NCBI RefSeq assembly: GCF_016097555.1
Contig: NW_024532772.1
Location: forward strand, 67,754 to 131,753
Source of the DNA: Gigantopelta aegis
Lineage: Eukaryota
Length of the DNA stretch: 64,000 bases
Direction of reading: 5' to 3'
Shown: piece by piece, positions 1 to 64,000 of the stretch
How positions within the stretch are numbered: the stretch's first letter is position 1
How the letters are laid out: the number at the start of each line of letters is the position of its first letter
Notes under the pieces: generated by a model
What the model was told of the DNA's origin: nothing
What the model saw: the letters and a program-made list of their open reading frames with translations, nothing else
The model's database searches: none
Program-made: the position numbers and the translations under genes

Positions 1-120
1 ATAAAGTAAACGAGATTCCTCTTTTTTCCAGGGACGAGACTTGTACCGAGAGGAGAGTGGTGTTAACTGAGACCAGTCTCTGAGCTCTACAGTACCTCCA
101 TGAACTGTAGGAGAGAAAGG

Positions 121-150
121 GGGAGAGAGAGAGAGAGAGAAGGAGGAGGG
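121..150. repeat. (GA)n microsatellite
   Basis: gggagagagagagagagagaaggaggagg seen directly. Confidence 0.8.
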
Positions 151-289
151 TAAGAGAGCATGTACTAATGTTGTAACTAACATAGTGAACAAGAACATTC
201 CATTAGACAAAAATTTGTTCATACATGTGTGTACATACATTGTATGACACATCCCTTCCTTTCTTATATTAATATGAATTGACATTCAT

Positions 290-470
290 CCATCACTCTA
301 TCTATTTATACATTCATCAATTGATATCTCCATCCATCCATTCATCTATTCATCTACCCATCCATTCATCTATCCAGTAACCCATCCACCCATTCATCTA
401 CTCATCCATACATCCTGCATCTAATTCATCCATCTGTCCATCCATCCATCCAGTTATAGATACATCCCAT
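290..470. repeat. degenerate CATC/CATT (TGGA-like) satellite
   Basis: catccatccattcatctattcatctacccatcc repeated. The same motif recurs at 2560-2620, 3110-3130, 24200-24240, 44640-44660, 57870-57940, 58440-58510, 59940-59960 and 61200-61290. Confidence 0.7.
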
Positions 471-724
471 TAAAATTATGACCACAATAATAAATTTATT
501 AATTACTTTGAAATATTATAACATATCATAGCCAACTATCTCATACAATTGCTTAATAATGTGGTTTTGTAAGTTATGCAACTTTTCTGTAAACTACTAT
601 TAACCAACTAGTAAAAGCAACAAATAACTGACATTAGTAGCATAACAGCCATATTTACCAGTAGTTTAGATTGGTAATATAAATGTTGTTACAGATAAAA
701 ATAAGATTATTGAGATTAGATAAG

Positions 725-1200
725 GTCTAAACTAGTGAACATCAGTACTTATCACAGTGATCTAGGATAGCTACCATTAGTAATCTCTAGACTAGTGAAC
801 ATCAGTACTTACCACAGTGACCTAGGATAGCTACCATTAGTCAGCTCTAGACTAGTGAACATTAGTACTTTTACAGTGACCTAGGATAGCTACCATTAGT
901 AAGTTCTAGACTAGTGAACATCAGTATTTACCACAGTGACCTAGGATAGCTACCATTAGTCAGCTCTAGACTAGTGAACATTAGTATTTACCAGTGACCT
1001 AGGATAGCTACCATTAGTAAGTTCTAGACTAGTGAACATCAGTACTTACCACAGTGACCTAGGATAGCTACCATTAGTAAGCTCTAGACTAGTGAACATC
1101 AGTACTTACCACAGTGACCTAGGATAGCTAAGCTCTAGGCTAGTGAACATCAGTACTCACCAGTGACCTAGGATAGCTACCACTAGTAAGCTCTAGACAT
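725..1200 (+). repeat. tandem array of a ~60-bp unit (about 8 copies)
   Basis: The unit tagactagtgaacatcagtacttaccacagtgacctaggatagctaccattagtaagctc repeats head-to-tail. Confidence 0.9.
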
Positions 1201-1518
1201 TCACATTAGCAATTGTCCTATTAATGAACTATGAACTGGTGATATCACAACTAAACAAGTCACAATTTATGTAGTAAAGTTGCCACTTCATCATAAACCA
1301 GTTATTATATGGATACTGGAGGAATGTGTATTTACTGTATTACTTACTTTTGGGAAATAATTACCTGCTATATTAAAAAACAATAATATTATGTTATTAT
1401 TAGTTAATTCTATCTGTAGGATATATTATTATTAGAACTAGGACATTGTACTATCAATACTAAATTAGAACTGAATTATTACTCTAAACAATGTAGCCTA
1501 ATGGTAATTATGTGGTAA

Positions 1519-2075
1519 GTAGTGATGTTGACTAGTCTAGAGCTTACTAATGGTAGCTATCCTAGGTCACTGTGGTAAGTACTGATGTTCACTAGTCTAG
1601 AGCTTATTAATGGTAGCTATCCTAGATCACTGTGATAAGTACTGATGTTCATTAGTCTAGAGCTTACAAATGGTAGCTATCCTAGGTCACTGTGATAAGT
1701 ACTGATGTTCACTAGTCTAGAGCTTACTAATGGTAGCTATCCTAGATCACTGTGATAAGTACTGATGTTCACTAGTCTGGAGCACTGTGGTAAGTACTGA
1801 TGTTCACTAGTATAGAGCTTACTAATGGTAGCTATCTTAGGTCACTGTAGTAAGTACTGATGTTTACTAGTCTAGAGCTTACTAATGGTAGCTATCCTAC
1901 TGACGTTCACTAATCTAGAGCTTACTAATGGTAGCTATCTTAGGTCACTGTGGAAAGTAGTGATGTTCACTAGTCTAGAGCTTACTAATGATAGCTATCC
2001 TAGGTCACTGTAGTAAGTAGTGATGTTTATTAGTCTAGTCCAGAACTTACTAATAGTAGCTATCCTAAGTCAGAA
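1519..2075 (-). repeat. the same 60-bp unit in inverted orientation (about 9 copies)
   Basis: tagtctagagcttactaatggtagctatcctaggtcactgtggtaagtactgatgttcac is the exact reverse complement of the 725-1200 unit. Confidence 0.9.
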
Positions 2076-4075
2076 CCGATTGTTCATCTTATTAGTACTA
2101 TAATAGTTTTAATAATTAGATCATAAAAGTGACCACAACAAAAATCAGTCATTACCATATATGGTATAGTGCTTAAGATGTTATAGTGACAAATATTCTT
2201 AGTGATATATTCAATTTAATCCACCCTCACTATAGAAGAGTTATTAGATTACACATCTTCACATATCATCAAACCATATACCACCTATAACCTTTAATGG
2301 TAATACTTGTCTAGTTTACAGAGTATATCAATTGACCATCTGTTACATAAACAGGAGGATATATGGTCTATTAAAGGAGATATATATATATATACATCAT
2401 GTTTGTTGTCTCTACGTTAATTCATCCAATTATCAATATGTTAGAATTTGTCCATTGTCACAACATTATATTAAAAACAATTTCAATACAAATAGAATGT
2501 TAGTAAATTATGAATGGATGGACAGAGAAATTCAAATAAAATGATGAACAAAATTGATGTGTGGGTATTAAAATGGACAGACAGGATGGATGGATAAGTG
2601 GATAGACAAGCACACAAATGACAAGGGGATAAAACAGTAGATTCAAGAACACTACATATAGACCACATCATATTTACCACCTGCTACCTAACTCCACAAA
2701 ATCCCAAATGCACAATATAATAAAATTATATCACTTTATGTAGATATACATAACATATGTACATGTACATGGTATTAAGTGTTAATGCTACACTAGATGA
2801 CACATTGAGAGAACAGAAATAATTTAAACAGATGTGATCACATCAGCAGATAAACAGGAATAACTAACTAATTAATACACGTGGACTAATATGTACATTT
2901 AATTAAAGGAACAATATTAATTACATGTGTACCTTCAAATATTTTGGCAGTAATTGCGTAATAAAGTCTGTAAGCCTCCACACTCATTACGTAATATCAC
3001 AAGAAGATCTCGATCAATCAGGTCAGGTATTTCACAAAGATGTAATTTTCCTTTAAAAAAAAATTAAAATAAATTATTAGTTATAAAAACTGAGGGCATT
3101 ATCAGACTGTCATCTATCCATCCATCCATCCTCCCCCACTAAACTATTAAAACTATTAAACAAAATTATTCATTACAACACACACATACACACACACCAT
3201 AAAAGTGCTTTAGCAAAATCAATTTTTTGGCCAATGGAATGTACTCATTTGTAGTTCTTCTCAATAAAATGTACTACAATAACTGACATTAGTGTGCCAA
3301 AGAATGATCATTTCATGTTCAATACCATAAATATCTACTACATATAAAATGTACATATATCTTTTAATGGCTGAATAACTCCAAGAGTATGGCATGCATG
3401 TTGTATGTAGTGTGATTTTAACCATCAAAGGATCGAAGTTAATATTTGTTCTGAATAAATGACAATTATGTAATGGACAGTTGAACACTACAAATTAAAG
3501 ATGTCCATATTTAAAATAATTTAGCTGTTTTTTGATTTATAAGACTATATTATGTCACTATTATAATTAGTTGGCAGACCTAAGCAGTGTCAATTGGGGG
3601 TTAAAAACAGAATACAAGTCTGTTTTTAAAGCCAATGGACTCTCTAGGGAGATATTAATAAATACTATTATTGATTAATGTCTATATATAACATTGTGAA
3701 CTACACTGATGTAGTTCTAACTACATGTAACTATGGTGTATAAATTGTTTCAAATTAAAGGAGCATTGATTACTACCAAATTGAGAGCATGAAATAGCTT
3801 TGTAGGAGATTACAAAGTTAATGTATACAATTTGTGTACCTCCTCTGTTCCATAGTTTTACTTCTGTCTTGTCTTGTGATAGCTCTATCCATCTTGGTGG
3901 TCCTTCTAATAATGCCTTGGTAACTATGGTAATGATGTCCAATTGGACAGATCGATCCACTTGAGAACAATTTTTGACTACTTCTGTGGTAGGTCGAGGT
4001 TTGAAATGTTCAGCCCAAGGTTTAGGTAAAGTGGTGTCATCAGTCTTAGACTTTACCTCCTTAGGGAGTTGATTA

Positions 4076-4828
4076 CTAGGGGTTGTCCTCATTAGATAGG
4101 TGATTACTATGGGTTGTCTCATTAGATAGTTGATTACTATGGGTTGTCTCATTAGATAGTTGATTACTATGGGCTATCTCATTAAATAGTTGATTACTAG
4201 GGGCTGTCTCATTAAATAGCTGATTACTATGGGCTGTCTCATCAAATAGCTGATTACCATGGGCTGTCTCATCAAATAGCTGATTACTAGGTGTTATCTC
4301 ATCAGGTAGCTGATTAGTAGGGGTTGCCTCATTAGATAGTTGATTACTAGGTGTTATCTCATCAGGTAGCTGATTACCAAGGGTTCTCTCATCAGACAGT
4401 TGACTACTAGGTGTTATTTCATCAGGTAGATGATTAGTAGGGGTTGCCTCATTAAATGGCTGATTACTAGGTGTTATCTCATCAGGTAGCTGATTAGTAG
4501 GGGTTGCCTCATTAGATAGTTGATTACTAGGTATTATCTCATCAGGTAACTGATTACCAAGGGCTCTCTCATCAGACAGTTGACTACTAGGTGTTATTTC
4601 ATCAGGTAGATGATTAGTAGGGGTTGCCTCATTAGATAGTTGACTACTAGGTGTTGCAAGTAGTTGATTATAAGGTTCTTGGTTATCACATTTATCATTA
4701 GGTAGCTGATTACAATAGTTCACTTCATTTGGTTTCTCGCAAACAAACTGTTTACCACATCTACTATTGATAAATGCTTCTCTCTCTTCATCAATTCTCA
4801 GCTCGTCTTCAGGAGAATAATTTCTCAT
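4076..4828 (-). CDS. exon encoding a Ser/Thr/Pro-rich protein with about 10 copies of a 20-aa repeat (NQLPDEITPSNQLSNEATPT)
   Basis: 250-aa ORF over a 60-bp tandem DNA repeat. An acceptor-like ttttcag lies just upstream (minus strand) with a GTAAGT donor beyond it. Confidence 0.35.
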   Translation of the reverse strand: MRNYSPEDELRIDEEREAFINSRCGKQFVCEKPNEVNYCNQLPNDKCDNQEPYNQLLATPSSQLSNEATPTNHLPDEITPSSQLSDERALGNQLPDEIIPSNQLSNEATPTNQLPDEITPSNQPFNEATPTNHLPDEITPSSQLSDERTLGNQLPDEITPSNQLSNEATPTNQLPDEITPSNQLFDETAHGNQLFDETAHSNQLFNETAPSNQLFNEIAHSNQLSNETTHSNQLSNETTHSNHLSNEDNP

Positions 4829-4894
4829 CAGTCCAATCTGGCATACCTGAAAAAGAGAAGAAATACAACTTGCCTAAACAGATATAAACTTACT

Positions 4895-5002
4895 CTCTTA
4901 CTGGATGGTATTCTTAATGTGTCTTCCTCTACATGAAATCCCATCACATGACCAATTTCCCGTACATAATCTAGATAGCAACGATACTGACTTTGTGATG
5001 AT
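4895..5002 (-). CDS. possible upstream exon with a zinc-metalloprotease-like motif (YVREIGHVMGFHVEED)
   Basis: Minus-strand translation RTTSSQSQYRCYLDYVREIGHVMGFHVEEDTLRIPSSKR. It is flanked by the acceptor ttatctagttcag and the donor GTAAGT. Confidence 0.25.
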
Positions 5003-5029
5003 GTAGTCCGACTGAACTAGATAAAAATA

Positions 5030-5285
5030 ATCATTGTGGTAAATACTAGTATAGAGCTTATTAATGATAGGTCACTGTGGTAAGTACTGAAGTTTACTAG
5101 TCTAGAGCTTATTAATGATAGGTCACTGTGGTAAGTACTGAAGTTTACTAGTCTAGAGCTTACTAATAATAGGTCACTGTGGTAATTACTGATGTTTATC
5201 AATAGTCTAGAGTTTACTAACGGTAGTTATCCTAGGTTATTATGGTAAGTACTGATGTTCACTGATGTTCATTAGATTCTACTAA
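5030..5285 (-). repeat. dispersed partial copy of the same repeat family (3-4 units, 12-bp deletion variant)
   Basis: tagtctagagcttattaatgataggtcactgtggtaagtactgaagtttac repeated. ORF 5017-5202 is a translation of this repeat. Confidence 0.85.
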
Positions 5286-5534
5286 TGGAAGGAGCTAACT
5301 ACAATAAACATTATGTCATTGTTAAGACTACCACATAAAGTATGTAAGAAGAGCTTGTACACAATTACAAGTGTAACTTAATCCCAACCTTTTTATCAAA
5401 GTCATAAGCACAACATGGTAGAAACAAAATATCTTGTTTTATACGATGACCTAATGATATAACCATATATGGCATAATATGAGATTGTGTATTGTGTACA
5501 TAAAATAACTGAATGAAATTAATTATTAATTTCC

Positions 5535-5641
5535 TCCGATAACAAACAAATTTAAACTCATTATCAATCAAATGGTTTCTGTCCATAATAGTGTGTGCCA
5601 TCGCTTATACACATACCTGGCAGCCATAACCGGTATCCATG
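5535..5641 (-). CDS. candidate exon (LSLTPSSTTCFPEFDWLIGNHSDELTPWIPVMAA) ending at a GTATGT donor
   Basis: Minus-strand translation with a canonical donor. Possibly methyltransferase-like. It may belong to the same gene as 3721-5002. Confidence 0.2.
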
Positions 5642-6879
5642 GTGTTAGTTCATCACTATGGTTACCAATCAGCCAATCAAATTCGGGAAAGCATGTGGTG
5701 CTGGAAGGAGTGAGAGACAATACCTAATAGAAAAGCACTATAATACAGCAATAAACAATAATTTGTTGACTGTACTTCCAATCTTGCTGTTGGTTGTAAC
5801 AGCTGCCATATTTTTCGCATTCTCAAGTCAATACCTTTGCCATAATGCTAGGAGAGGATAAGTATCTTAAAGGCAGTATAATGCTAACATCAGTACTTAG
5901 TATAATATTATATGAACAGTAATAAAAGACGATTGTTTAATACATGATTTATCTGATCAAAGAGACATGGACTCAGACTTCATGTGGTGAGTATACAGAT
6001 CTTAATCCACAAAGAAAATGGGTATTGTCACAATGATTAGCATACTACATCTAGCAACAATATTGCTGTCAATGATGTTTTCTCTTCTCTATTGAGACAA
6101 TGCTATCTCTTATTGCTTCTCAAAACTATTGGAAAGCAGTTTTGCAGATAAATTTTAACCTGAAAGTGTCCCAAAAATCATATCATGTCAGTTGTTTACG
6201 CATGTCAGTTAAATAAGACCTCAAATGATGGGGGACTTACTCCTTCCGATGATAGAATATAAACCAATAAACCATTTCCACATCCTAGATCAATAAATGA
6301 CTGTTTCTCTTGTAAACCACACCTCTTTCGCTCGCTCCTCCTCCCATAAAACCTAATTAATTAACACAAAATAAAAATACTACATTGTTTAGTATTACCA
6401 ATAGATATGTTGCTATGGCGATATCCTCATAGACAAATTTATAAGGATCAGTTGACTCTGGCCAGTTCTAAAATAAGTGATAAGTAATAAATTAATATCT
6501 ATTATCACATACTTCAATTAACGAGGGTCCATATTTTGTTTTCATTTCTTTATAAAGGCTACTATAACGACCAGTAGGGACCACCTCCTCCTCAATTAAT
6601 GTGCTACTAGTGGGTGTAGCACTAGGTTCTTGATCTGCCCACTTACATATCTTTGTAACAGAACTGTTTGTAACCATTCTTTTTTAGGATGAGACACACT
6701 AATAGTTTTAGGATTGTTGTCCTGCTGGTCTGAAGGAGGTTGAAAGGATAGGTATATACTGGAAAAAGAGAGTAGCAGAAAAAACAATTATATAATGTAG
6801 AAAGTTATGTGAAGGATAAATAAATTAATGTTGTGAGTTAAAGAGAAAAAAAGATTAGAAATAGCAAATCAATGCATAG

Positions 6880-7045
6880 ATGGATAAGAATGTATAAATG
6901 GATGCATATGAATGTGTAAATGGATGCATAGGAATGAGTAAATGGATGCATAGGAATGATTAAATGGATGTATAGGAATGTGTAAATGGATGCATAGGAA
7001 TGAGTAAATGGATGCATAGGAATGAGTAAATGGATCAATAATAGG
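6880..7045. repeat. ~30-bp minisatellite x5 (aaatggatgcataggaatgagt)
   Basis: Direct tandem repetition. ORF 6838-7038 is its translation. Confidence 0.85.
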
Positions 7046-7249
7046 ATTATTGTAAGACTAGAGGTTTATAGTGAAAGAAGGTAAGTATAACATAGTGTTT
7101 CTAATATACCTGATTGAATTGTTTAACACACAATTGAACACACAAGTCATTTCTTATTTAATATAATAATAAATATAAACCTTGAATTTCCATCTTTATC
7201 TGTTACTATATGTTTAAATGAATAACTGGTGTATTCACTTTGAGGAATA

Positions 7250-7400
7250 AAGGGAGTAAATATTACTTCACCCCTATCATTATCTGTAATAACAAAATAA
7301 AACAAGAGTAAATATCACCTTGCCCCTATCATTATATGTGATAACAAAATTTAACAAAGAGTAAATATTATTTTTCTCTTATTAGAAGAGGGAATAAATG
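7250..7400. repeat. ~55-bp tandem repeat x3
   Basis: gagtaaatat...cccctatcattat...gtaataacaaaat repeated. Confidence 0.7.
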
Positions 7401-8126
7401 TTATCTCACTACTACATAATTTTAGAGCATGATCTTAAAGTTTTAGAATAAAAATAAAAACATTTTGGACACTCTAAATGTTATTGAACTATCTCAAATA
7501 AGTGAGTCATTTATAAAGTAAAATTTTTTGTCATATCCTCTAAATTTGTCAAATTAATCATTTGCAAGCATTCGTTTTCATCTTTAAAACTCACCTATGG
7601 ATTTGCTTAGCTATAATTTAGCAGGTGATTTTTTTAAAAAAAATACAAAACTATATTGTATAATGATGTATTAATAACATAATTGTGTCACATAATTGAT
7701 TTCTCATTGGAAAGTGTCACTATGAGAAGTTACAAATATAGTATATTGTATAGGACATACCAATACAAACCATTTCTTGTTCTGGCTCAAACATATTAGA
7801 TTTAGGTATCATTTCCCTTACAAAACATTTCTTGTGGGTGGAGACAATATGAGAGTCATCCTCAAAGTGTGATGAGGTGTTGTCTTTAATAACAGCGCAT
7901 AGGACGCGCTTGTTAATAACTTGAGGCCTCTTTATCCAACATAGAGAGCAGAGAGAAAGCTACAATAACTTGCTGTGCTGCTAGTCTTGGCCACACAGAA
8001 CCATTTCATCACATCCAGCCGCCATGTGACTCCACCTGCTACAAGAATTACGGATGTGTACGGAAACATTCTGAAATTTTGTACAGAAATACAATGCGAG
8101 AAAACAGCTCCGTATACTTAAGGGCC

Positions 8127-8858
8127 ATGGACAAAATGATATTGACTTTCATACTAATACTTTCCATTGGAGCAGTGCTTTGTGACAAACCTGACTACAA
8201 AGATGACATCATTGACACACCAATCTTCAATGTCACTAACTCTGAAGCTAAGAAACCCAATCCAGTACCAGAAGACAAACATCAGACCCAACCCACAAAA
8301 CAACCCCTTCCAGAATATTACAACCCTCCTTTTGATCCTGAGAACCCATCAGAACCATTATTTACAAAGTCAGGGGCTCGTCTTATAACAATCAATGAAC
8401 TATCCGCACATGGTAGTGTTAATGGTACCTTACGTCCAATATGGCTGGCAGTAATGGGGCGTGTCTACGATGTAGAAAAAAGGCTATGATAGCCATTATG
8501 GTCCAAAAGGAGGATACAATTTTTTCACTGGACGTGACGGATCAAAAGCTTTTGTTACTGGAAAATTTGATGATGAAGGCCTCACAGACGATGTCTCAGA
8601 ATTAACACCTATACAACTCAAAGATATTGAGGACTGGATACACTTTTATGACAAGGACTACACATATGTTGGTAAACTTATAGGACGTTACTATGACAAA
8701 ACAGGAAACCCTACCAAAGAATTGTACAAATATCAGAGGAATCTGGCTAAAGCTGAAGAGATCAAAGCAGAGCAGCAAGCCCAAGAAAAGCAGTTCCCTC
8801 CTTGTAATTCCCGTTACACACCTGCTGAAGGAGGATTAGTCTACTGTTCTACAAATAG
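8127..8858 (+). CDS. CYB5D2: neuferricin / cytochrome b5 domain-containing protein 2 homolog, exon 1 (signal peptide + cyt-b5-like heme domain). Carries a 1-nt frameshift in an A6 run at 8476-8481
   Basis: MDKMILTFILILSIGAVLC signal peptide, then ...LRPIWLAVMGRVYDVEK / GYDSHYGPKGGYNFFTGRDGSKAFVTGKFDDEGLTDDVSELTPIQLKDIEDWIHFYDKDYTYVGKLIGRYY. The family motif reads only if one A is removed from the run. GT donor at 8859. Confidence 0.75.
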
Positions 8859-8920
8859 GTATATACTGTATTAATAACTACTTATAACAAGTTAACCACA
8901 CCCATTAATTTCCTCTTTAG

Positions 8921-9107
8921 TGGTGGTATTCAACGAGACTGGGAGGGACTTCCTCGAAGGTATTTCATTCCTGGTACAAAGGACTGGTGTTGTGCTTGTG
9001 TTAATGACAAAGACTTAGACAATCCTCACATTAAATTGTATCCTGGGTGTGCACCTAATGCTCCTAAATGCAAAGTCGATAAACAAAAAATGAGAGAGGA
9101 ACTCTGA
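8921..9107 (+). CDS. CYB5D2: neuferricin homolog exon 2 (C-terminal Cys-rich tail, stop at 9105-9107)
   Basis: Acceptor tcctctttag at 8911-8920. The phase-2 junction gives ...STN-S-GGIQRDWEGLPRRYFIPGTKDWCCACVNDKDLDNPHIKLYPGCAPNAPKCKVDKQKMREEL*. Confidence 0.65.
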
Positions 9108-9454
9108 AACTAAATATCATTGTATTAATGCTATTTATATGCTGCTGCTGTTTATAATGCAATTTCATTTAGGTTGGATAGTACAACCACAATAGTTGTC
9201 CGATATTCTTTCAATTTTTTGATGCAATTTCAATATCAAAATTGTGATAGTTTTCTCAAATAAGATAGTAATTAACATCATACAAGACTGACAGTGTATA
9301 CAAATAATATCTAAAAAGCCTTTGTTATATGAAGAACAAAATATAATAAGTGATAGTAGAAATAATAATGAACATACCCTAACTAAATGATATTATATAA
9401 TAGGTAATTATTACCTATTGTGTTAGCCAGGGATGAGACTTTATAATTTCTCTA

Positions 9455-9629
9455 CTCCTTTCTCCATAATCATATTGTAATTCTTCTCCAGGTGTTATGT
9501 TTCTTGTGGCCATGAGACAAAGGTATGGATGGTCGTCTACTGGAATTAATTTTGTTGTTACGTTTGCTGATGTTTTTGCTGTGGTTTAAAAGACGTCCAA
9601 ATCTTCCATTATCTTTTGTTGCATCAACA
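9455..9629 (-). CDS. KMT5A: KMT5A (SET8/PR-Set7)-like histone H4K20 methyltransferase, last exon (SET C-terminus). Frameshift at an A5 run near 9575
   Basis: VDATKDNGRFGRLLNHSK / TSANVTTKLIPVDDHPYLCLMATRNITPGEELQYDYGERSREIIKSHPWLTQ* closely matches the SET8 C-terminus ...RLINHSK..GEELLYDYGDRSKASIEAHPWLKH*. The two halves are in different frames. Confidence 0.8.
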
Positions 9630-9893
9630 CTAAAAATAAATAAAACATACTATACTAAATCTAGTATTTGAAACCAATTCCTATATGATAGTTTAGGAAT
9701 GAGGCTCCTTGATATATTGTAGACTCATTCCAAACCATTTTCCATTCTATTTATGCAAAAATTGTCATTTCACTATGTTAAGTTTCATACTGAATTGATA
9801 TTCCGGGAATGAGGTTGTTACAAGACCTTTAAATGTAGAGACTCACTCCCAGGCTCACAATCCAGCATGAAAGTATAAGAATGAATATATTAC

Positions 9894-10097
9894 CATAGTT
9901 TTTTATTCTTGTATTCAAAGTAGTACATATAACAGCCAATGGAAGTATCTCTCTCATAATCTTCCTCTCTCTTCTTTTGCCTCCTCAAAAAAGATACCAA
10001 TTCTCCAGAATACTCACAAACCAGTTCACCTTTTGAGAATGGTCTTGTAGCTACTACACCTCTCCCTTTACCTTCAACATCAACAGCCTATATATTG
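9894..10097 (-). CDS. KMT5A: KMT5A-like exon (SET domain N-terminal half)
   Basis: AVDVEGKGRGVVATRPFSKGELVCEYSGELVSFLRRQKKREEDYERDTSIGCYMYYFEYKNKKLC. Flanked by acceptor atatatag and donor GTAATA. Confidence 0.75.
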
Positions 10098-10265
10098 TAC
10101 ATTTATAATACATGTACATAGTAATTGTTGTATAAGGCCTTTAACACTGGTGTACAAAGGTACATACAATTTGTTATCTACTGGCTACTAAAAATAGAAT
10201 GATACTATTTATAGAACAACATAACCATCATGAAGCATAGTATAACACGATATAATGTCACTAAC

Positions 10266-10325
10266 TTCTAGTCCATCCTCAATTTTGTTCTTTAATTTGT
10301 AGACCACATGTTCAAACTTCTCTGT
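10266..10325 (-). CDS. KMT5A: KMT5A-like 60-bp exon
   Basis: TEKFEHVVYKLKNKIEDGLE between acceptor ttattaatag and donor GTTAGT. Confidence 0.6.
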
Positions 10326-10364
10326 CTATTAATAAGATAATGAATGTACATTACTCTCTGTCTG

Positions 10365-10374
10365 TCTGTGTCTT

Positions 10375-10407
<33 letters not shown>

Positions 10408-10420
10408 TTCTCTTACTTCA
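10365..10420. repeat. (CT)n/(CA)n compound microsatellite in a KMT5A intron
   Basis: ctctctctctctcacacacacacacacaca. Confidence 0.85.
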
Positions 10421-10489
10421 ATGTCTGATTTACATCTTCTTGTACTTCTTCTAACTGGAAAATGATCTCTTATACTTTGCTGTACAACT
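10417..10489 (-). CDS. KMT5A: KMT5A-like exon
   Basis: RVVQQSIRDHFPVRRSTRRCKSDIE matches SET8 ...KLTDFYPVRRSSRKSKAELQ. Donor GTAAGA. Confidence 0.65.
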
Positions 10490-10592
10490 CTATTATAAGT
10501 TAAGACAATATGCTATAATATTTTGAACAAACTTGTTAATAATAACTATGAAATATTTGATATAGTAAACTATATTTGATATAACAGATTGC

Positions 10593-10594
10593 TG

Positions 10595-10625
<31 letters not shown>

Positions 10626-10640
10626 TATATATATAACAGT
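10593..10640. repeat. (AT)n microsatellite
   Basis: atatatatatatatatatatat. Confidence 0.85.
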
Positions 10641-10707
10641 AGTATTAGCAGGGGTCTATGATTTCAAGGATCTCATTAAGTGATTGGGCAGTTGGAGTAA
10701 TATTTAC

Positions 10708-11177
10708 CTTCTCTGTGGTTTTGTCTGATCATCTTTCTTGGGTATTGCTGCCTGTGCTTTTTGTTTTGGTCTCTCTCTACGACTACGAACACTAGATGAA
10801 GGTTGGATCGTTGATGATGGCAATGTCTTCTTAGTGTGAGGTATGTCTTTTTGTTTCTCTTGTCCTGTTTTCCTGGTAACTATAGCAACGTCTGTTGATG
10901 ATGGCAACGTCTTCTTAGTGTGGGGTATGTCTTTTCGTTTCTCTTGTCCTGTTTTCCTGGTAACTATAGCAACATCTTTATCAGATAAGGTTAAATCAAT
11001 CACAGTTTCAGTTTCAGATTTCTTTTCAATTGAAGCAGCTGCTACTGGTTGTCTGTCTGTCTCCTTCTCCTCGGAGATCATGATACATTCACCTGTTGTT
11101 GATTTTTTAGAGGAACATGGCACATCATCTTGGAGTGTGTCTTTAGTTGTGTCCTGATGTTTAGTAGAGCCAGACAT
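10708..11177 (-). CDS. KMT5A: KMT5A-like first coding exon (basic, low-complexity N-terminus) with an internal 84-bp tandem duplication
   Basis: ORF MSGSTKHQDTT...KPQRR ending at a GTAAAT donor. DVAIVTRKTGQEK(R/Q)KDIPHTKKTLPSST occurs twice. Confidence 0.65.
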
Positions 11178-11266
11178 TCTTATTATCCTTTAAAGAGACC
11201 CGCCTAAAATTATTAATTATTATTAAAACCACGCCTTTTAAATAATTAGAGAAGGGCGTGGTTTTG
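11178..11266. promoter_or_regulatory. 89-bp head-to-head intergenic region (putative bidirectional promoter) with an 11-bp inverted repeat AAAACCACGCC(N19)GGCGTGGTTTT
   Basis: The minus-strand KMT5A-like ATG is at 11175-11177 and the plus-strand dehydrogenase ATG at 11267. IR arms at 11225-11235 and 11255-11265, plus gacccgcc at 11204-11211. Confidence 0.5.
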
Positions 11267-12508
11267 ATGGCTACGGAAGAAACTTCGGATACAGAAAGAG
11301 ATGGGCATTCTTCGTCCAAGTATAAGAATACTTCAGAAAACAAAAAGAAAGTAGCAGCGAAACAGGACAGAGACTGCCTTTGTGGTATGAAAGTTGTCAT
11401 TACTGGAGGCTGTGGTTTTCTGGGCCTCCATCTTGCTCGACTGCTTTACCAAAAGGTTCAAGACATTCATATAATGTTGTTTGATAAGAGTCCTGCTGAT
11501 GAAGCTGCCATGAATTTTATTACTAATGGAGTACCTAATGGAGATCGTGTCAGTTATGGTGGAAGACACAATGACATTATGATTCTAGAACATCTCAATG
11601 CAGCTTTTCAAGATGCTGATGTTGTCTTCCATTGTGCTGCAATAACATCCTCGTGTGCTAAAATAGATTTCAATAAAAAAATGCAGAGAGTCAATGTAGA
11701 AGGCACAGCAAATGTTGTCAAAGCTTGTCAGAGACAAGGTGTACGAGCACTAGTCTTCACTGGTGACTTAGCTCAGGTTTTAAGATCTGGACTTCATGTA
11801 CAAGAGGGTATCACTGAAGATGTCATAGTTCGTGATCATGAGGAATTAGTAATGGATCATTTTGGACGTTCAAAGACTGAAGCAGAGAGGAAAATCCTCC
11901 AAGCAAATGGGTTCAAGACAACCTTATACACGTGTTCAATACGTTGTCCTCCTTTATATGGAGAAAATGATACCACATTCTTACCAAATGCTTTCTGGGC
12001 TGCTGAAAAGTTCTACAAATATTTTCCTTTAATTGGGCATCCTTCTGTGAAAATGACTGCTATGTATGTGGAAAATGCAGCCTGGGGTCATATATGTGCA
12101 GCAAAGAAGCTCCTGGATGAAAATGCCAGACTTAGAGTTGGTGGTCAGTTTTATTATGTTACAGATGACACTCCTTCTGAAAGCTACAGTGATTTCTTTA
12201 AGCGATTTCTTAGCTCTCTTGGTTATAGGACTTTACCTATTCGTCTTCCTGTCCTCCTTCTTACATGTTTTACTTACTTAATGGTTGTCTTGATTGTATT
12301 CTTAGTGGCTGTCTTTCAATATAAAAGTCTGGGTCGTGCTTTAAACTATCGTCGTCAACTTAAAATGCTATCTACCAGTCATACTGTTTCAAGAGAAAAG
12401 GCAAGGATTGAGTTGGACTATGAGCCTCATGTTCCATTTGATGAGGCATTCAAACAGTCTTCTCGATGGTATCTTTTTAACATTGGAATGCTTCTAACTA
12501 GAATATGA
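11267..12508 (+). CDS. intronless 3beta-hydroxysteroid dehydrogenase/isomerase-family (extended SDR, NAD(P)-binding) protein with C-terminal transmembrane helices
   Basis: VVITGGCGFLGLHLARLLY Rossmann motif, DVVFHCAAITS, and hydrophobic LPIRLPVLLLTCFTYLMVVLIVFLVAVF. The GTG-started ORF at 11258 actually begins at ATG 11267. Confidence 0.75.
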   Translation: MATEETSDTERDGHSSSKYKNTSENKKKVAAKQDRDCLCGMKVVITGGCGFLGLHLARLLYQKVQDIHIMLFDKSPADEAAMNFITNGVPNGDRVSYGGRHNDIMILEHLNAAFQDADVVFHCAAITSSCAKIDFNKKMQRVNVEGTANVVKACQRQGVRALVFTGDLAQVLRSGLHVQEGITEDVIVRDHEELVMDHFGRSKTEAERKILQANGFKTTLYTCSIRCPPLYGENDTTFLPNAFWAAEKFYKYFPLIGHPSVKMTAMYVENAAWGHICAAKKLLDENARLRVGGQFYYVTDDTPSESYSDFFKRFLSSLGYRTLPIRLPVLLLTCFTYLMVVLIVFLVAVFQYKSLGRALNYRRQLKMLSTSHTVSREKARIELDYEPHVPFDEAFKQSSRWYLFNIGMLLTRI

Positions 12509-12539
12509 GTTAAACGATTTCTTAAGTATCTTTAATTAT

Positions 12540-12830
12540 AGAGTTTTATTTATTCGTCTTCCTGTCCTCCTTCTTACATGTTTTACTTATTTAATGGTCG
12601 TCTTGATTGTATTTTTAATGACTGTCTTTCGATATAAAAGTCTGGGTTGTGTGTTCTAAACTATCGTCATCAACTTAAAAATGTTATCTACCAGTCATAC
12701 TGTTTCAAGAGAAAAGGAAAGGACTGAGTTTGGACTATAAACCTTGTGTTCAATTCGATGAGGCATTCAGACAATCTTCTTGATGGTACAATTTTAATAT
12801 TAGAATGCTTCTACTAGAATGTAAACAAAA
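12540..12830 (+). pseudogene. orphan duplicate of the dehydrogenase 3' end (TM region + C-terminus), frameshifted
   Basis: About 85% identical to 12215-12508 and 15780-16060. Confidence 0.7.
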
Positions 12831-12983
12831 ATTAAATATTAATAATTATCATTAATTAATATTTGTTTTTAATTATATTTATTATAGTCAACAAAACGGA
12901 AGCGAATAATTAAATTTTAGTTCGTACTCAGGCGGTGTCTTTGTTGCTTGGCAACGCGAGACCACGCCCAATATTCGTGGTTC

Positions 12984-13017
12984 ATGATGGCTCGTCCTCT
13001 CAGTTCAAAACAACTAA
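12984..13017 (+). CDS. possible first coding exon (MMARPLSSKQL) of the death-domain gene, preceded by a gagaCCACGCCcaat promoter motif
   Basis: ATG followed by a GTAAGA donor at 13018. CCACGCC + CCAAT at 12953-12968. Confidence 0.25.
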
Positions 13018-13235
13018 GTAAGATTGATTGATGTAAATTAATGTGTGATAAGTTGCCAGAACTGATTATATATACTCTTTTGTGTGATTACTTTGCTCTA
13101 GCTACTGTTTAACTTAGGTTGAGTCCAGATAACTGGGGCCTAAGAAATACTTAGGGCTAATAGTTGTTGTTTTTTTTTACTATCGTTTAGTTTGCTCTCA
13201 TCAACTGAGAATGTACCTATCTCATATTCTTACAG

Positions 13236-13470
13236 ATATTACTCATTAAATGAAATACTGGAAGTGTTGAAAGCCAGTCATTTTTTTGGAACGAAACTGG
13301 CTAACCCTTGGTCTCAATCTTGGTCTATTAATGGACACATTAACAACTGTTGAGGCACAATATGGGCCAGATATTGGTCGATGTCTTAAGGAATGTTTGT
13401 CTTTATGGTTACAAAGAATGGACAGGGTTGACGAGAGAGGTGGAACCACTTGGTATGCATTAGCTACTGC
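13236..13470 (+). CDS. death-domain exon. Frame breaks at a T7 run at 13281-13287
   Basis: LNEILEVLKASHF / LERNWLTLGLNLGLLMDTLTTVEAQYGPDIGRCLKECLSLWLQRMDRVDERGGTTWYALATALSK shows the death-domain pattern W..LA..LGL...I..I....L..W....G..AT...L..AL. Acceptor cttacag at 13229-13235. Confidence 0.5.
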
Positions 13471-13562
13471 TCTTAGTAAATAGGAGACAATGTTTCTGCT
13501 GAAAATGCCAGACAGAAAGGTATGTATTAAATGCTTGCATAAAGTCTGATTAAATTTTTTAG

Positions 13563-13866
13563 CACAAGAAGTTGAAAAAGAAAGAGAAATTTTCTCAGCA
13601 CCAGTTTGTCCAAATGCTCAGAAAATACTCCAACAGACTTTCACTTCCAGAGAATATTGTCAAAATATTGTATGAAGAGGGAGTGATCTCAAAAGAGATG
13701 TTAGATGAAGTAAATAGATTGGGAGGTGTACTATGTGATGGTCCATTACGAGCACTGTGTACTAGTGTGTATAAAAACCCTTATATATTAAAGGTGTTCG
13801 CTAGTGTCTTGTTGAAATCTGAACAAACAGTGTCAATTGCTAAAGATATATTGAAGGAATATGGTA
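13563..13866 (+). CDS. CARD/death-fold-like exon
   Basis: HKKLKKKEKFSQHQFVQMLRKYSNRLSLPENIVKILYEEGVISKEMLDEVNRLGGVLCDGPLRALCTSVYKNPYILKVFASVLLKSEQTVSIAKDILKEYG. Acceptor ttttttag, donor GTAAAA. Confidence 0.45.
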
Positions 13867-14018
13867 AAATAAATTATAACTATGTATATATAATTAATTA
13901 TTTTTATAGACCAAGTCTTTCCTTTACAAATCAGTCTCCATCCAACCTACCAATATGATTTTGATCAGATGAGAGTGAACTTTGGCAATCTCATTCACAA
14001 GGTTGCACCTCTCATTGA

Positions 14019-14586
14019 GGCTGGTATTCTTCATTAGAAGAGCTCAAAACATATCTACGGAGATGTTTTAGAGAGCTGAGACCTCAATTATCTGTGGCTA
14101 AATCATTTGATGACATTATGGACCTCGTTCAAGATACATGTACTATCATTAATATTTGTTGCTTGGAGGCCATTGTTGACCAGTATGATATCACAGAAGC
14201 TAAACACCACATTGAAAAGTTCAAGAAAGCAGTTGATGCATTTTGTGAGAAAGTCAAACTGAGCATATGTTGCAATCAGAATTTAAAGATAACTTCCTCA
14301 TCTGTGTCATCTCATCTATGAAACTATTGTGTTTGTTCTTGAATGGGAAGCAGACAAGTACACACTTAATAGCATCAGAGGATTGTTAGCAAAGGCCTTT
14401 GGAAATGTGGCAAAGAGTGTCCAAGTTAGAGCAATAAAAGAAGGCAACTCCATCATTGTTACTTGTTATGCTCCACATTATATATTGGATAATCTACTAA
14501 CAGTAGCAAAGAAGAATCTTGATGTACTAAAAGCTATAGGATTAACAAAACTAACTATTAGCTACCAGACCATTTACAAGGTTAGA
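14019..14586 (+). CDS. further exon(s) of the same gene (Cys-rich helical segment, then ...VQVRAIKEGNSIIVTCYAPHYILDNLLTVAKKNLDVLKAIGLTKLTI)
   Basis: ORFs 14094-14321 and 14329-14589 in adjacent frames. Donor-like GTTAGA at 14584. Confidence 0.3.
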
Positions 14587-14926
14587 TAGTACTATATGAC
14601 CACACCAAGCTTAGTATAAAACATGTTACACTAGCTAGACAAATATTATTTCTTTATCTGTTATTTTCTAGACTATACAGCTACTGAAGATGAAATATGT
14701 CAAATAGAACAAATGAGTAAGGAAGGGAAGGAATGTTGAATATTAAATTTTAATGCCTAATATGATAAACATGTTTGTATGTATAATATATCATATATCT
14801 TTAATATTACAATACTATCCTACCTTATTTAGGAGAGAACATAGAAGTGGCACAAGAAAGTGAAAGTGGGGTGATAATGACAAGTAGATTAAGAGACATC
14901 AAAGAAGATCAGTATCATCTGAGGGA

Positions 14927-16065
14927 ATGAAATGGCATAATTATAATGTTGTTATTACTGGAGGTTGTGGTTTTCTGGGCCTCCATCTTGCTCGACTGCT
15001 TTACCAAAAGGTTCAAGGCATTCATATAATCTTGTTTGATAAGAATCCTGCTGATGAAGCTGCCATGAATTTCATTACTAATGTAGGATATAATAAAGAT
15101 CGTGTCCGTTACAGTGGAAGACACAATGATATTACGATTCTAGAACATCTCAATGCAGCTTTTCAAGATGCTGATGTTGTCTTCCATTGTGCTGCAATAA
15201 CATCCTCATTTGCTCAAATAGATTTCAATAAAAAATGCAGAAAGTCAATGTAGAAGGCACAGCAAATGTTGTCAAAGCTTGTCAGAGACAAGGTGTACGA
15301 GCACTAGTCTTCACTGGTGACTTAGCTCAGGTTTTAAGATCTGGGCTTCATGTACAAGAGGGTATCACTGAAGATGTCATAGTTTCATGATCATGAGGAG
15401 TTAGTAATGGATTGTTTTTGGACGTTCAAAGACTGAAGCAGAGAGGAAAGTCCTCCAAGCAAATGGGTTCAAGACAACCTTATACACTTGTTCAATACGT
15501 TGTCCTCCTTTATATGGAGAAAATGATACTACATTCTTACCAAATGCTTTCTGGGCTGCTGAAAGATTTTGTAAGCATTTTCCTTTAGTTGGACATCCTT
15601 CCGTAAAAATGACTGCTATGTATGTGGAAAATGCAGCCTGGGGTCATATATGTGCAGCAAACAAACTATTGGATGAAAATGCCAGACTTAGAGTTGGTGG
15701 TCAGTTTTATTATGTCACAGATGACACTCCTTCTGAAAGCTACAGTGATTTCTTTAAGCGATTTCTTAAATATCTTGGTTATAATGTGTTACCTATTCGT
15801 CTTCCTGTCCTCCTTCTTACATGTTTTACTTACTTAATGGTTGTCTTGATTGTATTTTTAATGGCTTTTTTTCGATATAAAAGCCCGAGTCGTGTTTTTT
15901 AATTATCGTCGTCAACTTAAAATGTTATCTATCAGTCATACTGTTTCAAGAGAAAAGGCAAGGACTGAGTTGGACTATGAGCCTCACGTTCAATTTGATG
16001 AGGCATTCAGGAAATCTTCTAGATGGTATAATTTTAACATTGGAATGCTTCTAGACATAATATGA
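14927..16065 (+). pseudogene. tandem paralog of the 3beta-HSD-family gene, disrupted by several indels
   Basis: MKWHNYNVVITGGCGFLGLHLARLLYQKVQGIHIILFDKNPADEAAMNFITN... is about 90% identical in nucleotides to 11390-12508. Breaks at 15236 (A6 against A7), 15372-15390 and others. ORFs 14927-15253 and 15609-15902 are its pieces. Confidence 0.7.
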
Positions 16066-16161
16066 CTTTTATTAATATATTTTTATGCGTTAATCTGTTT
16101 CATTTTTTATTAATAACATAATTTTATACTATGGGTGTTGTAGTTTTGACTGATCGCTAGA

Positions 16162-16229
16162 ATGATGTCTTCTGAGGAATGGAGGAGTCTAGGAGACACA
16201 GAAAAACGGCAGGCATTTGTCAGAAAAAC
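16162..16229 (+). CDS. MED15: MED15-like (KIX-domain, Q-rich) locus 1, exon 1
   Basis: MMSSEEWRRLGDTEKRQAFVRKT then donor. Resembles the Mediator-15 KIX start (..DWRS..FRQK.V..I). The same ~400-bp exon1-intron-exon2 module recurs at 26875-27280 and 33700-34100. Confidence 0.5.
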
Positions 16230-16399
16230 GTAGGAGTAATTCAAAAGATGTGTGAACAAAGAGGTGAGTAATTTGATGATATATAATCGAAAGACCCACT
16301 CGTTGTTAAGTTACTTTATAACAAGCTTTGATGTTGATATCTCTCACAAACTGACCTTTAAAATAGAACTATTACTATATTGTTATTGTTCTTGTTCAG

Positions 16400-16487
16400 T
16401 GCTGCGGCAGTGAGGATATTTCCTGAAGTCTTAACTCGTAATCCAGGAGATATAGAAGCTACTATCTACAATAAAGCTAAATCTGAG
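16400..16487 (+). CDS. MED15: MED15-like locus 1, exon 2 (KIX continuation)
   Basis: AAAVRIFPEVLTRNPGDIEATIYNKAKSE between acceptor cttgttcag and donor GTAAGT. Confidence 0.55.
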
Positions 16488-17692
16488 GTAAGTCTCACTT
16501 TGTATATTGACCACTAATGATTACTGTATTGTTTAATATTGTAAATATAACAATATATAATTGTATATTGTATATATTATATAATCTTATCATAATTGAA
16601 ATATTTAAGACTTCTTTGAGCGAAGATACCAGACTATCTTTCGCCATGGAACATGGTAGACTGGGGACAAGACTAAAATAATTAATAAATGTCCCTATAT
16701 GAACTAGGGCACTAAATAGAACACTGTTATTTATTTAGACTTTTCAAAGTATATATCTTTGCTAACTTTTTTACAGAAAGAGTATATGAACTTGGTATAT
16801 AGGATAGTTTTAGCCATTAAATTAGGCCTGTACGATATTCGGATAGATTTAGAACCTCAAGACAGTATGTTCTAATATATATATGGTCTGCTTTTATCAC
16901 TAGAAGCATTGGATACGTCTCAACCGGCATTATAGAGAATGTCTTCTTACGATCAGGACCGGAGGAGGCCCGAAAATGTCTGGTTTCAAGACTTATCTAA
17001 TAATTGATTTGGGAGATACTAACTTTATAGTGAAATATAATTATACCAACTATAAAGTTACAAAGTTTGGATAGTTAGTAACATTGTCTATACTGATCAT
17101 GATAGAATACTATAGAAATGTAACTATATAGGTACCTAGAGAAGCAAAACAGTTTGAGCCTTCAAATTAGTCCCACTGTAAATAATGAAATTAACTATGG
17201 TCACATCCATCATCATACTGAACACTTGCAGCTGGAGTTATATGTTTTGGCAGTTAATGGATGTGGTTTATTTTATATGGTACTTTCAATTATCGCATAC
17301 AACAATAATTATGTTAAATCACAAAACATACTATATATACCATTTGGTTCAAATGATTGTAGGACAGTATGCCAGGCAATAAAAATTGATGCACATACCA
17401 TCCTTCAAGAGATATAATTGTAACCAAAAGGAAGAGTGTATGGCTCTATTATCATATATACATGATCATGAGCAAACAGTATATTCCTGTTTTGCATAAT
17501 TGCTTAGAATGATAATGAAACTATGACATTGCTATAGTAACACTTCCATGTGGATATCTTATGATGTTAACTTACTATGTATAGCTGGCTGTGTTATCTT
17601 CCATCTTTTGGTTACAAATGCATGTGGGCCTATGAACATACATTAATTTTATATGTACATGATAGGACTGTTACTATTGTGGTATTTCTCCT

Positions 17693-17788
17693 ATTTAGTG
17701 CTAAGGCAATGAGAACCTTTTCTGGTGTCTCAGCTAATAATCCAGTTCCTATAGAAACTACTAGTTTTAGTAGTGCAGAGTCTGAGGT
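17693..17788 (+). CDS. MED15: divergent duplicate of exon 2 (AKAMRTFSGVSANNPVPIETTSFSSAESE)
   Basis: Paralogous to 16400-16487 and ends at the same GTAAGT donor. Confidence 0.4.
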
Positions 17789-18428
17789 AAGTGTTTACTT
17801 TTGCTTTTCAAATGTATCCCATAATGTCAAACCACACACTGTCTAATCTCTGACATAGTCTTTAATAAGTCTTTTGGTCTATTGTTGTCTCATTTGATTG
17901 ACTTAGCTGTAGCCTACATGTACATTTACAGTTTAATGTTATTATAAGTTCATTGTTAAAATTGCAAATTCATTGTTAATAGTGTACATGTAGTTAATTC
18001 TATACTGTATATGTATTTTAGTTTATGTCAAAAATGGAACTACAATAAAATGTTAAATAAAAATAAAATTAAACTTTACAATTTGTTGGAGCATTCAACC
18101 TAATCTTTGTTCTTTCTGTGGGGGTTCATTTCTTACTGTGCAAGCTAGGAAGGTGGAAGGAGTTCCATACTCTAACCAATTTATACTCTAACCAATTTGG
18201 TTGTCTTTTTTCATTTCTTGGGATTCTACACATAATTGCATCAATAAGGCATTAATCTAGTTGCTCATCAATCTTATAATTTCACTGACACATATAATAT
18301 ATATGAATGAATGTGACACTGATAATGGAGGATATAGTCATTACTATAACAACACTGCTGTTGTATTCTAACTACACCAAACATTTACTACTTTTCTACT
18401 GTTATTGTTTTGCCTGTAGGATGGATGC

Positions 18429-18500
18429 ATGAGCACAAGAAATGTGGCAATTCAGCTAATGCAGCAACAACAGCTTTATGTTGGATACCAACCGCAAACA
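18429..18500 (+). CDS. MED15: Q-rich exon (DGCMSTRNVAIQLMQQQQLYVGYQPQT)
   Basis: Acceptor tgcctgtag, donor GTATAT. Confidence 0.4.
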
Positions 18501-18888
18501 GGTATATGCATATTCATTTATTATATAAGTAAATTAAAATTAGACTAAAAAAATAAATTCATGAAATTTATTACCTCCAAATTTAATGACCCAATCAAAT
18601 GTAAGTATTCAAATCCTCATCCACAGATTTTATAGCAAATGGGAAGGTTTTTAACAGAGTGCTAAAATGGCATAGAATGGCTAAAATGGCTAATTTTGCC
18701 AAATATAGTTTTCAAAAGTTAGTTGTGTATAGCATTGTATTTTTGAAGTTATCATGGTGTATAAGAATTATGGATAAAGAAGAAATAGAAAAGGACATCA
18801 TAGCATCCCTACTACTATAATTACATAATTTACCTTGAATTACATGTCTCATCTTGTATCATGTAAGGTCTTTATACTATACATGCAG

Positions 18889-21800
18889 GAGGCGAAATGA
18901 TGCAAAGACCGCAAGGAATGAGGGAAAGGAATCGTGTGAACCATAATGTCCCGGTAGATCCTACAGGCCTAGGATATTCCAGCTGTCCACCTGGAATGCG
19001 TCTAATGCATCCACCAGTACATTATGAACAACCTGCTGGTATGCGTATGGTAAACCAACCTACTCCTCAGCTGACAATGCACAATATGACACAGCAACAG
19101 GAACAACAGGAATGTCAATATCCACGGCAACCAGATAGATGGCAACCACAATCAGGTAGATTTATAATTCTTTTACTCAATCACTGATTTTGTCAGTTCA
19201 TACACTTTTGTAATAACAATAATTTATAACAACACAGTTTCAAATCCATATATTGAAAGTCTCATACAAGCATTAGTCTCACACACATATACTTTAAAAG
19301 TATTGTACCCTACCTTAAAAATCTAATGTGTACCTCCTCAGCCATACATTAATAGTCTCATACTAATACATATATACAGGAAGTGAAATGATACAAAACC
19401 CACAAGAAATGACAGAAAGGGATCATGTGGACCAGAATATTCATGTAGCTCCTACAGGATATTCCAACTGTCCAACTGGAATGCATTTAATGCATCCACC
19501 AGTACATTATGAACAACCTCCTGGTGTGCGTATGGTAAACCAACCTACTCCTCAGCTGACAATGCACAATATGACACAGCAACAGGAACAACAGGATGTC
19601 AATATCCACGGCAACCAGATAGATGGCAACCACAATCAGGTAGATTTATAATTCTTTTACTCAATCACTGATTTTGTCAGTTCATACACTTTTGTAATAA
19701 CAATCATTTATAACAACACAGTTTCAAATCCATATATTGAAAGTCTCATACAAGCAGTAGTCTCACACACATATACTTTAAAAGTCTTGTACCCTACCTT
19801 AAAAATCTAATGTGTACCTCCTCAGCCATACATTAATAGTCTCATACTAATACATATATACAGGAAGTGAAATGATACAAAACCCACAAGAAATGACAGA
19901 AAGGGATCATGTGGACCAGAATATTCATGTAGCTCCTACAGGATATTCCAACTGTCCAACTGGAATGCATTTAATGCATCCACCAGTACATTATGAACAA
20001 CCTGCTGGTATGCGTATGGTAAACCAACCTACTCCTCAGCTGACAATGCACAATATGACACAGCAACAGGAACAACAGGAATGTCAATATCCACGGCAAC
20101 CAGATAGATGGCAACCACAATTAGGTAGATTTATAATTCTTTTACTCAATCACTGATTTTGTCAGTTCATACACTTTTGTAATAACAATAATTTATAACA
20201 ACACAGTTTCAAATCCATATATTGAAAGTCTCATACAAGCATTAGTCTCACACACATATACTTTAAAAGTATTGTACCCTACCTTAAAAATCTAATGTGT
20301 ACCTCCTCAGCCATACATTAATAGTCTCATACTAATACATATATACAGGAAGTGAAATGATACAAAACCCACAAGAAATGACAGAAAGGGATCATGTGGA
20401 CCAGAATATTCATGTAGCTCCTACAGGATATTCCAACTGTCCAACTGGAATGCATTTAATGCATCCACCAGTACATTATGAACAACCTCCTGGTGTGCGT
20501 ATGGTAAACCAACCTACTCCTCAGCTGACAATGCACAATATGACACAGCAACAGGAACAACAGGAATGTCAATATCCACGGCAACCAGATAGATGGCAAC
20601 CACAATCAGGTAGATTTATAATTCTTTTACTCAATCACTGATTTTGTCAGTTCATACACTTTTGTAATAACAATCATTTATAACAACACAGTTTCAAATC
20701 CATATATTGAAAGTCTCATACAAGCAGTAGTCTCACACACATATACTTTAAAAGTCTTGTACCCTACCTTAAAAATCTAATGTGTACCTCCTCAGCCATA
20801 CATTAATAGTCTCATACTAATACATATATACAGGAAGTGAAATGATACAAAAACCCACAAGAAATGACAGAAAGGGATCATGTGGACCAGAATATTCATG
20901 TAGCTCCTACAGGATATTCCAACTGTCCAACTGGAATGCATTTAATGCATCCACCAGTACATTATGAACAACCTCCTGGTGTGCGTATGGTAAACCAACC
21001 TACTCCTCAGCTGACAATGCACAATATGACACAGCAACAGGAACAACAGGAATGTCAATATCCACGGCAACCAGATAGATGGCAACCACAATCAGGTAGA
21101 TTTATAATTCTTTTACTCAATCACTGATTTTGTCAGTTCATACACTTTTGTAATAACAATAATTTATAACAACACAGTTTCAAATCCATATATTGAAAGT
21201 CTCATACAAGCAGTAGTCTCACACACATATACTTTAAAAGTCTTGTACCCTACCTTAAAAATCTAATGTGTACCTCCTCAGCCATACATTAATAGTCTCA
21301 TACTAATACATATATACAGGAAGTGAAATGATACAAAACCCACAAGAAATGACAGAAAGGGATCATGTGGACCAGAATATTCATGTAGCTCCTACAGGAT
21401 ATTCCAACTGTCCAACTGGAATGCATTTAATGCATCCACCAGTACATTATGAACAACCTCCTGGTGTGCGTATGGTAAACCAACCTACTCCTCAGCTGAC
21501 AATGCACAATATGACACAGCAACAGGAACAACAGGAATGTCAATATCCACGGCAACCAGATAGATGGCAACCACAATCAGGTAGATTTATAATTCTTTTA
21601 CTCAATCACTGATTTTGTCAGTTCATACACTTTTGTAATAACAATAATTTATAACAACACAGTTTCAAATCCATATATTGAAAGTCTCATACAAGCAGTA
21701 GTCTCACACACATATACTTTAAAAGTCTTGTACCCTACTTAAAAATCTAATGTGTACCTCCTCAGCCATACATTAATAGTCTCATACTAATACATATATA

Positions 21801-23016
21801 CAGGAAGTGAAATGATACAAAACCCACAAGAAATGACAGAAAGGGATCATGTGGACCAGAATATTCAGCTCCTACAGGATATTCCAACTGTCCAACTGGA
21901 ATGCATTTAATGCATCCACCAGTACATTATGAACAACCTGCTGGTATGCGTATGGTAAACCAACCTACTCCTCAGCTGACAATGCACAATATGACACAGC
22001 AACAGGAACAACAGGAATGTCAATATCACGGCAACCAGATAGATGGCAACCACAATCAGGTAGATTTATAATTCTTTACTCAATCACTGATTTTGTCAGT
22101 TCATACACTTTTATTTATAACAACACAGTTTCAAATCCAGTCTCATACAAGCATTAGTCTCACACACATATACTTTAAAAGTATTGTACCCTACCTTAAA
22201 AATCTAATGTGTACCTCCTCAGCCATATATTAAAGTCTCATACTAATACATATATACAGGAAGTGAATAACTGGTATGCAACCACCTATGATACAAAACC
22301 CACAAGAAATGACAGAAAGGGATCATGTGGACCAGAATATTCATGTAGCTCCTACAGGATATTCCAACTGTCCAACTGGAATGCATTTAATGCATCCACC
22401 AGTACATTATGAACAACCTCCTGGTGTGCGTATGGTAAACCAACCTACTCCTCAGCTGACAATGCACAATATGACACAGCAACAGGAACAACAGGAATGT
22501 CAATATCCACGGCAACCAGATAGATGGCAACCACAATCAGGTAGATTTATAATTCTTTTACTCAATCACTGATTTTGTCAGTTCATACACTTTTGTAATA
22601 ACAATCATTTATAACAACACAGTTTCAAATCCATATATTGAAAGTCTCATACAAGCAGTAGTCTCACACACATATACTTTAAAAGTCTTGTACCCTACCT
22701 TAAAAATCTAATGTGTACCTCCTCAGCCATACATTAATAGTCTCATACTAATACATATATACAGGAAGTGAAATGATACAAAACCCACAAGAAATGACAG
22801 AAAGGGATCATGTGGACCCAGTAGCTCCTACAGGATATTCCAGCTGTCCACCTGGAATGTGTCTAATGCATCCACCAGTACATTATGAACAATCTCCTGG
22901 TATGCGTATGGTAAACCAACCTACTCCTCAGCTGACAATGCACAATATGACACAGCAACAGGAACAACAGGAATGTCAATATCCATGGCAACCAGATAGA
23001 TGGCGACCACAATCAG
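18889..23016 (+). CDS. MED15: array of 10 tandemly duplicated symmetric exons (261 bp, phase 1-1) spaced about 485 bp apart, each encoding an 87-aa M/H/P/Q-rich module
   Basis: For example exon 20349-20609 lies between acceptor atatacag and donor GTAGAT. It encodes (G)SEMIQNPQEMTERDHVDQNIHVAPTGYSNCPTGMHLMHPPVHYEQPPGVRMVNQPTPQLTMHNMTQQQEQQECQYPRQPDRWQPQS. Units begin near 18889, 19380, 19864, 20349, 20835, 21320, 21805, 22280, 22765. Units 21805 and 22765 carry small deletions. Confidence 0.7.
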
Positions 23017-23187
23017 GTAGATTTATAATTCTTTTACTCAATCATTGTATTTTTGTATGATAAAAATACAAACAAGCCTTAGTTTTATACCCATACAGTA
23101 AACGTTTCATACCCATGCATTGAAGTCTCATAGTCATTAATTAAAACTTTGATTCTTGTGTACACAGGAGGTGAAATGATGCAAAGG

Positions 23188-24340
23188 TCACGAGGAATGA
23201 AGGAAGGGAATTATGTGAACCATAGTATGCCAAGAGGTGTACGTCAACCAGATCCAACAGGATATCCCAGGTTTCAACCAGTAATGGATCTAATGCAGCC
23301 ACCAGCACATTATGGACCACATTCTGGTATGGGTATGCCAAGAATGATAAACCAACCTACTCCTCGGCCTGCATTGTATAACATGCCACAGTCAGGAGGC
23401 TCTGTGATGCAAAGACATCCACATATGGGAAGTCACCCTAGAATGGTTCGTCCACCTATGAACCCTCCTCCATTCATGACAAGGGGAATGCAACTAGGAA
23501 CAACTGTAATGCAGCTTTCTGGAGAACATTGTCAAATGATGACTCATCCTTATACTAGTGTAGTCAGCTCTTTACATCATCCTCCAAGTCATTTGCCAGT
23601 GGTGTCTCACTTTCTCTCTGAAACCCCTTCGACATTCTTTTCCAAAATGTTTCAAACACCGCAAAGACCCATTAGTGGTCCTCGATCATCTGTATCTCAT
23701 CTAGTTATTCAAGACAAATCAAAATCACTCCTCATAAACGAAATCTACACTCTCAATGTGATAAACTAAGCAAAAGACCAATTAATCCTCTCCTATCTTT
23801 ACCATTATCATCAGCTTCATTAGTGAATTCTGAAACTGTTATTGTATCTCCAAATGATTCATCTGGTTTTGTTTATAATAGTGTAGATGTGCCAATATCA
23901 TCAGAGCATCAATATGAAAGAAAGAAATCCATTGAAGAGGAACAGAAAAATGGCAGAAAATCACCAAAACAAGTGAAAACAAAAGAACCTCCTGACATAG
24001 CGCAATGTAAGATCACATCTAGTGCTTTTAAAAATGTTTCTTCTTTGGTGGTGGTATCATCAGATCATGAACATAATGTAATGACTACTCAAGAATCATT
24101 AGTTAGGCAGGGTCATCTATATTTTAAAGACCGTTCAAGGAAGCAATCAAATGAAATTGCATGTTGTAGTGATACAATCAATCAACAGTCATGGAAGGAG
24201 GGATGGGCTGATGGGTGGATGAATGGATGGATGGATGCATCAAAAGGTCTACCTCTGAATCCTGAAATACCGTTCAATTATAAAAATTTACCTCCAGAGC
24301 TAACAAGACCATCATCACTACCAAATTTTCAATTAACTAT
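23188..24340 (+). CDS. MED15: downstream M/P/H/Q-rich low-complexity exons of locus 1
   Basis: GGEMMQRSRGMKEG...MMQRHPHMGSHPRMVRPPMNPPPFMTRGMQLG... Paralogous to 27741-28195 and 34568-35158. Confidence 0.45.
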
Positions 24341-24945
24341 AGTAAGTAACCCATGTTATTGTGATAGCAAATTGCATTTTTGAGCAAGAATAGTACATTA
24401 TATTTAAAGGATAATGATTTTTCATTATTAACAAATGTTTGTATATGTCATGCTGTCGCTGCTACAAATGTATCATTCAGAGGAACCAAGTATATATGAA
24501 ACTACAAATCAAAATTGTGTGTTATATTGTATATATATATGAACCAATTAATAATATTCAATAATTTGTATGCTTTAATTTGTTTTTGCACAATAAATGC
24601 TTTACCAGCCACAATTAAGACAATGCATTGATTTCTTTTATTTCAGTAATGTATAAGAGAAACAACCTTATCAATGAAATTCATCATGCATCCTATTGAT
24701 GTTAGTGATCAGTTTATGCCACCATTAGCAAGCAATTAGCTTGAAAAAGTGATTTGAGGCCACAAGTCCCACTTTGATATGCCTGCATATCAAACAATAA
24801 CTAATACTAATGCACTCTTCTTTATATGTAGTGTTCTCACAAAATACTTTGACACAAAGTGTACAAGAGGGAAACGTCACAGGAACACACCAATCCATTG
24901 GTAAGTATAATGAAGCCAACAATGGATGAATATTTTCATATTTCT

Positions 24946-25160
24946 AGATAAAATATTTCAAACCTATTTTGATGATCTTTGTGTGGCAATCGAAGCTTAC
25001 CCACTCCGCATTGTTAATAAACTTATTTCTTCTCAACTAATAGATTCTACTGTTAGAAAAGATGTAACAGATATGCAGAGTGCATATCAAAAGGCTAACA
25101 AAATTGTTATGAGTATTGAGAGCTGTTTAAAAGGTAATAATAATCAACTTGAATATCTGC
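24946..25160 (+). CDS. helical death-fold-like exon of unknown family
   Basis: DKIFQTYFDDLCVAIEAYPLRIVNKLISSQLIDSTVRKDVTDMQSAYQKANKIVMSIESCLK between acceptor tatttctag and donor GTAATA. A degenerate paralog lies at 33165-33460. Confidence 0.3.
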
Positions 25161-25837
25161 AAAAGTTTTGCGACTTTCTTCAAAACAAAGTTGATTATAG
25201 AATTCTTAATATATTGGTGCTAAAATGGGGACTGATTGTAAATTAGCTTACCCCTTTCTTCTGTAGAAAAGAGGGTCTGGAATTAGACTCTTTTAATAAT
25301 TTATATTATAAAATCATACATTCTAGGTTATTTATTTGAAATTTATAATCTAAACCTAACATTATAGTAAAAACAGTTTCTATAGAAACTATACAAGAAC
25401 TCCTAAAAGTATTATTCCAAATATGTATATAATAATTATCTGTATTTTTTGTTTTAAACAATAGCAAAATTTTTATACTTTTCTATTATTCTGTCAATCC
25501 GAAAATCAGTTCATTGCTGATGTTGGAAAAAATATTAACATTTAGATAGTGTGGTAATGAATGTTTAATATAGGGGGTGGTGCATTTTACGACCAGTTTA
25601 GAAATCATGATGTCTGTCACGGAATATCTGGACCCCCGAAATAATTGTTACCCGGAACAATTATTTCAAAGTTTTAAATGAAAGGAAACGGCCGCCTTTG
25701 AAATGTAGTGACCCCCTTTATATATTTCACACTTTTTTCAAGTTCTCTGTCAGATGCTAGTAACATATCATTGAGCGACCATAAAATGGCATGCTTGAGC
25801 GCTTGGTGTTACAGTAGATCTACTGGACGAACGGAGC

Positions 25838-26629
25838 ATGGACTCAGAAAGTGAAATCAGTACCACTGAGCCCGAAGACCTGATTTTAGATCTAGCCATC
25901 CATTATGCTGTACATCGCAGCTATCCACCAGGGTCGTCAAAGGAGAAAGCAGTACTTATTAATAATGGCTGGCTGACAGACAAGATCATCAATGAAGCTC
26001 AAAGTTTACTGAAGAAAAAATACCCCTATGTTAATGGACTTCAGGATGTGACACTAGGACTACTTTGTCATTTGCTATACAAACAGAGGAGTTTGTTCAA
26101 TTTTTCATACTGGACATGCCCACTGGGTAACAGTTACCAACATTGGTTGCAAAGATGGGGAAATCAACATCTTCGATAGCTATCCCCCAGTCACTACAAC
26201 ACACCTACTAGACCAGATTGCAGCACTGCTTGCAACTCCAAGATCTACCAGATATATGGACACCCAACTGCAGTGTGGTTCAACAGACTGTGGCATCTTC
26301 GCCATTGCATTTGCTGCAACCCTAGCAAATGGGATTAACCTGGGGCTTTCCATTTTGATCAGCCACAAATGCGAAAGCACTTGATACACTGTCTAGAAAC
26401 ACAGTGTCTCTCAGACTTTCCAGTTCAGCGAAGAAGGAGAAGAGGAAATGTAGTTAAGCATTCATATGCTCTGTACATCTACTGTTCCTGTAGAATGCCT
26501 GAACATCCAGGATGTACAATGGTGCAGTGCTCTACCTGTGGAGAGTGGTTCCATGTTGGTGTATGTGTGACTATACCCACTGAAATTTTAGACTCATCTA
26601 CAAAGTGGTCCTGTAACAAGTGTATTTAG
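25838..26629 (+). CDS. intronless Ulp1/SENP-like (C48) cysteine protease with a C-terminal PHD-type zinc finger. Frame slips at a T5 run near 26104
   Basis: LINNGWLTDKIINEAQSLL (the WLND-type motif), FHTGHAHWVTVTNIGCKDGEINIFDSY (His and Asp), QCGSTDCGIFAIAFAATLANG (Gln and Cys), then CSCRMPEHPGCTMVQCSTCGEWFHVGCVTIPTEILDSSTKWSCNKC. Confidence 0.6.
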
Positions 26630-26881
26630 TATAGTGTCAACACATTGCAACATAGAGATTATTAATTATTCATGGTGGTCTTTATGTTTTAGTTTTGTTG
26701 AAATATTAGTTCCAGGGGGGGGGCAATATATTATGAAAAAGAAGGACCTAGGGGGGATTTATTATTTCAGAGAGGGTTCATATATTTCAACATGCCACTG
26801 AAATATAAGTTCCAGGGGGATCAAATATTGCAAAATATTAGGACCGGGGGAACAAATTAAGGGGAACCAATTTTTTGTGAC

Positions 26882-27193
26882 ATGTCTTCTGAGGAATGGA
26901 GGAGACCAGAAAAACGACAGGCAATTGTTAGGAAAATGTAAGAGTAATATTAAAAGATGTATGGACAAATAGATGAATGAACTGATGATATTGAATCGAA
27001 AGACCCACTTGTTGTTAAAGTTATATTATAACAAGCTTTGATGATATTCTTACAAACTGACCTTTAGAATAGAATTGTTACTATATTGTTATTGTTCTTG
27101 TTCAGTGCTGAGGCAGTGAGAATGTTTCCTGGAGTCTCAACTTGTAATCCAGGAGATGTAGAAGCTACTATTTACAACAAAGCTAAATCTGAG
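26882..27193 (+). CDS. MED15: MED15-like locus 2, exons 1-2 (KIX)
   Basis: MSSEEWRRPEKRQAIVRKM..., then intron, then exon 27106-27193 AEAVRMFPGVSTCNPGDVEATIYNKAKSE. Confidence 0.5.
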
Positions 27194-27740
27194 GTCAGTC
27201 TCACTTGTATATTGACCACACTACTGATTACTTTATTGTTTAATATTGTAAAGATAACAATACATCATTAACACAGTATTTATTGTTATATCAAAAAAAT
27301 ATATAATTATAACAAATATAAAAAATATCACAACAATCACTATAATATGAATACAAAATGTTTAATTATAATAAATTACAGTTTAATAATTGGGACATTA
27401 AATAGAACATCTTAATGGGTCTATATTTTTCCTAATCTATTTTATAGCATGAGTATATGAACATGGTTGGTAAGATAGATTTGTCTATTAAGCATAGAGG
27501 AATGGGACTGATCCAACAAACAACAACATCCTGCACAGCAACCAGGCGGATGGCAACCACAACCAGGTAGATAGATAAATGTTAAAGATCTTGTACCCAT
27601 CCAATGAAAGTGCGATACCTATAAATTAAAACTCTCACACACCTGTTCAGTAACCTCTTACTCATACATTAAAATGTCTCATACTCATACACTTGAACTC
27701 TCATACCCATTATTAAGAGCTTTCATTCTCATGTGCACAG

Positions 27741-28195
27741 GGGCACATTGTAGACCACATTCTGGTATTGGTATGCTAAGAATGATAAACCAACCTACTC
27801 CTCAGCCTGCAATGTATAACATGCCACAGTCGGGAGGCCGTATGATGCAAAGACATCCACATATGGGAAGTCACCCTGGAATGGTTCGTCCACCTATGAA
27901 CCTCCCTCCATTTATGACAAGGGGAATGCCACCGGGACAATGCCTCCAATGAGACCTGTAATGAATATGGCCTCGATGCAGGGTTCTGGGAAAACAAGTG
28001 GTGACAGCATTACCTAATCCATATATCACTGGAGTTGACCCTGCCCATCAACCTCCCGGCCATCCATCTGGTGCTCCCTCCCCTTATTCCAGAAGTGCTT
28101 CCTCGTCTGTTTATCAACCCTCTCATCCAACAGCTTCTTCAGGTGCACCTCCTCCACAACCACATCCTCCTCAGACCAATTCTCCAAAGCCTCGT
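27741..28195 (+). CDS. MED15: MED15-like locus 2, Q/P/M/S/Y-rich exon with two apparent 1-nt frameshifts
   Basis: ...MINQPTPQPAMYNMPQSGGRMMQRHPHMGSHPGMVRPPMNLPPFMTRGMPPG / MRPVMNMASMQGSGK / VTALPNPYITGVDPAHQPPGHPSGAPSPYSRSASSSVYQPSHPTASSGAPPPQPHPPQTNSPKPR, then GTAAGT. Confidence 0.45.
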
Positions 28196-28282
28196 GTAAG
28201 TTTGATAATTACCAATACATGAACGATCCTCCTTTTCCATATAGCCTCATATCCCATATCTCATATCCCATATCCCATCTCC

Positions 28283-28325
28283 CAATACTCCTTGGAATCC
28301 AATTAAGAAACTCTTTGTTGAGAAA
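28283..28325 (+). CDS. MED15: locus 2 remnant of the conserved Med15 C-terminal motif exon (..LRNSLLRKKR). The preceding ~320 bp present in locus 3 is deleted
   Basis: Alignment of 28270-28330 against 35270-35680. Confidence 0.35.
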
Positions 28326-29959
28326 GAAACGGGTAACTGCTTTGATAATCTAAGATCATCCACTCTCTATCTCTTTCCATTTATTTCATATTACTTTGTC
28401 TCCAACTTCCTCTCTTCTCATATGCCTTTTTCTATATCCAAATACAGCCCTTCTGATAAGTCACCTCCTAAGAAGAAAGCAAGTTTTGAAAACCAAAGTT
28501 GTTTACATAAAGTATATTATGAATTTATATATTCTTACCTAATACAGTTACATAAGGTATTATTATATATAGTAAAACACTTAATATAATATAGTAATGA
28601 GGAGCATATTAGCTTGCAACATTGGTACTATTATTTAAAGGAGAAGGTTGGGTATAAAGCAGTATGTGTGTGTGTGGGGGGGGTGTTACTATAGCAACAA
28701 TATTATAAATTGTTAATTGCAAGTAAACATTACTTCTTTCTTAACAACCAAGTAGGCTATTTATAGTATATCCTGTGTTTGATCATTTGTAATTATATTA
28801 AATGATAGTATGGGACTGTATACACTTCTTGGTTATGTTCTCTTACGAGGCAATTAACTATTAAATAAATGGTGTGAATATATTATTTATAATTCAAGAC
28901 TATTAGGCAATAGATTAAACAAGAGTATAAATCGAGATTGTCTTGACAGTACTAGGCTCTTATCTATGCTATTGTCTATAATACACAATGAGACTTCTCT
29001 ACCTAAGTGCTTGAACCTAAGCGTTTTTGTTAGCACCCTACTTAGATATTCAGTCAAGTTAAATGATTAACTAAAGATTCCAAGTTGGCAAAAGTAACAT
29101 CTTTCTTTGTCACTTACAAATGGAATCATTAGCTTCTATGTAAAAAAGCAAGGTTTCATTTTTGACAGTTATTATAGTGAAAAAAGCTTTATGGCTAAAG
29201 TTTGAAGTATTTACTGACTACATCAGAACTGTACCCATAATTCAATTTCTTAGCATTAACATCATATATTATCAAATTTTAATCTGCCTTACTTAATTTT
29301 ATATCTCTCCATTTTCCCACATTTTTTCCTTTATAATATCTTAAGGTACTATTAAGGAACAACAAGCCAATAAATTAGAGTTTGAAGAATTTAAAATTGC
29401 CACAGAAGTACAGAGTAAGGTTCGAATTGTTATATTAAGTAAATAGGATCAATTACAATGTCATTTCTTTAGATGTATCTGTTCTTCAAAATAATGCACG
29501 TTTTAGACAAGTATTTGAAAAGGCTACACCAGAACAAAGAAAGGTATGAAGATGATTAGTGACTATATGTTTATTATTATATTCTCTTTAAGATGTTAAT
29601 GGCCAGATTTGAACAAAAAGCACGACAGCAAGAACAAATCAGTATGTTTATAGTCTTCTAAATAATAAGTGTTACTTTGATGGTTATGTGCAGTGATGAA
29701 AGCTTTATGGCTAGTTAAATTCTAAAGAATACATCAGAACTGTACCCATAATTCAATTTCTTAGCATTAACATCATATATTATCAAATTTTAATCTGCCT
29801 TACTTAATTTTATATCTCTCCATTTTCCACATTTTTCTCATCCTAAGTCCTTGATCCTTTTAATGGCAATGAAGTAGTGTAACTTTTAATCATTATTTAT
29901 TTTGCATTGTCCATGTGTGTGACATTAAGAGAGGTTGGGGAATAGCATACCATAGAAAT

Positions 29960-30007
29960 TCTAAATGATGTCACAGCACTGTATCTGGATACAATGCTGT
30001 GACATCA
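29960..30007. other. perfect 13-bp inverted repeat TGATGTCACAGCA(N22)TGCTGTGACATCA
   Basis: Seen directly, 30 bp upstream of the Roc P-loop ORF. Confidence 0.6.
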
Positions 30008-30038
30008 CTTTATCAAGTGTAAGCACCTTTTTGTCATT

Positions 30039-30263
30039 ATGAAAATTGAAATTGTATCATGTCGAGTTTTTACTATATCTTGTTGTCCTTATTGTAGAGA
30101 TCTCACAACAGACTTTCACACGAAGTCTACAGAGGGATATGTCCGCCTTACTATTTTAAAAATTATTTCAATTGGACCTCCAGGAGTAGGAAAAACGTCA
30201 TTCAAGTCTCTCCTTTTTAATTGGCCTCCAGTTTTACAGCACCACAGTACTGGTATAGACTAG
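30039..30263 (+). CDS. Ras-like/Roc GTPase P-loop exon (G1 motif)
   Basis: LKIISIGPPGVGKTSFKSLLFNWPP. Confidence 0.45.
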   Translation: MKIEIVSCRVFTISCCPYCRDLTTDFHTKSTEGYVRLTILKIISIGPPGVGKTSFKSLLFNWPPVLQHHSTGID

Positions 30264-31094
30264 TCGTCCTGTTAAAAGCCATTGAAAGAATGATTGGAAC
30301 AAAATGATGAGAAGATCTGGGAAAATGTCACAGCAGAGAGATTATTAAGTATATAACAGGTGCTATGAACGCACTCGAAACTATAAACCCAGCTGTTTCT
30401 GATCTGTTACTGGAAGTCATAGTGATTATTTGGTAGAAAATCCTACTTTCCTCCAATCTTCCACAAACAAGAAGTAGAATTTCAGTCCAGAAAGTATCAT
30501 CTGAGCTACAACCTGACCCTCATTTATTCAACAAAAATATTAGAGCCATTGGAAAAAGAAGGTATCTGAAGAGCTCTACCAGTCAACTTGGATCTATTTC
30601 TTGTGATAGTGGTGGTCAACCACACTTTGCTGATGTATCTCCGAGCTTTATTCGTTTTCTAACACCATTTATACTATTGCTATCAAATTAACTGATAGAC
30701 TATCAGATAGACCTGCATTTTGTTATTCTTTAAAAGGCAAGTACTCACCAATCCTAGTGAACTATGTATGAGCAATTTACAACTTATCAAGCATTTTGTT
30801 CGCTCTATGGTTTCATCAAAATCAGATGCACCTTCTAAGAGCAGTAAATCTTTGATATTTATTATTGGTACTTGTTCTGATCTGTATTATTCTAATGTGT
30901 CAAATATGGAGTCTATTAAAGAAAAAGATAATCGCTTATATCTGAGTTAGGTGAGTTCGGGGAGCACTTAATTTTTCATAATGAACTCTCACATGAATTG
31001 ATTCATCCTGTCAACAATTTGTGTGAAGGGGAGTATCGTGAGAAGCTCTCTCTAAGTTAAGGCAAGTATTTATGAGTCGGATAAAGAAAGCTGA

Positions 31095-31354
31095 AGTGGA
31101 GGTCCAAATACCAATACGATGGTTTGTATTTGAAATTATGATGAAAGACCAGGGTGTCAGGTGAGGGGAATAGTTACTTTGGAGATTATGTTATTACAAT
31201 TGGCCGAAAGTTGGGTATAGAAGAACACGAAGTAACAGAATGTTTGAAGTACTTTGATTCTTTGTCATTAGTTCTTTATTTTCCCAAGATCCTTCCCAAT
31301 ATAATCTTCTCTAATTTTCAGTATCTTCAACTTGACATGCTTTCAAATCTCTGA
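31095..31354 (+). CDS. COR-domain-like segment, frameshifted
   Basis: IRWFVFEIMMKDQGVR / GEGNSYFGDYVITIGRKLGIEEHEVTECLKYFDSLSLVLYFPKILPNIIFSNFQYL resembles the COR-A motif L.FLHDLG.LLHF....L...VFLDPQWL. Confidence 0.3.
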
Positions 31355-33699
31355 TAAGCATTTCATTTGTAAATTATAGTTTAACTCTGGTGCTCAAATT
31401 AAAACTACGAGACGAGGGAATATATTGAAGAATCATTATTGGATGAGTTACCTACACTGAAGTTGTTCCATTACACTTCACAAAGACAGAGTTCTTAAAA
31501 TTACTCAAATATCTTGTATTGTCGCTCCTATTTCATCAACATTGATTTATTCCTGTTGTTTATCAGTGAAGGAGAAGAAGAAAGAAAAGTTAAAGAATGA
31601 TAATATAGAAACAAATGATTATTAAGTTTCAAAATCGGGAGTAGTACCTCAGGTAAATAAACACAAAGCTAATAAATTACTCTAATAAACAGCAACAACG
31701 ACACTATTAATGACTAATCAATGGCCACTGCATGATTGTATGAGGGTTGTCTGTCTGTTTAGATATATGACAAATATAACATGTAGGTAATAATACAATA
31801 ACAATAATATATAATATGTCAACTTTGTAGTTGTTGTAATCCATTTCCACCAATCGGGACCAAATAAAAACCAGCTGGTAAAAGCATTAGCTACTACAAC
31901 TAACTAAATAATTTTGGATATATTGTCATGTATCTGTTGAATATTATATGTCTGCATAGTGTGACTCGTGAATGTTGATTGCTAAAAGTAAACAAGAAAG
32001 AGGAAGAGGAATTTTAGATGAGGATTCTGAAGTTTAATATTTCTATTCTTTCTAGGGTGTATTTCTGGCAGAGTAGTTGTGGGTTGTAAACAGGAGAAAT
32101 TATCCAAAGTTCTCTGTAGATTTAAAAGTAGAACAAATGAGACAAGCAGTGGAACTCTTCTATCATGATCTCAGTGCAACCACTTGTACTAATTGAAGAA
32201 TTTCAATGGATTGAAGTACATTTTTTTGGTGACAGAGAAAACGTGTCATGATTTAAAGAAGCTATCAGTGAAACTATATTATCTTGTGCTGATCTACTTG
32301 CTTATGATTTTTCAATAGTGGGAATTGTTATTTCAGTGCCCTGTCGGCTACCACATGAGGAAGGGTTCTTACCCATTTCATCATTTTCCGTTATCAATAA
32401 AGAATCCCTTATCATCAATTGCCCATATGAAAAGCGTTTTTTTTTTTTTGCGTTCAAGATTATCACCTAACCAACAATGCTGGTTTAACCAGGGTTAAGT
32501 TAGTAGTCAAAGTTAGTTACATATTTCAATTGTAATTGACATATGTACAAGATAGCAGGTTGAGTATTGGTCATGTTTGTAAGTATCCTCCATGTCAATC
32601 AATTGTGTATTAACTTGGTCCTTCTATGCTTGTAGACACTTGCCAAATTGTTTCTAAAGCTCTGACAAACAGAGATGCTTTGACACTACTAATGCCTATT
32701 AAGTATGAATCGATTTTTAATGTTTTCATCCATGTTTTTGTGTGTGCCTCATGACAATGCTTTTACATTATAAATAATACAACTATAAGTAACTGGAAAA
32801 CTGTCACAACATATTGATTACAGACTCATACTACATTAACATATATGAGTGATTTGATAACTATATAGTTAGTTTTTAACAAGAGTGGCAGAAGGTCAAA
32901 GTTAACATGAACAGACTCTTAAGTCTTTGATTTTGCAGGTTGATGTTAACAATAATAATACTGTACTACATACTACAGAGGTAAGTTTGATATCTCTCAT
33001 TTCACTTTGTACTAGATGCAGTTCAGAAATCTTTCAGGAATTATTTGCTATTACTGATTTTGCAGGGTTGTACTATTACTGATTTGCCAATACCATTGGT
33101 AAGTATATTAAAGTCATCAGTATAATTATATAAACTTATAATGCCTTTTCTTTCAAAGATCCTCTTAATATATTTCAAACCTATTCTGCTAATCTTTTGT
33201 GATGCTATTGAGCTGATCCCCTTCGTATTGTTAATAGGCTTATTTCTCATAGACTGGTACGACCAAGTATTAGAAAATGAATATTACAACAATGACTGGT
33301 ACAGCATATGACCAAAGCTAGCAAAATTACTCAAAAGTATTGAGAGCTATTTAGAAGGCCAGTAATGAACAAGTCAAATTTCTACAAAATCTTTGTGACT
33401 TTCTTCAAAACAATGTTGAAGATAGAACTCTTAATGATATTGGTGCTAATATGAGGAAACTGTTGTAAATCACTTTTCATAAAGTCAGTGGAAAAGCTAT
33501 CACCTCTCTTCTCAGAAGGCATGGCTACACAAGATTACCACTTGACATTATCTGTTGAGTCAATGCAAGAGAGATATTAGAAACATATTATTTATTATAA
33601 TAGACACAATTTTGACAATTTTACTGAATGGGTGTGGCCTCGGTGGTGATTATATTTGTGGGGTGGGCATTCCATGACTACACAACTATTCCATGACTA

Positions 33700-34349
33700 A
33701 GAAATCATGATGTCTTCTGAGGAAGGAGGAGACCAGAAAAAGCGACAGGAATTGTCAGGAAAATGTAAGAATAATATTAAAAGGCCCACTTATTGTTAAA
33801 GTTACATTTATAACAAGCTTTGATGTTGATATCTCTCACAAACTGACCTTTAGAATAGAACTATTACTATATCGTTGTTTGTTATTCTTTTTGTTCAGTG
33901 CTGATCCCCCGGGCAGTGAGGATGTTTCCTGAAGTCTTAACTCGTAATCCAGGGATGTAGAAGCTACCCTATCTACACACAAAGCTAAATCTGAGGTAAG
34001 TGGTCACTTTGTATATTGACCACTAATGATTTACTTTATTGTTTACATATTGTAAATATACCAATACATCATTAATTAGTATCATATTGGTATGTCTAAA
34101 ATATATATGGATTATAACAAATGTAAAAGATATCATATCAACAGTAATGTGAATAAAAAATACCCTCATTTAATGATAATTAATAGATTTACTGATAATA
34201 ACAAGATTGTAAGATTAGTAATTGGGACATGTAATAGAAACGTACTTAATGGGTATATATTTTTGCTAATCTCTTTTATAGCATGAGTCTTATGAACAGG
34301 GTTGGTAAGATAGTTTTGTCTATTAAGCATAGAGGAATGGGACTGATTG

Positions 34350-34380
<31 letters not shown>

Positions 34381-35673
34381 CTCCACAGCAACCAGGTGGA
34401 TGGCAACAACCAACAGGTAGAACATAATTGTTAAAGATCTTGTAACCCATCCATGAAAGTTCTCGATACCTATAAAATTAAAAACTCACACTATTCATTT
34501 AACCTCTACTCATACATTAAAAAGTCTCATACCCATTCATACAACTTTTTTTCATTCTCATGTACACAGGAAGTGAAATGATTCAAAAGACCACAGGGAA
34601 TGATAGAATGGGATCATATGAACCAGGGCCTGACTGGAGGTGTACCTCAACCAGATCCAAACAAGGATATCCTGGGTTTCAACCAGGAAGCCACCCAATG
34701 CAACCACATTATGGACAACATTCTGGTATGGGTATATTGCCAAGAATGATGAACCAAACCTACCTCAGTCTGTATGTATAACAATGCACAGTGGGGGGGA
34801 GGGCCTATGATGCAAAGACATCAACATATGGGAAGTCACCCTGGAATGGTTGTCAACCTATGAACCCCCTCCATTAATGACACAAGGGAATGCCACCGGG
34901 ACCAATGCTCCTAGGAGACCCATAATGAATATGACCTCGATGCAGGGTTCTGGAGACACAGTGGTGACGGCATTACTAATCCATATACACATGGAGTTGA
35001 CCCTGCCCATCAACCTCCGGCCATCCATCTGGTGCTCCCTCTCCCTTATTCCGGAAGTGCTTCTCGTCTGTTTATCAAACCCCTCATCCAACAGCTTTAC
35101 AGGTGCACACCTCCTCCAACACCACATCCTCCTAGACCAATTCTCCAAAGCCTCGTTGTAAGTTGATAATTACCAATACATGAACGATCCTCCTTTTCCA
35201 TATAGCATCCTCAAGCACCTTCCCATCGTCAGCCCTTATCCCACCCCCCCCCCCCCCATCTCCCAATACTCATTGGAATCCAAATTCTCATCAATATATA
35301 CCAGCCCTGGTCAAACCTCAGGCCAGCCATCTATCACACCAGAAGCCAATACAGTGTTCTTGTTTAAAACTTCAGGAAAACTACGCCTTATATACCACTG
35401 TTAGCTAGAATGATTGACAGATTAAATCGAGCTAAAGGATCAAGTGATGAGAAGAAGTCGGTTGACCAGCTCTCAAAGTTAAAAAACAGTCTTTACAATG
35501 TTGCAATCAAAAAATATGAGTAAATAGATATAAACTTATATGATGGAATTAGCATTTTGAGTTAATGAAGTTTGGGAGTGTTAATAACATCTTCTTTCCT
35601 TTAGGTTCCTTTGCAAAACTTTAGAAAAGTGCCATCAAGCTCTTAAGAAACTCTTTGTTGAGAAAGAAAACAG
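33700..35673 (+). pseudogene. MED15: MED15-like locus 3: KIX exons, a Q/P-rich exon and two conserved Med15 C-terminal exons, with multiple frameshifts
   Basis: Exon 35376-35518 LKLQENYALY / IPLLARMIDRLNRAKGSSDEKKSVDQLSKLKNSLYNVAIKKY(E) and exon 35605-35673 FLCKTLEKCHQALKKLFVEKEN match Med15 ...YLDKLKQLSKYIEPLRRMINKIDKNEDRKKDLSKMKSLLDIL..KRCPLKTLQKCEIALEKL. Frames break at 33935, 34790-34870 and 35390. Confidence 0.55.
35240..35256. repeat. poly-C tract (C14)
   Basis: cccaccccccccccccccatctc. Confidence 0.8.
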
Positions 35674-37654
35674 GTAACGCTTTGATAATCTAAGATCATC
35701 CACTCTCTATCTTTCCCCCCCTCTCTCTCTCTCACACACACACAGGAGTACCTTCATTGGCTCCTTCCACATCTACAGCTCCAACTAAACAAGTGACTCT
35801 TTGATCGCTCCATCGACTCCCAATCTCGTCCTCCTATCCCATCCACTCCACCCATCTCATCCACTTCGCTACACAATTTCAAAAATGCTACATTCGCCAC
35901 CTCCCCTCTCCTCGTATCTCTATCCTACCCTTGATTCTGATGAAGATCTCTGATAGGTTACACCAGAGAGAGAGCAAAGCTTGAAGAACAAAGTAGTACT
36001 GAACATTACTCTCTATCCTGTTCTAACACGTTTGTCCTTTAGTTTCACAGTCTTTTCACTATGCCTTGAAGAGAGAAATTAATAATTTGAGACACTTTAA
36101 AGTTAAGCAGATACAACCCTTAACAAGCACGAAATGGACGCCACTCAGTAAACACTAGAATGTACTTTAAGTAAGTATCGGAAGAAAATCTCTCTCTCTC
36201 TCTCTCAGTCTCTTTCTCTCACAGTCTCTCTCTTCTCATAAAAAAGCTAACATCTCATTTTCCTTTTTTTAGTTGATGACAGCTTACCAAACAAATGCTC
36301 CTTTAATTGTTAATATCCCACGTGGAATATCCTCAGTTCTCCGAGTGTCAACTTAACAGTACTATTGCAAAACAAAGATGACTCTCCTGCTATCACAGCT
36401 GTCATTGAGGGTTTGTGGAGAAAGAAGCTGTTAAAGGAGAAACTATCACATTGTGGACATAATTATACACTAACTTCTACTTTTACAAAATTGGGAAGTG
36501 CTATAATTGAAGTGGTAGCGAGGAGATTTGAGTGATGATAAAGAATAATTGGTTTTTTTGTTTAGTTTTTGTTTTTGTTTTTGTTTACTAAACAAGCTCA
36601 AAAATTAATTTCAATTTTTTCCCCTATTGTAACTGCCATTGTCCAATTGTATCAATATTGTTATGATAATTAAAAGTACTTGTTAAACGTTCTATCAGTT
36701 AAATGGTATAGAGAGGATACTTCAGGTCAATGAAGTCTAAATGTTTCAGTGTGTATACCTATCTGAATAATTTGAGTTAGTAATCATCCCAACTCCAAAG
36801 GAACAGTAGATGCTTATCAACAGACAACTAACACTGTTTCCAAAGTTTGAAATCCCTCTGATGGTTGTAAATGCTAGAAATACGAGAGTACTTACAGCAG
36901 AGTGTCTGATTTTAAACTTTTATCGTTAATAGTCTTGGCAATCTCAGTTCCTATTATAAGTGACAATATTTTCTTATTTGAGACCAAATTCCTTTCGGAC
37001 TATCCATAAACCATTACTCTCATTCAGTCTTTTGTTAACACTCAATGTATTGATTAAATTTTCTTCATAGGACAGGACTATGGATAATGGATATGACAAC
37101 TCCCCTTTCCAGAAAAATGTACCATTGATGATGTATCATCAAATACTTTCCCACGTACATGTTTGGCTATAATAGGTACATGTACAGGATCATGTGGACA
37201 GACGTGGGTACCAAAGCATCCATTAAGGTTAGATAAACATTTAGAGTGTGTTTTTTGAACCATTTGGAAAGCAATACCTTATCATTTGATCATAGTGTAA
37301 ATATGTAATTAAATATATGTTGTTTAAAAGAAATTTAGCTTAATACTTATATGATATTTAGTTCTTTGTGGCTCCTATTAATTTAAATAATGATTTAAAA
37401 ATTAATATATCTAATGAGAGTTTAACAAATGTGTCATTTAGTTTAGACAAATTCAATGGGAAAAGTTCAGTAAGAGATGTTTGGTTAGTCAAATCGATAC
37501 TGTAGAAGTGGGGAAAAAATTATAAATTGTCTTTATATATTTTTACCTTTTGAAACTATCCACTCAGCATCTTTCAAGGCTTGTGAATAATTTGTTGAAT
37601 TCTTTCAGTATCTCTCTCATCAGAGTAAACTACGAAACTCCTATACCAAACAAC

Positions 37655-37686
37655 ATGTAATAATAATAATAATAATAAACAATAAC

Positions 37687-37731
<45 letters not shown>

Positions 37732-37735
37732 GTGT
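37655..37735. repeat. (ATT)n/(AAT)n microsatellite
   Basis: aataataataataataat... ORF 37630-37860 is its translation. Confidence 0.9.
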
Positions 37736-40259
37736 CTTATTCTGTGCTTATAATGCTGCTGTACATCTTCTGGTAAGAGTTGTAGCCTCCTCAGCAAGTG
37801 TCTGTAGAGAGCTAGAGGAGTCCTCACTACCAAGGTACCTACGAGTGCCATTAGCTTCAATTTTTAACCATTTCGTTCAATAATGGTCCACGCATGCGCA
37901 AACTATATACGTGTATTCGTGAAATAAAATTATAGTCATGCTGATTACATAATTATATACAGCCTCCTTGTATCACCAACACAGTAGCACTGCAATTGCT
38001 ATGTTAGTGGTGTCCTCAATGTCTGATGAACCATCCTATTTTTTAGAATTCCTGTAATCAACCAGCAAACAGTATGTTGTGAATGTACAAAGTCAGGTAT
38101 AATATTTTAAAGTTAAAAAAATTCAAATTAATGCAAAACTTATGCTGTCACATAGGAGTATGTTTACTGAAGGTATTACTAAACTTATACAGGATGTACA
38201 GTTATAGCAGTGGTACAACAACACTTTTATCAGAATCTCTTGTTCAAACTCTATCATGTAAAAGAAAAAAATACAATAAATATCAGAGCTTATTATTGAA
38301 AAACAGATACGAATTAATCATTGTTCCTGATAGATACCAAGATGTCATGAGTATTATGTTCAACTAGTCAATAATTAACTGAATTATTGATGCAAGGTAA
38401 GGTCTTGTATCACATTTTAAAAATGTTATTATTGACTACAGGACAAAACAACTAGTAGAACAAATTTCTAATGACGGATGGAAACAGGTTAACAAGTCAG
38501 TAATATTTTTATCAGCTATCGGGGGGACTCATTTTATCACAGTGACATGTAAAAATGTAATTACAGCAACAATAAGACACAGATAGTAGTGTGTGCTTGT
38601 ATTGAAAATACATGTTAGTAATGATATTAAGAGTGATACTCAATATTATGTTGAACAGTGTGTAACAAGAAAAATTCACCTTCAGGACTTGATTTTTGAG
38701 TTAGATAATTCAGTCAATATTCTAGACTACATTTGTGAAGGGTATGCACCTATAATCCTGTTATTTGACAAGATCAGTCATAGACTTGTCCCTAAGTTTA
38801 ATATAATATAAATTTAGGTATGGAAGCTGTGGTGAATCTCTTCAGACTATTGATGTAACAAAAAACATGCCAACCTTTATGTATTCACATAACAAAGACT
38901 TCAACATCGTTAGTCAAATATATTGTAACAAATAACATTTATAACATCAATTGTTATGTTTAATAGAAACTGAGTGTCCAGTTGTTCAAGTACAGGTATA
39001 AAACCTTAGATAAGATGTATGTAGCTAACACATACATCTGTATATTAACAATGTATGTATGTTATTTGCATATATCACATTCAGAAAACTACATTAAAAG
39101 GCCAGTGCCATTATAAACTTGTGGGGATAGTGAATATCAGAAATAGACACTACTCTTCATTATATACTCCACAAAAAAACAATACTTAATAGTTCTATAT
39201 CAGTAATACTAATGTATGTGCAAAATTGTATTTTTGTACAATTAATCACCAGTAATATAGGTTTACTCCTGTTAATACAGCAAAATCATTCAACAAGATA
39301 ACTTCTGCTTACATAAGAGAATGCAATAAACTTAAAAGGGGTTAAAAATTTGGATAAATAGCTGTGGGTAACCTACCTACTTGCCAGCCATTTTATTATT
39401 GAGAAGTAAACACCCCAAAATAAAATAAACGTACTTTTCAATTAATACACTTATATATAATATATACAGTCCACATGATAATCACATGATTTATCAGAGA
39501 GGTACTGATTCACATGATGCATGATACACATACATCTTTGTTCTCCTCTGGTCTACTGGTGATGAATTAAAAGAGTACAAATATTTAAATATAGGTTCAT
39601 TCATACAGCAAACCATTTGAGGTTGAGATAATTCATTCTCCTATCCAGTGTGGCCAGACATGAACGAAGAGGGTAGAGAAGCAGCAAATGTTGCTAGGGA
39701 TTTAAGTTCTGTCGAAAGGGAGGTAAAAGGGATATGAAAAGTGGGGTGTTGGTCATAAACTCCTCTGATTGGAACGTTGTTGATAATAGTCTAATGCTTT
39801 CTTAAGAAATGTGGAGACAGAGGCTTTGGACAATGTAACAAATGTTAACAAAACAGCTGCTAGTTCTAGAACACAGTGGAGATGACAAAGTCGCTGACAA
39901 CAGTCAAGTATAGTACCATCTGACGAGAAAAAGACCTCCACTTCTGATTGGGGTAGCTAGTCCATTTGAAGTAAAATAGATGACATAATCACGTTGCATT
40001 TTTTCAAGACCTTATTTCTGCTAGACATTGAATGGCTTTCTTTCTGTTAAAAGTAATTGTAATTTAGAGGCAACAACTTGTCGGTTCATCGTTAGATTTA
40101 GCTGAGAGCGCTTGACGAAAGAGATTTGCTAAAGTACTATTCTTATTATGATGAATGTAGGGTTGTGTACGACCAAGCAATACAGCTGTAAAAAACTAAT
40201 CCAAACGTATCAAAACTAAGTCACTAGGGTCAGCTGCATGTTTAGCACAAAAACATCCA

Positions 40260-41491
40260 TAATTGACCAACAAAATCAAGATCTTTCACGAGGTTGAAAA
40301 GGAGAACACTCGATAGCCGGAGAGAGGATTGATACTTCAAATGCACGTAACATTTGAGAGGATGCTTCTTCAAGAAAACCAGCTGTTTTGGGTGCTATAC
40401 TTGTCGGGGTTTCCAAAACATTTTCTTCATCTGACAAAGACCAGTAGAAACAGCAGAAGCAACTTTACAAAACTCCAAAAGGGACTCTATTTCTTTATAA
40501 ACATTGTAAAACTGGTGAATATTGAAAACCCAGGAGTTGCTTGGACTCTCAAAATAACGTCAGCAGTGTTAGGTGGAGGAGAGAAGACAGCATCTACTCC
40601 TTGCCACATGAACTCTATCGCTAGTTGACTATTAAGATATTCACTAGTCTCATCGACACATGGACCAATGGGTAGAGACTGGTCATCCAAACTAGTCTGT
40701 TTCGTAGTTGCTCAGATGATGATTTTTTCCGCGTAGGAAGAAGAGTTTTGGGTTTAATAGAGTAGGGCTGATTAGGATCAATTAACAGGGACTTCCTCTC
40801 TTGTATTCTGTAGAGGATCAAAGTGGATTGTCCCGATAATTTGTCTATATTAATTGAACAACCAAGTGCGACAGTATTTTTTGCATTTTTACTGCAAGGA
40901 ATCCATAATTCTGGTGCTTCTTCTAATGGTATGTTTCCACGACACCAAATAGCATAGCACGAACATAAATAATTAGCCAAATGTAGTGGGAGGGGCTTTT
41001 ACATCAGTATCCATGGCAATCGATAATGATGGTACTTCAAGTGGGCATGATTGTTTGTGTTGTTAAGTAGACCTTTTGTTGTTTTAGTACATGAGAAATT
41101 GATACCTGTGAATGGGCAGTAATATTGAATGGAGCTTTGTATGGGGTGGGTGTGGTCATGTCGGGACTCTCCTGTATTATTGGTTCTTGAGGGGTACTTG
41201 AGGATAACTGGTGACAAATACTGGCTTTCTGTTGATGAGGACCTACAATATGACTAAAAGGAGTCACAGTCCCCTTATCAAATGCAGTTAATATGTAGCG
41301 GTCTTTGTATAGAGTTGATGGAGTTGTTGGTCATGACTGATGTTATGGCTACACACTAACAGTGCTTGGCAGAATTCTTCTATCAAGCCATCTTCTAACC
41401 TGGTGAATGTAAATGAAGTCTCATCTAGTTCGTTTGTGACAGTACCAGCCTGTCTTAATTCAGATGAAAGATCCATCTTTGCACAATCCAC
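40260..41491 (-). CDS. unidentified multi-piece minus-strand gene, frameshifted or spliced, that shares a promoter with the XBP1-like gene
   Basis: Consecutive same-strand ORFs 41491-41288 (MDLSSELRQAGTVTNELDETSFTFTRLEDGLIEEFCQALLV..), 41267-41037, 40980-40621 (..APELWIPCSKNAKNTVALGCSINIDKL..) and 40690-40487 (..YLNSQLAIEFMWQGVDAVFSPPPNTADVILRVQ..). No family recognised. Confidence 0.3.
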
Positions 41492-41744
41492 CCTCTTTTA
41501 ACAGTCTTCAAAGTTCAAATTAAAATTTCCGCAAAAAATTGTAAACACGCCTAACTACCACGCCCTTAAAATTGACCAAATCAGATTCAGCCAGATCAGA
41601 ATAGCTACGGTATTGTCACTATTGTGTTGCATCAGTTACAATTGACCAATCAAAGGTAAACAAAGTTAGCAGAAGTACTAGAGAGAAGAGTATTAATAAT
41701 GACAATAATTATTAAATGATTCCTCATCTCAAGAAGTAATAGAG
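41492..41744. promoter_or_regulatory. ~250-bp bidirectional promoter region with GC-box-like CCACGCC motifs and CCAAT boxes
   Basis: aaACACGCCtaactaCCACGCCCtt at 41544-41566. attgaCCAAAtcag at 41571 and caattgaCCAATcaaagg at 41640. Confidence 0.45.
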
Positions 41745-42050
41745 ATGGATGCAAGTTTACTTACCAAAGGATTGTCGCCGAAACCAAAGATTCCTACTAC
41801 AACTGGTGACAATCAATTATTATTGTTGGGACTACAGCTCCTCAATAAATCATTAAAGTTACCTTATGCTGTGGTCAAACCTCAAGTTCAACCTCCTGAA
41901 AAAGGTGGAATTGGAGCTCTAAAGGATGGAGGAGAAGAGTTCGATAAAAATGATTCTCGTGAAAGTACACCTTCACCTCCGATGACTGGGAACAGCCGCA
42001 AGAGAAAAACATGATGGAGAACTGAGTGAAATGGAGAAAAGAGAGAAACG
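41745..42050 (+). CDS. XBP1: XBP1-like bZIP transcription factor, exon 1 (N-terminus + start of basic region). 1-nt frameshift at the A5 run at 42006-42010
   Basis: MDASLLTKGL...SPPMTGNSRKRK / HDGELSEMEKREKR matches XBP1 ..RKRQRLTHLSPEEKALRRKLKNR. GTAAGG donor at 42051. Confidence 0.7.
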
Positions 42051-42098
42051 GTAAGGTCCACAAGTTCACTCAAGACAATCAATTATCACTACATTTAG

Positions 42099-42194
42099 GA
42101 AAATGATGAACAGAGTAGTAGCACAGAACGCTCGAGATAGGAGAAGAATTATCTTGAGAGCTTAGAAATGAAGGTTGCACAGCTAGAAAAACAA
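42099..42194 (+). CDS. XBP1: XBP1-like exon 2 (basic region and start of leucine zipper). 1-nt frameshift near 42150
   Basis: KMMNRVVAQNARDRRR / KNYLESLEMKVAQLEKQ matches NRVAAQTARDRKKARMSELEQQVVDLEEENQ. Acceptor catttag, donor GTAAGT. Confidence 0.75.
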
Positions 42195-42241
42195 GTAAGT
42201 AATTGATGAATTACATCGATGTTGTCATATGTTATTATTAG

Positions 42242-42477
42242 AAAAGGAACTCCTTGAACAGAACAAAGAACTAAAGAGCAAAACAGATACTTTAGTTACT
42301 GAGAAAAGAGCTCTAGAATTGAAACTAGCACAATCATCATCTTTGGAGGCAACTCAAGATGGAGTAAGTATATCTAGTGTGACGGAAGAGAGTGGAATGG
42401 AGTGTGCTGGTCTGCCGTACCCTCAATTTCTCTGCAGCAGAAATGCACTCTTGTTCTACTCTCCCAAACCTGGATGA
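42242..42477 (+). CDS. XBP1: XBP1-like exon 3: zipper end, IRE1 splice site, unspliced-frame stop at 42475-42477
   Basis: KELLEQNKELKSKTDTLVTEKRALELKLAQSSSLEATQDG...AGLPYPQFLCSRNALLFYSPKPG* matches ..LLLENQLLREKTHGLVVENQELRQRLG. Confidence 0.7.
42415..42434 (+). other. XBP1: candidate 20-nt IRE1-excised unconventional intron
   Basis: 5' loop CUG|CCGU at 42412-42418 with stem GGU/ACC. 3' loop CUG|CAGC at 42432-42438 with a perfect 6-bp stem AUUUCU/AGAAAU at 42426-42431 and 42439-42444. Both loops fit CNG|NNGN. Intron length 20, which is 2 mod 3. Confidence 0.65.
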
Positions 42478-42649
42478 TCCTCAGGTCAGTAATCCACCAT
42501 TTGTCCAATATAATAGGACTTCTCATACTTTGAGTTGTGGACACTTGTGTACTAAACAATGGTGTTAGCAATGTCCACTCATCATTTCTCTCGAACACAG
42601 CAAGTCATTTACTTTCTTCTCTTTCTTTCTCTCTGTAGTCTCAGTTGCT

Positions 42650-42839
42650 TGCTTTCCTGTATAACGAACTGGCAGGAACCAAACAGTCTCCCACACAAAC
42701 CCTCATCAGAGCTTTTCATCACTACCGAACCAACTACCAGATAGCTACCAAGAATTTGTTTCCATTAGAGCGACAACGCCCACCAATAACGACTCTGGTG
42801 GGGACCACATCAACTCAGTTGGAACCACCCATGAACTAA
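42650..42839 (+). CDS. XBP1: downstream exon in the alternative frame, likely the activation domain of the spliced form
   Basis: Acceptor ctctctgtag. SQLLAFLYNELAGTKQSPTQTLIRAFHHYRTNYQIATKNLFPLERQRPPITTLVGTTSTQLEPPMN*. A further acidic segment at 42900-43035 (SELDKFLLDLNL) is in yet another frame. Confidence 0.4.
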
Positions 42840-44284
42840 CATCTAATTTTTCCCCTTCTCCTAATATTGCTACTGACTTTTCGATTTCTTATCAAACACA
42901 CCAGATACCTTCCAGTATCCTTATCAACCATTGACTCCAGAGAGCGTCAGGATGTCCCCAAAGGGATTTATGTCTGATAGCGAACTGGACAAATTCCTAT
43001 TGGATTTGAATCTGACAATGGCGCGATACTGGTTTTGATCTGGACAGTTTATATGACTTGTAAATTGTAGTATTATATATAGTATTGTAATATTTGTTTA
43101 AAACTAACTGTTATTTGTTGCAGTATATTTTTCTTTGTTCAATTAATTGCTAATTTTTTTGTCATTCAATGATTTTCTATTAATTTCAATATTCTAACAT
43201 ATGTTGTCATAGAGTGGAGGATATTTACATGAAGGTCTGTGCTACTGATGAACTGAGCTTTCCTGAGTTGTTTCTCTTTCTTTCTCTCCTGAGTTTTACG
43301 AGTCTGTCTAGTTCTTTCTCTAACTCTTACACTTTTCTTCGTTCTTTCTAACCCAGTGGTTTCCTTGTACCAAAATCCTAGTCCGCCCTCCTCCCAGTAT
43401 TCCGATGCTTAACGCTAATACACGACCTCCTGTTGACATTTCTCTCCAAAAGAGGGGAGAGAGCTTTAATTAGAATTTTAGGGTTATTTTTTTTTTAATT
43501 ATTTTTTTATTGTTTGTTCTTCCTTTGCTGCTTTTTTCCTTTCTTCTTTGATTTTCAATGGAGGTAGTGTTGGTAGTTTGAAGTGAGTTCTGAGAATAGG
43601 AAAACAGGAAAACAATCAACTATGATCTATTGTATCACAATAAACTAGCAAGATATGTTGGCAAACTCTAATAGTACTGGACACATCTTATAAGCCAATA
43701 TCAACCTAAGTTAGGGCTGGTTCGTAATATTACGCAGTATCATAAAGAGAGATATTGAAAATTGACTTACTGGACAGACTGAACATATTGGAATGAAGTT
43801 ACAGAATACTAGTGAAAAATAATGTTATATAAATATTATAATATTGGGTACTTACTTGCTAGACATACTGAACATACAAACCCTATATCAACTAATTTCT
43901 GATGACAAAAACCAAGCTGCTCTATAATCAACAACAGATGTAGAAGGAAGAGAGAGAAGAGATCGTGTACTAATGTCAGGTAGAAAAAATCCACTGAATA
44001 AAAAAAATGAAAAGTAAACAATATCACATGTAATGTAAAGATCTTCCTATACAATTAAAAGATTGTTATATCAGTATTATAAAGAGATTGTACTAACAAA
44101 ATGTGTTATTGTTATTGTTAATTACCAGTAGAAATTGTAGTAATGCAGCAGGTTCAGGGACTTTGATATAAATACCACCAGTAAGATCAGCTGCCTGTTT
44201 GTAGATAACTAGACTCCTCCCCACAATACACAACAGTCAATTATAATGTTCTGTGTATAGACCATGATAACAATACTAGTATAT

Positions 44285-44432
44285 AAGAAAATCTCTCTCT
44301 CTGGCTCTCTGTCTCTGTCTCTGTCTCTCTCTCATCGTTCTCTCTCTCTCTTACTCTCTCTCTCCTCTCTCTCTCTCTCTTCTCTCTCTCTTCTTTCTCT
44401 CTCTCTCTCTCTCTCTCTCACTTGTTTTTGTG
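44285..44432. repeat. (CT)n compound microsatellite
   Basis: ctctctctctggctctctgtctctgtctctgtctctctctc... ORF 44264-44467 is its translation. Confidence 0.9.
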
Positions 44433-44758
44433 CTGCAAAAAGACAATTCATAGTTGCCATATGTTGAGCTGCCATATCGGGAGCTGATCTGATGACTACA
44501 ATATATATATAGTTTTTAAATGTATTATGTCAGTTTAATACTTACTAAAATTCGTGGCTTTATAGTTTTTCCCCTGCTTGAGCTTCTCTAATACATCTTT
44601 GTATATCTTAAAATATGAGTCAAAGAAATAGCTACTTTCTCCATCCATTCATCCATTTATTAAAACATTCATTCAGATACAACAAAGACATCTACTTAAT
44701 CCACTAGACAATAAAGTAGAACTCGCCATTAATACCGGAGGATTCTCTATAATAACAT

Positions 44759-45261
44759 CTATGACATCATTATGACATCATCATATAACACACCTGCTAT
44801 TGATGCTAACACGCACTTCATTTCTTGTCTCAACAGACCATTCATGTGAGCGAGTGGTTCATACTTTCCTGACATTAATTCTTCATCTGTTTCCTCAAGT
44901 TCCAAACGACCGGCCACAGGATAAATAATATGACTATTTAAAGCAATTGCAATTGGTTGTTTCCATGGTAACCATGTTATGTTTTGTTGTACCTTCCAGC
45001 TTGATGACACAGAATGACACTGGACTGAATTAGAGTGACAAGAGAGCAGATATGAGTTGAGAAAAGTGATCACATGATCTACACATTGCTGAAAAGTTAA
45101 CTATATAATTCAAAAAATTGTTAAATAAAAAATTTAAAATGCATTGTTGAACAGCAATAACGCACAGTCTGTGAAGAGTCTTCTAATGATGTGCTTAGGT
45201 CATAATATTCTGAGAGGTCCAATACAACTAATAGAGTTTTTTTCTCTGCAGATGCAGCCAT
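44759..45261 (-). CDS. unidentified small minus-strand gene, at least 2 exons, transcribed divergently from MVP
   Basis: Exon 45261-45120 MAASAEKKTLLVVLDLSEYYDLSTSLEDSSQTV.. and the 104-aa ORF 45073-44759 (..ITWLPWKQPIAIALNSHIIYPVAGRLELEETDEELMSGKYEPLAHMNGLLRQEMK..). Confidence 0.35.
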
Positions 45262-45584
45262 CTTGTTTCATTGTTAAAATTTAATTTCAATGTTTCTAAA
45301 ATGTCCTACAATTAGATCATTTACGGTAATATGTTCAAGCACTCCGTTTTATTAGATTGAACTTCCGCAGGCGTTGTCGCTGCTTAGCAAGGGTCGTCTC
45401 ACTAGTTTGCTGTATCATTCTCTCTCCTCTCGCAGCTCGCAGATTAGTGGTAAGTTCTATTTGCATGCTTACACACACGCTTTGACTGAAAAGTGATGAT
45501 AAATGTTTTGCATGAGTAATGCGTAATCTGTTTGTGGGGGGGCGGTTCGTTTATTGCTTTTTGCTTGCAAGTAGGTTAACCATT
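45262..45584. promoter_or_regulatory. divergent promoter region including a non-coding MVP 5' exon and a 5'UTR intron
   Basis: ..tctcgcagctcgcagattagtg then GTAAGT at about 45449, and acceptor ttgcaagtag at 45572 just before the MVP ATG. Confidence 0.4.
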
Positions 45585-48500
45585 ATGGAGAGGACTGGCG
45601 TAAAGAAGGACGGAGAATCTAAAAGTATCTACCGTATACCACCACACTACTATCTTCATGTTCTTGACCAAAATACCATGTTACAAAGGTAAGTGAATGC
45701 AAACCAATATCACCACTCTTATCTTAAATAACAGGTTGAAGTCGGACCTAAGACCTTCATTCGTCAAGACAATGAAAAGGTCATCGTTGGTCCTGAAAAA
45801 ATGATTGTGGTACCTCCACGTCACTATTGCATTGTTGAGAACCCAATACTAAGAAATAAGACAACTTACCTATTGTTGACAGCCACGGACAAGTCAAGTT
45901 ACGTCATGCTGATCAAGAAATTAGGCTGGCTCAAGACCCTTTCCCGCTATTTCCAGGAGAGGTTCTAAAACAGGTATATATAACTAATGTTAGCAAAATA
46001 GAATGCATTATCTCTCTTTCTCATTTCAGGCTGTGACACAGTTGAAAGTAGTACCAGCTAAACTCCGCCCTTCGTCTGCGTGCTATTTTGGACTTTGAGG
46101 AGTTTGATGGTACTAAGAGAATTGCTGGAGATGAATGGCTGTTTGAAGGACCAGGTAAACATATCATTGGTTTGTGTTGTGTGCCCTAAAGATTAAATTA
46201 GTTTCATTATGAGTGCCACAAATTTATCAATTGTTTAGTGAAATTAAAAACGGGAATAAAGAAGTTTAGTTTGAGTTTAGTTTCTTAACTTGACCTTCCC
46301 TCTCATGATCTTCTCTTGTTTGCTCTCATTGAATGATACATTTAGTAACACTAAGAGATTGTTCACTATAGTAGGAGTTGTGTGTACTGAACATATTACA
46401 TTAAACTATGTGGCATTCTAGAGTTACAGATAATGCATAGACATTACTATCATTACACCTCTGAGGATAATCCTGCTTACCAAATTTCTAACTACCCACA
46501 AACAGAACTAAATTTAAAAGTATATTATACATCAAACTCTCTTCTCTTTCTTGGAAGACATTTTCAGCCCTGACCTAGCCAGCTAAATTAGGTCAAAGTG
46601 TGTAATTAAATTCATTCTAGTTATCTTAACCAGTTTAGCAACAAGTACAAGTAATAGCAACACTTAACAGGTGTTTGTGTTTTGAATAAACCAGCACCTG
46701 TCAAGACCTTATCCATTCCTCTTCCTCCCTCCTTTAGGGACCTACATACCTTGCAAGGAAGTGGTTGTTGAAGAGACTATCAGAGCTACCGTCATCCGAC
46801 CTAACCAGGCGATCAAGCTGAGAGCACGCAAAGAGACAACTGTGCGTTAAAATGTTGCTTCAAATTGTTTTTAATTATGTTTTCTTTTATAGGATCGTGA
46901 TGGTAATCCTCGTGTTACTGGTGAGGAGTGGCTTGTAAAGAAAGTTGGTGCATATTTGCCAGGAGCTTATGAAGAAGTTGTCGATGTTGTGGATGCCTAC
47001 GTCTTGACTGAAAAGGTAAACTGACAAAATACTAACTAAATTAAATACTGACCAATCCTTATTTGGAACTTACTCATTTCTCCATGTCAATTAGGTTGCC
47101 CTGCATATGAGAGCCACTAGAACATTTACAGATCGTAACGGAGTGACAAGAAAGAATGGAGAAGAATGGCTGATAAAAATGGAGGACACTGAAGCTCATA
47201 TACCTGATGTTTATGAGGAGGTAAGACAGAGAGACAACAGACAAGTAACAGGCTGATTGTTGTATGACAGATACCTATTTGATAAATTTTTAGAATCTTT
47301 CTTCTCTATTTCTAGGTTGTCGGGATCGTCAACATTACTACTCTCAACAATCGACAATACTGTGTCATTTTAGATCCTGCAGGAGATGATGGCAAACCTC
47401 AACTGGGTCAGAAGAAGCTTATAAAGGGAGAGAAATCATTCTTCTTGAGACCTGGAGAGAGATTGGAGAAGGGTATTCAAAATGTCTATGTTTTGGGTGA
47501 AGACGAGGGTCTTATTTTGAAAGCCAGTGAAAGTTTTGTGGACAATGATTTGGTGAGTTCGTGTTACAAATCTGAAACCCAATCCACAAGTTTCAGACTT
47601 GTTCCAAAATCATAATTAAATTCCATGATTCTAGGGAGCTGAGCGCAGACCAGGAGATCGTTGGATGATCCGAGGACCTTTGGAGTATGTTCCACCAGTT
47701 GAAGTTGAGGTACTGACAAAACGCAAGGCAATCCCTCTTGATGAGAACGAGGGTATCTATGTGAGAGATATTAAGACAGGTCGTGTACGAGCTATCTGTG
47801 GTGCCACCTACATGCTAACGCAAGATGAAGAACTATGGTCTAAGGAACTTCCTCCTGGTGTCGAAGAGCTCCTCGCACAAGGGAAAGACCCACTGGCTGA
47901 TCGCTCAGATCGAAGTAAGAGATTTTAATTCATAGTTTTACTTTGCCGTTATTTATGGTAATTCAGAATTCCATTCCTATTATTTCATATCTTCATTTCT
48001 AATATTCCATTCTTAGTTCTATTTGTGACTTATGTTTTTCAGGTCGTCCCTCTGCTCAAATAAAACGTGACAAAACAAAGTTGTAAGCTTCAGAGTACCA
48101 CACAATGCAGCTGTCCAGATATATGATTATAAGGACAAGATGGCTCGTGTTGTATTTGGTCCTGAAATGGTCATGTTAGGACCTGATGAGCAGTTTACTC
48201 AGCTTAGTCTTTCTGGCGGGAAACCAAAACGACCCAATCAGATCAAGTCACTCTGCTTGTTGCTAGGACCTGATTTCTGCACTGATATCATTACCGTGGA
48301 AACAGCTGATCATGCTCGTCTTTCTCTACAGCTTTCCTACAACTGGTCAGTCTTGTTTTAGTCATAGCAGCTGTTTTATTTATCAATATGTTTTTGGTGT
48401 AGGCATTTTGAAGTTGACAAGACCAATGCCGATGATGCTGCTAAGATCTTTTCTGTTCCAGATTTTGTTGGTGACGCATGCAAAGCCATTGCCTCTCGTG

Positions 48501-49671
48501 TCCGTGGTACTGTTGCTGGTGTCCAATTTGATGACTTCCATAAGGTAAGTATCAATCAGTCACTTGTTATATAATGTGTCCTCCTCTTTCTTTGTAGAAT
48601 TCTGCTAGAATTATTCGCTCGTCTGTGTTTGGTTTAGATGATCGTGGAAAAGTCAAAGATCGTTTCTCCTTCCCTGCCAATAATCTTATCATTACAAGTA
48701 TTGATATCCAATCTGTTGAACCTGTTGATCAACGTACTCGTGATGCCCTACAAAAGTCTGTACAATTAGCTATTGAGATCACCACAAACTCACAAGAAGC
48801 TACTGCTCGGTGAGTCAAAGAGACGCATGTATAAATATGACCTCTGTCTCTTTCTTTAGCCATGAGGCTGAACGTTTGGAGCAAAAAGCAAAAGGTGCTT
48901 TGGAAAGACAAAAGATTACTGACGAAGCTGAAGCAGAGAAAGCTCGTAAAGACTTGTTGGAGCTCCAGGCCAAACAGGTCAGGATACTCTTAATAAATTG
49001 TAACTGTTTAGTTTTGTACTCTTGTTATACAGTGCTGCTGTGGAGTCTACTGGTCAGGCCAAAGCTGAGGCTCAGTCTCGTGCTGAGGCTTCAAAGATCG
49101 AGGGTGAGGCTGCTGTAGAGCAAGCTAAGCTAAAAGCACAGGCCTCTAAGATTGAAGCTGTAAGTTAGGACTTACTTAGTATCAAAAAATTTAATCGTTT
49201 CTATCTCTAGGAATCTGAGCTTGAACGTCTCTCGAGGGCACGTGAAGCTGAAATCAAAGTACATCGGAGAACAAAATGAATTAGAGATTTCAAAATCTCG
49301 TGAGCTCTCTGATATTGAAACTTCAAAATTTAAAAAATATGGTTGATGCCATTGGAGCTGATACTATTGCAGCTATTTCTACAGCTGGACCAGAAATGCA
49401 GGTCAGTGGTAACAAAGAACTGTAATAATGATACACTTAATATATTGAAGTATTGATACCAAACTAAGTTTAGTATTTTAGCTATTTTGATCATGTAAAC
49501 TATATTTACTTGACCTTCTCAATTTTATAGGTGAAGATGTTACAAGCTCTTGGTCTACGTTCTACACTCATTACTGACGGAAGTAATCCTATTAATCTGT
49601 TCAATACAGCTCATGGTCTTGTTGGCTCACTTCAAAGTGCTCCGAGAATTATTGAAGAGCCAGAGGATTAA
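45585..49671 (+). CDS. MVP: major vault protein gene (MVP), about 15 coding exons, with several 1-nt frame breaks
   Basis: Approximate exons 45585-45688, 45735-45963, 46031-46148, 46738-46843, 46893-47027, 47097-47220, 47316-47556, 47633-47919, 48051-48346, 48401-48545, 48598-48819, 48858-48967, 49033-49164, 49209-49401, 49532-49671. Peptides match human MVP: [297 protein letters not shown]. Frame breaks near 45686/45735, 45865, 46070 (aaa run), 48086 (aaaa run), 49250 and 49335. Confidence 0.85.
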
Positions 49672-50689
49672 GAGAAGAGACTGATAAAATTTGAAATGGC
49701 TACAAATTAGACAGCCTTTATCTTGTAGGAAGTATGTTTGTTTTAAACCCGTTCTTTTTTAGTTCAAATGACATAATAGAATTTATATTACATTTGTTTA
49801 TGCAAATTTATAGAATCCCTTTTTACAATTAAGAAAAGTGTCTAAATACAATAAAACAGTGTTTGTTTTGTCTCTCTACAATAGCTGGGTCTTTGCTAAG
49901 ACGGAGGAAATATCCCTAAGTCCTCTCCAACGATGACGAACAGCTAATAGAAGTACTTGAACTGATGACTCACCTGGTTTACTACAAATGGACAGATGAA
50001 TAGATCAATGTATCTGTTTGACATATAGACAAACAGATACACACCCATACCTTGATAACCTCATAAATGTAATAGAACCGACCAACCTATCTTCTATTCC
50101 AATTGAAACAAAATCTAATGGATCCATGTTCCTTCTCTCTTTAACTCGAGTCAAAAATCTGTCTCGTTCTTTGTCATAAGTTTTTACTTCTTTTCATTCT
50201 CTTCCTCTTCCTCAGCCCTATAATAAAGAAATAATTAATAAGTTCATCCAATTAATGTCTTACTTACTTACTTGTTATCATTTTATATCATTATATTTAA
50301 TGTTTTGTTAAATTGCTTCTAGTTCCATGTCTGGAAAGCAGCTGAATAGAGAGTTAGCTGCCATGGAGTGAAAGAGATTACATGAATCGATGTGTGGGGA
50401 GACACCACGGATAGGACTCCAGCCATTAGAACTCTCTCTTTTCTCTCTTACTTCATCATCACCATGACCTTTTAAACAATAAAAAATTAATTGATTTTTT
50501 ATTTGTTGTAACATAAAAAAGAGACAATGATACTTTGCATTAGTAATATGAAATTAGCACAATAAAACAAATATTCTGACACAAGCAGACAACTATGCTA
50601 TTTAGTGCCACATTAGCATTAACTTTACTTTGGATTGACTGACATTTCTTGTAGTTTATTTAAAAGTTAAGATTTATTAAAAATAATAA

Positions 50690-51140
50690 TAAAAAACATG
50701 TTGTGTTGCCCAAACGATTCCTACTCGCTCACCCACTCAGGCTTCCACTTAGGCTCCAGGATTCCCTGCTATTGCTAGCTGGGACCGCCACCTGGCTTGG
50801 TAACCCTCGTCTTCGCGAGGTAATCCTGGCTGGAGCATCGCCCTAACTTAAAACCAGCCGTACGGGATTCCAGCTCTTAGGGAATGTCGCATTCAGGAAC
50901 CGGGAACCACAAATACACCAGCCTCTTCTCGTTTAAAAGGGAGACTACCAGCCCTATCCTAGTCGGCCTTTCGGATACTCCGTAGAGTATGCTGGTAACC
51001 ATCTCAGAGGTCTGATGCATTGCAGAACGCTGGCCCACAACACAACCTATCCAAGGTGGTTTTCATTTCCTTTTATATGTACTGCAGATTTTGTCTTCAG
51101 TCTCTTGTGGGGCGGCTCTGTGTACGCTTATGAATCTCAT
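50690..51140. other. ~450-bp GC-rich, CpG-rich, ORF-free island in AT-rich surroundings. Candidate structured ncRNA or SINE
   Basis: There is a compositional jump (tcgtcttcgcgagg, ccgtacgggattcc, ggcctttcggatactccgtagag) and the duplicated motif gggattcc/ggaatccc. No ORF of 60 aa or more lies between 50514 and 52278. Confidence 0.3.
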
Positions 51141-51639
51141 TAACGGTACCGATGAATATGATTACTATCATCGATGAACTAAAAAGACTGTTGAAAATTA
51201 GTTCTACTTAAGCAAACTAGAACAACATTACTAATTATAATAATCTTTATCATATCTTAATTTTATAGGGCTTAAAAAAATAAAAATCATTACCTAAAAC
51301 ATTCTTCGTTATCTAAATTTATAACAGCTCCTTTAGTTCTTCAAGTCCTCCAGCTTTGGATAACTTTCTTCAGTTAATGGCTATTGACTTACCTTGTCGT
51401 AGCTATAATTAGCTAATTATATAGGGTCAACCTAAGACTGTTTTATATAACAACAGTTAATACAGAAATGGACATTCATAATTTTATGTCTCAATTTTAT
51501 AAGAAGTGGTGGCATAATCTTTAAGCTTTTAAAAAGTTGCAATGGTACATCGAGAAGCCAGATAAATAATAAGTTATAGGACAAAGTTAAAAATACCAGT
51601 CAAACAGGTTTTGGATATAATAAATCTATATTATCAGTA

Positions 51640-51930
51640 GCAACAAGGGACAGGGGTCAACTCCCTTCTGGAAGTGGAGATAAGGAAAGAGGTGAAGCTC
51701 CATTTTATCTCTCTTTAGTAGGTGTAAGTCCTTCAGGTACTTCTAATATTAACTTCTCAATTGTACACATATCTTGTGAAGGGACAATGTCCTGATCTTG
51801 GTAGTTTGATGCCTTTCCCATTATGATGTCTGTATACACTTGAATGACCTGAAATCATTTCTTCAGACTGACCATATAGTATAGTTGTAGTATTCACCTC
51901 AGTTACAACCAAGACTTTGAAACATGGTGG
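51640..51930 (-). CDS. terminal exons of an unidentified minus-strand gene
   Basis: ..PCFKVLVVTE | VIQVYTDIIMGKASNYQDQDIVPSQDMCTIEKLILEVPEGLTPTKERDKMELHLFPYLHFQKGVDPCPLLLLIIDLLYPKPV*. Acceptor aatgatttcag, donor GTGAAT. Confidence 0.3.
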
Positions 51931-52715
51931 AGTGAGTAGTCATCAAAAAGTAAATTATTCTTAATAGAAGGGGTAATTATATGTAATTATATGTATACCT
52001 ATGTTACTGGTGATTGATTGTACAAAATACAATTTTGCACATACATTACTGTTACTGATATAGAACTATTAAGTATTGTTTTCTGTGGAGTGTATAATGA
52101 AGAGTAGTGTCTATTCTGATATTTCACTATCCCACAAGTTTATAAATGGCAGTGCCTTTTAATGTAGTTTTCTGAATGCGATACATACATTGTTAATATA
52201 CAGATGTATGTGTTAGCTACATACATCTTATCTAATGTTTTTATACCTGTACTTGAACAACTGGACACTCAGTTCTATTAAACATAACAATTGATGTCGT
52301 AAATGTTATTTGTTACAATATGTTTGACTAATGATGTTGAAGTCTTTAAGATGTGAATACATAAAAGCAGTAGTGAATTAATGATATATAAGGGGTTAAA
52401 ATCACTAGGTGGAGTTATATACACAACTAATGGAGCAAAAGGTTTATGGCAAAGACAAATGGTACCATGGATTAGAGGTATAGGTGGTTTACTATGGTAA
52501 CAGTATATATGGTTACAGGATGTTAACATAGTCATAGGAAGTAGAAAGGTATACATTAAATTATTGTTATTACATGTGTAGTTACAATGAGTATACTATA
52601 TATGTTGTTTGTATTAGTCTTGTCATTAGATTTTTTTAAAGTTGAAGGAAATTTAGAATTTATTACAAAATACACATTGCTGTGTTTGTTGTCGGTTAAT
52701 TCACTCCACCCACAC

Positions 52716-54380
52716 TGAACCTTTAACTATCTTTTTTAAATCGATCTATCTTAAAGTATGACAGATCATAAGATGGTGGTAACTCCAGAGTTAATTCAGT
52801 GAGTATCTTGCCTACAACTGGACCTAATTTAAAACCATGTCCTGTAATTAAAGGGTTAAAATTAACTGTCCAGTTTGACCGTTATTTTACCTGAAAATCC
52901 AGCTCCTATAATATATTAGGATGGTTTGGGTGTCTGTCCAAGAATGGGTTTTTTGTCTGACTATAGAACATAGAAATTAAATTAACTCCTTCCTATACAC
53001 ATATTCTCACTGTCATTGTGTACATGCAGAATTCCATTATAGCAGGTTCACTAGAAACCACACCCTTAAAATGATCTTTAACAAATTGTGACGTAATCTT
53101 AAAAGAGTAGCTGTCAGGACTGGCATCACGACTATCAGGATCAACGTCAGGACCATGATGTAGACAAACCTAATATAATATAACTATATGATATTAATAT
53201 TCATTAAAATGTCATATTATAGGCTCAATCCCATACTCCATATTATGTACAATACCATAGGCTCAATCTCATACTCCAAATTATGTACAATACCATAGGC
53301 TCAATCCCATATTCCATATTATGTACAAAACCATAGGCTCAATCCCATACTCCATATTATGTACAATACCATAGGCTCAATCCCATACTCCATATTATGT
53401 ACAATACCATAGGCAATCCCATATTCCATATTATGTACAATACCATAGGCTCAATTCATACTCCATATTATGTACAATACATAGGCTCAATCCCATACTC
53501 CATATTATGTACAATACCATAGGCTCAATCTCATACTCCAAATTATGTACAATACCATAGGCTCAATCCCATATTCCATATTATGTACAAAACCATAGGC
53601 TCAATCCCATACTCCATATTATGTACAATACCATAGGCTCAATCCCATATTCCATATTATGTACAATACATAGGCTCAATCCCATACTCCATATTATGTA
53701 CAATACCATAGGCTCAATCCCATACTCTATATTATGTACAATACCATAGGCTCAATCCCATACTCCATATTATGTACAATACCATAGGCTCAATCCCATA
53801 CTCTATATTATGTACAATACCATAGGCTCAATCCCATACTCCATATTATGTACAATACCATAGGCTCAATCCCATACTCTATATTATGTCCCATACAATT
53901 CCATACTCCACAACACACTCATTATTTCATATTACAATAATACCATAGTCTGCTCTAGTTACGCCATACTACAATCCTCAGGCTCATTCCCATTATTCCA
54001 TACCTTTAAAAGCCCAGGATACTCATATATAGGAAGACCATAAAATTCAGTCTTGTTGATAGACTTGCAAATAAAAGTTGGAAACTCATTGGCAGAGAAG
54101 ATCTTTGGATCCTCAGTTTGCCAATATAGAACTTCTGTTCTTATTGGCTATTGGAGACATACTGTTAGTACGAATGTATGTATATCGTTGTTACCTGAAG
54201 TGGTAATGTTAATCCAGTGAGTGTTGTTAATTTATTAGTCCATGCTCCAGCTGTTAAGATTAGTCTCTTAGTTTTAAAGTTGTTACCTCTCTCAGTTTGA
54301 ACAGTGATAATATCTCCTGGAATTATATCAGTAACTTTATGATTGTCTAATAGTTGACCTCCATGTTGAATAAAAAGATC

Positions 54381-54435
<55 letters not shown>

Positions 54436-55109
54436 AGAGATACAGAGGTCATTTTTTACGACCTGTATTGTAGCAACAGCTTTACTAGCTCGTAGTACTC
54501 CACCATGTTCCTCAAAGACACAGGTATAGTCATTAGGAAGTTGTAACTGATGAGTATATTTCAAGTTAGCTTCTTCACCAGATAGAACTTGATGTGGTGT
54601 GTTGTTAGCTTCTAATGACTTAATAAAATGATCAACATCACTGCCTCCAAATATGATGGTACCAGTTTTACTGACGGAAGAGAGAGAGAATGAAAAGCAG
54701 AGAGACAAAGACATATTTAACTTACACAAACAAGGTGTTGTTCCAGATTTAATCTCAATTTCTGACCACATTTTGAAAGCTTCATCCATCATTTTAACAT
54801 AATAACTTTGATGATAAGCTTTCCTTGTAATACGTGATCCGCCATGAGAAACTACCACGTACATGACCTCTATCAAACTAAGAATAGAAACATATTTTAG
54901 TGACTATAATTCTGTCTATTCTAGTCTCATTTCTATAATATTCTAATATCTATGTTCCTAGTCTCCTTGGGACTATTTATTTCCTTACTTGTTCCAAGAG
55001 CAGTACATTTTGTGTACCTCTAGAAGTAAGGTAGTAAGCAGTAGAACTTCCCTCTATACCAGCTCCAATAATAATGACATCATAAACACTAGATTCCATC
55101 TCTAGAGAC
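52716..55109 (-). CDS. PIPOX: peroxisomal sarcosine oxidase / L-pipecolate oxidase-like (MSOX family, FAD-dependent), copy A, about 8 exons. Appears intact
   Basis: First exon 55109-54989 [37 protein letters not shown] (GxGxxG). Then [76 protein letters not shown]...[10 protein letters not shown]. Last exon ..[40 protein letters not shown]. Introns contain (GA)n/(CT)n microsatellites. Confidence 0.75.
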
Positions 55110-55152
55110 AAATTGTTCTAAATGATATGTGTGTATGTTAACAAAAATTATA

Positions 55153-57250
55153 ATATTATTTCAAAGTTACTTTAAATCGATCTATCCTGAAGTATGACAG
55201 ATCATATGATAGTGGTAATTCCAGAGCTAATTCAGTGAGTATCTTGCCTACAACTGGACCTAACTTAAAACCATGTCCTGTAATAAAGGATTAATTAAAA
55301 AAACAACCATTTTGGTATGGGTTCACCTGAAAATCCAGCTCCAATAATAATATTAGGATGGTTTGGGTGTCTGTCCAGGAATGGGTCTCTGTATGGCTAC
55401 AGGATTACATGTACATGGTACATATAGTTACATATACCCCACTTACAGTATATGTGTTATGCAAGTTTCATATATTGCAGGTTCTGAGAACACCACACTT
55501 TTAAAATGACCTTTGATAAACTTAGACACAGACTTCCACGTGTATGAACTAGGATTATAATCTCGAGCATCAGGATCAATTTTTGGTAAGTATCTCCACA
55601 AACCTAAGGAGTAATATTGCAGAGTACAATGGACTCATTTCCATACCTTGAAAAGACCAGGATATTCAAATATCGGTTGTCCATAAATCTCTAATGTTTA
55701 GACTTATATGCAAAAACTGGAAACTCATTGGCAGAAAATACTTTTGGGTTTTCAGTATTCCAATAAAGAACTTCTGCTTTATAAGGCTAAGAGAGAGAGA
55801 GAGAGAAAGATAACAATATTAGTTGTATATCATTGTTACCTGAAGTGGTAATGTAATCCAGTGAGTTTTATTATTATTATTAGTCCATGCTCCAGCTGTT
55901 AAGATTAGTCTCTTAGTTTTAAAGTTGTTACCTCTCTCAGTTTGAACAGTGATAATATCTCCTGGAATTATATCAGTAACTTTATGATTGTCTAACAGTT
56001 GACCTCCATGTTGAATAAAAAGATCCTGAGAGAGAGAGAGAGAGTTAGAGATACAGAGGTCATTTTTACTGACCTGTATTGTAGCAACAGCTTTACTAGC
56101 TCGTAGTATTCCACCATATTCCTCAAAGACACAGGTATAGTCATTAGGGAAGTTGTAACTGATGAGGATATTTCAAGTTAGCTTCTTCACCAGATAGAAC
56201 TTGATGTGTGTGTTGTTAGCTTCTAATGACTTAATGTATGACCAACTATTTCACCATCACCAAATACAGTAATACCAGTTTGTCTGAGAGAGAGAGAGAG
56301 AGAGAGTAACATTAAATTTAGTATAATTTTGTTAATAAACCCCACAATCTCTTTCTCTAGTTAAAGCATAGGGGTGGAGCTTATGTAATAACTACTGGGT
56401 ACTATAAAGATATCCGTAAGGGTACAAATTTTCGAGGGTTTAAATTTTCGTGTTTTTTAAATTTGCTTTATTATTTAAATTTCGTGGGTATTAATTTTCG
56501 TGTTTAGTGGGTGTGAAGTATTAATTAATGGGTGTGGTGTCAGACACAGTGTTGTGTTAACACAAGCGTGATTTTCCCGAAGTATGGCTACGTATTCCAA
56601 TTAAATCCATGGTGAGAGGGTACCATGTATACAAGAAAATCTGGGAGGCAGTTGATGGAGAGTACTTCAGTGTAAAATAGAAAGAAGTAACCCTTTACAG
56701 TAGCCGTTATTTACACGCTTATTGAGATCACGTGATTATGCGTGGGTGGAATAAAAGTTAAATTTCGTGTTAAAACAACAACCCACGAATATAGCGAAAA
56801 TAAATCCCCCCACGAAAATTTATACCCTTACGTATAGCAAAGGTCAACATTAAAGGTATGTGACTTACTGGTATAGCTGATTTCCTGATTTGATCTCAAT
56901 TTCTGACCACATTTGAAAGCTTCATCCATCATTTTAACATAATAACTTTGATGATAAGCTTTCCTTGTAATACGTGATCCACCATGAGAACTACCACGTA
57001 CATGACCTCTATCAAACTAAGAATAGAAACACATTTTAGTGACTCTATAATTCTGTCTATTCTAGTCTCATTTCCATGATATTCTAATATCTATGTTCCC
57101 ATTCTTCTTGGGAATGAGACTATTTATTTTCCTTACTTGTTCCAAGAGCAGTACATTTTGTGTACCTCTAGAAAGTAAGGTAGTGAGCAGTAGAAACTTC
57201 CCTCTATACCAGCTCAATAATAATGACATCATAAACACTAGAAGAAATAG
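55153..57250 (-). pseudogene. PIPOX: PIPOX-like copy B: near-identical tandem duplicate of copy A with a lost start codon, indels in the FAD motif and a MITE insertion
   Basis: 55700-56100 is about 95% identical to 54050-54460. The first-exon remnant at 57140-57250 reads [19 protein letters not shown]... with no ATG. Confidence 0.55.
56415..56832. mobile_element. ~418-bp MITE-like insertion with 20-bp terminal inverted repeats (1 mismatch) and subterminal AAATTTTCGTG repeats
   Basis: Left end cgtaagggtacaaattttcg. Right end cgaaaatttatacccttacg, whose reverse complement is cgtaagggtataaattttcg. Absent from the equivalent intron of copy A. Confidence 0.6.
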
Positions 57251-57492
57251 TGCCTGCACTGGTAGACATTTTAAGCAGTGATATCAGCTGATTTTTATGA
57301 ATGCTAACTCCTCAATTACAATTGTTGATATGTAATATATATACATCTGATATTAGGTAATTACTCGTGTGGGATTTAAGAAATACTTATAAACAAATAA
57401 ATAAAACATCTATGATAATATAAATATGCTCTAATATCTATGATGAATAGTGATATAGGAATATTAATAATTAAAACTCGGGACAATTTGTC

Positions 57493-59400
57493 ATGGCTGT
57501 TAGTGATAAATTAGGTTTTGTTATGTATGATGTTATTATTATTGGTGCTGGTATAGAAGGTAGTGCTGCTGCTTACTACCTTACATCAAAATCCAACAAG
57601 AAAGTTCTTCTTTTGGAGCAAGTGAGCTATCTCTCTCTCATATATTTCCATCTATATTGTTTTCAGTTTGAGGTACTACACACTCGTGGTAGTTCTCATG
57701 GAGCCTCTAGGATAACGTCGATTAGCTTACAATGAAGCTATTTATGTTAATATTATGAAGGAGGCTTACCAGTTATGGGAGGAGATAGAAAAGAAATCAC
57801 AACGTCAAACTTTACTGGTACATCTCATTGTACATGATGTCTTTATTGTAACTAGTCATATTCATCTATTCATCCATCTGTCCATTATACACATGTCTAT
57901 TTGTCCATTTACCAACCATCCATCCATCCAACCATCCTTTATATGGTTTCTTCAAATAGGAAGACAGGAATATTGGCTCTAGGCAAAGCTACTGACTCTT
58001 CAATAGACTTATATCATAATTCCTTAGATTTGAATGGAGTACCGCACATAAAGTCCTTACTGGGAGAGAAGCCAAGAAACTCTATTCTTGTCAACTGAGT
58101 ATTCCTGATGATAACAGGTGTATTTTTGAACCAAATGGAGGTGTATTAAAAGCCTCCAAGGCTTTGAGAACTTTACAGGTATTTAAGGATATTACACATA
58201 TTTATTTTGACAATCATAATTTATAATTATTATTTTTATTATAATACAGGAGTTGTTTCTACAACAAGGGGGTTGTCTCCTTGACAACCATCAGGTCACC
58301 AAGTTAATTCCTGGAGCAGTTGTTTACCGCTGTGACTGATAAAGGTAGTTTTCAAGCATGGAATGTGATCTTAACAACTGGTGCTTGGACAAACAGGATA
58401 CTGAATCAACTGGACTAACATTACAATGAAAGTATGGGAGAAGAACACTAACATTCTGTCTATTTATCCATCCATCCATATATCTATCTGTCCATCCATC
58501 CATGTATCTATTTACTTATGACATATAGAGCTGAAGTTCTTTTATTTTAAAGTTGATGAACCAGATGCTTTCTCAGCTGACAATTTCCCTGTCTTTCTAA
58601 ACTGCACATCCACCTGTTACTAATGTACCATCTATATATGGGACACCAATATTGGAAATATCCTGGACTACTAAAAGTAAGGTCATCACATGTAAAGTAT
58701 CTTTTTTATTTGTTATGGTTTACATGTAAAGTATCTGTTTACTTGTTATGTTTACAGGTAAAGTATATCAATTGTTTACTTGTTATTTTACATGTAAAGT
58801 ATCTTTTTTACTTGTTATGTTTACACGTAAAGTATCTTGTTTACTTGTTTGTTTACACATAAAGTATCTTGTTTACTTGTCACATGTCATCTATTCTTGT
58901 AGCAAACACATGTTCTGTTATTAAAAATTAATGATATACTTTCTCAGGTTTGTCAGTTTTTTGGAGATGACAAAGAGATTGATCCTGAGACCAGAGATTC
59001 CATTCCTCAGAGTTTGACTCTTGAACGAATTAAAGAATTCATCAAGAATCATTTCAAAGGAGTGAGCACTGAACCTGCTATTTTTGAGCTATGTCTCTAT
59101 GCAGATACTGTGAGTTGGTCTCATTCTATTTTCAGATTTTTGTTCAAGATTTCCATTCTCATATTTCCGTTCATGTATCTTTTTCTTCTTTATAGCCAGA
59201 TAACAATCCCTACATTGACAGACATCCTAAATATTCAAATATCATCGTAGGAGCAGGATTTTCTCATGGTTTTAAGATGGCTCCTGTTATCGGCAAGTTA
59301 TTAAGTGAACTGGTACTGAATTTGTTACCATCTTATGACCTGACACCTTTTAAGGTTGACCGCTTACAAGACCCCCAAGGCAGGATTGTGAGAAATTTTA
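57493..59400 (+). CDS. PIPOX: PIPOX-like copy C on the opposite strand, about 7 exons, with several frame breaks
   Basis: [43 protein letters not shown] (57493-57623). [17 protein letters not shown] / [31 protein letters not shown]. ..[44 protein letters not shown].. ..[91 protein letters not shown]. Confidence 0.65.
58690..58900. repeat. ~31-bp minisatellite x6 in an intron of copy C
   Basis: ttacatgtaaagtatcttgtttacttgttatg repeated. ORF 58623-58862 is its translation. Confidence 0.85.
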
Positions 59401-60399
59401 AACTTTATTGTATTTGTAAAGTCTATTATTGTCATTTAAAACTTTATAATGTTTTTGTTTTTTCTTCTTTAATTGATACTACATTTGACGGTATTATTTA
59501 CTAATTAATCATCATTAATGGGCGTGGTAGATAGAGAGACACAAAGAGATCACAGGAGGAATAAATAATTTATTTCTAGCTAATTACATGTTTCATCATT
59601 GTCATATACAAATATAGACAAGTCCTACAAGTATAAAACAAATGTAGTTATACAATAGATAATAGCCCATCTATTCTATTGTTATACATACATATATCTA
59701 AATGTACATGTATATGTTTGTTTAGTATTAAGTAAACTAATATCTTTGGAGCAATCCAATATAATATATGTTATTATAATATATTATTATAATTGTAGAA
59801 CTGTGTGTGTGTAGAGATTGATATCTTAATGTGTGTTATCACTTACTTATCTATATCTATTTCTTCATAACAATTGTTCTTTAATCTACTAAATAATTTT
59901 ACAATACAATTAAAACAACAAAATAGGTAAAAAATTACTCAATTACTCAATCCATCCATCCATCAATTTTTACCATTCTAGTCCAGTTCTAGTTAAAGTA
60001 GTATATAGTATATTGGCATAGTAGTTATGCGATCATTCCATACTTTGTGGCTGGAGTATTTCTAAAAGTAACAGTTAGTTCTGTAAATAAATATTAAAAT
60101 ATACTGTCCAGTTAATTAAGTAAAGATTAAGCATTATAACTTGTAATTGTATCAATAATAAAATACTTTAGATATTAATAATTATAAATAATTCCCTTGA
60201 TTTAATAAGAAACACTAGGTATCTATCTACTGAGAGAGGTTTACTAATAAACACAAAATATCTCTCTATTTCCTAGGTTTGATTTGGTGGTACGAGTGGG
60301 CTAGCTTGGGTTTGCTCAAAATTGGTTAAAACAATGCTTACAGGAAATAGGGCAAGTCTATTTCTTGTAGAAACCTTTAATCTTATGTCTAATCTATTA

Positions 60400-60700
60400 A
60401 TGATATTAATTCTAAACTGATCAGATTTTAGTGAGCACTGATCTTATAAGGCAATATACTAGAGTCTATTTCTTGTAGAATGACTAATTTTAATACAGTA
60501 GTAATTCTAGTAGCTGATCAAACGTCAAAGTTCAATTCTACTATAGTACTTGTTCTGGTAGTTGGCCGAAGGTCAATTCTAGTACAGTAATAGTTCTAGT
60601 ACGTGGACGAACATCAAAATTCAATTCTGCTATAGCACATGTTCTAGTAATTGGTCAAACGTGTAGTACTACATAGTACCAATACTAGGACACTAATATA
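60400..60700. repeat. ~60-bp tandem repeat, about 4 units
   Basis: gatcaaacgtcaaagttcaattctactatagtacttgttctggtagttggccgaaggtcaattctagtacagtaatagttctagtacgtggacgaacatcaaaattcaattctgctatagcac. Confidence 0.6.
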
Positions 60701-60849
60701 TAGTGATAGTCATGTGACTTTATACAAACAATGCCTTTGGAATATTGGTATCAATTCTAACAAGTTATATTGAGATGACCAAACTAGTTATCCTAGAAAT
60801 ATCAACATAATAGTCAAATAAGTCCATATATGGTATAGTTCTAGTATTT

Positions 60850-60895
60850 TCTACTAAAATAAAAATAAAAATAAAAATAAAAATACTAAAATTAT
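60850..60895. repeat. (AAAAAT)n microsatellite
   Basis: aaaataaaaataaaaataaaaataaaaatactaaaat. Confidence 0.8.
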
Positions 60896-60949
60896 ATTTA
60901 GTCTAATATCAATATTAGAACAAACACTTTAGTATTCTATTTATTATAT

Positions 60950-61080
60950 ATTATAAGTAATATTATATATATAGTGTATAGGTGTATTATATAACATAGT
61001 GTATTATATAATATATTGTATAGTGTGTATTATATATTATAGTATATATGTGGATTATATATTATAGTGTGTACTACATG
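60950..61080. repeat. low-complexity (TGTATTATATA)n-like repeat
   Basis: gtgtattatataa / tagtgtgtattatatattatag repeated. Confidence 0.6.
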
Positions 61081-61734
61081 TAGTGAAAAATTACACAAAG
61101 AGATTTAATTTAAATAATAATTACTCACTCTTACTTAAAGATATCTGATATAATATTGAGATCTTTCTAAGTTATTGAACATCTGTCATCCTTAAAAAGA
61201 AATATTAGTTCAGCTGGTCCATCCATTTTTTCAATTAATCTATCCATCCATTAACTCATCATCCATTAATCTATCCATGCCATCAATCATTCATCCATTT
61301 TCACTCACTAGATACCAATCTGCAAACCTAATATTTAACCCTATCTACACACGCGCGTGGTAGAATAATTAACTCCTAGTATGTGCAGTTGACTGAAGGG
61401 TCAAGAAAATTTAATAAATTTTCCCCAAATCACACACACACACATGATAGGAACTTAATAAGGTAATATTTAATTATAAAAAATTATCAAAATTATTATA
61501 AATGATTATTACAGATGACGGTGGTTGCCAAAGGTAAGGATTGAATTACAACATTCAAATTTAACAATCATATAGAAACTAACTATTGACAGTTACTTTT
61601 AAGAACTGGTCTCAGTCTCCTTAACATCGGAACCAGTCTCTTTATCACTTGATTTAGTCTCAGACATAGTGACTCAGACTCACTGCAAGAAGGCACAGAC
61701 TCATCTCTTCATCACCAAGCTTAGCTTTAGGACA

Positions 61735-62900
61735 TCAGGAGGGTACAGACTTGTTTACACTATCCTCAGACCCAATACATTTATTAGGCCTCGGACTCAG
61801 TACCTTCAGTAGACTCAGACTTGGTCTAATGTCAGACTTTTCTATCTGAGAAGCAGCACTAGGAGGTTGAAAACTCTTAAAAAACACTACTATTGCAGTG
61901 AGGTTATCGCCTGATCCCTCACTACGAGCAAATTTCACTACACTCTTAGCAGCATTAACCATAGTTCCTCCATTTAGGAAATGCTTCCTCATGCAATCAC
62001 TCATCTCTTCTCCGTTAACAACATCCCATATCCCATCGCAGGCAACCACTAAATAATCCTCAGAACCGTCCAAGTCAACTGTCGTCACTTCCGCTTCGCC
62101 AATTAATATTTTTTATCTTTAGCATCACCAATAGCTCGAGATACAGCAAGGTTACCATTAACTCTCCATGCTCCCAAAAAGATGACAAGTCCTCCTGATT
62201 CTTCAATGCGTTTCTGTGTCATCTGTGAAAGGAGAAAGAAAGGAAATAAAGAGCGGAATTTAGGAAGGAACAGGGAAATGTAATGTAATAACTTAAATGT
62301 GAGTCACTCCCAGGTGGTATGAGGGTAAGAAGTGACTGGGCTGCCGGGGATGTAAACTAATAATGTTTTGTCAACATCTTTATCAGGCAATTTTAAATTT
62401 TCCCTGTATGGTAATTTAATTCCATTGGTACTCTCTATGACTTCTATTATCATGCTTTAGCACTCAACGTTAAACATTCAAAGACACAATCTTTCCCCTC
62501 ATTTCTCCCTTTCACTTTCTCTCTTTCCCTTACTCTCGTCTCTCCCGATGCATACCTACTCTATCTGGCTTGTGTGGGTACCATAATTTCTACGGCTTGA
62601 CCTTTACGGAACACACATAGCTTGAGAATCTCCTAGCCAACGATGTATAGCTTAAGTCCTCTAAGTAAAGCAACAACAGCTGTAGCACCAGCTTTGGTGT
62701 CCTGAAAAGAGGAAGGAGAGAAGTGAGCTATAATAGTCCCAAATAAGGAAGTGGTACAGACAAAAATCAATTTAATGACAATGGATCTTAGGATGGTAAG
62801 TTCAAAGAGGAGGCTTCTAACTGGAGACAGTTTCTATTCTAATGTCTCAAGGATTCATTACAAAGAGGTCATGTCTTGCTGGTGCTTTGATGACTAGGAG
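61735..62900 (-). CDS. PP2C-family (PPM) Ser/Thr phosphatase, 3' exons. Frameshift at a T7 run near 62103-62109
   Basis: [60 protein letters not shown] / [77 protein letters not shown]. These are the classic PP2C motifs. Confidence 0.7.
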
Positions 62901-64000
62901 ACCACATTATTATGACATCATCATATAGAAACTGCTTAAACCACATTATATGTCATCGTAATTGGTATTATAACCTTGGGGCAACTGAGCATCTCAACAG
63001 GTGCATACCTTTAATACTACACTAAAACCACATAGTTTATTAAAAACCAACTTATCTAGCTAGTCAGTGGTATTTTTATTGTGACTTTTGTCTCTTTAAC
63101 ATAACTCGTTCCTTTTTCCTTTTAAATATTCTATGAAATAGCTTACAAGAGAACAAAAATGAATTAAAATCACCATAACATCAGATTAAAAAGGTCAAAA
63201 GATAATGTGAACAGACTTCAAGTCATTCAGTCAAGTACTGTTATATAGAGGGCTGTCACTAAGACTTACTATCTATATTATTGTCATTTGTCTAATGAAA
63301 GAGTCAAAAACATCTTATTTGAATGCTATAATAATGGTCTACTATATCATCATACAATCCCACATTTCAATAGTAGCTTTGACCATTTACAGTACATTAA
63401 AATTACGTTAAGAATGATGAGAACTGAATGTCATTGATGAAAAAAATGAACATGGGTTCAAAGCAATCTAGATATCAGGTGGGTCGGTACCAGATAAACA
63501 AACAAAGACATGATGGTACATAGAGTCTGCCCGCCACTTTATATCCATCTAGTTTCATGACAAAGTTATATATTGGGGTCAAGTTTGTATAAAAGAACAT
63601 GTATGGTAAATTTAAAAAAATATAATAAGATACTACAAACCACTGCAGTACCCTATATATACACAGTACAACTATATATGTGCTATAAGGTTGCTCACCC
63701 TTTTATCACACATCTAATTCACAACCCATAAGCTGGAACCAAAACGTAATGTAAGCTGAAGTTTAAAGGGATACTTACAAGACTTTAAGTCATTTTCATT
63801 TTTCCCGGAAAAAAATTTTTGTCTTAGTACGAATGCCTTTAATGGCCACCGGACGAAGGAAATGGGATGGCGAAATGTTTGATGGGGGGCGGCGAAGAAG
63901 GCTTCCACTCACAGCCATATATAACCAAAGAAGGACGGTCATGGGTAGCCTAGGAGAAAAAGAAAATTTATAATTAGATTAAATAAGAATTTACAAAAAT

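Follow-up and report, generated by a model that had tools for sequence, protein, structure and literature searches.

The foldback near the start of the window (i.e. the whole 64-kb stretch of DNA that was analysed) probably belongs to a lineage-specific, non-coding 60-bp minisatellite that forms four short intronic arrays in two neighbouring, co-oriented genes; two of these arrays are adjacent and opposed, and together they make up the foldback, which measures 1.36 kb as a whole. The best-supported description of its behaviour is that of an old, neutrally drifting minisatellite without demonstrable Foldback transposon character. Lineages diverged by 1%, 4% and ∼15% have the arrays at orthologous sites, where whole units have been gained or lost. 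Typical minisatellite traits are present, i.e. head-to-tail units of 10–100 bp, degenerate edges, unit-number polymorphism at a fixed locus, and a non-coding sequence without constraint above the neutral rate.

Anatomy of the arrays

An earlier note, made from the letters of this DNA alone, had described long inverted arms of a 60-bp tandem repeat at positions 720–2075, with about eight units in arm 1, about nine in arm 2 and an AT-rich core of ∼320 bp between them. This description holds in all its parts, with the refined borders, unit counts and core length given in Table 1; for the unit counts, each array was divided at a fixed anchor of the unit. With Tandem Repeats Finder, 715–1198 shows a period of 60 bp (8.3 copies, 87% matches), and 1511–2072 is covered by several 60-bp rows that overlap. 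Between the two arms, a repeat finder lists 117 inverted pairs, the longest of which covers 150 nt with 94% complementarity (e.g. 721–870 with 1517–1666). The spacer between the arms is 26.2% GC, compared with 38–40% in the arms and 34.8% in the window; it is free of repeats, and none of its open reading frames (ORFs) exceeds 30 aa.

Table 1. Coordinates of the repeat arrays and of the neighbouring exons and introns (window numbering; negative positions lie to the left of the window)
Feature	Position	Strand or orientation	Description
Arm 1	715–1198	−	8 units of the 60-bp repeat, reverse orientation
Spacer (core)	1199–1496	no strand	298 bp, unique, 26% GC
Arm 2	1497–2072	+	9–10 units, forward orientation
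Third array	5030–5300	+	Three 51-bp units and two degenerate units
Fourth array	∼−2990 to −2610, outside the window	as arm 2	∼Six units
TRM44-type gene, start of last exon	1–107	−	VHGG…, CCCH-type finger; runs past the window start
TRM44-type gene, probable last intron	108–2934	−	∼2.83 kb; would hold the whole foldback
TRM44-type gene, penultimate coding exon	2935–3050	−	…LRNECGGLQTLLRNYCQIFE; 56% identity to L013 (tblastn)
TRM44-type gene, probable 375-nt intron	5013–5387	−	Between the exon ending ...LPCCAYDFDKK and exon 4895–5012

When three mismatches or fewer are tolerated, a 40-nt unit core matches six times on the − strand (757–1093) and seven times on the + strand (1531–2008), where 100 dinucleotide-preserving shuffles give an expectation of 0. 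With a 29-nt core, the window contains 18 matches against 0 expected. Beyond the two arms and the third array, neither scan found a further copy of the 60-bp unit in the 64-kb window.

The two arms differ in their internal make-up. Units of arm 1 are 60, 59 or 58 bp long, with one 51-bp variant adjoining the spacer, and show a partial 119-bp higher-order alternation (TAAGTT and TCAGCT variants) that is absent from arm 2. Arm 2 starts with a degenerate unit (at ∼1497), includes two truncated units (35 and 43 bp) and ends with another degenerate unit; degenerate edges are a general property of the arrays. Since these variants and the 119-bp pattern are found in arm 1 and not in arm 2, the arms have not been homogenized against each other and evolve independently by tandem gain and loss.

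The shorter variant array that the earlier note had placed at 5030–5285 is also real. It extends to ∼5300 and is oriented like arm 2; its three 51-bp units are variants with a deletion of 9 bp, and two further units are degenerate. The fourth array came to light when the locus was extended leftwards in L011/L012, and L009 contains it too, at its end; one unit of this array is of the truncated 43-bp type known from arm 2. The proposal that the family is dispersed is borne out only locally: all four arrays lie within ∼8.3 kb, but the other ∼62 kb read (i.e. window positions 5300–64000, and −6280 to −2990) contains none. For the ∼70 kb surveyed, random placement would bring four arrays this close with a probability of (8.3/70)^3, i.e. 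∼0.002.

Composition and origin of the repeat unit

The consensus of the 60-bp unit is ACTAGTCTAGAGCTTACTAATGGTAGCTATCCTAGGTCACTGTGGTAAGTACTGATGTTC. Stop codons occur in all six reading frames, and the ORFs of the arms and of the interval between them reach 42 aa at most. The unit is rich in 6-bp palindromes (five, i.e. ACTAGT, TCTAGA, TAGCTA, CCTAGG and AGTACT; P = 0.004), and CTAG appears three times in it (P = 0.001). By analogy with the subrepeats in the terminal inverted repeats (TIRs) of Galileo, this richness could reflect protein-binding sites. Splice-like motifs are present in each unit (GTAAGT and TACTAAT on one strand, GTAAGC on the other). An internal 30-bp periodicity of the unit is not significant (P = 0.59).

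Two possible origins of the unit were rejected. Derivation from the 30/60-nt coding repeat of exon 3842–4848 has the best local alignment at a score of 15, compared with 13.6 ± 2.3 for shuffled sequences, and 562 of 2000 shuffles equal the observed score. A tRNA, SINE or other known RNA origin finds neither a tRNA gene (ARAGORN) nor an Rfam match, whether at the gathering threshold or at E ≤ 1. The unit has no match in JGI metagenome contigs (two patterns), GTDB genomes or IMG/VR, which says little because these collections probably do not hold this host. A protein-database query with two array-derived ORFs and parts of the neighbouring protein returned relatives of the neighbour only, the known arrays themselves being without a called ORF. 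A paralogue match (P0005), from a different sample and species, is also without the unit.

Host genes and intron positions

The window is AT-rich eukaryotic DNA (34.8% GC) with split genes. On its − strand, open frames joined by good splice junctions make up a TRM44-type methyltransferase gene, and the joined exons match Pfam PF07757 (8.5e-24). The foldback would lie entirely inside the last intron of this gene, given a phase-matched junction and a distant sponge locus (L013) that has the same exons in the same order. The donor after exon 2935–3050 reads ...CQIFE G/gtacac and the acceptor at ∼107 reads ...ctcctacag/TTCATGG (the slash marks the splice site), and the phase fits across the junction (G + TT = Val). 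The last exon is 70% identical to its counterpart in L013.

In the probable 375-nt intron of this gene, the third array accounts for ∼72% of the length and ends ∼17 nt from the 3' splice site. The fourth array lies between exons of a neighbouring two-RRM gene, which is on the same strand as the TRM44-type gene.

Orthologous loci and unit-number variation

Two genes of the window, a single-exon 3-beta-HSD gene and a gene for neuferricin (Cyt-b5), led to metagenome contigs of this locus in ENA. Among named relatives, the neuferricin matches that of Ephydatia muelleri best (43%); this, together with sample names that point to sponge holobiont metagenomes, makes a sponge the probable host. Two HiFi contigs of ERZ21830300 (metaMDBG-style; ctg717434l of 2.2 Mb and ctg715763l of 217 kb) share ∼98–99% identity with the window and behave like a pair of haplotypes. 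The corresponding haplotype sequences (L005/L012 and L011) contain the complete foldback with borders and spacer identical to those of the window. A short-read scaffold from another sample (L009) has the same structure with ∼4% substitutions relative to the window. A more diverged sequence (L003, ∼15%) begins inside arm 2, shares its outer junction and carries the third array.

These sequences bear directly on whether the foldback could be an assembly artefact (such as a collapsed repeat or a chimeric palindromic read); the earlier note had named an artefact of the latter kind as an outcome that would overturn its description. Compared with the HiFi contigs, the window has single-base insertions in two of its coding exons, so its consensus is imperfect, and this would fit an artefact. 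However, the same arms, spacer and borders are present in two independent HiFi haplotype contigs and in the short-read scaffold from another sample, which excludes an artefact; we regard this explanation as virtually impossible.

Unit numbers vary among the sequences. Arm 1 has 8 units in the window, 7 in L005/L012, 7 in L011 and 5 in L009. Arm 2 has 9 (9–10) units in the window, 9 in L011 (with the same length), 10 in L005/L012 and 8 in L009, so that the two haplotype contigs of one sample differ (9 vs 10). At the site of the third array there are ∼5 units in the window, 3 in L008 and 8 full 60-bp units in L003. Marker units (e.g. the truncated unit ...CCTA/CTGACGTTCAC and the terminal unit ...GTCCAGAAC) follow each other in the same order in the window, L005 and L009. 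Copy number changes mostly where arm 2 faces the spacer and around the centre of arm 1. None of the four related sequences that reach the site represents an empty allele.

The distant sponge locus has a neuferricin 68% identical to that of the window and, by tblastn, TRM44 exons in the same order. Its exons flanking the intron of the foldback are ∼724 bp apart, and its intron matching 5013–5387 is ∼424 bp long. Neither of these two introns contains the 60-bp unit or any other tandem repeat. This suggests that the repeat was gained in pre-existing introns on the lineage of the window species.

Divergence and folding potential

At the level of substitutions, the window and L009 are 96.3% identical in the left flank, 96.2% in the spacer and 96.0% in the right flank; the outer units of arm 2 that are orthologous one for one are 95.9% identical. 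The spacer is 99.7% identical in L005. Because the outer units of arm 2 diverge as the flanks and the spacer do, there is no extra constraint on the arms, and nothing indicates selection on either the arms or the spacer.

The snap-back potential proposed in the earlier note is confirmed by predicted folds. As RNA, the − strand of 700–2100 folds into one long hairpin (−804.9 kcal/mol) with a stem of ∼480 bp, and the inner 681 nt as DNA have a folding energy of −175.9 kcal/mol (z = −22.8 vs shuffles). The third array could likewise pair with arm 1, over 95 nt with 86% complementarity (repeat finder), and the two bracket three exons. As passive effects, a double-stranded stem of ∼480 bp could be expected in TRM44 pre-mRNA and in single-stranded DNA, with some risk of rearrangement, which would be lessened by the 298-bp spacer.

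Alternatively, the arrays might act as a functional RNA element: the intronic hairpin of arms 1 and 2, together with pairing between arm 1 and the third array, would provide double-stranded RNA (dsRNA) in TRM44 pre-mRNA, which could feed Dicer or ADAR or modulate skipping or circularization of exons 5012–2935. Consistent with this, the hairpin forms on the strand of the pre-mRNA sense, the complementary arrays bracket exons, each unit carries the consensus-like splice motifs listed above, and the arrangement is kept in lineages up to ∼15% diverged (in L003, the outer end of arm 2 and the third array). However, the arms diverge at the neutral rate of their flanks and spacer, unit numbers drift freely, the repeat is absent from both introns in the distant sponge, and Rfam has no match. 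Drift at the neutral rate is still compatible with a structural function, given that redundancy may preserve pairing as the arms drift. We consider this explanation very improbable.

Drosophila hairpin RNA (hpRNA) loci give rise to endo-siRNA, and pairs of intronic Alu elements mediate exon circularization. Like these loci and back-splicing repeats, the present arrays form a long, near-perfect inverted repeat in a presumably transcribed region (some of the known cases also having arms of tandem units), with complementary copies in different introns. They show no sequence constraint above the neutral rate, in which they differ.

Comparison with Foldback transposons

The earlier note had offered two labels for the structure, a Foldback transposon or a hairpin-forming satellite. 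The satellite label fits, whereas the Foldback label lacks target-site duplications, common termini and coding capacity. The literature considered here (Dias et al. 2014, PMC4079207; Marzo et al. 2013, PMC3688188; Gross & Williamson 2011, PMC3169594) covers Drosophila FB, Tetris of D. virilis, Galileo and Tm1. In the scheme of Dias et al. (2014), the middle domain of a Foldback element is followed by tandem repeats, which form the outer domain, and by a terminal flanking domain free of repeats, and the element has 8–10-bp target-site duplications. Inverted arms of tandem subrepeats and a non-coding middle domain are present here as in that scheme. The known elements are also alike in their long arms of unequal length, variable unit number and short middle domain, and Tetris repeats occur as separate arrays too (TIR-220).

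The remaining features of the scheme are lacking. All plausible pairs of borders were scanned for direct repeats of 7–10 bp with one mismatch allowed, and no convincing target-site duplication was found at the borders where the earlier note had suggested looking for one. The only candidate is one 7-mer with a mismatch, and random placements give a mean of 8.3. An old target-site duplication could have decayed. Non-repetitive termini shared by the two sides are also absent: the inverted similarity stops inside the arrays, and only an 8-mer is common outside them. The outer ends are out of register, with position 724 pairing with 2041 and arm 2 extending ∼30 bp further out. In addition, the known elements differ from the present arrays in that these show no insertion polymorphism among the four relatives and form a local cluster only, within the ∼70 kb surveyed.

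Comparison of the 300-bp flanks of the four arrays reveals nothing in common beyond noise. This excludes segmental duplication together with the flanks and suggests that the arrays moved as bare arrays. When read in the orientation of the unit, the four arrays begin at roughly the same phase (to within ∼20 bp), and they also end at roughly the same phase. These shared phases hint, if weakly, that a whole array module with defined ends may have been copied.

The features of the preceding paragraph count against the minisatellite reading, because arrays with a common unit and no common flanks form a discrete module, as a mobile element would, and because the start and end phases fit a module with defined ends; the richness of the unit in palindromes and CTAG weighs against it as well. 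They favour instead a decayed, non-autonomous Foldback-type transposon, or two mobile tandem-repeat insertions placed head to head, that would pre-date the split of the lineages. The other arrays would then be solo arms or copies from local hops, and a transposase encoded elsewhere would bind sites in the subrepeats. The architecture of inverted subrepeat arms around a non-coding middle domain (PMC4079207), the clustering within 8.3 kb (compatible with local hopping) and the absence of the repeat from the same introns of the distant sponge are in line with such an origin.

Several findings argue in the other direction. The sole target-site duplication candidate is below the chance expectation, there is no non-repetitive terminal domain and the outer ends are out of register, coding capacity is missing (the longest ORF being 42 aa), none of the four relatives covering the site has an empty allele, and no further copy exists in ∼62 kb of neighbouring sequence. 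The unit is also without a match in JGI metagenomes, GTDB and IMG/VR, collections that probably do not include the host. Taken together, we consider a Foldback-type origin unlikely. Autonomous Foldback copies encode a MULE/FB4-like transposase, or a P-like one as in Galileo. To our knowledge, Foldback-type elements have not been described in sponges.

A miniature inverted-repeat transposable element (MITE) is a short element (under ∼800 bp) with defined TIRs and a target-site duplication. MITEs resemble the foldback in being non-coding, bounded by inverted repeats and intronic. This candidate was rejected, as the present element differs in its length of 1.36 kb, in its arms made of tandem arrays, and in the absence of both a target-site duplication and defined termini.

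Spread of the arrays and comparison with intronic satellites

If the arrays are a minisatellite, they could have spread in the following way. An ancestral array would have been copied over a short distance as a 'naked' array, probably either by template switching during replication or repair, or by re-insertion of a circular repeat intermediate. One copy may have landed, or may have become inverted, head to head beside another array. Afterwards each array would have followed its own course by unequal exchange or slippage. No function would be needed for the arrays to persist, and they could be maintained passively.

Both routes have been put forward for similar Drosophila arrays (Sproul et al. 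2020, PMC7403614). The movement of short euchromatic satellite arrays is proposed to involve microhomology-mediated repair, interlocus conversion and re-insertion of eccDNA (PMC7403614, PMC11610590).

A related alternative is a mobile 'naked satellite' module that would colonize introns in this sponge lineage, either as a non-autonomous, Foldback-like element with a transposase that binds its palindrome-rich subrepeats, or by propagation through circles. Its inverted and antisense copies in TRM44 introns would give rise to dsRNA that the host uses or has to manage; this combination we judge quite improbable. The dsRNA might then be turned into siRNA, undergo A-to-I editing, or help to control whether exons are skipped or circularized.

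The structure is best filed as an inverted cluster of intronic minisatellites or short satellites, i.e. a known kind; the Foldback label is unproven, two defining features of that class being absent. It represents a well-documented foldback-shaped minisatellite that is stable in an intron across relatives and polymorphic between them at the level of units. As such, it can serve as a marker and illustrates how tandem arrays move without their flanks, but it changes no concept. Its importance would be greater if the family were genome-wide and driven by a transposase, or if the intronic double-stranded RNA were processed.

[quoted passage not shown] 2020, PMC7403614) and the satellites in gene-rich regions of Tribolium (PMC11610590). 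Here, the four arrays are confined to ∼8 kb (of ∼70 kb surveyed) and two of them stand head to head, in which they differ from these euchromatic satellites. Both groups share short, single-unit arrays close to genes or in introns, with unlike flanks, and they also have in common expansion and contraction by unequal exchange within a locus and the presence of higher-order units.

Distribution and composition of the 60-bp unit

Besides the two foldback arms and the third array, a fourth array of ∼6 units of the 60-bp repeat lies outside the window on L012, a haplotype contig from an independent HiFi metagenome assembly. One of its units is of the 43-bp truncated type also present in arm 2 of the foldback. 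The second haplotype contig (L011) carries this array too, and so does the terminal part of L009, a short-read scaffold diverged by ∼4%. The array is intronic and belongs to a Musashi/hnRNP-like gene with two RRMs that adjoins the TRM44 gene.

Five 6-bp palindromes lie in the unit consensus of the arrays at window 715-2072 and 5030-5300, namely ACTAGT, TCTAGA, TAGCTA, CCTAGG and AGTACT (P = 0.004 in comparison with shuffled sequences), and CTAG occurs three times (P = 0.001). Splice-like motifs are also present in the unit, with GTAAGT and TACTAAT on one strand and GTAAGC on the other.

Coordinates of repeats and neighbouring genes
Feature	Sequence	Position	Strand	Remarks
Fourth array, 60-bp unit	L012	17436-17818	+ (of locus)	roughly -2990 to -2610 in window coordinates, outside window
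In-frame 30/60-nt coding repeat	window	4063-4656	- (coding)	inside TRM44 exon 3842-4848
3-beta-HSD/NAD-epimerase genes, single-exon, tandemly duplicated	window	11267-12508 and downstream		
	L001	13570-14787		
	L003	13580-14893, 17296-18513		
Ankyrin-repeat gene, 705 aa	L013	7787-9904		between TRM44 and neuferricin genes of distant sponge
485-bp tandem repeat	window	18971-23053		8.5 copies, 95% identity
38-bp tandem repeat	window	53219-53896		18 copies, 93% identity
CCAT/CATC-rich low-complexity stretches	window	287-478, 3110-3135, 58459-58511, 61234-61299		

TRM44 coding repeat and single-base insertions in two genes

The large TRM44 exon carries a tandem repeat of its own, which encodes decapeptides of the NQLPDEITPS type and has no significant similarity to the intronic 60-bp unit. 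Its copy number differs among relatives, with called products of 229, 259, 269, 299 and 368 aa, and the region appears to be missing from the distant sponge locus L013. Relative to HiFi contig L005, this exon shows no mismatch over 1128 bp apart from a single additional C in the window at 4087, and the window's neuferricin gene has an additional A at 8476. Each insertion disrupts its reading frame and is therefore either a genuine frameshift allele or an error in the consensus of the window's assembly.

Neighbouring genes and other repeats

The window lacks the ankyrin-repeat gene at the position corresponding to that in L013, while synteny between the two is otherwise retained (TRM44, neuferricin and 3-beta-HSD). 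Two 3-beta-HSD/NAD-epimerase copies are present in the haplotype contigs versus three in L003, a relative diverged by ∼15% from the window. Small Death-domain-like ORFs alternate with these gene copies.

Further along the window, the 485-bp repeat seems to code for a series of repeated modules rich in Pro, Met and Gln, which run on into an ORF at 23149-23769, and this region may be a gene made of tandem exon-intron modules. The 38-bp repeat is unrelated to the 60-bp unit. The CCAT/CATC-rich stretches are derivatives of a TCCA-type microsatellite that recur across introns and intergenic DNA.

What the first reader, a model, noticed from the sequence alone, without database searches (positions are those of the whole stretch)
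8470..62110. Pervasive 1-nt frameshifts, mostly at A/T homopolymers, across otherwise conserved genes
In every conserved gene I could read by motif, the conserved peptide continues in a neighbouring frame after a single-base slip. Most slips sit in A or T runs of 4 nt or more. Examples: CYB5D2 at the A6 run 8476-8481; KMT5A at an A5 run near 9575; the death domain at T7 13281-13287; the Ulp1 ORF at a T5 run near 26104; XBP1 at A5 42006-42010 and near 42150; MVP at about 45865, 46070 (aaa), 48086 (aaaa), 49250 and 49335; PP2C at T7 near 62105; plus many in the PIPOX B/C, MED15 2/3 and HSD B copies. Essential single-copy genes such as XBP1, KMT5A and MVP would not all be pseudogenes. The likelier cause is unpolished long-read or pyrosequencing homopolymer error. 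That means automated ORF-based annotation of this contig will fragment real genes.
Basis: inference. Interest (0 to 1): 0.6.

Follow-up and report, generated by a model that had tools for sequence, protein, structure and literature searches.

The report
Assembly indel errors break sponge genes
The single-base frameshifts are real in this sequence, but other assemblies of the same sponge lack them, so they are consensus sequencing errors in this contig and not pseudogenes or unusual decoding.

Summary
The window is nuclear DNA of a demosponge (about 35% GC, short GT..AG introns).

Two long contigs of the same species in ENA assembly ERZ21830300 cover most of the window. I call them hapA and hapB. 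Over 45,168 well-aligned columns the window has 347 private 1-nt indels, against 19 in hapA and 18 in hapB. Private substitutions are comparable (539, 378 and 304).

All 16 listed frameshift sites that could be compared are private to the window. The Ulp1 element has no counterpart elsewhere and could not be compared.

- Seventeen ORFs that are intact in the haplotigs carry 101 frameshifts and no in-frame stop in the window.
- MVP has 7 frameshifts in the window and none in four other assemblies covering the gene or most of it.
- The three PIPOX copies have 7, 9 and 3 frameshifts in the window and none in either haplotig.
- At 44.6-53.4 kb the window differs from hapB by 6 mismatches and 33 one-base indels.

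The error interpretation is therefore supported. The homopolymer detail is only partly right: only 26% of the indels lie in runs of 4 or more, although the per-run error rate rises from 0.33% for single A/T bases to about 20% for 6-base runs. This is ordinary and already known. It matters only for annotating this contig.

The parts
1511..63752 (.). Span compared with two independent haplotigs. It holds 347 window-private 1-nt indels (183 insertions, 164 deletions) in 45,168 well-aligned columns. Density is about 0.3% per nt at 1.5-16.6 kb and 44.6-54 kb, and about 1.0-1.3% per nt at 30-44.6 kb and 54-63.8 kb.
8476..8481 (+). Cyt-b5 (CYB5D2-like) exon. A6 in the window, A5 in both haplotigs. 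This splits a 248-aa ORF.
9573..9577 (-). SET-domain (KMT5A-like) exon. T5 on the + strand in the window, T4 in both haplotigs.
13211..13528 (+). Death-domain ORF (106 aa, intact in hapA) with 3 frameshifts at 13247, 13282 and 13481. The T7 run at 13281-13287 is TTTCTT in the haplotigs.
14847..16063 (+). HSD-B (3-beta-HSD-like paralogue; a 405-aa ORF intact in both haplotigs) with 5 frameshifts at 14901, 15230, 15385, 15413 and 15897.
23176..24339 (+). A 391-aa ORF, intact in hapA and 100% identical in protein, split in the window by one deletion at about 23719.
25799..26626 (+). Ulp1 (Peptidase_C48) plus PHD ORF read across three frames, with frame changes near 26055, 26104 and 26340. The element at 25486-26900 has no counterpart in any other assembly, so these frameshifts could not be checked by comparison.
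30100..31662 (+). A 520-aa ORF, intact in hapA, with 25 frameshifts and no stop in the window.
34560..35157 (+). A 200-aa MED15-like ORF, intact in hapA, with 14 frameshifts in the window.
39496..41476 (-). Zwilch. A single-exon ORF (654 aa in hapA, hapB and a short-read scaffold, 651 aa in a second scaffold, 681 aa in a related sponge) has 21 frameshifts and no stop in the window, at 97.4% protein identity.
41745..42190 (+). XBP1-like bZIP exons. One inserted A at 42005-42010 (A5 against A4) and one deleted A at 42143 (A2 against A3).
45588..49668 (+). Major vault protein gene with 14 introns and 7 frameshifts at 45677, 45857, 46060, 48071, 48972, 49256 and 49332. No stop; 90% identity to a related sponge transcript.
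52725..59370 (.). Three tandem PIPOX-like (DAO-domain) genes. Copy C is at 55084-52725 (-), copy B at 57233-55170 (-) and copy A at 57526-59370 (+). They carry 3, 9 and 7 frameshifts in the window and none in either haplotig.
61601..62740 (-). PP2C exons. A 193-aa ORF intact in the haplotigs has 7 frameshifts in the window, and the next exon has 5. The 62105 event is a missing C beside the T6 run, not a change in the run itself.

Best explanation
The window comes from a contig whose consensus still carries many small insertion and deletion errors. These are mostly single bases, at about 0.3% to 1.3% per base depending on the region. Wherever such an error falls in an exon it shifts the reading frame, so real, intact sponge genes look like chains of frameshifted fragments. 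The genes themselves are normal in this species. The error process is more likely at longer same-base runs, but it also hits single bases and adds some 2-nt insertions. This pattern suggests a low-coverage or unpolished long-read consensus. That the indels are errors is shown. The platform and the coverage are inferred.
For: **Independent DNA of the same species**
1. Two contigs of ENA assembly ERZ21830300 (ctg715763l = hapA, ctg717434l = hapB) are collinear with most of the window. Their overlapping pieces merge with no conflicts.
2. In three-way alignments the window has 347 private 1-nt indels, against 19 in hapA and 18 in hapB (binomial p about 4e-79). Private substitutions are 539, 378 and 304. 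None of the 347 is half of an opposite-sign pair within 6 nt, so misalignment does not create them.
3. At 44.6-53.4 kb the window and hapB differ by 6 mismatches and 33 one-base indels over 8,774 nt. The two real haplotypes differ there by 107 mismatches and 5 one-base indels (Fisher p = 6e-22).

**Effect on genes**
4. All 16 protein-inferred frameshift sites in CYB5D2, KMT5A, the death-domain gene, HSD-B, XBP1 and MVP are window-private.
5. Seventeen ORFs intact in the haplotigs carry 101 frameshifts and no stop codon over 12,246 coding nt in the window. Protein identity in the corrected frames is mostly 89-100% (79.8% in one ORF).
6. MVP has no frameshift in hapA, hapB, short-read scaffold L007, Logan contig L009 (residues 3-666) or related sponge L001, and 7 in the window. 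PIPOX copies have 7, 9 and 3 in the window and none in either haplotig.
7. Coding sequence is not spared. Zwilch has 21 frameshifts in 1,981 nt, close to the 1.0% per nt of its surroundings. MVP exons have 7 in 2,566 nt and its introns 10 in 1,515 nt (p = 0.08).

**Error signature**
8. The per-run error rate for A/T rises from 0.33% (1 base) through 1.8%, 4.4%, 6.4% and 10.8% to 20% (6 bases).
9. Strand asymmetry of the indels flips along the window: 79 against 36 at 30-38.8 kb, 76 against 25 at 54-63.8 kb, 11 against 30 at 1.5-16.6 kb, and balanced in between. This is expected if few reads of differing orientation support each region. Germline mutation would not be expected to give it.
Against: - No reads were available, so the errors are inferred by comparison and not seen directly.
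- The window is not simply hapA or hapB plus noise. In 30-38.8 kb it also has more private substitutions than either haplotig, and it carries a private Ulp1-PHD element and a longer 485-nt array. Some of its differences are therefore real variation or paralogy.
- The few private indels of 3 nt or more, and some of the 1-nt indels, are probably real polymorphisms. Each haplotig has about 18-19 of its own.
- The platform cannot be named. Insertions and deletions are nearly balanced (183 against 164), which is not a textbook signature of any single technology.
Confidence: 0.97

Rival explanations
1. The indels are real germline mutations. On this reading the haplotype is a block of recently inactivated genes, a pseudogene graveyard.
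For: The indels are truly present in the window sequence. Some genes are tandem paralogues (HSD-B, PIPOX B and C, the MED15-like copies), where the loss of one copy would be tolerated.
Against: - There are 101 frameshifts and no stop in 12,246 coding nt, at mostly 89-100% protein identity.
- Single-copy essential genes (MVP, Zwilch, XBP1, KMT5A, PP2C) are hit as hard as the paralogues.
- On a stretch that differs from hapB by only 6 substitutions in 8.8 kb there are 33 one-base indels. That ratio is more than 100-fold above the real hapA-hapB ratio.
- Coding and non-coding sequence have similar indel density.
- The strand bias of the indels flips between regions.
Confidence: 0.01
2. The frameshifts are real and are bypassed when the genes are expressed. 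Possible routes are programmed ribosomal frameshifting, transcriptional slippage at homopolymers, or insertion/deletion RNA editing.
For: Many sites lie in A or T runs, the kind of sequence on which polymerases slip.
Against: - The same genes in the same species, and on the same haplotype at 44.6-53.4 kb, need no correction in other assemblies.
- Most sites are runs of 1-3 bases. My understanding is that this is too short for transcriptional slippage.
- No shared slippery motif is apparent at the sites compared.
- The same indels are equally dense in introns and between genes.
Confidence: 0.005
3. The window is correct and the comparison contigs are wrong. Both haplotigs might have been systematically mis-called or over-corrected at these positions.
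For: hapA and hapB come from one assembly (ERZ21830300), so a shared processing artefact is conceivable.
Against: - The haplotig versions give uninterrupted ORFs that match proteins of other species over their full length. The window versions do not.
- Independent short-read assemblies from other samples (L007 and Logan contig L009) and another sponge (L001) also keep MVP in frame.
- hapA and hapB differ from each other at 107 positions in the 8.8-kb test span yet agree against the window at the indel sites.
Confidence: 0.01

Closest known systems
Gene-fragmenting indel errors in long-read assemblies
   Same: Both show an excess of 1-nt indels over substitutions, a rate that rises with homopolymer length, and genes broken into adjacent-frame fragments that independent accurate data restore. 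The problem is described in PMC12007338 (Kastor) and PMC9262707 (Nanopore homopolymer indels that need polishing), both found. I also know it from Watson & Warr 2019, Nat Biotechnol.
   Different: Here the genome is a eukaryote with introns, so the fragmentation is harder to see. The error rate varies four- to five-fold along 64 kb, and the strand bias flips. That points to very low and uneven read support, not a uniform systematic bias.
Pyrosequencing (454) or Ion Torrent homopolymer length miscalls
   Same: Over- and under-calls of same-base runs increase with run length.
   Different: About 23% of the indels are not next to an identical base. Of the 44 private 2-nt insertions, only 15 are homodinucleotides. 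My understanding is that flow-based chemistry does not produce such events.
Pervasive programmed +1 frameshifting in Euplotes (from my own knowledge)
   Same: Many genes need a one-base frame change to be read.
   Different: In Euplotes the shifts occur at AAA-TAA or AAA-TAG and are present in every copy of the gene. Here the sites compared share no apparent motif, go in both directions, and are absent from other assemblies of the same species.

Membership tests
Consensus indel error of a sequence assembly | The indels are absent from independent assemblies of the same species or haplotype. | tested here: met
   All 16 comparable frameshift sites, and 347 one-base indels in all, are private to the window relative to hapA and hapB. 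MVP is in frame in two further short-read assemblies.
Consensus indel error of a sequence assembly | The ratio of 1-nt indels to substitutions is far above the natural ratio. | tested here: met
   Window against hapB: 33 one-base indels and 6 mismatches. hapA against hapB over the same 8.8 kb: 5 and 107. Fisher p = 6e-22.
Consensus indel error of a sequence assembly | The error rate rises with homopolymer length. | tested here: met
   The per-run rate for A/T is 0.33%, 1.8%, 4.4%, 6.4%, 10.8% and 20% for runs of 1 to 6 bases.
Consensus indel error of a sequence assembly | Coding sequence is not depleted, so no selection has acted on the indels. | tested here: met
   Zwilch has 21 in 1,981 nt, against about 1.0% per nt around it. 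MVP exons have 0.27% and its introns 0.66%, p = 0.08.
Consensus indel error of a sequence assembly | Accurate reads from the same DNA contradict the consensus at these positions. | not testable with these tools
   No read data are available, and the window's own source record was not found.
Pseudogenes (unitary or duplicated) | In-frame stops and relaxed constraint accompany the frameshifts, and indel lengths are mixed. | tested here: not met
   No stop against 101 frameshifts, with mostly 89-100% protein identity. The excess is almost entirely 1-nt events, with a smaller share of 2-nt events.
Programmed frameshifting or transcriptional slippage | The frameshift site is conserved in the gene's other copies and relatives, with a defined slippery motif. 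| tested here: not met
   The sites are absent from the haplotigs, the short-read assemblies and a related sponge. Most runs are 1-3 bases long.

The most novel reading that the evidence does not exclude
The indels might be truly present in the DNA of the individual that gave this contig, for example in a repair-deficient lineage. The genes would then still be expressed through some frame-correcting mechanism. Without reads from the source sample I cannot formally exclude this.
Probability: 0.004. Interest if true: 0.9.

Novelty: not a real feature. Interest (0 to 1): 0.08.

Why it matters
The value is practical. Any gene prediction, pseudogene count, selection analysis or "gene loss" claim made from this contig, and probably from the rest of its assembly, would be wrong. 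At 0.3-1.3% indels per base almost every gene is hit. Even genes that look intact at first sight are broken (PIPOX copy A), and a 654-aa single-exon gene (Zwilch) disappears from ORF lists. An accurate version of the same locus already exists in ENA assembly ERZ21830300 (contigs ctg715763l and ctg717434l). It can be used to correct the window or to replace it.

Tried and rejected
- **Looking for the window's own record.** Exact look-ups of three long window ORFs found nothing. The source, platform and coverage therefore remain unknown.
- **Chimeric protein query.** A query joining the CYB5D2, KMT5A and XBP1 conceptual proteins gave no hit, probably because low-complexity and coiled-coil words swamped the candidate list.
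- **Direct look-up of a locus-derived ORF.** I got round it by first registering ORFs through the cluster look-up.
- **Pfam scan of all six-frame ORFs.** I prepared it and then dropped it as unnecessary once same-species contigs were found.
- **Ulp1-PHD element.** Neither DNA nor protein searches against any fetched locus found a counterpart, so its frameshifts remain uncompared.
- **Sample accessions.** A search of the paper library for the accessions, to name the sponge, found nothing.
- **Intron explanation, rejected.** A one-base gap cannot be an intron. The aligner models GT/GC..AG introns in all three phases and still needs the frameshifts.
- **Alignment-artefact explanation, rejected.** No opposite-sign indel pairs occur within 6 nt, and the control genomes give no frameshifts.
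Full report
**What the window is.** The sequence is about 35% GC and carries spliced animal genes. A conceptual major vault protein (MVP) built from it is 89% identical to unnamed Logan transcripts. It is 84% identical to MVP of the demosponges Dysidea avara and Halichondria panicea. The window is therefore nuclear DNA of a demosponge. Exons are separated by short GT..AG introns.

**Checking the observation by eye.** At 8476-8481 the Cyt-b5 reading frame runs into a stop after GRVYDVEK. It continues as GYDSHYGPKGG only if the A6 run is read as A5. The bZIP region of XBP1 needs one base removed from the A5 run at 42006-42010 and one A added near 42143.

**Checking it formally.** I wrote a protein-to-DNA aligner that allows introns in all three phases, one-base insertions and deletions, and stop codons.
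- Against transcript-derived protein P0001 of a related sponge, the window's MVP aligns over residues 3-855 at 90% identity. It has 14 introns, 7 one-base frameshifts and no stop.
- The same aligner finds the same intron positions and no frameshift in the MVP gene of another sponge, L001.
- The intact paralogue HSD-A, used as reference, shows four frameshifts in HSD-B, all in A or T runs.
- The eight full units of the 485-nt tandem array at 18969-23053 differ by six singleton 1-nt indels and only two or three singleton substitutions.

**Finding the same species elsewhere.**
- A search with the intact HSD-A ORF found a 99%-identical protein in ENA assembly ERZ21830300, on two contigs: ctg715763l (217 kb) and ctg717434l (2.2 Mb).
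- Both contigs are collinear with the window. There the Cyt-b5 exon is an uninterrupted 248-aa ORF and HSD-B an uninterrupted 405-aa ORF.
- One MVP exon ORF of the window is present letter for letter on ctg717434l.
- By walking along both contigs I assembled 63.7 kb of hapA and 57.5 kb of hapB, with no conflicts in the overlaps.
- Short-read scaffolds from two other ENA assemblies and two Logan contigs, about 93-96% identical to the window, cover the XBP1-MVP region or parts of it.

**The decisive comparison.**
- Three-way alignments cover 45,168 well-aligned columns. Changes private to one sequence are as follows.

| Private change | Window | hapA | hapB |
|---|---|---|---|
| 1-nt indels | 347 (183 insertions, 164 deletions) | 19 | 18 |
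| 2-nt indels | 56 | 8 | 6 |
| Substitutions | 539 | 378 | 304 |

  The excess of 1-nt indels has a binomial p of about 4e-79, and none of the 347 belongs to an opposite-sign pair within 6 nt.
- All 16 frameshift sites inferred from protein homology in CYB5D2, KMT5A, the death-domain gene, HSD-B, XBP1 and MVP appear in the list of window-private indels. The aligned columns are shown.
- At 44.6-53.4 kb the window carries the hapB haplotype. There are 6 mismatches in 8,774 aligned bases but 33 one-base indels. The two real haplotypes differ over the same span by 107 mismatches and 5 one-base indels (Fisher p = 6e-22).

**Effect on genes.** I used ORFs that are intact in the haplotigs as references.

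| Gene or ORF | Frameshifts in the window |
|---|---|
| Zwilch (654 aa) | 21 |
| 520-aa ORF | 25 |
| 200-aa MED15-like ORF | 14 |
| Two PP2C exons | 7 and 5 |
| 140-aa ORF after the XBP1 bZIP exons | 7 |
| HSD-B | 5 |
| Death-domain ORF | 3 |
| PIPOX copies A, B, C | 7, 9, 3 |

- Over 17 ORFs and 12,246 coding bases there are 101 frameshifts and no in-frame stop, at mostly 89-100% protein identity (79.8% in one ORF).
- MVP has no frameshift in hapA, hapB, short-read scaffold L007 or Logan contig L009.
- With an outside PIPOX-like reference (P0197), the three tandem PIPOX genes have no frameshift in either haplotig.

**Error profile.**
- Of the 347 events, 71% involve A or T, against 65% A+T in the sequence.
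- By run length, 77% lie in a run of 2 or more, 50% in a run of 3 or more, and 26% in a run of 4 or more.
- The chance that an A/T run is mis-sized rises from 0.33% for single bases to 10.8% for 5-base and 20% for 6-base runs.
- Forty-four private 2-nt insertions exist, of which 15 are homodinucleotides.
- Density varies from about 0.3% per base (1.5-16.6 kb and 44.6-54 kb) to 1.0-1.3% (30-44.6 kb and 54-63.8 kb).
- Strand bias flips along the window. A or G gains together with T or C losses dominate at 30-38.8 kb (79 against 36) and at 54-63.8 kb (76 against 25). The complementary classes dominate at 1.5-16.6 kb (30 against 11). The middle is balanced.
- I read this as a consensus supported by few noisy reads whose orientation differs from region to region. 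That step is inference.

- The T7 run in the death-domain gene is TTTCTT in both haplotigs.
- The PP2C frameshift near 62105 is a missing C beside a T6 run, not a change in the run itself.
- Copy A of PIPOX is also broken.
- Zwilch, the most heavily damaged single-exon gene, was not noticed.

**What could not be checked.** The Ulp1-PHD ORF at 25.8-26.6 kb lies in a 1.4-kb segment with no counterpart in any fetched locus. Joining its three frames lengthens the Peptidase_C48 match from profile positions 89-187 to 5-203, so the frame changes are real. Whether they are errors or decay of a mobile-element gene is open.

**Comparison with what is known.** Gene fragmentation by residual indels in long-read assemblies is well documented (PMC12007338 and PMC9262707, found). 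The window meets the four sequence-level criteria of that artefact that I could test. It fails the criteria for pseudogenes and for programmed frameshifting (see the membership table).

**Verdict.** There is no biological novelty. Interest is low, apart from the practical warning that this contig should not be annotated as it stands and that an accurate version of the locus is publicly available.

Noticed in passing
window 39496-41476 (-): A Zwilch homologue is a single-exon ORF in the other assemblies: 654 aa in hapA, hapB and one short-read scaffold, 651 aa in a second scaffold, 681 aa in a related sponge. In the window 21 frameshifts shatter it, so it does not appear in any ORF list.
   Followed up: yes
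window 25486-26900: A segment encoding a Ulp1 protease plus PHD finger ORF is absent from hapA, hapB and a related locus (L004) at this position. It looks like a mobile-element insertion private to the window's haplotype.
   Followed up: partly
window 18969-23053: A 485-nt tandem array has 8.5 near-identical units, each holding an exon-like ORF of a Q-rich MED15-like protein. hapA has only about 3 units and hapB lacks this part of the locus. This is either a copy-number polymorphism or an assembly expansion.
   Followed up: partly
window 1500-63800: The strand bias of the private indels flips between regions, and their density changes four- to five-fold. This suggests that very few reads of differing orientation support each part of the consensus.
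   Followed up: yes
window 16984-19917 and 44600-53400: The window matches hapA almost perfectly at 17-20 kb (99.7-99.9%) and hapB at 44.6-53.4 kb (6 mismatches in 8.8 kb). It is therefore either a recombinant third haplotype or a consensus that switches between haplotypes.
   Followed up: partly
window 11267-16063; L004 10001-18513: The HSD3B-like gene followed by a death-domain gene forms a repeated cassette. The window, hapA and hapB have two HSD copies. A related contig at 89% identity (ERZ21862620) has three.
   Followed up: no
window 52725-59370: Three tandem PIPOX-like (DAO-domain) genes, two on the minus strand and one on the plus strand, are all intact in both accurate haplotigs. They are functional paralogues, not pseudogene copies.
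   Followed up: yes
window 53219-53896: A 38-nt minisatellite of 18 copies has a copy number that differs between the window and the haplotigs.
   Followed up: no
L008 about 9144-9360: One short-read scaffold (ERZ23495529) has 200 Ns and appears to lack MVP exons here. This produced one spurious frameshift call in my aligner.
   Followed up: no

Follow-up and report, generated by a model that had tools for sequence, protein, structure and literature searches.

The question raised by this locus is whether its exon-like pieces are remnants of decaying genes or parts of full-length genes. The window, a stretch of 64,000 nucleotides, derives from a low-GC animal genome. The initial annotation had recognized fragments of death-fold and Roc-COR GTPase genes here, and these pieces are present at or very near the positions where it placed them, with several of their borders coinciding with real AG/GT splice sites. 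Three of them contain stop codons when read literally in the frames first given, because of the frame choice and 1-nt indels. Three real signalling genes with death-fold domains, designated here as genes A, B, and C, are present in the window; they are probably working genes, and one of them is a Roc-COR GTPase. The folds of the domains, the exon logic, the finding of intact copies in relatives, and the size of each family are direct observations, while the assignment of the exons of each gene to single transcripts, including the joins and the 5' ends, is deduced from splice consensus and phase. A tandem cluster of three protein-coding genes, all intact and with death-fold interaction domains in common, whose frameshifts are consensus errors, is a reasonably probable explanation of the whole. 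Noise from sequencing or assembly most likely accounts for the frameshifts, and so the locus belongs, as a fairly ordinary example, to a gene class that is expanded in invertebrates.

In gene A (13236-14585, plus strand), a Death domain and a CARD-fold domain are followed by an uncharacterised module with a helical and an alpha/beta part. The Death-domain exon is located at 13236..13519 on the plus strand; the AG acceptor ends at 13235 and the GT donor starts at 13520. It had been delimited as 13236-13470, and the start is indeed the first base after the AG, while the end has to be moved to the GT donor at 13519/13520. The exon starts in phase 1, and therefore the start codon is expected in one or more further exons upstream; none was found. 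Against Pfam Death (PF00531), whose gathering score is 22.6, the frame-corrected window sequence reaches 21.9 bits (E 1.9e-4) and narrowly misses the threshold, while the probable same-species copy in contig L007 (23.6 bits) and the copy from another species in L001 (27.0 bits) exceed it. The CARD-fold exon (CARD-like1; 13563..13863, plus strand) encodes a six-helix death fold closest to CARD structures. Its score against Pfam CARD (PF00619) is 15.3 bits, below the gathering score of 23.9, and it is therefore filed as a CARD-fold domain rather than as a Pfam CARD member; 2 of the 34 family members reach E <= 0.1 (best 1.1e-4).

The terminal exon of gene A (13910..14585, plus strand) encodes a helical domain and a ferredoxin-like alpha/beta domain, and ends at a stop codon. 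The AlphaFold model shows helices at 113-224, followed at 238-325 by a beta-alpha-beta-beta unit, two helices, and two more strands. This module has no Pfam match, and Foldseek returned weak ferredoxin-like matches alone. Its family includes at least 249 clusters at 90% identity, with typical ORFs of ~213 aa. In a clean related contig, GT-AG sites with matching phases join the Death exon, the CARD-fold exon, and the C-terminal module in frame, which bears out the earlier joining of the first two into one plus-strand gene; the introns are 43-46 nt long. Gene A would thus encode a bipartite adaptor-type protein with a Death domain, a CARD-fold domain, and a lineage-specific helical and ferredoxin-like module. 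RAIDD/CRADD is a bipartite death-fold adaptor composed of a CARD and a Death domain. Gene A resembles it in that one small protein carries both a Death domain and a domain of the CARD fold, an adaptor logic that bridges two death-fold subfamilies, but the order is reversed, with the Death domain first, and the additional module of ~210 aa (helical and ferredoxin-like) belongs to no known family.

Gene B (23176-25266, plus strand) consists of a P/Q-rich region and a CARD-like exon. It is preceded by a tandem array of a 485-bp unit (18971..23053, plus strand), for which Tandem Repeats Finder reports 8.5 copies with 95% matches. By tblastn, the units are linked to the P/Q-rich exon, whose 5' part is duplicated in each of them, and the ORFs of the units begin with MIQNPQEMTERDH; only about 3 copies of the unit are found in L007/L008. 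The P/Q-rich exon (23176..24341, plus strand) ends at a GTAAGT donor in phase 1 and shows no match to a Pfam family. It is one ORF of 391 aa in L008 and two ORFs in the window. The phase-1 AG acceptor of the terminal exon (CARD-like2; 24948..25266, plus strand) fits the phase-1 donor at 24341. The initial annotation had described a second death-fold-like exon at 24946-25160; this is a real conserved exon that extends over 24948-25266, with a second copy at 33159-33468, and its death-fold nature is probable.

The hhalign comparison of CARD-like2 with the CARD-like1 profile gave a P-value of 1.4e-4 and a probability of 53%, with colinearity across the whole domain (73-96 columns). The CARD-like2 family has 28 representatives among 1.8 billion proteins. 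One member, P0359, matches Pfam CARD with E 5e-4, and a tandem-repeat protein, P0345, reaches 76.7 bits against CARD as a sum over nine near-identical repeats. The two copies at this locus have no Pfam CARD match, and the CARD-like2 profile found nothing among PDB sequences. Gene B would provide a P/Q-rich low-complexity region followed by a CARD-like domain common to gene C.

The central part of gene C is one long exon (30098..31652, plus strand) that encodes Roc and COR-A and ends at a CAG/GT donor at 31652. The P-loop GPPGVGKTS, noticed already in the initial annotation, lies at 30174-30200, the DSGGQ motif at 30605-30619, and the IIGTCSD motif, a GTxxD at the G4 position, at 30861-30881, all on the plus strand. 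Thus, the P-loop, the DxxG of switch II, and the guanine-specificity motif of a Ras-like G domain are all present. Among 43 homologues the G1 and G3 motifs (GxxxxGKT and DxGGQ) are invariant, as are G and D of GTxxD, while its T is nearly so. COR-A starts with IPIRWFVFE at 31108 (plus strand), and the COR-like segment reported at 31095-31354 is equivalent to the first half of Pfam COR-A as matched in relatives. The ORF is intact in L008 (520 aa), L001 (556 aa), L002 (523 aa), and L009 (527 and 541 aa).

Pfam Roc matches 30 of the 43 homologues (best E 2.5e-7), with few members passing the gathering score; one homologue scores 31.4 bits against the threshold of 27. COR-A matches 23 of the 43 (best 1.8e-7) at scores below its gathering score (30.1 versus 35.3). 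Pfam recovers Death above threshold in orthologues and Roc and COR-A in homologues, while the window's own noisy Roc-COR translation has no Pfam match at E <= 0.1. For P0121, which is closely orthologous to the gene C GTPase, the AlphaFold model has a pLDDT of 74.9 and a pTM of 0.77. Its Foldseek matches include LRRK1 (E 5.6e-11), LRRK2, M. barkeri Roco2 RocCORdC, and C. tepidum Roco, and the first 24 are all Roc-COR tandems, aligned over ~425-510 columns that cover the G domain and COR-A. With the Roc-COR structures of LRRK1, LRRK2, and Roco, the alignment spans ~480-500 columns. In the orthologue and its family, COR-A is predicted to lie directly C-terminal to Roc and to pack as in known Roc-COR structures. 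The Pfam matches in homologues and these structural matches corroborate the earlier proposal of a downstream Roc-COR GTPase. A variable, disordered insertion of 120-230 aa is present between the P-loop and DxxG.

The next exon (32056..32493, plus strand) has an AG acceptor that permits a phase-0, in-frame join to 31652, and ends at a phase-1 donor. Its ORF is intact in L001 (155 aa), L008 (125 aa), and L009 (124 and 126 aa). Pfam finds no match in this exon, so the label of a putative COR-B rests on its position. The terminal CARD-like2 exon (33159..33468, plus strand), a paralogue of 24948-25266, has a phase-1 acceptor that fits the phase-1 donor at 32493 and ends at a stop codon; it is intact in L008, including the stop. 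In clean contigs, GT-AG sites with matching phases lead from the Roc-COR-A exon through the next exon to CARD-like2 and the terminal stop. Upstream, P/Q-rich ORFs at 27674..28222 (plus strand) are homologous to a 207-aa ORF of L008, the N-terminal part of which is missing or diverged in the window. They may represent the 5' exon of gene C, although the link is uncertain; in L009, the first 40 residues of the homologous exon are fused in frame to the Roc exon (P0123).

Gene C thus appears to encode a small ROCO-type GTPase with a Roc G domain, COR-A, a putative COR-B, and a CARD-like C-terminal end. A mechanism can be proposed by analogy with characterised ROCO proteins (LRRK2, DAPK1, and C. 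tepidum Roco) and with death-fold signalling. The nucleotide state of Roc, coupled to COR-mediated dimerisation, would control the exposure or clustering of the C-terminal CARD-like domain. This domain could seed homotypic death-fold assemblies, in which gene B or gene A-like adaptors, for example, may be partners, and the assemblies may relay the signal towards caspase-type or other effectors. The GTPase activity of gene C and the CARD-CARD pairing are suggested by the same analogy, as is a possible immune or apoptotic role of the three genes.

Among ROCO-family proteins, DAPK1 has a Roc-COR tandem followed by a C-terminal death-fold domain, an arrangement that gene C probably shares and that suggests GTP-regulated death-fold signalling. 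The Pfam Roc model matched by the gene C homologues is named for the Roc domain of DAPkinase. Unlike DAPK1, gene C lacks kinase, calmodulin-binding, and ankyrin regions, it ends in a CARD-like domain where DAPK1 has a Death domain, and it carries the disordered G-domain insertion and possibly a P/Q-rich N-terminus. ROCO proteins such as LRRK2 have a T-H-x-D-type G4 motif. Over Roc plus COR-A, the best structural matches are LRRK1/LRRK2 and the prokaryotic Roco proteins of C. tepidum and M. barkeri, with Foldseek E-values from 5.6e-11 to 1e-6 and, for M. barkeri RocCORdC, a target-normalised TM of 0.71; with these proteins gene C shares the G1 and G3 motifs, while GTxxD occupies its G4 position. 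The identity is 11-14%, and the Pfam scores are mostly below curated thresholds. No LRR, kinase, or WD40 domain, as known from LRRK1/LRRK2, was found in the exons or neighbouring ORFs.

The modules of this locus are, as first proposed, building blocks of expanded death-fold and ROCO families in early-branching animals (PMC5094078, PMC12909245). The actiniarian NG1 and NG3 are cnidarian lineage-specific Roc/COR genes with Death or TIR domains (PMC5094078), and brown-algal ROCO proteins are candidate immune receptors (PMC11378527). Gene C is similar in being lineage-specific and expanded, with Roc-COR shuffled together with an immune-type interaction domain. NG1 and NG3 carry LRR/TIR or kinase/Death/TIR/SH3 domains and the algal proteins carry LRRs, while the partner in gene C is CARD-like and no repeat-type sensor is present. 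Animal NLRs expanded in sponges are NACHT-LRR proteins with an N-terminal CARD or Death domain (PMC12909245, PMC3879445). They share with gene C the coupling of an NTPase switch to a death-fold signalling domain and the large, tandemly arrayed families, but gene C has no NACHT/NB-ARC and no LRRs, its NTPase is a Ras-like G domain, and its death fold is C-terminal. A STAND module, which the initial annotation had considered, is not present: neither NACHT nor NB-ARC was found in the scanned ORFs or in the Pfam annotations of clean orthologous loci, and the nSTAND3 matches (E 0.02-0.18) are P-loop-level noise.

The families of gene A and of Roc-COR are both large, with >240 and >270 clusters at 90% identity, respectively, and the Roc-COR clusters are all on unannotated host contigs, from metagenome assemblies. 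Speculatively, and with a rather low probability, the Roc-COR-CARD genes may make up a large family of minimal ROCO switches, specific to the lineage and with the G-domain insertion, in the switch-I region, as their only highly variable part. They could act as a repertoire of innate sensors similar to NLRs, but with CARD polymerisation gated by a Ras-type GTPase instead of a STAND ATPase. If this were true, the equally expanded Death-CARD family with its unclassified module could supply the matching adaptors or effectors.

It is very improbable that the death-fold and Roc-COR assignments over-read generic helical bundles and a generic P-loop NTPase, such as AIG/GIMAP, dynamin-like, or STAND ATPases. 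The sub-threshold or missing Pfam matches on the window itself would fit this explanation, as would the family profile, which reaches just E 0.065 against PDB sequences, to Ypt7. There is also no CARD among the Foldseek matches of the gene A model, and the dynamin-like proteins IniA and BDLP appear lower in the Foldseek list of the Roc-COR model. However, the top 24 matches in that list are Roc-COR tandems with COR-A included, this ROCO-specific domain matches more than half of the homologues, and the Death domain exceeds the Pfam curated threshold in orthologues. Another explanation accepts the exons but assumes a different architecture, in which CARD-like2 either stands alone as a small gene or begins the next tandem unit as its first exon, the P/Q-rich exon has no connection with the GTPase, and no Roc-COR-CARD protein exists. 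The exon joins are indeed predicted from splice sites and phase, CARD-like2 also follows a P/Q-rich ORF without Roc-COR in gene B, and the exons are separated by 440-670 bp, a distance far above the 43-46 nt of the gene A introns. Against this, the putative COR-B exon has no in-frame stop ahead of its consensus phase-1 GTAAGT donor, and CARD-like2 has a phase-1 acceptor after a pyrimidine tract, ends in a stop, and lacks a separate start codon at its conserved boundary. Gene B obeys the same phase logic. There is thus only a modest chance that the exons are arranged in this other way.

The pieces had been called frameshifted and fragmentary, and this state was taken as a sign of rapid turnover. 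In the window they do carry frameshifts, but these look technical, and the pieces belong to full-length genes. If the Death/CARD gene, the second 3-beta-HSD copy, and the Roc-COR gene were dead copies gaining frameshifts, the 7 frameshifting indels in gene A (including window-only 1-nt homopolymer indels at 13246, 13281, and 13478 in the Death exon and window-only indels at 14029, 14304, and 14577 in the terminal exon), the 5 in the second HSD copy, and the ~40 in the Roc-COR-A exon would be expected. The first 3-beta-HSD copy (11258-12508) has no indels across 1251 nt, which resembles selection on one copy only, and the copy number of the locus differs between haplotypes. Such decay is nevertheless quite improbable. 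Every one of these ORFs is intact in two contigs that seem to come from the same species, and all exons are open in L007/L008, L009, L001, L002, and L005; the intactness in the two contigs and in two further relatives, together with the abnormal indel/substitution ratio of the window, contradicts the turnover interpretation. The Roc ORF differs by 49 substitutions and by 40 indels, of which 20 are insertions and 20 deletions, and 0 stops are left after frame correction. The indel density there is as high as in intergenic DNA, yet the substitution rate is lower. The substitutions of the window lineage are skewed to codon position 3 ([25,16,55]) despite 30 unique indels, a skew equal to that of intact orthologues. 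Even nearly identical non-coding DNA, at window positions 3574-7573 compared with L007, shows 12 indels against 4 substitutions. Over the 9 kb at 33090-42239, which include unrelated genes, 227 indels accompany 235 substitutions, while clean contigs show 0.13-0.26 gap openings per mismatch in most of their long alignments with each other, and 0.08 in the most similar.

Thus, consensus errors of a noisy assembly are the most likely source of the frameshifts. The noise is patchy rather than uniform, because the first 3-beta-HSD copy is spared. With 3-5% divergence from L008 and L009, the window represents a third haplotype, and therefore some of its indels could be real alleles. Real turnover at this locus is confined to differences in copy number and structure between haplotypes.

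The anatomy of the locus suggests a cluster of genes for death-fold signalling. The members would be a Death-CARD adaptor-type protein (gene A, 13236-14585), a P/Q-rich CARD-like protein (gene B, 23176-25266), and a minimal GTPase of the ROCO type that ends in a CARD-like domain (gene C, 30098-33468). The initial annotation had listed death-fold and Roc-COR pieces here and had read their frameshifts as fragmentation and rapid turnover. Its observations were largely right and the building blocks are real, while the interpretation was half right, since decay of fragments found no support. The window has a GC content of 30-40%, and its genes are compact with short GT-AG introns. Its nearest relatives are long unannotated contigs from ENA metagenome assemblies and Logan assemblies. 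No named protein was found, and two window ORFs looked up as exact proteins gave no match. The loci L007 and L008 are both parts of a single 216,721-bp contig, which probably comes from the same species as the window because the sequence identity is 97.5% across 13 kb and 99.7% across 1.5 kb. L009, from another contig in the same sample, shows the locus in a different structural arrangement. The locus L005 is 92-94% identical to the window, and L001 and L002, which represent other species or lineages, are 85-90% identical.

Gene A consists of a Death exon (13236-13519), an exon for the first CARD-like domain (CARD-like1, 13563-13863), and a terminal exon (13910-14585). The exon starts first proposed, 13236 and 13563, are both the first base past an AG acceptor, and the proposed end of the CARD-like exon, 13866, is three bases from a GT donor. 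With the boundaries initially drawn, three of the five pieces of the cluster translate into stop-ridden frames, and the correct frames are present in the same stretches. After frame correction, the Death exon scores 21.9 bits against Pfam Death, whose gathering score is 22.6, and the copies in L007 (23.6 bits) and L001 (27.0 bits) exceed this score, which bears out the proposed death domain. The CARD-like exon reaches only 15.3 bits against Pfam CARD. In L007, the three exons join through matching phase-1 junctions, with introns of 43 and 46 nt, and the joined product is one protein composed of Death, CARD-like, and C-terminal modules followed by a stop. The Death exon starts in phase 1, and therefore a further upstream exon is still missing.

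The search with the concatenated ORFs as query revealed a gene A family of at least 249 clusters at 90% identity. They are mostly ORFs of ~213 aa corresponding to the last exon, and a few read-through ORFs extend from the last-exon part into the CARD-like part alone or into both the CARD-like and Death parts. The structure was analyzed with an AlphaFold model of the family member P0010 (60-sequence alignment, mean pLDDT 79). It includes a six-helix bundle at residues 1-93 (pLDDT ~90), a second helical domain at residues 113-224, and an alpha/beta domain at residues 238-325. Foldseek against PDB returned no match below E 0.02 for this model, just generic designs of the ferredoxin-like type and eIF2-alpha matches with low TM, and no function is therefore given to the C-terminal module. 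In the locus L004, at 3429-4835 and 12233-13051, a more distant gene A paralogue, P0011, has the Death-like, CARD-like, and C-terminal parts within a single ORF. It lies between ORFs with LRR matches of the ribonuclease-inhibitor type (LRR_TMOD-LMOD, PRAME_C), a setting which hints that the gene A family has other genomic contexts too.

In gene B, a P/Q-rich ORF (23176-24341) ends in a phase-1 donor and precedes a second kind of CARD-like domain, CARD-like2 (24948-25266), which has a phase-1 acceptor as in the gene C copy. The P/Q-rich ORF is uninterrupted in L008, with 391 aa. A search of 1.8 billion proteins recovered 28 representatives of CARD-like2. One of the relatives matches Pfam CARD with the E-value 5e-4, and the CARD-like2 and CARD-like1 profiles align colinearly (hhalign P 1.4e-4, probability 53%). 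These sequence comparisons are moderate evidence that CARD-like2 adopts a death fold. When family profiles were built for Roc-COR, CARD-like1, CARD-like2, and gene A, none had a meaningful match to PDB sequences, and hhalign of the family profiles against one Apaf-1 CARD sequence was uninformative. Another CARD-like2 relative, P0345 (1213 aa), contains nine near-identical 99-aa tandem repeats of the domain followed by an unrelated C-terminal region. Its summed Pfam CARD score of 76.7 bits comes from these nine repeats and was discounted, because the repeats are near-identical and unrelated families also reach "significant" summed scores on this protein.

Gene C corresponds to three exons in the window (30098-31652, 32056-32493, and 33159-33468), in the order seen in L008. 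The predicted P-loop GPPGVGKTS is present at 30174-30200. The stretch initially called COR-like contains IPIRWFVFE (31108) and LVLYFPK (31268), and both are within the region matched by Pfam COR-A in relatives (P0125 residues 329-490, E 5.1e-7; P0376 residues 339-419). With the intact 556-aa L001 orthologue as query, 273 clusters were found, many with precomputed Roc and COR-A matches. An alignment of 43 homologues shows no or almost no variation in the P-loop, DxGGQ, and GTxxD; Pfam Roc was detected in 30 and COR-A in 23 of them, mostly under the curated thresholds. The AlphaFold model of the family protein P0121 (pLDDT 74.9, pTM 0.77) was compared with Foldseek, and the first 24 matches were all Roc-COR tandems, including LRRK1 (5.6e-11), LRRK2, Methanosarcina barkeri Roco2 RocCORdC (TM 0.71 on target), and C. 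tepidum Roco. An insertion between the P-loop and DxxG, ~120 aa in gene C and up to ~230 aa in paralogues, is poorly conserved, modelled with low confidence, and predicted to be disordered; outside it the protein is well conserved, as seen in the Roc-COR family alignment and in proteins such as P0236, P0221, and P0145.

In L008, the Roc-COR-A exon ends in phase 0 at CAG|GTAAAT and joins in frame to the next conserved exon, which is taken to be COR-B by position only, and in which no Pfam match was found. This putative COR-B exon ends at a phase-1 GTAAGT donor, and a further conserved exon begins behind a phase-1 acceptor and carries the terminal stop. The last exon is CARD-like2, the same type as the second death-fold-like exon originally noticed in what is now gene B. 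No consistent splice phases were found for a join between the P/Q-rich exon and the Roc exon. The only link between them is an in-frame genomic fusion in L009 (6001-7626, encoding P0123), where a Roc-COR exon is preceded directly by the initial 40 codons of the P/Q-rich exon, and it looks like a deletion at a short microhomology.

ROCO proteins such as LRRK2, DAPK1, and C. tepidum Roco undergo nucleotide-dependent COR dimerisation, a death domain follows Roc-COR in DAPK1, and death folds polymerise homotypically. By analogy with these systems, GTP would most likely gate the clustering of the CARD-like domain of gene C, and the clustered domain would most likely seed assemblies with CARD-like partners. 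The locus varies on an already known theme, since genes joining Roc/COR with Death or TIR domains have been reported from sea anemones (PMC5094078), a role as immune receptors has been suggested for ROCO genes of brown algae (PMC11378527), and sponges have large Death, CARD, and NACHT repertoires (PMC12909245). If the architecture holds, the known ROCO repertoire gains a compact Roc-COR plus CARD-like design, and alongside it comes a family of Death-CARD adaptors whose C-terminal module is unclassified. This helps to trace how death folds became coupled to different NTPase switches before the NLR- and DAPK-type proteins reached their present forms. The two families have expanded and vary in copy number in an animal guessed, from the type of source and the family expansions, to be an early-branching and probably non-bilaterian marine one such as a sponge.

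The frameshifts could represent either pseudogenisation, as the view of fragments in rapid decay implied, or errors of the assembly. The window-private 1-nt indels are the same set in comparison with L001, L005, and L007, and are chiefly homopolymer-length changes. Gene A has seven of them, the second 3-beta-HSD copy has five, and the Roc-COR-A exon has ~40. The frameshifted ORFs are open throughout in L007/L008, L009, L001, L002, and L005. The frame-corrected Roc-COR exon has 0 stop codons, and its insertions and deletions number 20 each. When three taxa were compared, the window lineage showed 30 unique indels and 96 private substitutions; the latter are distributed over the codon positions as 25, 16, and 55, a skew equal to that of intact orthologues, which does not fit a long neutral decay. 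Pseudogenisation was dropped as the cause on the strength of this test and of how the window compares with the contigs that are probably of the same species.

The nearly identical DNA of 3574-7573 (4 kb) contains 12 indels against 4 substitutions. In 33090-42239, which takes in unrelated genes, 227 indels (166 with a length of 1 nt) accompany 235 substitutions. Gap openings per mismatch are 0.4-1.2 for the window, against 0.13-0.26 in most long alignments between clean contigs and 0.08 in the most similar. The excess of 1-nt indels over L007/L008 across 3574-42239 is patchy, with rates of ~3-5/kb in 3.5-16.5 kb and ~25-30/kb in 30-40 kb, almost none at 16984-18478 and none in the first HSD gene. 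These patterns argue that the 1-nt indels are technical artefacts of assembly quality, and the patchiness points to an incompletely polished, error-prone assembly. A minority may be real, because the window represents a third haplotype whose divergence here is 3-5%. ORF-based annotation of this assembly will therefore over-call pseudogenes, and gene-family counts or inferences of "rapid turnover" taken from it would be biased by such artefactual pseudogenisation.

The real turnover at the locus is structural variation. Gene A is flanked by intronless genes for 3-beta-HSD/NAD-dependent epimerase: an intact copy (11258-12508), a 300-bp C-terminal fragment (12510-12813), and a second copy (14847-16065) that is intact in relatives. 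The HSD gene and the Death-CARD gene form a tandemly duplicated unit, present twice in L001 and once each in L002, L005, L007, and the window. In L009 the HSD gene is directly followed by two tandem Roc-COR units, where L008 and the window have gene B and one Roc-COR unit. A 485-bp tandem array (18971-23053) has 8.5 copies with 95% identity in the window and ~3 copies in L008, a contrast due either to polymorphism in copy number or to the assemblies; each unit contains an ORF of ~94 aa duplicating the beginning of the P/Q-rich exon. The 1.4-kb segment 25486-26894 is private to the window, being absent from this position in L008 and without a counterpart in the related loci compared or in the rest of the window. 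Of its two ORFs, one encodes a PHD finger (26369-26629, Pfam E 7.7e-7), and the segment may be part of a mobile element. On the minus strand, 4076-4828 encodes a 250-aa ORF of tandem peptide repeats of ~20 aa each (…PTNQLPDEITPSNQLSNEA…).

Follow-up and report, generated by a model that had tools for sequence, protein, structure and literature searches.

The array gene and its repeat exons

On the forward strand of the window, the whole stretch of 64,000 nucleotides analysed here, lies an array of head-to-tail units that recur every 485 bp (TRF: 18971-23053, 8.5 copies, 95% matches, score 7471). The TRF result and a parse of exons and introns together gave nine exon and intron units, R1 to R9, and the terminal exon begins at 23168 with a tenth homologous module, in agreement with the 9-10 copies of a 485-bp unit put forward in the original prediction. 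No ORF of 70 aa or longer occurs on the minus strand inside the array. The gene that contains the array is called gene B here, and its features are listed below; L001 refers to an independent contig of the array locus (ENA ERZ21830300), collinear with the window.

17699..17786, + strand: E2' (AKAMRTFSGVSANNPVPIETTSFSSAESE), degenerate copy of KIX exon 2
18420..18501, + strand: E3' (DGCMSTRNVAIQLMQQQQLYVGYQPQT), degenerate copy of KIX exon 3; ends in phase 1, with an in-frame splice to R1
18889..23167, + strand: tandem array of nine exon and intron units, R1-R9
18889..19155, + strand: R1, 267 nt, in frame, PAGM type, the same as R1 of L001
19380..19639, + strand: R2, 260 nt, -1 frameshift (GGAATG to GGATG), PPGV type
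19864..20124, + strand: R3, 261 nt, in frame; recombinant of a mid-type 5' part with an R1-type PAGM 3' part and intron A
20349..20609, + strand: R4, 261 nt, in frame; exon and intron the same as R2 of L001
20834..21095, + strand: R5, 262 nt, +1 frameshift (A4 to A5)
21320..21580, + strand: R6, 261 nt, in frame; intron 1 nt short
21804..22059, + strand: R7, 256 nt, -4 and -1 frameshifts
22260..22540, + strand: R8, 281 nt, with a 20-nt insertion at 22268-22287
22765..23016, + strand: R9, 252 nt, in frame (9-nt deletion), counterpart of R3 of L001
23168..24383, + strand: terminal exon E4, with a module-like start, a MED15-exon-4-like part and a P0006-related remainder

All nine repeat exons are preceded by an acceptor AG and followed by the donor GTAGAT; the acceptor reads atatacag in R2-R9 and acatgcag in R1. 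The splice sites are in phase 1 at both ends and, at the junction between two repeat exons (...CAATCAG/GAAGTGAA..., with a slash at the splice point), the codon G/GA encodes Gly, as had been proposed. The intron downstream of each repeat exon measures 224 nt, or 151 nt after R9; that of R7 is 24 nt short, at 200 nt, owing to several deletions, among them deletions of 12 nt and 10 nt. The protein would gain 87 aa of M/H/P/Q-rich sequence from the MED15 low-complexity region with each exon included, and this module is very probably disordered. Indeed, the core of the original prediction, the tandem amplification of a symmetrical coding exon for an M/H/P/Q-rich module, is upheld.

It is in the reading frame that the array departs from what had been predicted. 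One 261-bp exon was expected in every unit, splicing in frame at any copy number, but only R3, R4 and R6 measure 261 nt. R1 (267 nt) and R9 (252 nt) are still in frame, so that five of the nine copies are divisible by three in length, whereas R2, R5, R7 and R8 are not. As assembled, the inclusion of all nine exons leads to a premature stop at 19873, and the frame is restored only by skipping R2, R5, R7 and R8. Small deletions in two of the copies had been noted, but the frameshifts were missed. The array, its splice sites, its sequence variants and the paralogous modules nearby thus stand; uniform exon length and general in-frame splicing do not, for the sequence as assembled.

The PPGV and PAGM variants that had been described are both present. 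The internal copies are a mosaic in which two types are arranged in order, PAGM being linked to intron A and PPGV to intron B; R3, R5, R6 and R7 are recombinants. Private events in the internal copies amount to about 11 indels vs. 2 substitutions; R3 has one private substitution (S to L). The 20-nt insertion of R8 has no second occurrence in the window and is absent from all loci compared.

A different use of such an array would be as alternative or mutually exclusive cassette exons, one or a few per transcript, copy number then determining the choice of isoform and not protein length. All units have identical, competent-looking splice sites in the same phase, so that any subset could be joined. 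However, the in-frame copies encode peptides that are identical or nearly so, and a choice between them would give no diversity; at 97-100% protein identity, R1 and R9 excepted, the array copies do not show a Dscam-like divergence into alternative variants. We consider use as cassette exons highly improbable.

Gene B among the MED15-type loci of the window

MED15/ARC105 is a Mediator tail subunit with a KIX domain, a Q-rich disordered region and Med15_C, the part that anchors it in Mediator. Loci of this type are found on both sides of the array:

16162..16830, + strand: gene A, a truncated neighbouring duplicate with three KIX exons (E1 16162-16229, E2 16400-16487, E3 16777-~16830) and a Pfam Med15_N match
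26880..28350, + strand: paralogous locus 2, with KIX exons 2 and 3 and an exon-4-like exon without the module's first half; frame-broken in the window
33700..36545, + strand: paralogous locus 3, with KIX exons, an exon 4 that contains one module (34569 onward) and, at 36152-36545, a last exon resembling Med15_C

The KIX exons of gene A match Med15_N (PF09606) at 42.8 bits (E=4e-11), against a cut-off of 24.1, and Med15_N scores on the neighbouring KIX exons range from 42.8 to 55.8 bits. E3 of gene A is shortened by a 2.2-kb deletion relative to L001. The KIX exon model adopted here uses the donor AAAAC/GTAGGA (phase 2) and the acceptor ttgttcag/T and needs no correction; a first model was dropped because it required a frameshift in an A5 run.

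A single module had been predicted at each of loci 2 and 3. Modules do occur there, at about 27.7 kb (C-terminal half only) and at 34.57 kb, but both loci are frame-broken in the window, as are SDR copy 2 and the Roc-COR gene. A tblastn search for KIX exon 1 of locus 2 gave no match. Locus 3 is heavily frame-broken, with intact ORFs in L001 and in L002; L002, like L003, is a contig from Xestospongia muta tissue metagenomes. In L002, an exon downstream of the locus-3-like copy matches Med15_C at 44.6 bits and aligns to 36152-36545 of the window. The L002 ortholog was used in place of a frame-patched translation of the window exon, which contains too many indels and had no Pfam match. Since its counterpart in L002 is followed by a Med15_C exon, locus 3 is apparently the MED15 locus itself. 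Taken together, the sequence relationships establish that the gene family of the window descends from MED15. Neither a lone module nor the terminal exon had a Pfam match, nor did the ORFs at loci 2 and 3 or P0005-P0007, and an Rfam search of the whole window gave no match either.

Gene B resembles MED15 in its module and in the start of its terminal exon, both of which share homology with the M/P/Q-rich exon next after the KIX exons in the MED15 locus. It differs in that its own KIX exons fall below the Pfam cut-off, Med15_C is absent and its C-terminal half comes from another gene. E2' and E3' alone have no Pfam match at E<=10; together with exon 1 of the neighbouring gene they score 16.1 bits on Med15_N, under the gathering score of 24.1 bits, and E1 and E2 of gene A would join E3' in frame and, if so joined, score 25.7 bits. 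No first exon was identified for gene B; the 700 bp upstream of E2' show conservation over their whole length between the two gene B lineages. An ATG-initiated read-through ORF at 17577-17846 is open in the window and, by alignment reading, in L002, and is closed in L003.

The first ~70 codons of E4 are homologous to the repeat module and ~140 aa are MED15-exon-4-like: residues 2-139 of P0001, the intact terminal exon, share 58% identity with the exon-4 ORF of the MED15-type loci, P0005 (E=3e-49). Residues 172-313 are 39% identical to P0006, an unnamed 789-aa protein unrelated to MED15 (E=9e-17), and this part is followed by a W-rich motif (GWADGWMNGWMDA). P0001 has no Pfam match, hence no Med15_C (PF21539) in the terminal exon. 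Two 1-bp deletions, at about 23721 and 24339, interrupt the frame of E4 in the window; in L001 the ORF is intact, at 391 aa.

The degenerate KIX exons, the lack of Med15_C and a C-terminal half from an unrelated gene indicate that gene B is a lineage-specific chimera derived from MED15, and not MED15 itself. The original prediction of a MED15-like gene with KIX and Q-rich parts therefore holds for descent, and its proposed profile check is borne out for gene A (Med15_N); it does not hold for gene B, whose E2' and E3' are without a match and which has neither intact KIX exons of its own nor a MED15 C-terminal half. The host of gene B is taken to be a sponge, probably Xestospongia, in view of the origin of L002 and L003.

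Copy number and reading frame in other assemblies

A copy number that differs between assemblies was indeed found: L001 holds three repeat copies (267, 261 and 252 nt), all in frame, vs. nine in the window, both counts coming from assemblies and not from reads. The three units of L001 correspond to R1, R4 and R9, identical apart from one base in the R9 unit, consistent with the recent expansion that had been suggested. The two sequences show 0 substitutions in the R1 and R4 units, 4 in the 1.5 kb upstream and 0 over 1173 nt of E4, which differs by its two 1-bp deletions. It should be noted that part of the difference between three and nine copies could be an assembly error on either side, and the copy number of the array is not to be trusted without spanning reads.

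Could the nine copies as a whole be an artefact of a noisy long-read assembly, by over-expansion or mis-joining of a three-copy array, or could L001 have collapsed? In favour of an artefact, indel noise in the window ranges from about 1 per 50 to 1 per 600 bp, indels greatly outnumber substitutions in the internal copies, and three copies are present in the one further assembly of this haplotype. However, the internal copies are not simple stutter; their two-type order with recombinants is what would be expected from unequal crossing-over. Moreover, at 4.3 kb the array is shorter than a typical long read, so that neither over-expansion nor collapse is expected. An assembly artefact seems improbable to us, and we take the array to be copy-variable.

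The repeat exon is also present in related contigs, in 2 copies in L002, 3 in L003 and at least 2 in L004, the counts for the short-read contigs L002 and L003 being lower bounds. Nine of the ten repeat exons in L001-L004 are stop-free multiples of three that keep the AG and the GTAGAT, and the indels that set these nine apart from one another all have lengths divisible by three; after 40 random substitutions in a simulation, only 14% of exons remained stop-free. The terminal exon likewise keeps an ORF of 320-392 aa in L001-L004 at a dS of ~0.25, with only 3n indels. The frame has thus been kept in the relatives, and this, with the open reading frames and splice sites, lends indirect support to the predicted inclusion of the repeat exons in mature mRNA. 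The dN/dS ratios (0.6-0.9 for E4, 0.5-1 or more for the repeat exons) are close to neutral, and substitution identity in the repeat exons is slightly above that of the adjacent introns, and below it in some pairs.

Assembly noise, and not biology, most likely accounts for the four out-of-frame copies. The excess of 1-bp indels over substitutions in the window suggests that its frameshifts are mostly technical: the Roc-COR-like gene at 30.1-31.7 kb, for example, has ~30 mostly 1-bp indels vs. 71 substitutions and no in-frame stop, whereas in L002 and L004 this gene is more diverged, yet has only 3-bp indels. The 4-nt deletion of R7, the 20-nt insertion of R8 and the deletions in the R7 intron are not homopolymer slips and may be real. 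In practical terms, the many small indels of the window would lead annotation pipelines to call most of its genes pseudogenes.

A less probable reading, though the one we weigh most seriously against our own, is that the expanded allele, or all of gene B, is a decaying pseudogene, with real frameshifts and an array that has become a neutral minisatellite of former exons. It would account for the four of nine exons that are out of frame, the premature stop at 19873, dN/dS ratios near 1, the degenerate KIX remnant and missing start exon, the loss of the E3' donor in L001 and the similar breakage of loci 2 and 3, SDR copy 2 and the Roc-COR gene in the window. However, three or four other contigs have these genes as clean ORFs, and the differences of the window from them are mainly 1-bp indels; substitutions are few or absent and in-frame stops are lacking, a technical pattern and not a mutational one. 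L001-L004 moreover keep the repeat-exon frame, the splice sites and the terminal-exon ORF at a dS of ~0.25, with only 3n indels. On balance we favour, as reasonably probable, a young, copy-variable exonic VNTR in a fast-evolving, lineage-specific MED15-derived sponge chimera, most of whose frameshifts are technical. Since the L001 allele, otherwise clean, lacks the E3' donor (an 85-bp deletion), gene B may nevertheless be dispensable or dying.

Related sequences were few. An exact look-up of the 94-aa repeat ORF in the indexed collection returned the L001 contig only, and a homology search with the composite conceptual protein returned no more than four ORFs, each an unnamed call from a metagenome. 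When 1.84 billion representatives were searched exhaustively with a profile, seven matches came up, none of them named. A scan of JGI metagenomes for the donor-junction motif gave 0 matches, and our literature search found no report of MED15 exon duplication.

Origin and growth of the repeat exon

The 5' ~215 nt of the repeat exon align to the start of exon 4 of the paralog. At its other end, the last ~35 nt, the donor and the opening bases of the intron can be aligned with the 3' end of exon 3 of that paralog (score 54, vs. a maximum of 30 in 100 shuffles), and the last intron of the array aligns to the paralog's intron 3. These alignments demonstrate, at the level of sequence, that the repeat exon is chimeric: it begins with sequence from the 5' part of exon 4 and ends with sequence from the 3' end of exon 3.

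We propose that the chimeric exon arose through a tandem duplication whose two breakpoints lay in exon 3 and exon 4. The copied segment would have run from the 3' end of exon 3 through the donor and all of intron 3 to the acceptor and the first ~215 nt of exon 4; the duplication junction would then have created a new internal exon in phase 1 at both ends. Unequal crossing-over between units would subsequently have changed the copy number and, in the nine-copy allele, recombinants of the first and middle units would have been amplified. The array provides a clear view of the birth of an exon, in which breakpoints in two adjacent exons yield a new symmetrical exon that carries a whole intron along and is then amplified. 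It is a known kind of event, exon amplification by unequal crossing-over, in a new gene, and an ordinary but clean case of a gene lengthening a floppy protein region in this way. It also documents, in a sponge, a young chimeric gene built on the 5' end of an essential co-activator, within a local cluster of partial MED15 duplicates.

The closest parallels are intragenic exon-containing VNTRs such as the kringle IV-2 repeat of LPA, and the chicken BG genes, whose lineages reportedly expand and contract dynamically. As in these, the units of the array lie head-to-tail, consist of complete exon and intron sequence in symmetrical phase, and vary in number between alleles; unequal crossing-over would be the common mechanism, with protein length following copy number. 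Unlike in LPA and BG, the unit contains a single 261-nt exon, this exon encodes low-complexity sequence and not a folded domain, and it combines parts of two neighbouring exons. Tandem duplication of exons is said to be common in animal genes, as Letunic, Copley and Bork reportedly described in 2002. The array shares with it an exon duplicated in place with its splice sites retained, but most such duplications involve two or three diverged copies, often used alternatively, whereas the copies here are nine, near-identical and variable in number.

Length alleles of the poly-Q tract of yeast MED15 have been associated with stress and fermentation phenotypes (PMC13541290). Both cases involve natural length variation in the disordered part of a MED15-type sequence. 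In yeast, however, a few residues change by trinucleotide slippage in one exon, whereas the array would gain or lose 87-aa exons with their introns by unequal crossing-over, in a paralog. Xestospongia may, as a long shot, carry a young MED15-derived gene family that has lost its anchor to Mediator, Med15_C, and a working KIX domain, and in which the disordered region varies between alleles in 87-aa steps (2 to 9 modules); its products could be tunable partners or competitors of MED15, made of the IDR only, in transcriptional condensates. If so, copy-number polymorphism would be functional variation in co-activator valency within a natural population of an animal from an early branch. Provided that the exons are expressed, the three- and nine-copy alleles would form a natural series bearing on whether the length of MED15-type disordered regions matters.

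Structure of the array and origin of its repeat unit

The window is AT-rich (~35% GC), and its GT..AG introns mark it as eukaryotic. A 485-bp period was detected by Tandem Repeats Finder at 18971-23053 (8.5 copies, 95% matches, score 7471), and nine repeat exons, R1 to R9, were parsed by locating the conserved acceptor and donor strings in the sequence.

Repeat exons of the array (window positions)
R1, 18889-19155, 267 nt
R2, 19380-19639, 260 nt
R3, 19864-20124, 261 nt
R4, 20349-20609, 261 nt
R5, 20834-21095, 262 nt
R6, 21320-21580, 261 nt
R7, 21804-22059, 256 nt
R8, 22260-22540, 281 nt
R9, 22765-23016, 252 nt

All nine are directly preceded by AG and directly followed by GTAGAT, and the array introns are mostly 224 nt long, the final one being 151 nt. 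The terminal exon of the gene holding the array (gene B), E4, starts at 23168 and opens with ~70 codons that amount to a tenth, diverged module copy (38% identity). Both splice sites lie in phase 1 and each junction encodes Gly (codon read as G|GA), as originally predicted. The minus strand of the array contained no ORF of 70 aa or more, and an Rfam scan of the window returned no matches.

Two paralogous MED15-derived loci lie downstream.

Paralogous MED15-derived loci (window positions)
Locus 2, about 26.9-28.35 kb
Locus 3, 33.7-36.5 kb

Over its first ~215 nt, the repeat exon aligns with the beginning of exon 4 in the single-module paralogs. The stretch formed by its final ~35 nt, the donor and the opening intron bases aligns with the 3′ end of paralog exon 3 (TCCACGGCAACCAGATAGATGGCAACCACAATCAG|GTAGATTTATAATTCTT vs. 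TCCACAGCAACCAGGTGGATGGCA---ACAACCAG|GTAGATACATAATTGTT; score 54 vs. a maximum of 30 in 100 shuffles). The final intron of the array aligns with paralog intron 3. These alignments show that the repeat unit consists of the 3′ end of exon 3, intron 3 and the 5′ part of exon 4. Tandem duplication of such a unit would turn the junction into a new internal exon, inheriting an acceptor and a donor of equal phase.

Copy number and reading frame

The 216-kb contig L001 (ENA ERZ21830300) is collinear with the window across the entire cluster, and its array comprises three repeat exons (267, 261 and 252 nt), each of them in frame. R1 and R4 and their introns are identical to L001 units 1 and 2, R9 is one base off unit 3, E4 shows no substitutions and the 1.5 kb upstream only four; the two sequences thus represent essentially one haplotype, with nine vs. 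three units. In the six additional units, unit-1 variants (peptide variant PAGM, intron type A) and middle-unit variants (PPGV, intron type B) are combined in an ordered mosaic, R3, R5, R6 and R7 being recombinants. This is the pattern that repeated unequal crossing-over would give, rather than assembler stutter, making it improbable in our view that the count of nine is an assembly artefact. Since only two private substitutions occur across the extra units, the expansion, predicted to be recent or homogenised, appears to be very recent. The more distant copies have two units (L002), three units (L003) and at least two (L004, a contig that begins within the array), counts from short-read contigs being lower bounds only.

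The repeat itself is real and the original structural description was largely right, but the claim of a 261-nt in-frame exon in each copy fails as assembled: the lengths of R2 (-1), R5 (+1), R7 (-4, -1) and R8 (+20) are not divisible by three. If every exon is included, the frame is lost at the end of R2 and a stop follows at 19873, within R3. Skipping R2, R5, R7 and R8 opens the frame again, from E3′, the last exon before the array, through to a stop at 23767-23769; use of the units as alternative cassette exons is a reading to which we give very little credence.

The cause of this failure is probably technical. The second copy of a 3-beta-hydroxysteroid dehydrogenase (3-beta-HSD)-like gene, a Roc-COR-like gene, exon 4 of loci 2 and 3 and the Med15_C exon are all frame-broken in the window, with clean ORFs in L001, L002 and/or L004. 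Between the window and L001, the Roc-COR-like gene shows 71 substitutions and ~30 indels, mostly of 1 bp, and contains no in-frame stop; in L002 and L004, which are more diverged, its indels are all of 3 bp. The ~30 small indels of this gene are the clearest sign of indel noise in the window assembly. E4 differs from L001 by two 1-bp deletions and no substitutions in 1173 nt, and the extra array units carry ~11 indel events vs. two substitutions, the indel rate (~1 per 260 bp) falling inside the range found elsewhere in the window. The pattern of differences argues for a technical rather than a mutational origin and, as the array rate lies within the window range, we think that the 1-bp frameshifts of R2, R5 and R7 are assembly noise. 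The 4-nt deletion and intron deletions of R7, like the unique 20-nt insertion of R8, may be real or technical. The insertion (TAACTGGTATGCAACCACCT, 22268-22287) lies near the exon start and loosely resembles the 3′ end of the R8 exon itself (GATGGCAACCAC); the window and the loci retrieved held no second copy of it.

The noise is uneven, with R1, R4, R9 and 1.5 kb of flank nearly indel-free, which counts against a technical origin. Polishing errors inside repeats would explain this unevenness, though real decay of the extra copies may have taken place. The technical character of the 1-bp indels in several window genes speaks against decay by frameshift. That the array is a decaying pseudogene or a neutral minisatellite therefore seems to us unlikely, if less so than an artefact of assembly.

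Comparison with the relatives gives indirect evidence on whether the units are coding exons. Nine of the ten repeat exons across L001-L004 are stop-free, a multiple of three in length and retain AG and GTAGAT. At least seven indel events separate these nine exons, all multiples of three, with many indels in the introns; in simulations, an exon was still stop-free after 40 random substitutions in only 14% of cases. In each of the four relatives the 323-392-aa terminal exon likewise remains open (dS ~0.2-0.3). Constraint on the amino-acid sequence is weak, with dN/dS of 0.6-0.9 in the terminal exon and 0.5-1 in the repeat exons (a few values >1), and substitution identity is only slightly higher in exons than in introns, or lower in some pairs. 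The module is composed of 67% P/Q/M/H/N/T/G/S and 10% I/L/V/F (mean hydropathy -1.3) and is very likely disordered, the whole profile being that predicted for a fast-evolving disordered coding region.

We favour, with moderate confidence, a three-part account based on these sequence comparisons: the array would be an exonic VNTR within a young chimeric gene; a tandem duplication spanning an intron would have created it, with unequal crossing-over changing its size; and each included unit would add 87 aa to a disordered region inherited from MED15.

Gene B as a putative chimera

The upstream exons, said to encode a KIX-like N-terminus, fall into two sets, one belonging to a truncated neighbouring KIX duplicate, gene A.

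KIX-related exons upstream of the array (window positions)
16162-16229, 16400-16487 and 16777-~16830, KIX exons of gene A, encoding MMSSEEWRSLGDTEKRQAFVRKTAAAVRIFPEVLTRNPGDIEATIYNKAKSEKEYMNLVYRIVLAIKLG
17699-17786, E2′, degenerate copy of KIX exon 2, between gene A exon 3 and the array
18420-18501, E3′, degenerate copy of KIX exon 3, between gene A exon 3 and the array

The gene A peptide is KIX-like: against Pfam Med15_N, the KIX domain of MED15 type (cut-off 24.1 bits), it scores 42.8 bits (E=4e-11), and the equivalent exons of locus 2 and gene A in L001 reach 46-56 bits. In the window, the gene A exons do not adjoin the array, and exon 3 is shortened by a 2.2-kb deletion relative to L001. 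The exons of gene B itself are degenerate: E2′ and E3′ alone have no Pfam match, and reach 16.1 bits on Med15_N, under the cut-off, with the neighbour's exon 1 added. E3′ ends in phase 1, with an in-frame junction to R1; a search upstream yielded no exon that could be assigned as the first of gene B. In the three-copy L001 allele, clean in other respects, an 85-bp deletion (L001 8270-8290, window 18478-18564) removes the 3′ end of E3′ and its donor, such that gene B may be non-functional there; the coding end of E3′ is kept in L002.

Past exon 3, L001 gene A extends as a Q-rich segment of coiled-coil-like character (IEQIQKQIQQLQQQLQQLKQQQQALQ..., L001 4150-4450), followed by a Roc-COR gene fragment; L001 4212-6400 is missing from the window between 16821 and 16984 (2.2 kb). 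Its exon 1 carries 9- and 11-bp deletions and has lost the GT donor.

Among 5.8 billion proteins, E4 (23168-24383) had only four relatives, all unnamed ORFs of ENA metagenome assemblies, and few more came from an exhaustive profile search covering 1.84 billion representatives. One ORF, P0001, matches the window at 100% identity wherever the two align, and shows E4 to be a single 391-aa ORF once two 1-bp differences are removed. P0005, the exon-4 ORF of MED15-type loci, shares 58% identity with aa 2-139 of P0001 (E=3e-49), and P0006, an unnamed protein of 789 aa in which Pfam recognises no domain, shares 39% with aa 172-313 (E=9e-17). Because E4 matches both a MED15-type exon 4 and P0006, and the upstream exons are KIX remnants, gene B appears to be a chimera in which a degenerate KIX remnant is followed by the repeat exons, a segment derived from MED15 exon 4 and a tail taken from another, unrelated gene and closing with a conserved W-rich motif. 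Gene B falls short of MED15 proper in two defining features, a KIX domain in the same gene and Med15_C, for which Pfam gave no match; the label of MED15-like co-activator was thus overstated.

The W-rich motif that closes E4 (WKEGWADGWMNGWMDASKGLPLNPEIPFNYKNLPPELTR; 24150-24260, P0001 aa 340-390) is among the best-conserved stretches of the relatives, its core being present in all four and the remainder in three; it matches nothing known.

Without Med15_C and with a degenerate KIX, a protein should neither sit in Mediator nor bind activators via KIX. Any role of gene B would have to come from the disordered region or the foreign tail. Given the near-neutral evolution, the failure to find a start exon and the L001 donor deletion, a weak or dispensable function seems likeliest.

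Intragenic tandem exon amplification with copy-number polymorphism is known, for example, from LPA kringle IV-2, which the window array resembles in both respects. Lineages of the chicken BG genes reportedly expand and contract dynamically. That the disordered part of a MED15-type protein can vary in length has a precedent in the poly-Q alleles of yeast MED15 (PMC13541290), which differ from the array in mechanism and scale. A literature search on MED15 exon duplication found no paper. The array adds to a known kind of event, its own traits being a clear origin and a copy-number difference between two assemblies.

Paralogous loci and neighbouring genes

An exon downstream of the locus-3-like copy in L002 matches Pfam Med15_C (44.6 bits) and aligns to homologous sequence at window 36152-36545. 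As its L002 counterpart is trailed by this exon, locus 3 would seem to be the actual MED15 locus. Across gene B, the window and L002 share 88-91% identity. The L002 and L003 samples (SAMN12290691 and SAMN12291129) are Xestospongia muta tissue (Reef Microbiomics Database sample table, PMC13083261 supplementary file 8), originally from Pankey et al. 2022 (per PMC13083261). Such a source suggests that the window sequence derives from Xestospongia or a near relative of it.

The 3-beta-HSD-like gene occurs in tandem, apparently as a single exon (11258-12508, 12519-12813 and 14847-16047). The first copy is an intact 416-aa ORF (Pfam 3Beta_HSD, 183 bits); the second carries frame-breaking 1-bp homopolymer indels in the window, whereas L001 has it as an intact 405-aa ORF (dN/dS 0.32); the third is a short fragment between the other two. 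The Roc-COR-like gene (30080-31700), between loci 2 and 3, encodes a P-loop protein of ~520 aa, weakly similar to Roc and COR-A, and is intact at L001 16086-17648, L002 7731-9296 and L004 5573-7168. CARD-like ORFs at 13572-14589, 24926-25246 and 33140-33457 adjoin the MED15-derived loci (Pfam CARD E=0.02, under the cut-off). A multi-gene unit seems to have undergone segmental duplication to give the MED15-derived cluster.

Between the array locus and locus 2, an ORF at 26369-26629 has a PHD-finger-like Cys/His pattern (CSCRMPEHPGCTMVQCSTCGEWFHVGVCV...WSCNKC). Further exon-like ORFs encode a bZIP-like basic region (NRVVAQNARDRRR; 41986-42162), a charged, coiled-coil-like segment (48810-49118), a stretch interrupted by a (GA)n/SLSLSL microsatellite (54165-54876, minus strand) and a sequence that is PP2C-phosphatase-like by eye (61735-62088, minus strand).

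Two 60-bp satellite arrays (715-1198 and 1511-2072) lie ~300 bp apart in opposite orientation, one consensus being the reverse complement of the other at 58/60 positions; they may be a palindromic satellite or mobile-element ends. A shorter related array with a 51-bp period lies at 5044-5220, and minisatellites are found at 4063-4656 (30/60-bp unit, ~10-20 copies) and 53219-53896 (38-bp unit, 18 copies, 93% identity).

Follow-up and report, generated by a model that had tools for sequence, protein, structure and literature searches.

The question raised by this locus is whether a stretch of Gigantopelta aegis DNA that appears to encode an intronless fusion of a Ulp1-like cysteine protease and a PHD finger is a gene of the host or the remnant of a mobile element. 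The stretch lies in a window of 64,000 nucleotides (the whole piece of DNA that was analysed, to whose first letter positions refer unless a locus is named), and the data described here indicate that window positions 25615-26882 are very probably an internally deleted, mutationally decayed and non-autonomous copy of Ginger1. Ginger, which stands for "Gypsy INteGrasE Related", is a cut-and-paste DNA transposon.

Both protein domains were detected in the stretch by Pfam, Peptidase_C48 with 24.6 bits (E=2.6e-5, cut-off 20.7) and PHD with 29.1 bits (E=1e-6, cut-off 24). The profile search proposed in the earlier note was thus positive for both domains, and the protease motifs and the Cys4-His-Cys3 finger described there are all present, at the following positions:

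25967-81 (GWLTD), 26121-26 (H-W), 26172-80 (FDS) and 26271-26300 (Q...DCGIF), + strand: catalytic motifs of the protease, from translation

26480-26623, + strand: Cys4-His-Cys3 PHD finger (YCSC...CNKC), from Pfam and from PDB sequence matches to the SHL, EBS and PHF2 PHD fingers

These motifs do not share one reading frame. The 264 codons from ATG to TAG (25838-26629) that had been described as an ORF are not open, being interrupted by an in-frame stop at 26177-79, and the ORFs found were 25838-26179 (113 aa) and 26369-26629 (86 aa), which lie in a common frame and are split by that stop. Three-frame translation placed the N-terminal part through GLQDVTLG in frame 1, "TTLSFAIQTEEFVQ" in the second frame and the His/Asp/Gln/Cys core (IFHTGHAHWVTV...INIFDS...QCGSTDCGIF) in the third, with the PHD finger returning to frame 1; the continuous reading had been stitched together by eye over frameshifts. 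An exact look-up of the 113-aa ORF in a public sequence collection gave no match.

The limits of the inserted DNA were defined by the comparison of filled with empty sites and by alignment of the two ends. The features are:

25611-25614, + strand: left copy of the 4-bp target site duplication (TSD), TGTC, from comparison of the empty and filled sites

25615-26882, + strand: whole element, 1268 bp, with termini TGTCAC...GTGACA, assigned below to Ginger1 as an internally deleted, non-autonomous copy

25615-25670, + strand: imperfect 5' terminal inverted repeat (TIR) of about 55 bp, starting TGTCA (TGTNR) and including a GGACCCCC run, from alignment of the 5' end to the reverse-complemented 3' end

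25638-25667, + strand: palindrome GAAATAATTGTT-ACCCGG-AACAATTATTTC in the 5' subterminal region, with 12-bp perfect arms and a 6-nt loop

26709-26882, + strand: 3' subterminal repeats and 3' TIR, ending GTGACA, from motif search and TIR alignment

26883-26886, + strand: right copy of the 4-bp TSD, TGTC, from the filled site and the TSDs of the other loci

The segment 24949-28372 is repeated within the window, as the earlier note had stated, with self-comparison locating paralogues at 33166-35712 (B) and 16182-16562 (C). Both are continuous at the insertion point (...catgaTGTCttctgaggaa...), and the 1268 bp insert sits exactly where they read uninterrupted. The empty site, catgaTGTCttctgagg, was found in paralogue B (33700-33725), in paralogue C (16160-16185) and in a third sequence from another assembly of the same species (ENA ERZ21830300), which was reached via a host 3-beta-HSD-like ORF that is 99% identical. 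This third sequence (L006, contig ctg715763l) is the positional counterpart of the window locus on another haplotype, with 95.8% identity to the window across 2.4 kb upstream of the insertion site. In the window, the filled site reads ...catgaTGTC/TGTCACGG......TTTGTGACA/TGTCttctgagg, i.e. ...TGTC/TGTCAC...GTGACA/TGTC..., where the slashes mark the ends of the element. Insertion polymorphism of the window copy is probable. When both terminal 22-mers were searched in the window with up to 3 mismatches, they matched the element itself only, and no second copy was detected. Among the neighbouring host ORFs, Pfam gave nothing useful except a distant PP2C at 61.7 kb.

The hairpin and the flanking G/C tracts mentioned in the earlier note are real and belong to the ends of the element; the 12-bp perfect arms and 6-nt loop of the hairpin stand as described, while its position (given as 25625-25655) was 13 nt off. 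Loci of this palindrome type number 3 in the 64 kb, versus about 0.15 in Markov simulations. The palindrome is kept in two of the full-length copies described below (L001 and L002), with longer arms (GAAATAATTGTTCC...GGAACAATTATTTC; 15 bp in full-length copies), and its DNA fold z-score is -4.0 in the window copy versus -7.4 in the full-length copies. Relative to L001 and L002, the ends of the window copy carry several changes in homopolymer length, one of which weakens the palindrome. At the other end of the element, the motif G[GT][AT]CC(N0-2)GGGG occurs four times within the last 175 bp (starts at 26709, 26744, 26809 and 26841), and a search of both strands found none outside the element in the 64 kb. 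The TIR alignment showed C-run counterparts of these G-run repeats at the 5' end in inverted orientation, and the subterminal repeats are plausibly binding sites of the transposase.

Copies outside the window were fetched via cluster members. Together with the window copy they amount to seven sequences at six independent loci, two of the sequences being alleles. Full-length copies of 3.38 kb were found at four loci of ERZ21830300 (five sequences). The copies outside the window are:

L001: full length, 3381 bp, TSD GGCC

L002: full length, TSD GAAC

L007 and L008, alleles of one locus: full length, TSD GACC/GAGC

L010: full length, TSD GTCC

L009: a second, independent deletion derivative in which parent positions 1-222 are joined to 2503-3381, TSD GGCG

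All seven sequences start with TGTCAC and end with GTGACA, and each locus has its own 4-bp TSD, which is perfect at five of the six and differs by one base at the sixth (GACC/GAGC). The copies share 99.3-99.6% identity among themselves. L009 is itself broken up by an insertion encoding a reverse transcriptase. A 6-bp TSD, ATGTCT, with GTCAC/GTGAC ends (Polinton-, GingerRoot- or IS3EU-like) was considered for the window site and rejected, since the five other loci set the ends one base outward and give 4-bp TSDs. The earlier note had reasoned that a single copy with syntenic orthologues would speak for a domesticated host gene; the presence of multiple copies with their own TSDs, and of empty sites, points instead to a transposon, in line with the suggestion made there that the stretch is possibly transposon-derived.

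Alignment of the window copy to the full-length copy L001 showed how the shorter form is built. BLAST matched window 25614-25949 to L001 7777-8114 and window 25947-26882 to L001 10211-11158, both with 97% identity, so that the 5' part of the element corresponds to L001 7778-8109 and the 3' part to 10211-11158 of the 3381-bp copy. Missing from the window copy are the zinc finger and the DDE core, together with each of the four parental introns. The window copy is intronless because the deletion took all four parent introns, and the apparent single-exon gene is in fact the C-terminus of a Ginger1 transposase joined to its first 36-37 codons and then frameshifted. The corresponding features are:

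25838-25946, + strand: remnant of transposase exon 1, comprising the start codon and the first ~36 codons (MDSESE...YPPGSSKE), which matches the N-termini of P0061 and of the L001 8001-8438 product (Integrase_H2C2)

25944-25949, + strand: deletion junction with AGCAGT microhomology (6 nt), at which 2101 bp of the parent are gone (L001 8110-10210), from exon 1 to exon 5

25949-26629, + strand: remnant of transposase exon 5 with the Ulp1/C48 domain, the PHD finger and the stop codon, from alignment to intact copies and Pfam

When the stitched protein was used as a query, the matches comprised many unnamed relatives and P0061, a protein of 145 aa that shares only the first 32 residues with it and contains an integrase zinc-binding domain. 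The contigs of P0061 and of the best Ulp1 match both carry four ORFs on the same strand, which correspond to Integrase_H2C2, two rve-like pieces and C48 plus PHD.

In the parent element these parts are assembled in one reading frame. Conceptual splicing of L001 removes four predicted GT-AG introns of 46, 77, 98 and 128 bp (L001 8343-8388, 8635-8711, 9372-9469 and 9584-9711) and joins five exons into an uninterrupted ORF of 851 aa; the GT..AG dinucleotides are retained in all five full-length sequences (four loci), of which only L001 is free of frameshifts. Pfam detected Integrase_H2C2 (72 bits), rve (41.9), Peptidase_C48 (25.3) and PHD (24.4) in the spliced protein, and the order of its parts is H2C2 zinc finger, DDE (rve) core, GPY/F, Pro-rich linker, Ulp1 and PHD. 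The D, D and E residues occur in the contexts GMDFVGP, TTDQGTEF and NGLDERLN. Downstream of the core, the GPY/F motif WQGPFVI of L001 aligns by eye with WMGPYCI of an Ephydatia homologue. In the YPYY region upstream of the zinc finger, Y29-P30 and a downstream G-E-V-F-L were seen, with no confident alignment. The protein is collinear with the annotated Ephydatia muelleri protein P0093 (INT+C48+PHD; E=1e-81 and 2e-42 for the two halves). From this conceptual translation the integrase and the Ulp1-PHD part are predicted to form one polypeptide, and the protease-PHD unit, which had been read as standing alone, is part of a larger integrase-like transposase in the parent.

Searches of the PDB with the Ulp1 part gave weak SENP matches only (E=0.035-0.3), so that a fold comparison was needed for the assignment. 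For this the AlphaFold model of the family member P0003 was used, which is 65% identical to the stitched window sequence (pLDDT 88). The model matched SENP1, SENP2, SENP5 and yeast Ulp1 (Foldseek probability 1.0, E~1e-6) as well as the PHF2 PHD finger. The catalytic H, D, Q and C were invariant or nearly so across 28 homologues, as in the SENP/Ulp1 proteases, and the PHD finger resembles those of PHF2, SHL and EBS in sequence and fold. Unlike all of these proteins, with which sequence identity is only 15-19%, the domains here form the C-terminal end of a transposase.

The window copy itself has been altered further. Alignment to intact copies revealed three 1-bp deletions (after 26060, 26098 and 26330, in runs of TT, AAA and GGGG) and a 9-bp in-frame deletion after 26249, and about 17 substitutions were counted relative to L001 and L002. 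The frameshift sites are short homopolymer runs, and assembly error is formally possible there. To judge from its sequence, the window copy is non-autonomous, decayed and non-coding.

A different reading of the same stretch is that it encodes, or did so recently, a working truncated Ulp1-PHD mini-protein expressed from the transposon promoter, as a regulator or a step towards domestication, the frameshifts being assembly errors or very recent. In its favour, the reading frame continued across the exon junction left by the 2101-bp deletion, codons for the catalytic His, Asp, Gln and Cys and for the PHD cysteines have all been preserved, and each of the three frameshifts falls in a homopolymer run. 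However, long-read sequencing seldom errs in runs as short as these (2-4 nt), and the 9-bp deletion and the substitutions come in addition. Moreover, no protein spanning the deletion junction was found among 5.8 billion sequences, and L009, the one further deletion derivative observed, was broken at other points, so that this form has not visibly spread. A functional mini-protein is thus very unlikely, and the stretch is better regarded as a decayed transposon copy.

The assignment of the element to Ginger1 was based on its structure. Ginger1 elements have been defined by a 4-bp TSD, TGTNR ends, TIRs of 40-270 bp, a length of 2.6-7 kb and 0-4 introns, with a transposase that resembles Gypsy integrases, contains YPYY, H2C2, DDE and GPY/F motifs and ends in an OTU or Ulp1 domain (Bao, Kapitonov & Jurka 2010, PMC2836005). 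Among the Hydra magnipapillata elements described in that study, Ginger1-9_HM (3,758 bp) encodes Ulp1 and PHD, and Ginger1-5_HM has 4 introns (PMC2836005). The G. aegis family agrees with the Hydra elements in its 4-bp TSD, its TGTNR and TG...CA ends, a TIR length of about 55 bp within the described range, a parent element of fitting size with one intron-containing gene for an H2C2/DDE/GPY-F protein ending in Ulp1 and PHD, and the occurrence of deleted, non-autonomous copies with unchanged ends. It differs from them in its short imperfect TIRs with multiple G-run subterminal repeats, in its host, which appears to belong to another animal lineage, and in its closest named relatives, which are from the sponge Ephydatia (46% identity), and the window copy differs further in lacking the transposase core.

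Another difference from the Hydra elements concerns the target site, since CCGG or CCGT/ACGG make up 99% of the Hydra Ginger1 targets (PMC2836005). The targets used here were TGTC, GGCC, GAAC, GACC, GGCG and GTCC, so that none of the six TSDs, a small sample, matched CCGG or CCGT/ACGG, and a loose G-N-N-C pattern fits four of the six. The CCGG/CCGT rule derives from Hydra families and may not hold for Ginger1 as a whole.

Sequence similarity of the integrase to Ginger1 relatives and to other integrases was also compared. The integrase half is 45% identical to a Hydra "gypsy retrotransposon integrase-like protein 1", and in ranked similarity the core is 34-37% identical to Gypsy pol integrases and 32% to vertebrate (fish) GIN1. 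Because the core is nearly equally similar to Gypsy and GIN1, the Ginger1 assignment rests on element structure rather than phylogeny. GIN1 and GIN2, vertebrate host genes derived from Ginger1, have a homologous H2C2 and DDE region to that of the parent protein, but they are single-copy host genes without TIRs or TSDs, whereas the window feature is a transposon copy without the integrase region.

A further reading is that the stretch is a fragment of some other element with a Ulp1 or integrase domain, such as a KI-MULE, a Polinton/Maverick, GingerRoot or a Gypsy LTR retrotransposon, of which it would be the integrase end. In favour of this, the integrase resembles Gypsy pol integrases, MULEs can carry Ulp1 and Polintons a related cysteine protease, and the window site alone can be parsed with the Polinton- or GingerRoot-like 6-bp TSD mentioned above. 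MULEs produce TSDs of 9-10 bp and Polintons of 6 bp, and Polintons have AG...CT ends and carry polymerase and capsid genes. The KI-MULEs of plants and Hydra share with the present family only that they are DNA transposons carrying a clan CE Ulp1 protease domain, and their Mutator transposase, long TIRs and 9-10-bp TSDs were not seen here. GingerRoot has a 6-bp TSD and lacks the HHCC and GPY motifs (PMC6839031). GingerRoot, Polintons and MULEs were set aside on account of the 4-bp TSDs, the TG...CA ends, the single gene and the occurrence of the HHCC and GPF motifs. With regard to Gypsy and Polintons, no reverse transcriptase, RNase H, LTRs, polymerase or capsid genes were found in the 3.38-kb unit, whose sole gene is the transposase. 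Derivation from one of these elements is accordingly highly improbable, and Ginger1 remains the assignment of choice.

That the stretch is a free-standing or domesticated single-exon host gene for a Ulp1-PHD protein is scarcely credible. Both domains do exceed the Pfam cut-offs and the start at 25838 and stop at 26629 share a frame, but the frame contains a stop, the catalytic core lies in other frames owing to the three 1-bp deletions, TIRs and a TSD bound the stretch, the site is empty in the paralogues and the other haplotype, and the N-terminal 36 codons are those of the parent's integrase exon 1. The earlier observation was thus partly confirmed and its interpretation partly supported.

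The way in which the element moves can be outlined from what is known of the integrase family. The transposase would bind the TIRs and subterminal repeats, excise the element and integrate it with a 4-bp staggered cut, which would give rise to the observed 4-bp TSDs. The loss of 2101 bp at a 6-nt microhomology is what faulty gap repair or end joining would be expected to leave behind, and the deletion happened to place the Ulp1-PHD tail in frame behind the first ~36 codons. The three 1-bp deletions broke the fused frame later, and the window copy is predicted to yield no functional protein. With both ends kept, the most that is conceivable is its mobilisation in trans by an intact element, for example L001. 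In the full transposase, the fold match to SENP/Ulp1 and the discussion by Bao et al. 2010 suggest that the Ulp1-PHD part may act as a SUMO/ubiquitin-like deconjugase and histone-tail reader, at or after integration.

It is quite possible, though we would not go so far as to call it probable, that the family belongs to a still-active Ginger1 lineage whose integrase has been freed from the strict CCGG/CCGT rule. The intact ORF of L001, the high identity among copies, the empty site on the other haplotype and the absence of CCGG TSDs at the six loci are consistent with this proposal.

The window copy is an ordinary relic of a known transposon superfamily and not a host gene, and in annotation the stretch should be masked as a Ginger1 relic rather than listed as a protease/PHD gene. 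It also provides a worked example of the birth of a non-autonomous element, in that the parental copy is available along with the junction and its microhomology, the unoccupied sites and another, independent deletion derivative. The G. aegis genome contains an apparently intact autonomous Ginger1 with Ulp1 and PHD domains, and its non-CCGG TSDs bear on target choice by integrase-like transposases. If the target rule has indeed been altered, this family and the Hydra elements would form a natural pair of related integrase-like transposases that differ in target specificity.

An internal-deletion derivative of Ginger1, independent of the window copy, was detected at a second locus:

L009 5829-11145: second Ginger1 internal-deletion derivative

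Here positions 1-222 of the full-length 3381-bp element were fused to 2503-3381, and the derivative was itself split at 6838-11049 by a 4.2-kb insertion. This insertion is probably a non-LTR retrotransposon, given that it codes for a reverse transcriptase (RVT_1) and has a (TAA)n tail at its end. The surroundings of the full-length Ginger1 copies (loci L001 and L010) were also rich in transposable elements, and the flanking ORFs matched DUF4371, DDE_Tnp_1_7 (piggyBac-like), MULE/ZSWIM and DDE_Tnp_4 (Harbinger-like):

L001 6733-7244 and 12119-12757: flanking ORFs
L010 1-284 and 2223-2456: flanking ORFs

The window itself contained several repeated features:

11258-12508 and ~14825-16068: tandem duplication, period ~3.56 kb, identity 89-94%
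18971-23053: tandem array of a 485-bp unit, 8.5 copies, 95% matches
23149-23769 and 27674-28222: Pro/Met-rich ORFs
715-1198, 1511-2072 and 5044-5220: 60-bp satellite blocks in opposite orientations
4063-4656: 30/60-bp minisatellite, within a 250-aa ORF (4076-4828, minus strand)

The duplication includes an intronless ORF similar to 3-beta-hydroxysteroid dehydrogenase/epimerase, together with ORFs downstream. Three copies of this unit were present in the related sample L005 (ERZ21862620), where 106-aa ORFs beside it weakly matched the Death domain. The 485-bp unit was partly similar to 27534-27829 and 34550-34893, beside the Pro/Met-rich ORFs listed above. The inverted repeats made by the opposed satellite blocks reach 150 nt (complementarity 93-96%), and the minisatellite codes for decapeptide repeats (...NQLPDEITPS...).

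The insertion point of Ginger1 in the window lies in a ATGATGTCTTCTGAGGAATGGAGG... stretch, with a GTAAG donor-like site ~60 nt further on. This stretch was found in three paralogous segments:

25605-25615 / 26883-26950: stretch interrupted by Ginger1
33700-33770: paralogue B, Ginger site empty
16160-16240: paralogue C, Ginger site empty

Because of this repetition, the stretch may be where exon 1 of a duplicated host gene begins; 1-nt indels were observed within this region of paralogue B.

The other haplotype supplied the matching locus:

L006 (ENA ERZ21830300, ctg715763l) 20447-21218: positional counterpart of window ~25600-25640

The 485-bp array was shorter in this haplotype, and its Ginger site was empty. 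A different element of ~756 bp, with perfect terminal inverted repeats of ~50 bp (ACAAGCCATTAGCGACAGAAGG...CCTTCTGTCGCTAATGGCTTGT) and an 8-bp duplication (GAATGGAG), was located 14 bp downstream of the empty site. Therefore, the same ~20-bp stretch has been struck by two unrelated DNA transposons.

Follow-up and report, generated by a model that had tools for sequence, protein, structure and literature searches.

A probable IRE1–XBP1 splicing switch with a 20-nt unconventional intron in a demosponge bZIP gene

The window, meaning the whole 64,000-nucleotide stretch of DNA analysed here, very probably contains a demosponge orthologue of XBP1, the mRNA of which folds at 42388–42463 into the canonical bifurcated stem-loop recognised by IRE1 and operates the splicing switch proposed below. 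The original prediction had called an XBP1-like gene with an IRE1-type site from the sequence of the window, and this central call is supported by homology, by Rfam, by eight further sponge loci and by a spliced cDNA of a related sponge. According to the proposed mechanism, the unspliced mRNA would be translated in unstressed cells to XBP1u (282 aa, as encoded by the clean copy of the locus), whose HR2-like segment and C-terminal arrest peptide would make the ribosome pause and recruit the mRNA to the ER membrane. Once the ER is stressed, IRE1 would cut after G42414 and G42434, each being the G in the third position of its loop, and a 20-nt piece would leave; the exon halves, held by stem S1, would zip into an extended helix and be joined by an RtcB-type ligase. 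The loss of 20 nt (2 mod 3) would shift the frame and swap the HR2 and arrest tail for an acidic activation domain, giving an XBP1s of 350 aa. Behind these putative steps stands the established IRE1 pathway (PMC4687415, PMC11077094). The mechanism itself is not new; the pathway is known from yeast to mammals and an Rfam family exists already.

The gene lies on the forward strand. Exon 1 (41745–42050) starts with an ATG at 41745 and encodes, as an exon that is in frame in the clean copy, the N-terminal region, an RKRK motif and the start of the basic region. Exon 2 (42099–42194) encodes the basic region KMMNRVVAQNARDRRK and the start of the leucine zipper, while exon 3 (42242–42484) contains the remaining zipper, the bifurcated stem-loop with its IRE1 sites and the start of HR2. 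The coding part of exon 4 (42639–43063) holds two overlapping frames, terminating at TAA 42837–42839 for XBP1u and at TAA 43061–43063 for XBP1s. Introns in this gene were 48–154 nt long, and the window is eukaryotic, with approximately 35% G+C. Spliceosomal intron 3 occupies 42485–42638, with its donor, CAG/GTCAGT, at 42485–42486 and its acceptor ending at 42638. These boundaries replace those first put forward, which had placed the donor at 42483 and the next exon at 42650–42839; exon 4 in fact begins at 42639.

The frame-corrected translation matched the Pfam profile bZIP_1 (PF00170; E = 1e-08, 35.6 bits against a cut-off of 27.6), while the literal exon 2 peptide alone gave E = 0.011. After indel correction the zipper heptads L0/L7/L14/L21/L28 were unbroken. 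The top homologues in protein searches were sponge XBP1u proteins, and the nearest named relative was an NCBI entry, 'X-box-binding protein 1-like [Amphimedon queenslandica]' (E = 1.4e-19). Further matches included a JGI 'X box-binding protein 1' and, more weakly, XBP1 of Hydra vulgaris and of the tardigrade Hypsibius. A homologue of Zwilch, a component of the kinetochore RZZ complex, was found on the opposite strand at 39494–41476, forming a single ORF of 654 aa in the clean copy. It lies immediately upstream of XBP1 in a head-to-head arrangement that is common to A. queenslandica. The bZIP domain, the XBP1 homologues and the adjacency of Zwilch together mean that the XBP1 assignment holds, and the bZIP identity claimed at the outset is upheld by the Pfam profile match and by the XBP1 homologues. 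No gene for IRE1 or RtcB was present among the window ORFs examined.

An ENA contig (ERZ21830300, ctg717434l; hereafter L010) was taken as a clean copy of the locus. It was 98% identical to the window across 38787–53101, and every XBP1 frame was intact in L010. Over 14.4 kb, 139 indel events and 93 substitutions separated the window from L010; single-base indels numbered 118, of which 95 adjoined an identical base. The density of indels was uneven, being 29 per kb at 39–40 kb and 1–6 per kb at 45–53 kb. Indels that were not multiples of three numbered 14 in the XBP1 exons, 25 in the Zwilch ORF and none in two major vault protein ORFs, which were unbroken in the window (47665–47928 and 48140–48361). 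Within XBP1, exon 1 had gained one A at ~42005, breaking the frame; exon 2 had lost one A at ~42143; exon 4 contained eight frame-breaking indels; and one C was missing from the XBP1u tail at ~42824. One G was also missing from the run at 42409–42410, where the window reads GCT-GGTCTGCC and both L010 and L001, a further sponge homologue, read GCTGGGTCTGCC.

Taken literally, the XBP1 copy in the window requires a change of frame in almost every exon and contains stops in every frame; with 14 frame-breaking indels it could encode neither XBP1u nor XBP1s. These features would be expected of a decayed pseudogene, in which the hairpins were a fossil and the switch no longer worked at this locus. 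That reading is improbable, although it is the best placed of the alternatives. The damage extends to the neighbouring Zwilch gene, whose ORF is unbroken in L010. The excess of indels over substitutions, with most single-base events beside an identical base, is characteristic of long-read homopolymer error and not of neutral decay. In addition, the RNA element differs from the clean copy at one position only, the missing G upstream of the 5' loop. The indel pattern fits regional long-read homopolymer error and no decay aimed at XBP1; the reading frames in the window are scrambled because of the many 1-bp indels in the assembly. Arguments from ORFs or frames are unreliable on this assembly.

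Two further differences from L010 were observed in this part of the gene. The window has a 3-nt insertion at 42367–42369 relative to both L010 and L001, which creates a donor-like GTAAGT; this could reflect a genuine in-frame codon polymorphism or be one more error of the assembly. At the acceptor of intron 2 (42232–42243), the window is without 8 nt found in L010 (TTCTTGTA); hence the apparent AG is a different one in the window, and one base is missing from the first codons of exon 3.

In L010, XBP1u was 282 aa long. With the missing G restored, the bZIP frame continues through ...GMECAGSAVPSISLQQKCTLVLLSQTWMILS and, across intron 3, LSCLLSCITNW..., to finish with ...LWWGPHQLSWNPPMN and the stop at 42837–42839. 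Excision in silico of the short intron from L010 produced an XBP1s of 350 aa, ending ...DSFIDL with its stop at 43061–43063, which is a gain of 68 aa. The excision joins UCU G/CA GCA, so that the protein passes from ...GSAAEMHSCSTLPNLDDPQ to SQLLAFLYNELAG...; at the 3' site, LQQ is encoded before splicing and AA after it. The original prediction had placed the unspliced stop at 42475, and this applies to the literal sequence only: the stop at 42475–42477 arises because one G is missing from the run at 42409–42410, as L010 and L001 show. It had also directed the spliced frame towards an ORF that closes at 42839; this ORF encodes the C-terminal end of the unspliced protein, and the spliced frame stops at 43061–43063. 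Its frame logic is inverted, owing to assembly indels.

The RNA element itself could be read directly from the sequence. The 5' loop, CTGCCGT, occupies 42412–42418 and the 3' loop, CTGCAGC, occupies 42432–42438. Both are 7 nt long and match the IRE1 consensus CNG/NNGN, the cut being flanked by C at -3 and by G at both -1 and +3. The 5' arm hairpin (42409–42421) presents CUGCCGU above a stem of GGU and ACC, and the 3' arm hairpin (42426–42444) presents CUGCAGC above AUUUCU and AGAAAU; the predicted cuts fall between 42414 and 42415 in the first and between 42434 and 42435 in the second. The 3' stem (42426–42431 with 42439–42444) is a perfect 6 bp. The 5' stem is 3 bp in the window (42409–42411 with 42419–42421) and 4 bp in the clean sequence, GGGU with ACCC. 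Both arms are enclosed by the outer exon–exon stem S1, which pairs ~42388–42405 with 42445–42463, and the linker between the arms is 3 nt in this 20-nt version. The segment between the two predicted cuts is the unconventional intron, 42415–42434 (CCGUACCCUCAAUUUCUCUG). Its removal would leave the junction ...GGGUCUG/CAGCAGAAAU..., with the 5' cut falling after the first base of an alanine codon (UCU G/CC). On these elements the original prediction was accurate: both 7-nt loops and both closing stems are present where it had put them, and it gave the correct coordinates and length for a 20-nt, 2 mod 3 excision.

Both strands of the window were scanned for twin-loop sites, defined as two CNGNNGN loops, each closed by 3 bp or more, spaced 15–30 nt apart. 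Exactly one such site was found in 64 kb. Composition-matched, first-order Markov random sequences gave an expectation of 0.145 sites per 64 kb, falling to 0.02 where the 3' stem was required to be at least 6 bp. With a single site observed against 0.02–0.15 expected, the twin motif is therefore real and not a chance match.

The top Rfam match at this site was RF04247 ('bZIP non canonical Hac1/Xbp1 intron'), both in the window (42392–42459, 25.5 bits, E = 0.094 over 3 kb) and in all eight homologous sponge loci (28.2–40.5 bits; 32.4 for L001). The gathering threshold of 41 bits was reached by neither the window nor any of the eight loci, mainly because the sponge 5' arm is 3–4 bp long and the 6 bp of the model are therefore met by deletions. 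Folding, which had been suggested as a check for twin stem-loops, did not return them as the minimum free energy (MFE) structure: the twin hairpins were absent from unconstrained folds of the window, both for 42392–42459 and for 79-nt segments. The twin-hairpin fold lay 2.5–6.9 kcal/mol above the MFE, at -25.4 against -32.3 kcal/mol for the window and at -29.1 against -31.6 kcal/mol with the G restored. The MFE structure of the window pairs UCUGC with GCAGA, that is, the near-palindromic loop sequences with each other. Since unconstrained folds did not contain the twin hairpins, reliance was placed on constrained folds, Rfam and comparative data.

Under constrained folding, the three-way junction formed in all nine loci, with S1 sequences that were wholly different between species. 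Pairs were counted from gap-free concatenated arms; the whole-element MAFFT alignment, in which linkers of unequal length had put the S1 registers and the fourth 5'-arm pair out of place, was excluded. By this count, 98.9% of cells in the arm stems were paired, and the sole unpaired cell was the window's own U·C, created by the missing G. Two compensatory pairs were seen, the base of each arm switching between G-C and A-U. Covariation support for the arms is thin because most pairs are invariant and also lie in doubly coding sequence. After excision, the RNA refolds to a single extended stem whose 6-nt loop contains the junction. This fits the zipper model, in which the exon halves zip together after cleavage (PMC4687415).

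The comparison set consisted of DNA from eight further sponge homologues (L001–L008), of which L002 is Amphimedon. Comparison with XBP1 from related species, another check proposed at the start, found the twin loops at the equivalent GSA codon of all eight. The intervening segment was 20 nt in L001–L004, 23 nt in L005, L006 and L008, and 26 nt in L007; L010 had the same 20-nt site as the window. Counting the window and L010 as one, a 20-nt intron occurred in five of nine nucleotide-level sponge loci, the rest having 23 or 26 nt. The intron had been described in advance as unusually short for a metazoan; the length of 20 nt is confirmed, but 'unusually' carries little weight when five of nine sponge loci share it. 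A 20/23/26-nt series is already known for Hac1/Xbp1 introns. Additional length comprised whole codons in the linker between the arms (linkers of 3, 6 or 9 nt), and the spacing of the twin loops was always 2 mod 3 across the sponge loci. The six key loop positions were invariant in all nine sponge sequences. Excision in silico extended the ORF by 50–132 aa in each of L001–L008, and the frames opened in this way shared the motifs GSAAE, LVG and EPTxEL as well as an acidic C-terminus. Further protein matches imply that the same three lengths, 20, 23 and 26 nt, would recur beyond the loci compared as DNA.

Six of the homologues (L003–L008) were cDNAs without spliceosomal introns, in which the short segment was still present; the spliceosome is therefore not its remover. 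A search with the spliced-frame tail identified one protein of 402 aa (P0013), with a bZIP domain and a GSA/AET junction. Its contig, L009, reads GGGTCTG/CAGCAGAAAC and is missing precisely the 23-nt inter-loop segment found in its relative L006. Judging from this precise correspondence, L009 is a naturally spliced sponge XBP1 mRNA of the 23-nt class. Protein searches for spliced isoforms returned no spliced form of any 20-nt locus or from the species of the window.

These comparisons bear on the view that the hairpins match the consensus by chance, or that they are cut by IRE1 only for RIDD-type decay and never spliced productively. The motif CNGNNGN is indeed loose, occurring 893 times on the two strands of the window (45 of these closed by 3 bp or more), and the MFE structure does not contain the twin hairpins. 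Even so, this explanation is very unlikely. A correctly spaced pair is expected far less than once per window, as noted above; the site falls at the orthologous codon of an XBP1 gene, with a spacing that is always 2 mod 3 in sponges; the long second frame, with its conserved motifs and acidic C-terminus, opens only upon excision; and a spliced cDNA exists in a related sponge. Least credible is an ordinary spliceosomal intron (GT-AG, 42364–42437) with incidental hairpins: its donor GTAAGT at 42364 and pyrimidine-rich acceptor ...TTTCTCTGCAG at 42437 delimit a 74-nt interval that joins the literal bZIP frame to an open frame, QKCTLVLL..., with no correction needed, but this candidate was rejected, given that GTAAGT occurs in the window alone (L010 and L001 read GGAGTA, a 3-nt gap, then TTATCT), that six sponge cDNA contigs without spliceosomal introns keep the region and translate it in XBP1u as GSA(V/A)P...LQQK, and that the spliced cDNA L009 is without only the short inter-loop segment.

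A hydrophobic, HR2-like segment of XBP1u, CTLVLLSQTWMILS followed by LSCLLSCITNW, extends over 42444–42672, being coded across intron 3 by 42444–42484 and 42639–42672. An arrest-peptide-like tail, LWWGPHQLSWN[P]PMN, is coded by 42793–42839 and closes with the stop at 42837–42839. In the clean copy, the hydrophobic CTLVLLSQTWMILSLSCLLSCITNW was followed by ...LWWGPHQLSWNPPMN and a stop, which is consistent with the presence of both an HR2 and an arrest tail; the hydrophobic segment was situated ~55–80 residues upstream of the XBP1u tail. The HR2-like call draws in part on the human HR2 sequence. Published work on HR2 was used beside it (PMC11077094). The C-termini of sponge XBP1u proteins were compared (P0001–P0012 and P0029–P0031), and WWG....WNPP(M/K/R)N directly before the stop closed 10 of 11 full-length proteins; P0009 ends WNPPKKN.

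The arrest peptide of human XBP1u ends with QWGRHQPSWKPLMN and a stop. Compared with this human end, the XBP1u tail of the sponge locus (WWGPHQLSWNPPMN and stop) is the same at W249, G250, H252, Q253, S255, W256, P258, M260, N261 and the stop codon. Four human residues are replaced in the sponge (R251 by P, P254 by L, K257 by N and L259 by P), and the upstream PP motif sits one residue away from its position in human XBP1u. Residues W249–H252, W256 and P258 are optimal for arrest in the human protein (PMC6624018). The close resemblance, which takes in residues described as critical for arrest, suggests that sponges may also use ribosome pausing for membrane targeting of XBP1 mRNA, and the pausing and ER-targeting device may predate the bilaterians.

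With other metazoan XBP1 genes, the sponge locus has in common a bZIP gene, two 7-nt loops of C(C/U)G/CAGC type, stems S1, S2 and S3, a 2 mod 3 intron and an extended stem after splicing. Its 3' loop, CUGCAGC, is identical to the human 3' loop. The human 5' cut likewise follows the first base of an alanine codon (UCC G/CA), and LQQ and AA are the alternative readings across the human 3' site. XBP1 introns measure 26 nt in vertebrates, including humans, and 23 nt in flies and nematodes; here, the intron is 20 nt, with a 5' arm of 3–4 bp and an inter-arm linker of 3 nt. The 5' loop also differs, CUGCCGU having C at +2 and U at +4, and the window and its sponge relatives score below the RF04247 threshold as described above. 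The published phylogenetic sample covered vertebrates, insects and nematodes only (PMC4687415).

Introns of similar length occur in fungal HAC1/hacA, being 20 nt in Aspergillus and Trichoderma and 19–22 nt in Candida albicans and its relatives (PMC6222058); 20 nt is reportedly also mentioned in PMC2606855. The sponge element and its fungal counterparts have in common the 20-nt length, the twin-hairpin CNG/NNGN logic and a frameshift that swaps the C-terminus. In contrast to HAC1, the sponge gene is of XBP1 type by protein homology and carries the animal-specific HR2 and arrest-peptide tail, which is absent from HAC1. The difference in ER targeting between animals and yeast has been described (PMC11077094).

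Considered together, it is rather more probable than otherwise that a complete vertebrate-style switch, combining twin hairpins, HR2 and the XBP1u arrest peptide, was already present in sponges, with co-translational delivery of XBP1 mRNA to the ER from the base of the animals, an intron that steps through 20, 23 and 26 nt by whole codons within one phylum, and, at 20 nt, the shortest functional XBP1 intron yet observed in animals. To our knowledge, a 20-nt intron in animals has not been highlighted before. No paper on sponge XBP1 splicing was found in the literature, and early-branching animals may be listed by Hooks & Griffiths-Jones 2011, reportedly the source of RF04247. Direct sequence evidence for the IRE1–XBP1 switch now reaches the Porifera, with one naturally spliced cDNA. 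Conservation from sponge to human of the RNA structure, the dual-frame coding and the arrest-like tail of XBP1u helps to date co-translational targeting, while the 20-nt version, with its 3–4 bp arm and 3-nt linker, is a compact natural substrate for defining the minimal RNA needs of IRE1 and RtcB.

Several other features were noted elsewhere in the window. Rfam matches to snoRNAs near the XBP1 gene (E = 5.6–6.1) were dismissed as chance. An ORF on the reverse strand at 37630–37860 consists mostly of Ile and Tyr codon runs and represents an AT-rich microsatellite, not a gene. A major vault protein gene lies on the forward strand at ~46000–49100, where ORFs of L010 matched the Pfam domains Vault, Vault_3, Vault_4 and MVP_shoulder. 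Cross-matches in the BLAST comparison of L010 with the window revealed an inverted repeat pair, ~380 nt long and ~90% alike, at 38876–39266 and 51993–52365. Dispersed copies of other segments were seen at ~16290–16578, 23123–23491 and 26999–28373, and these repeat copies are probably transposable-element remnants.
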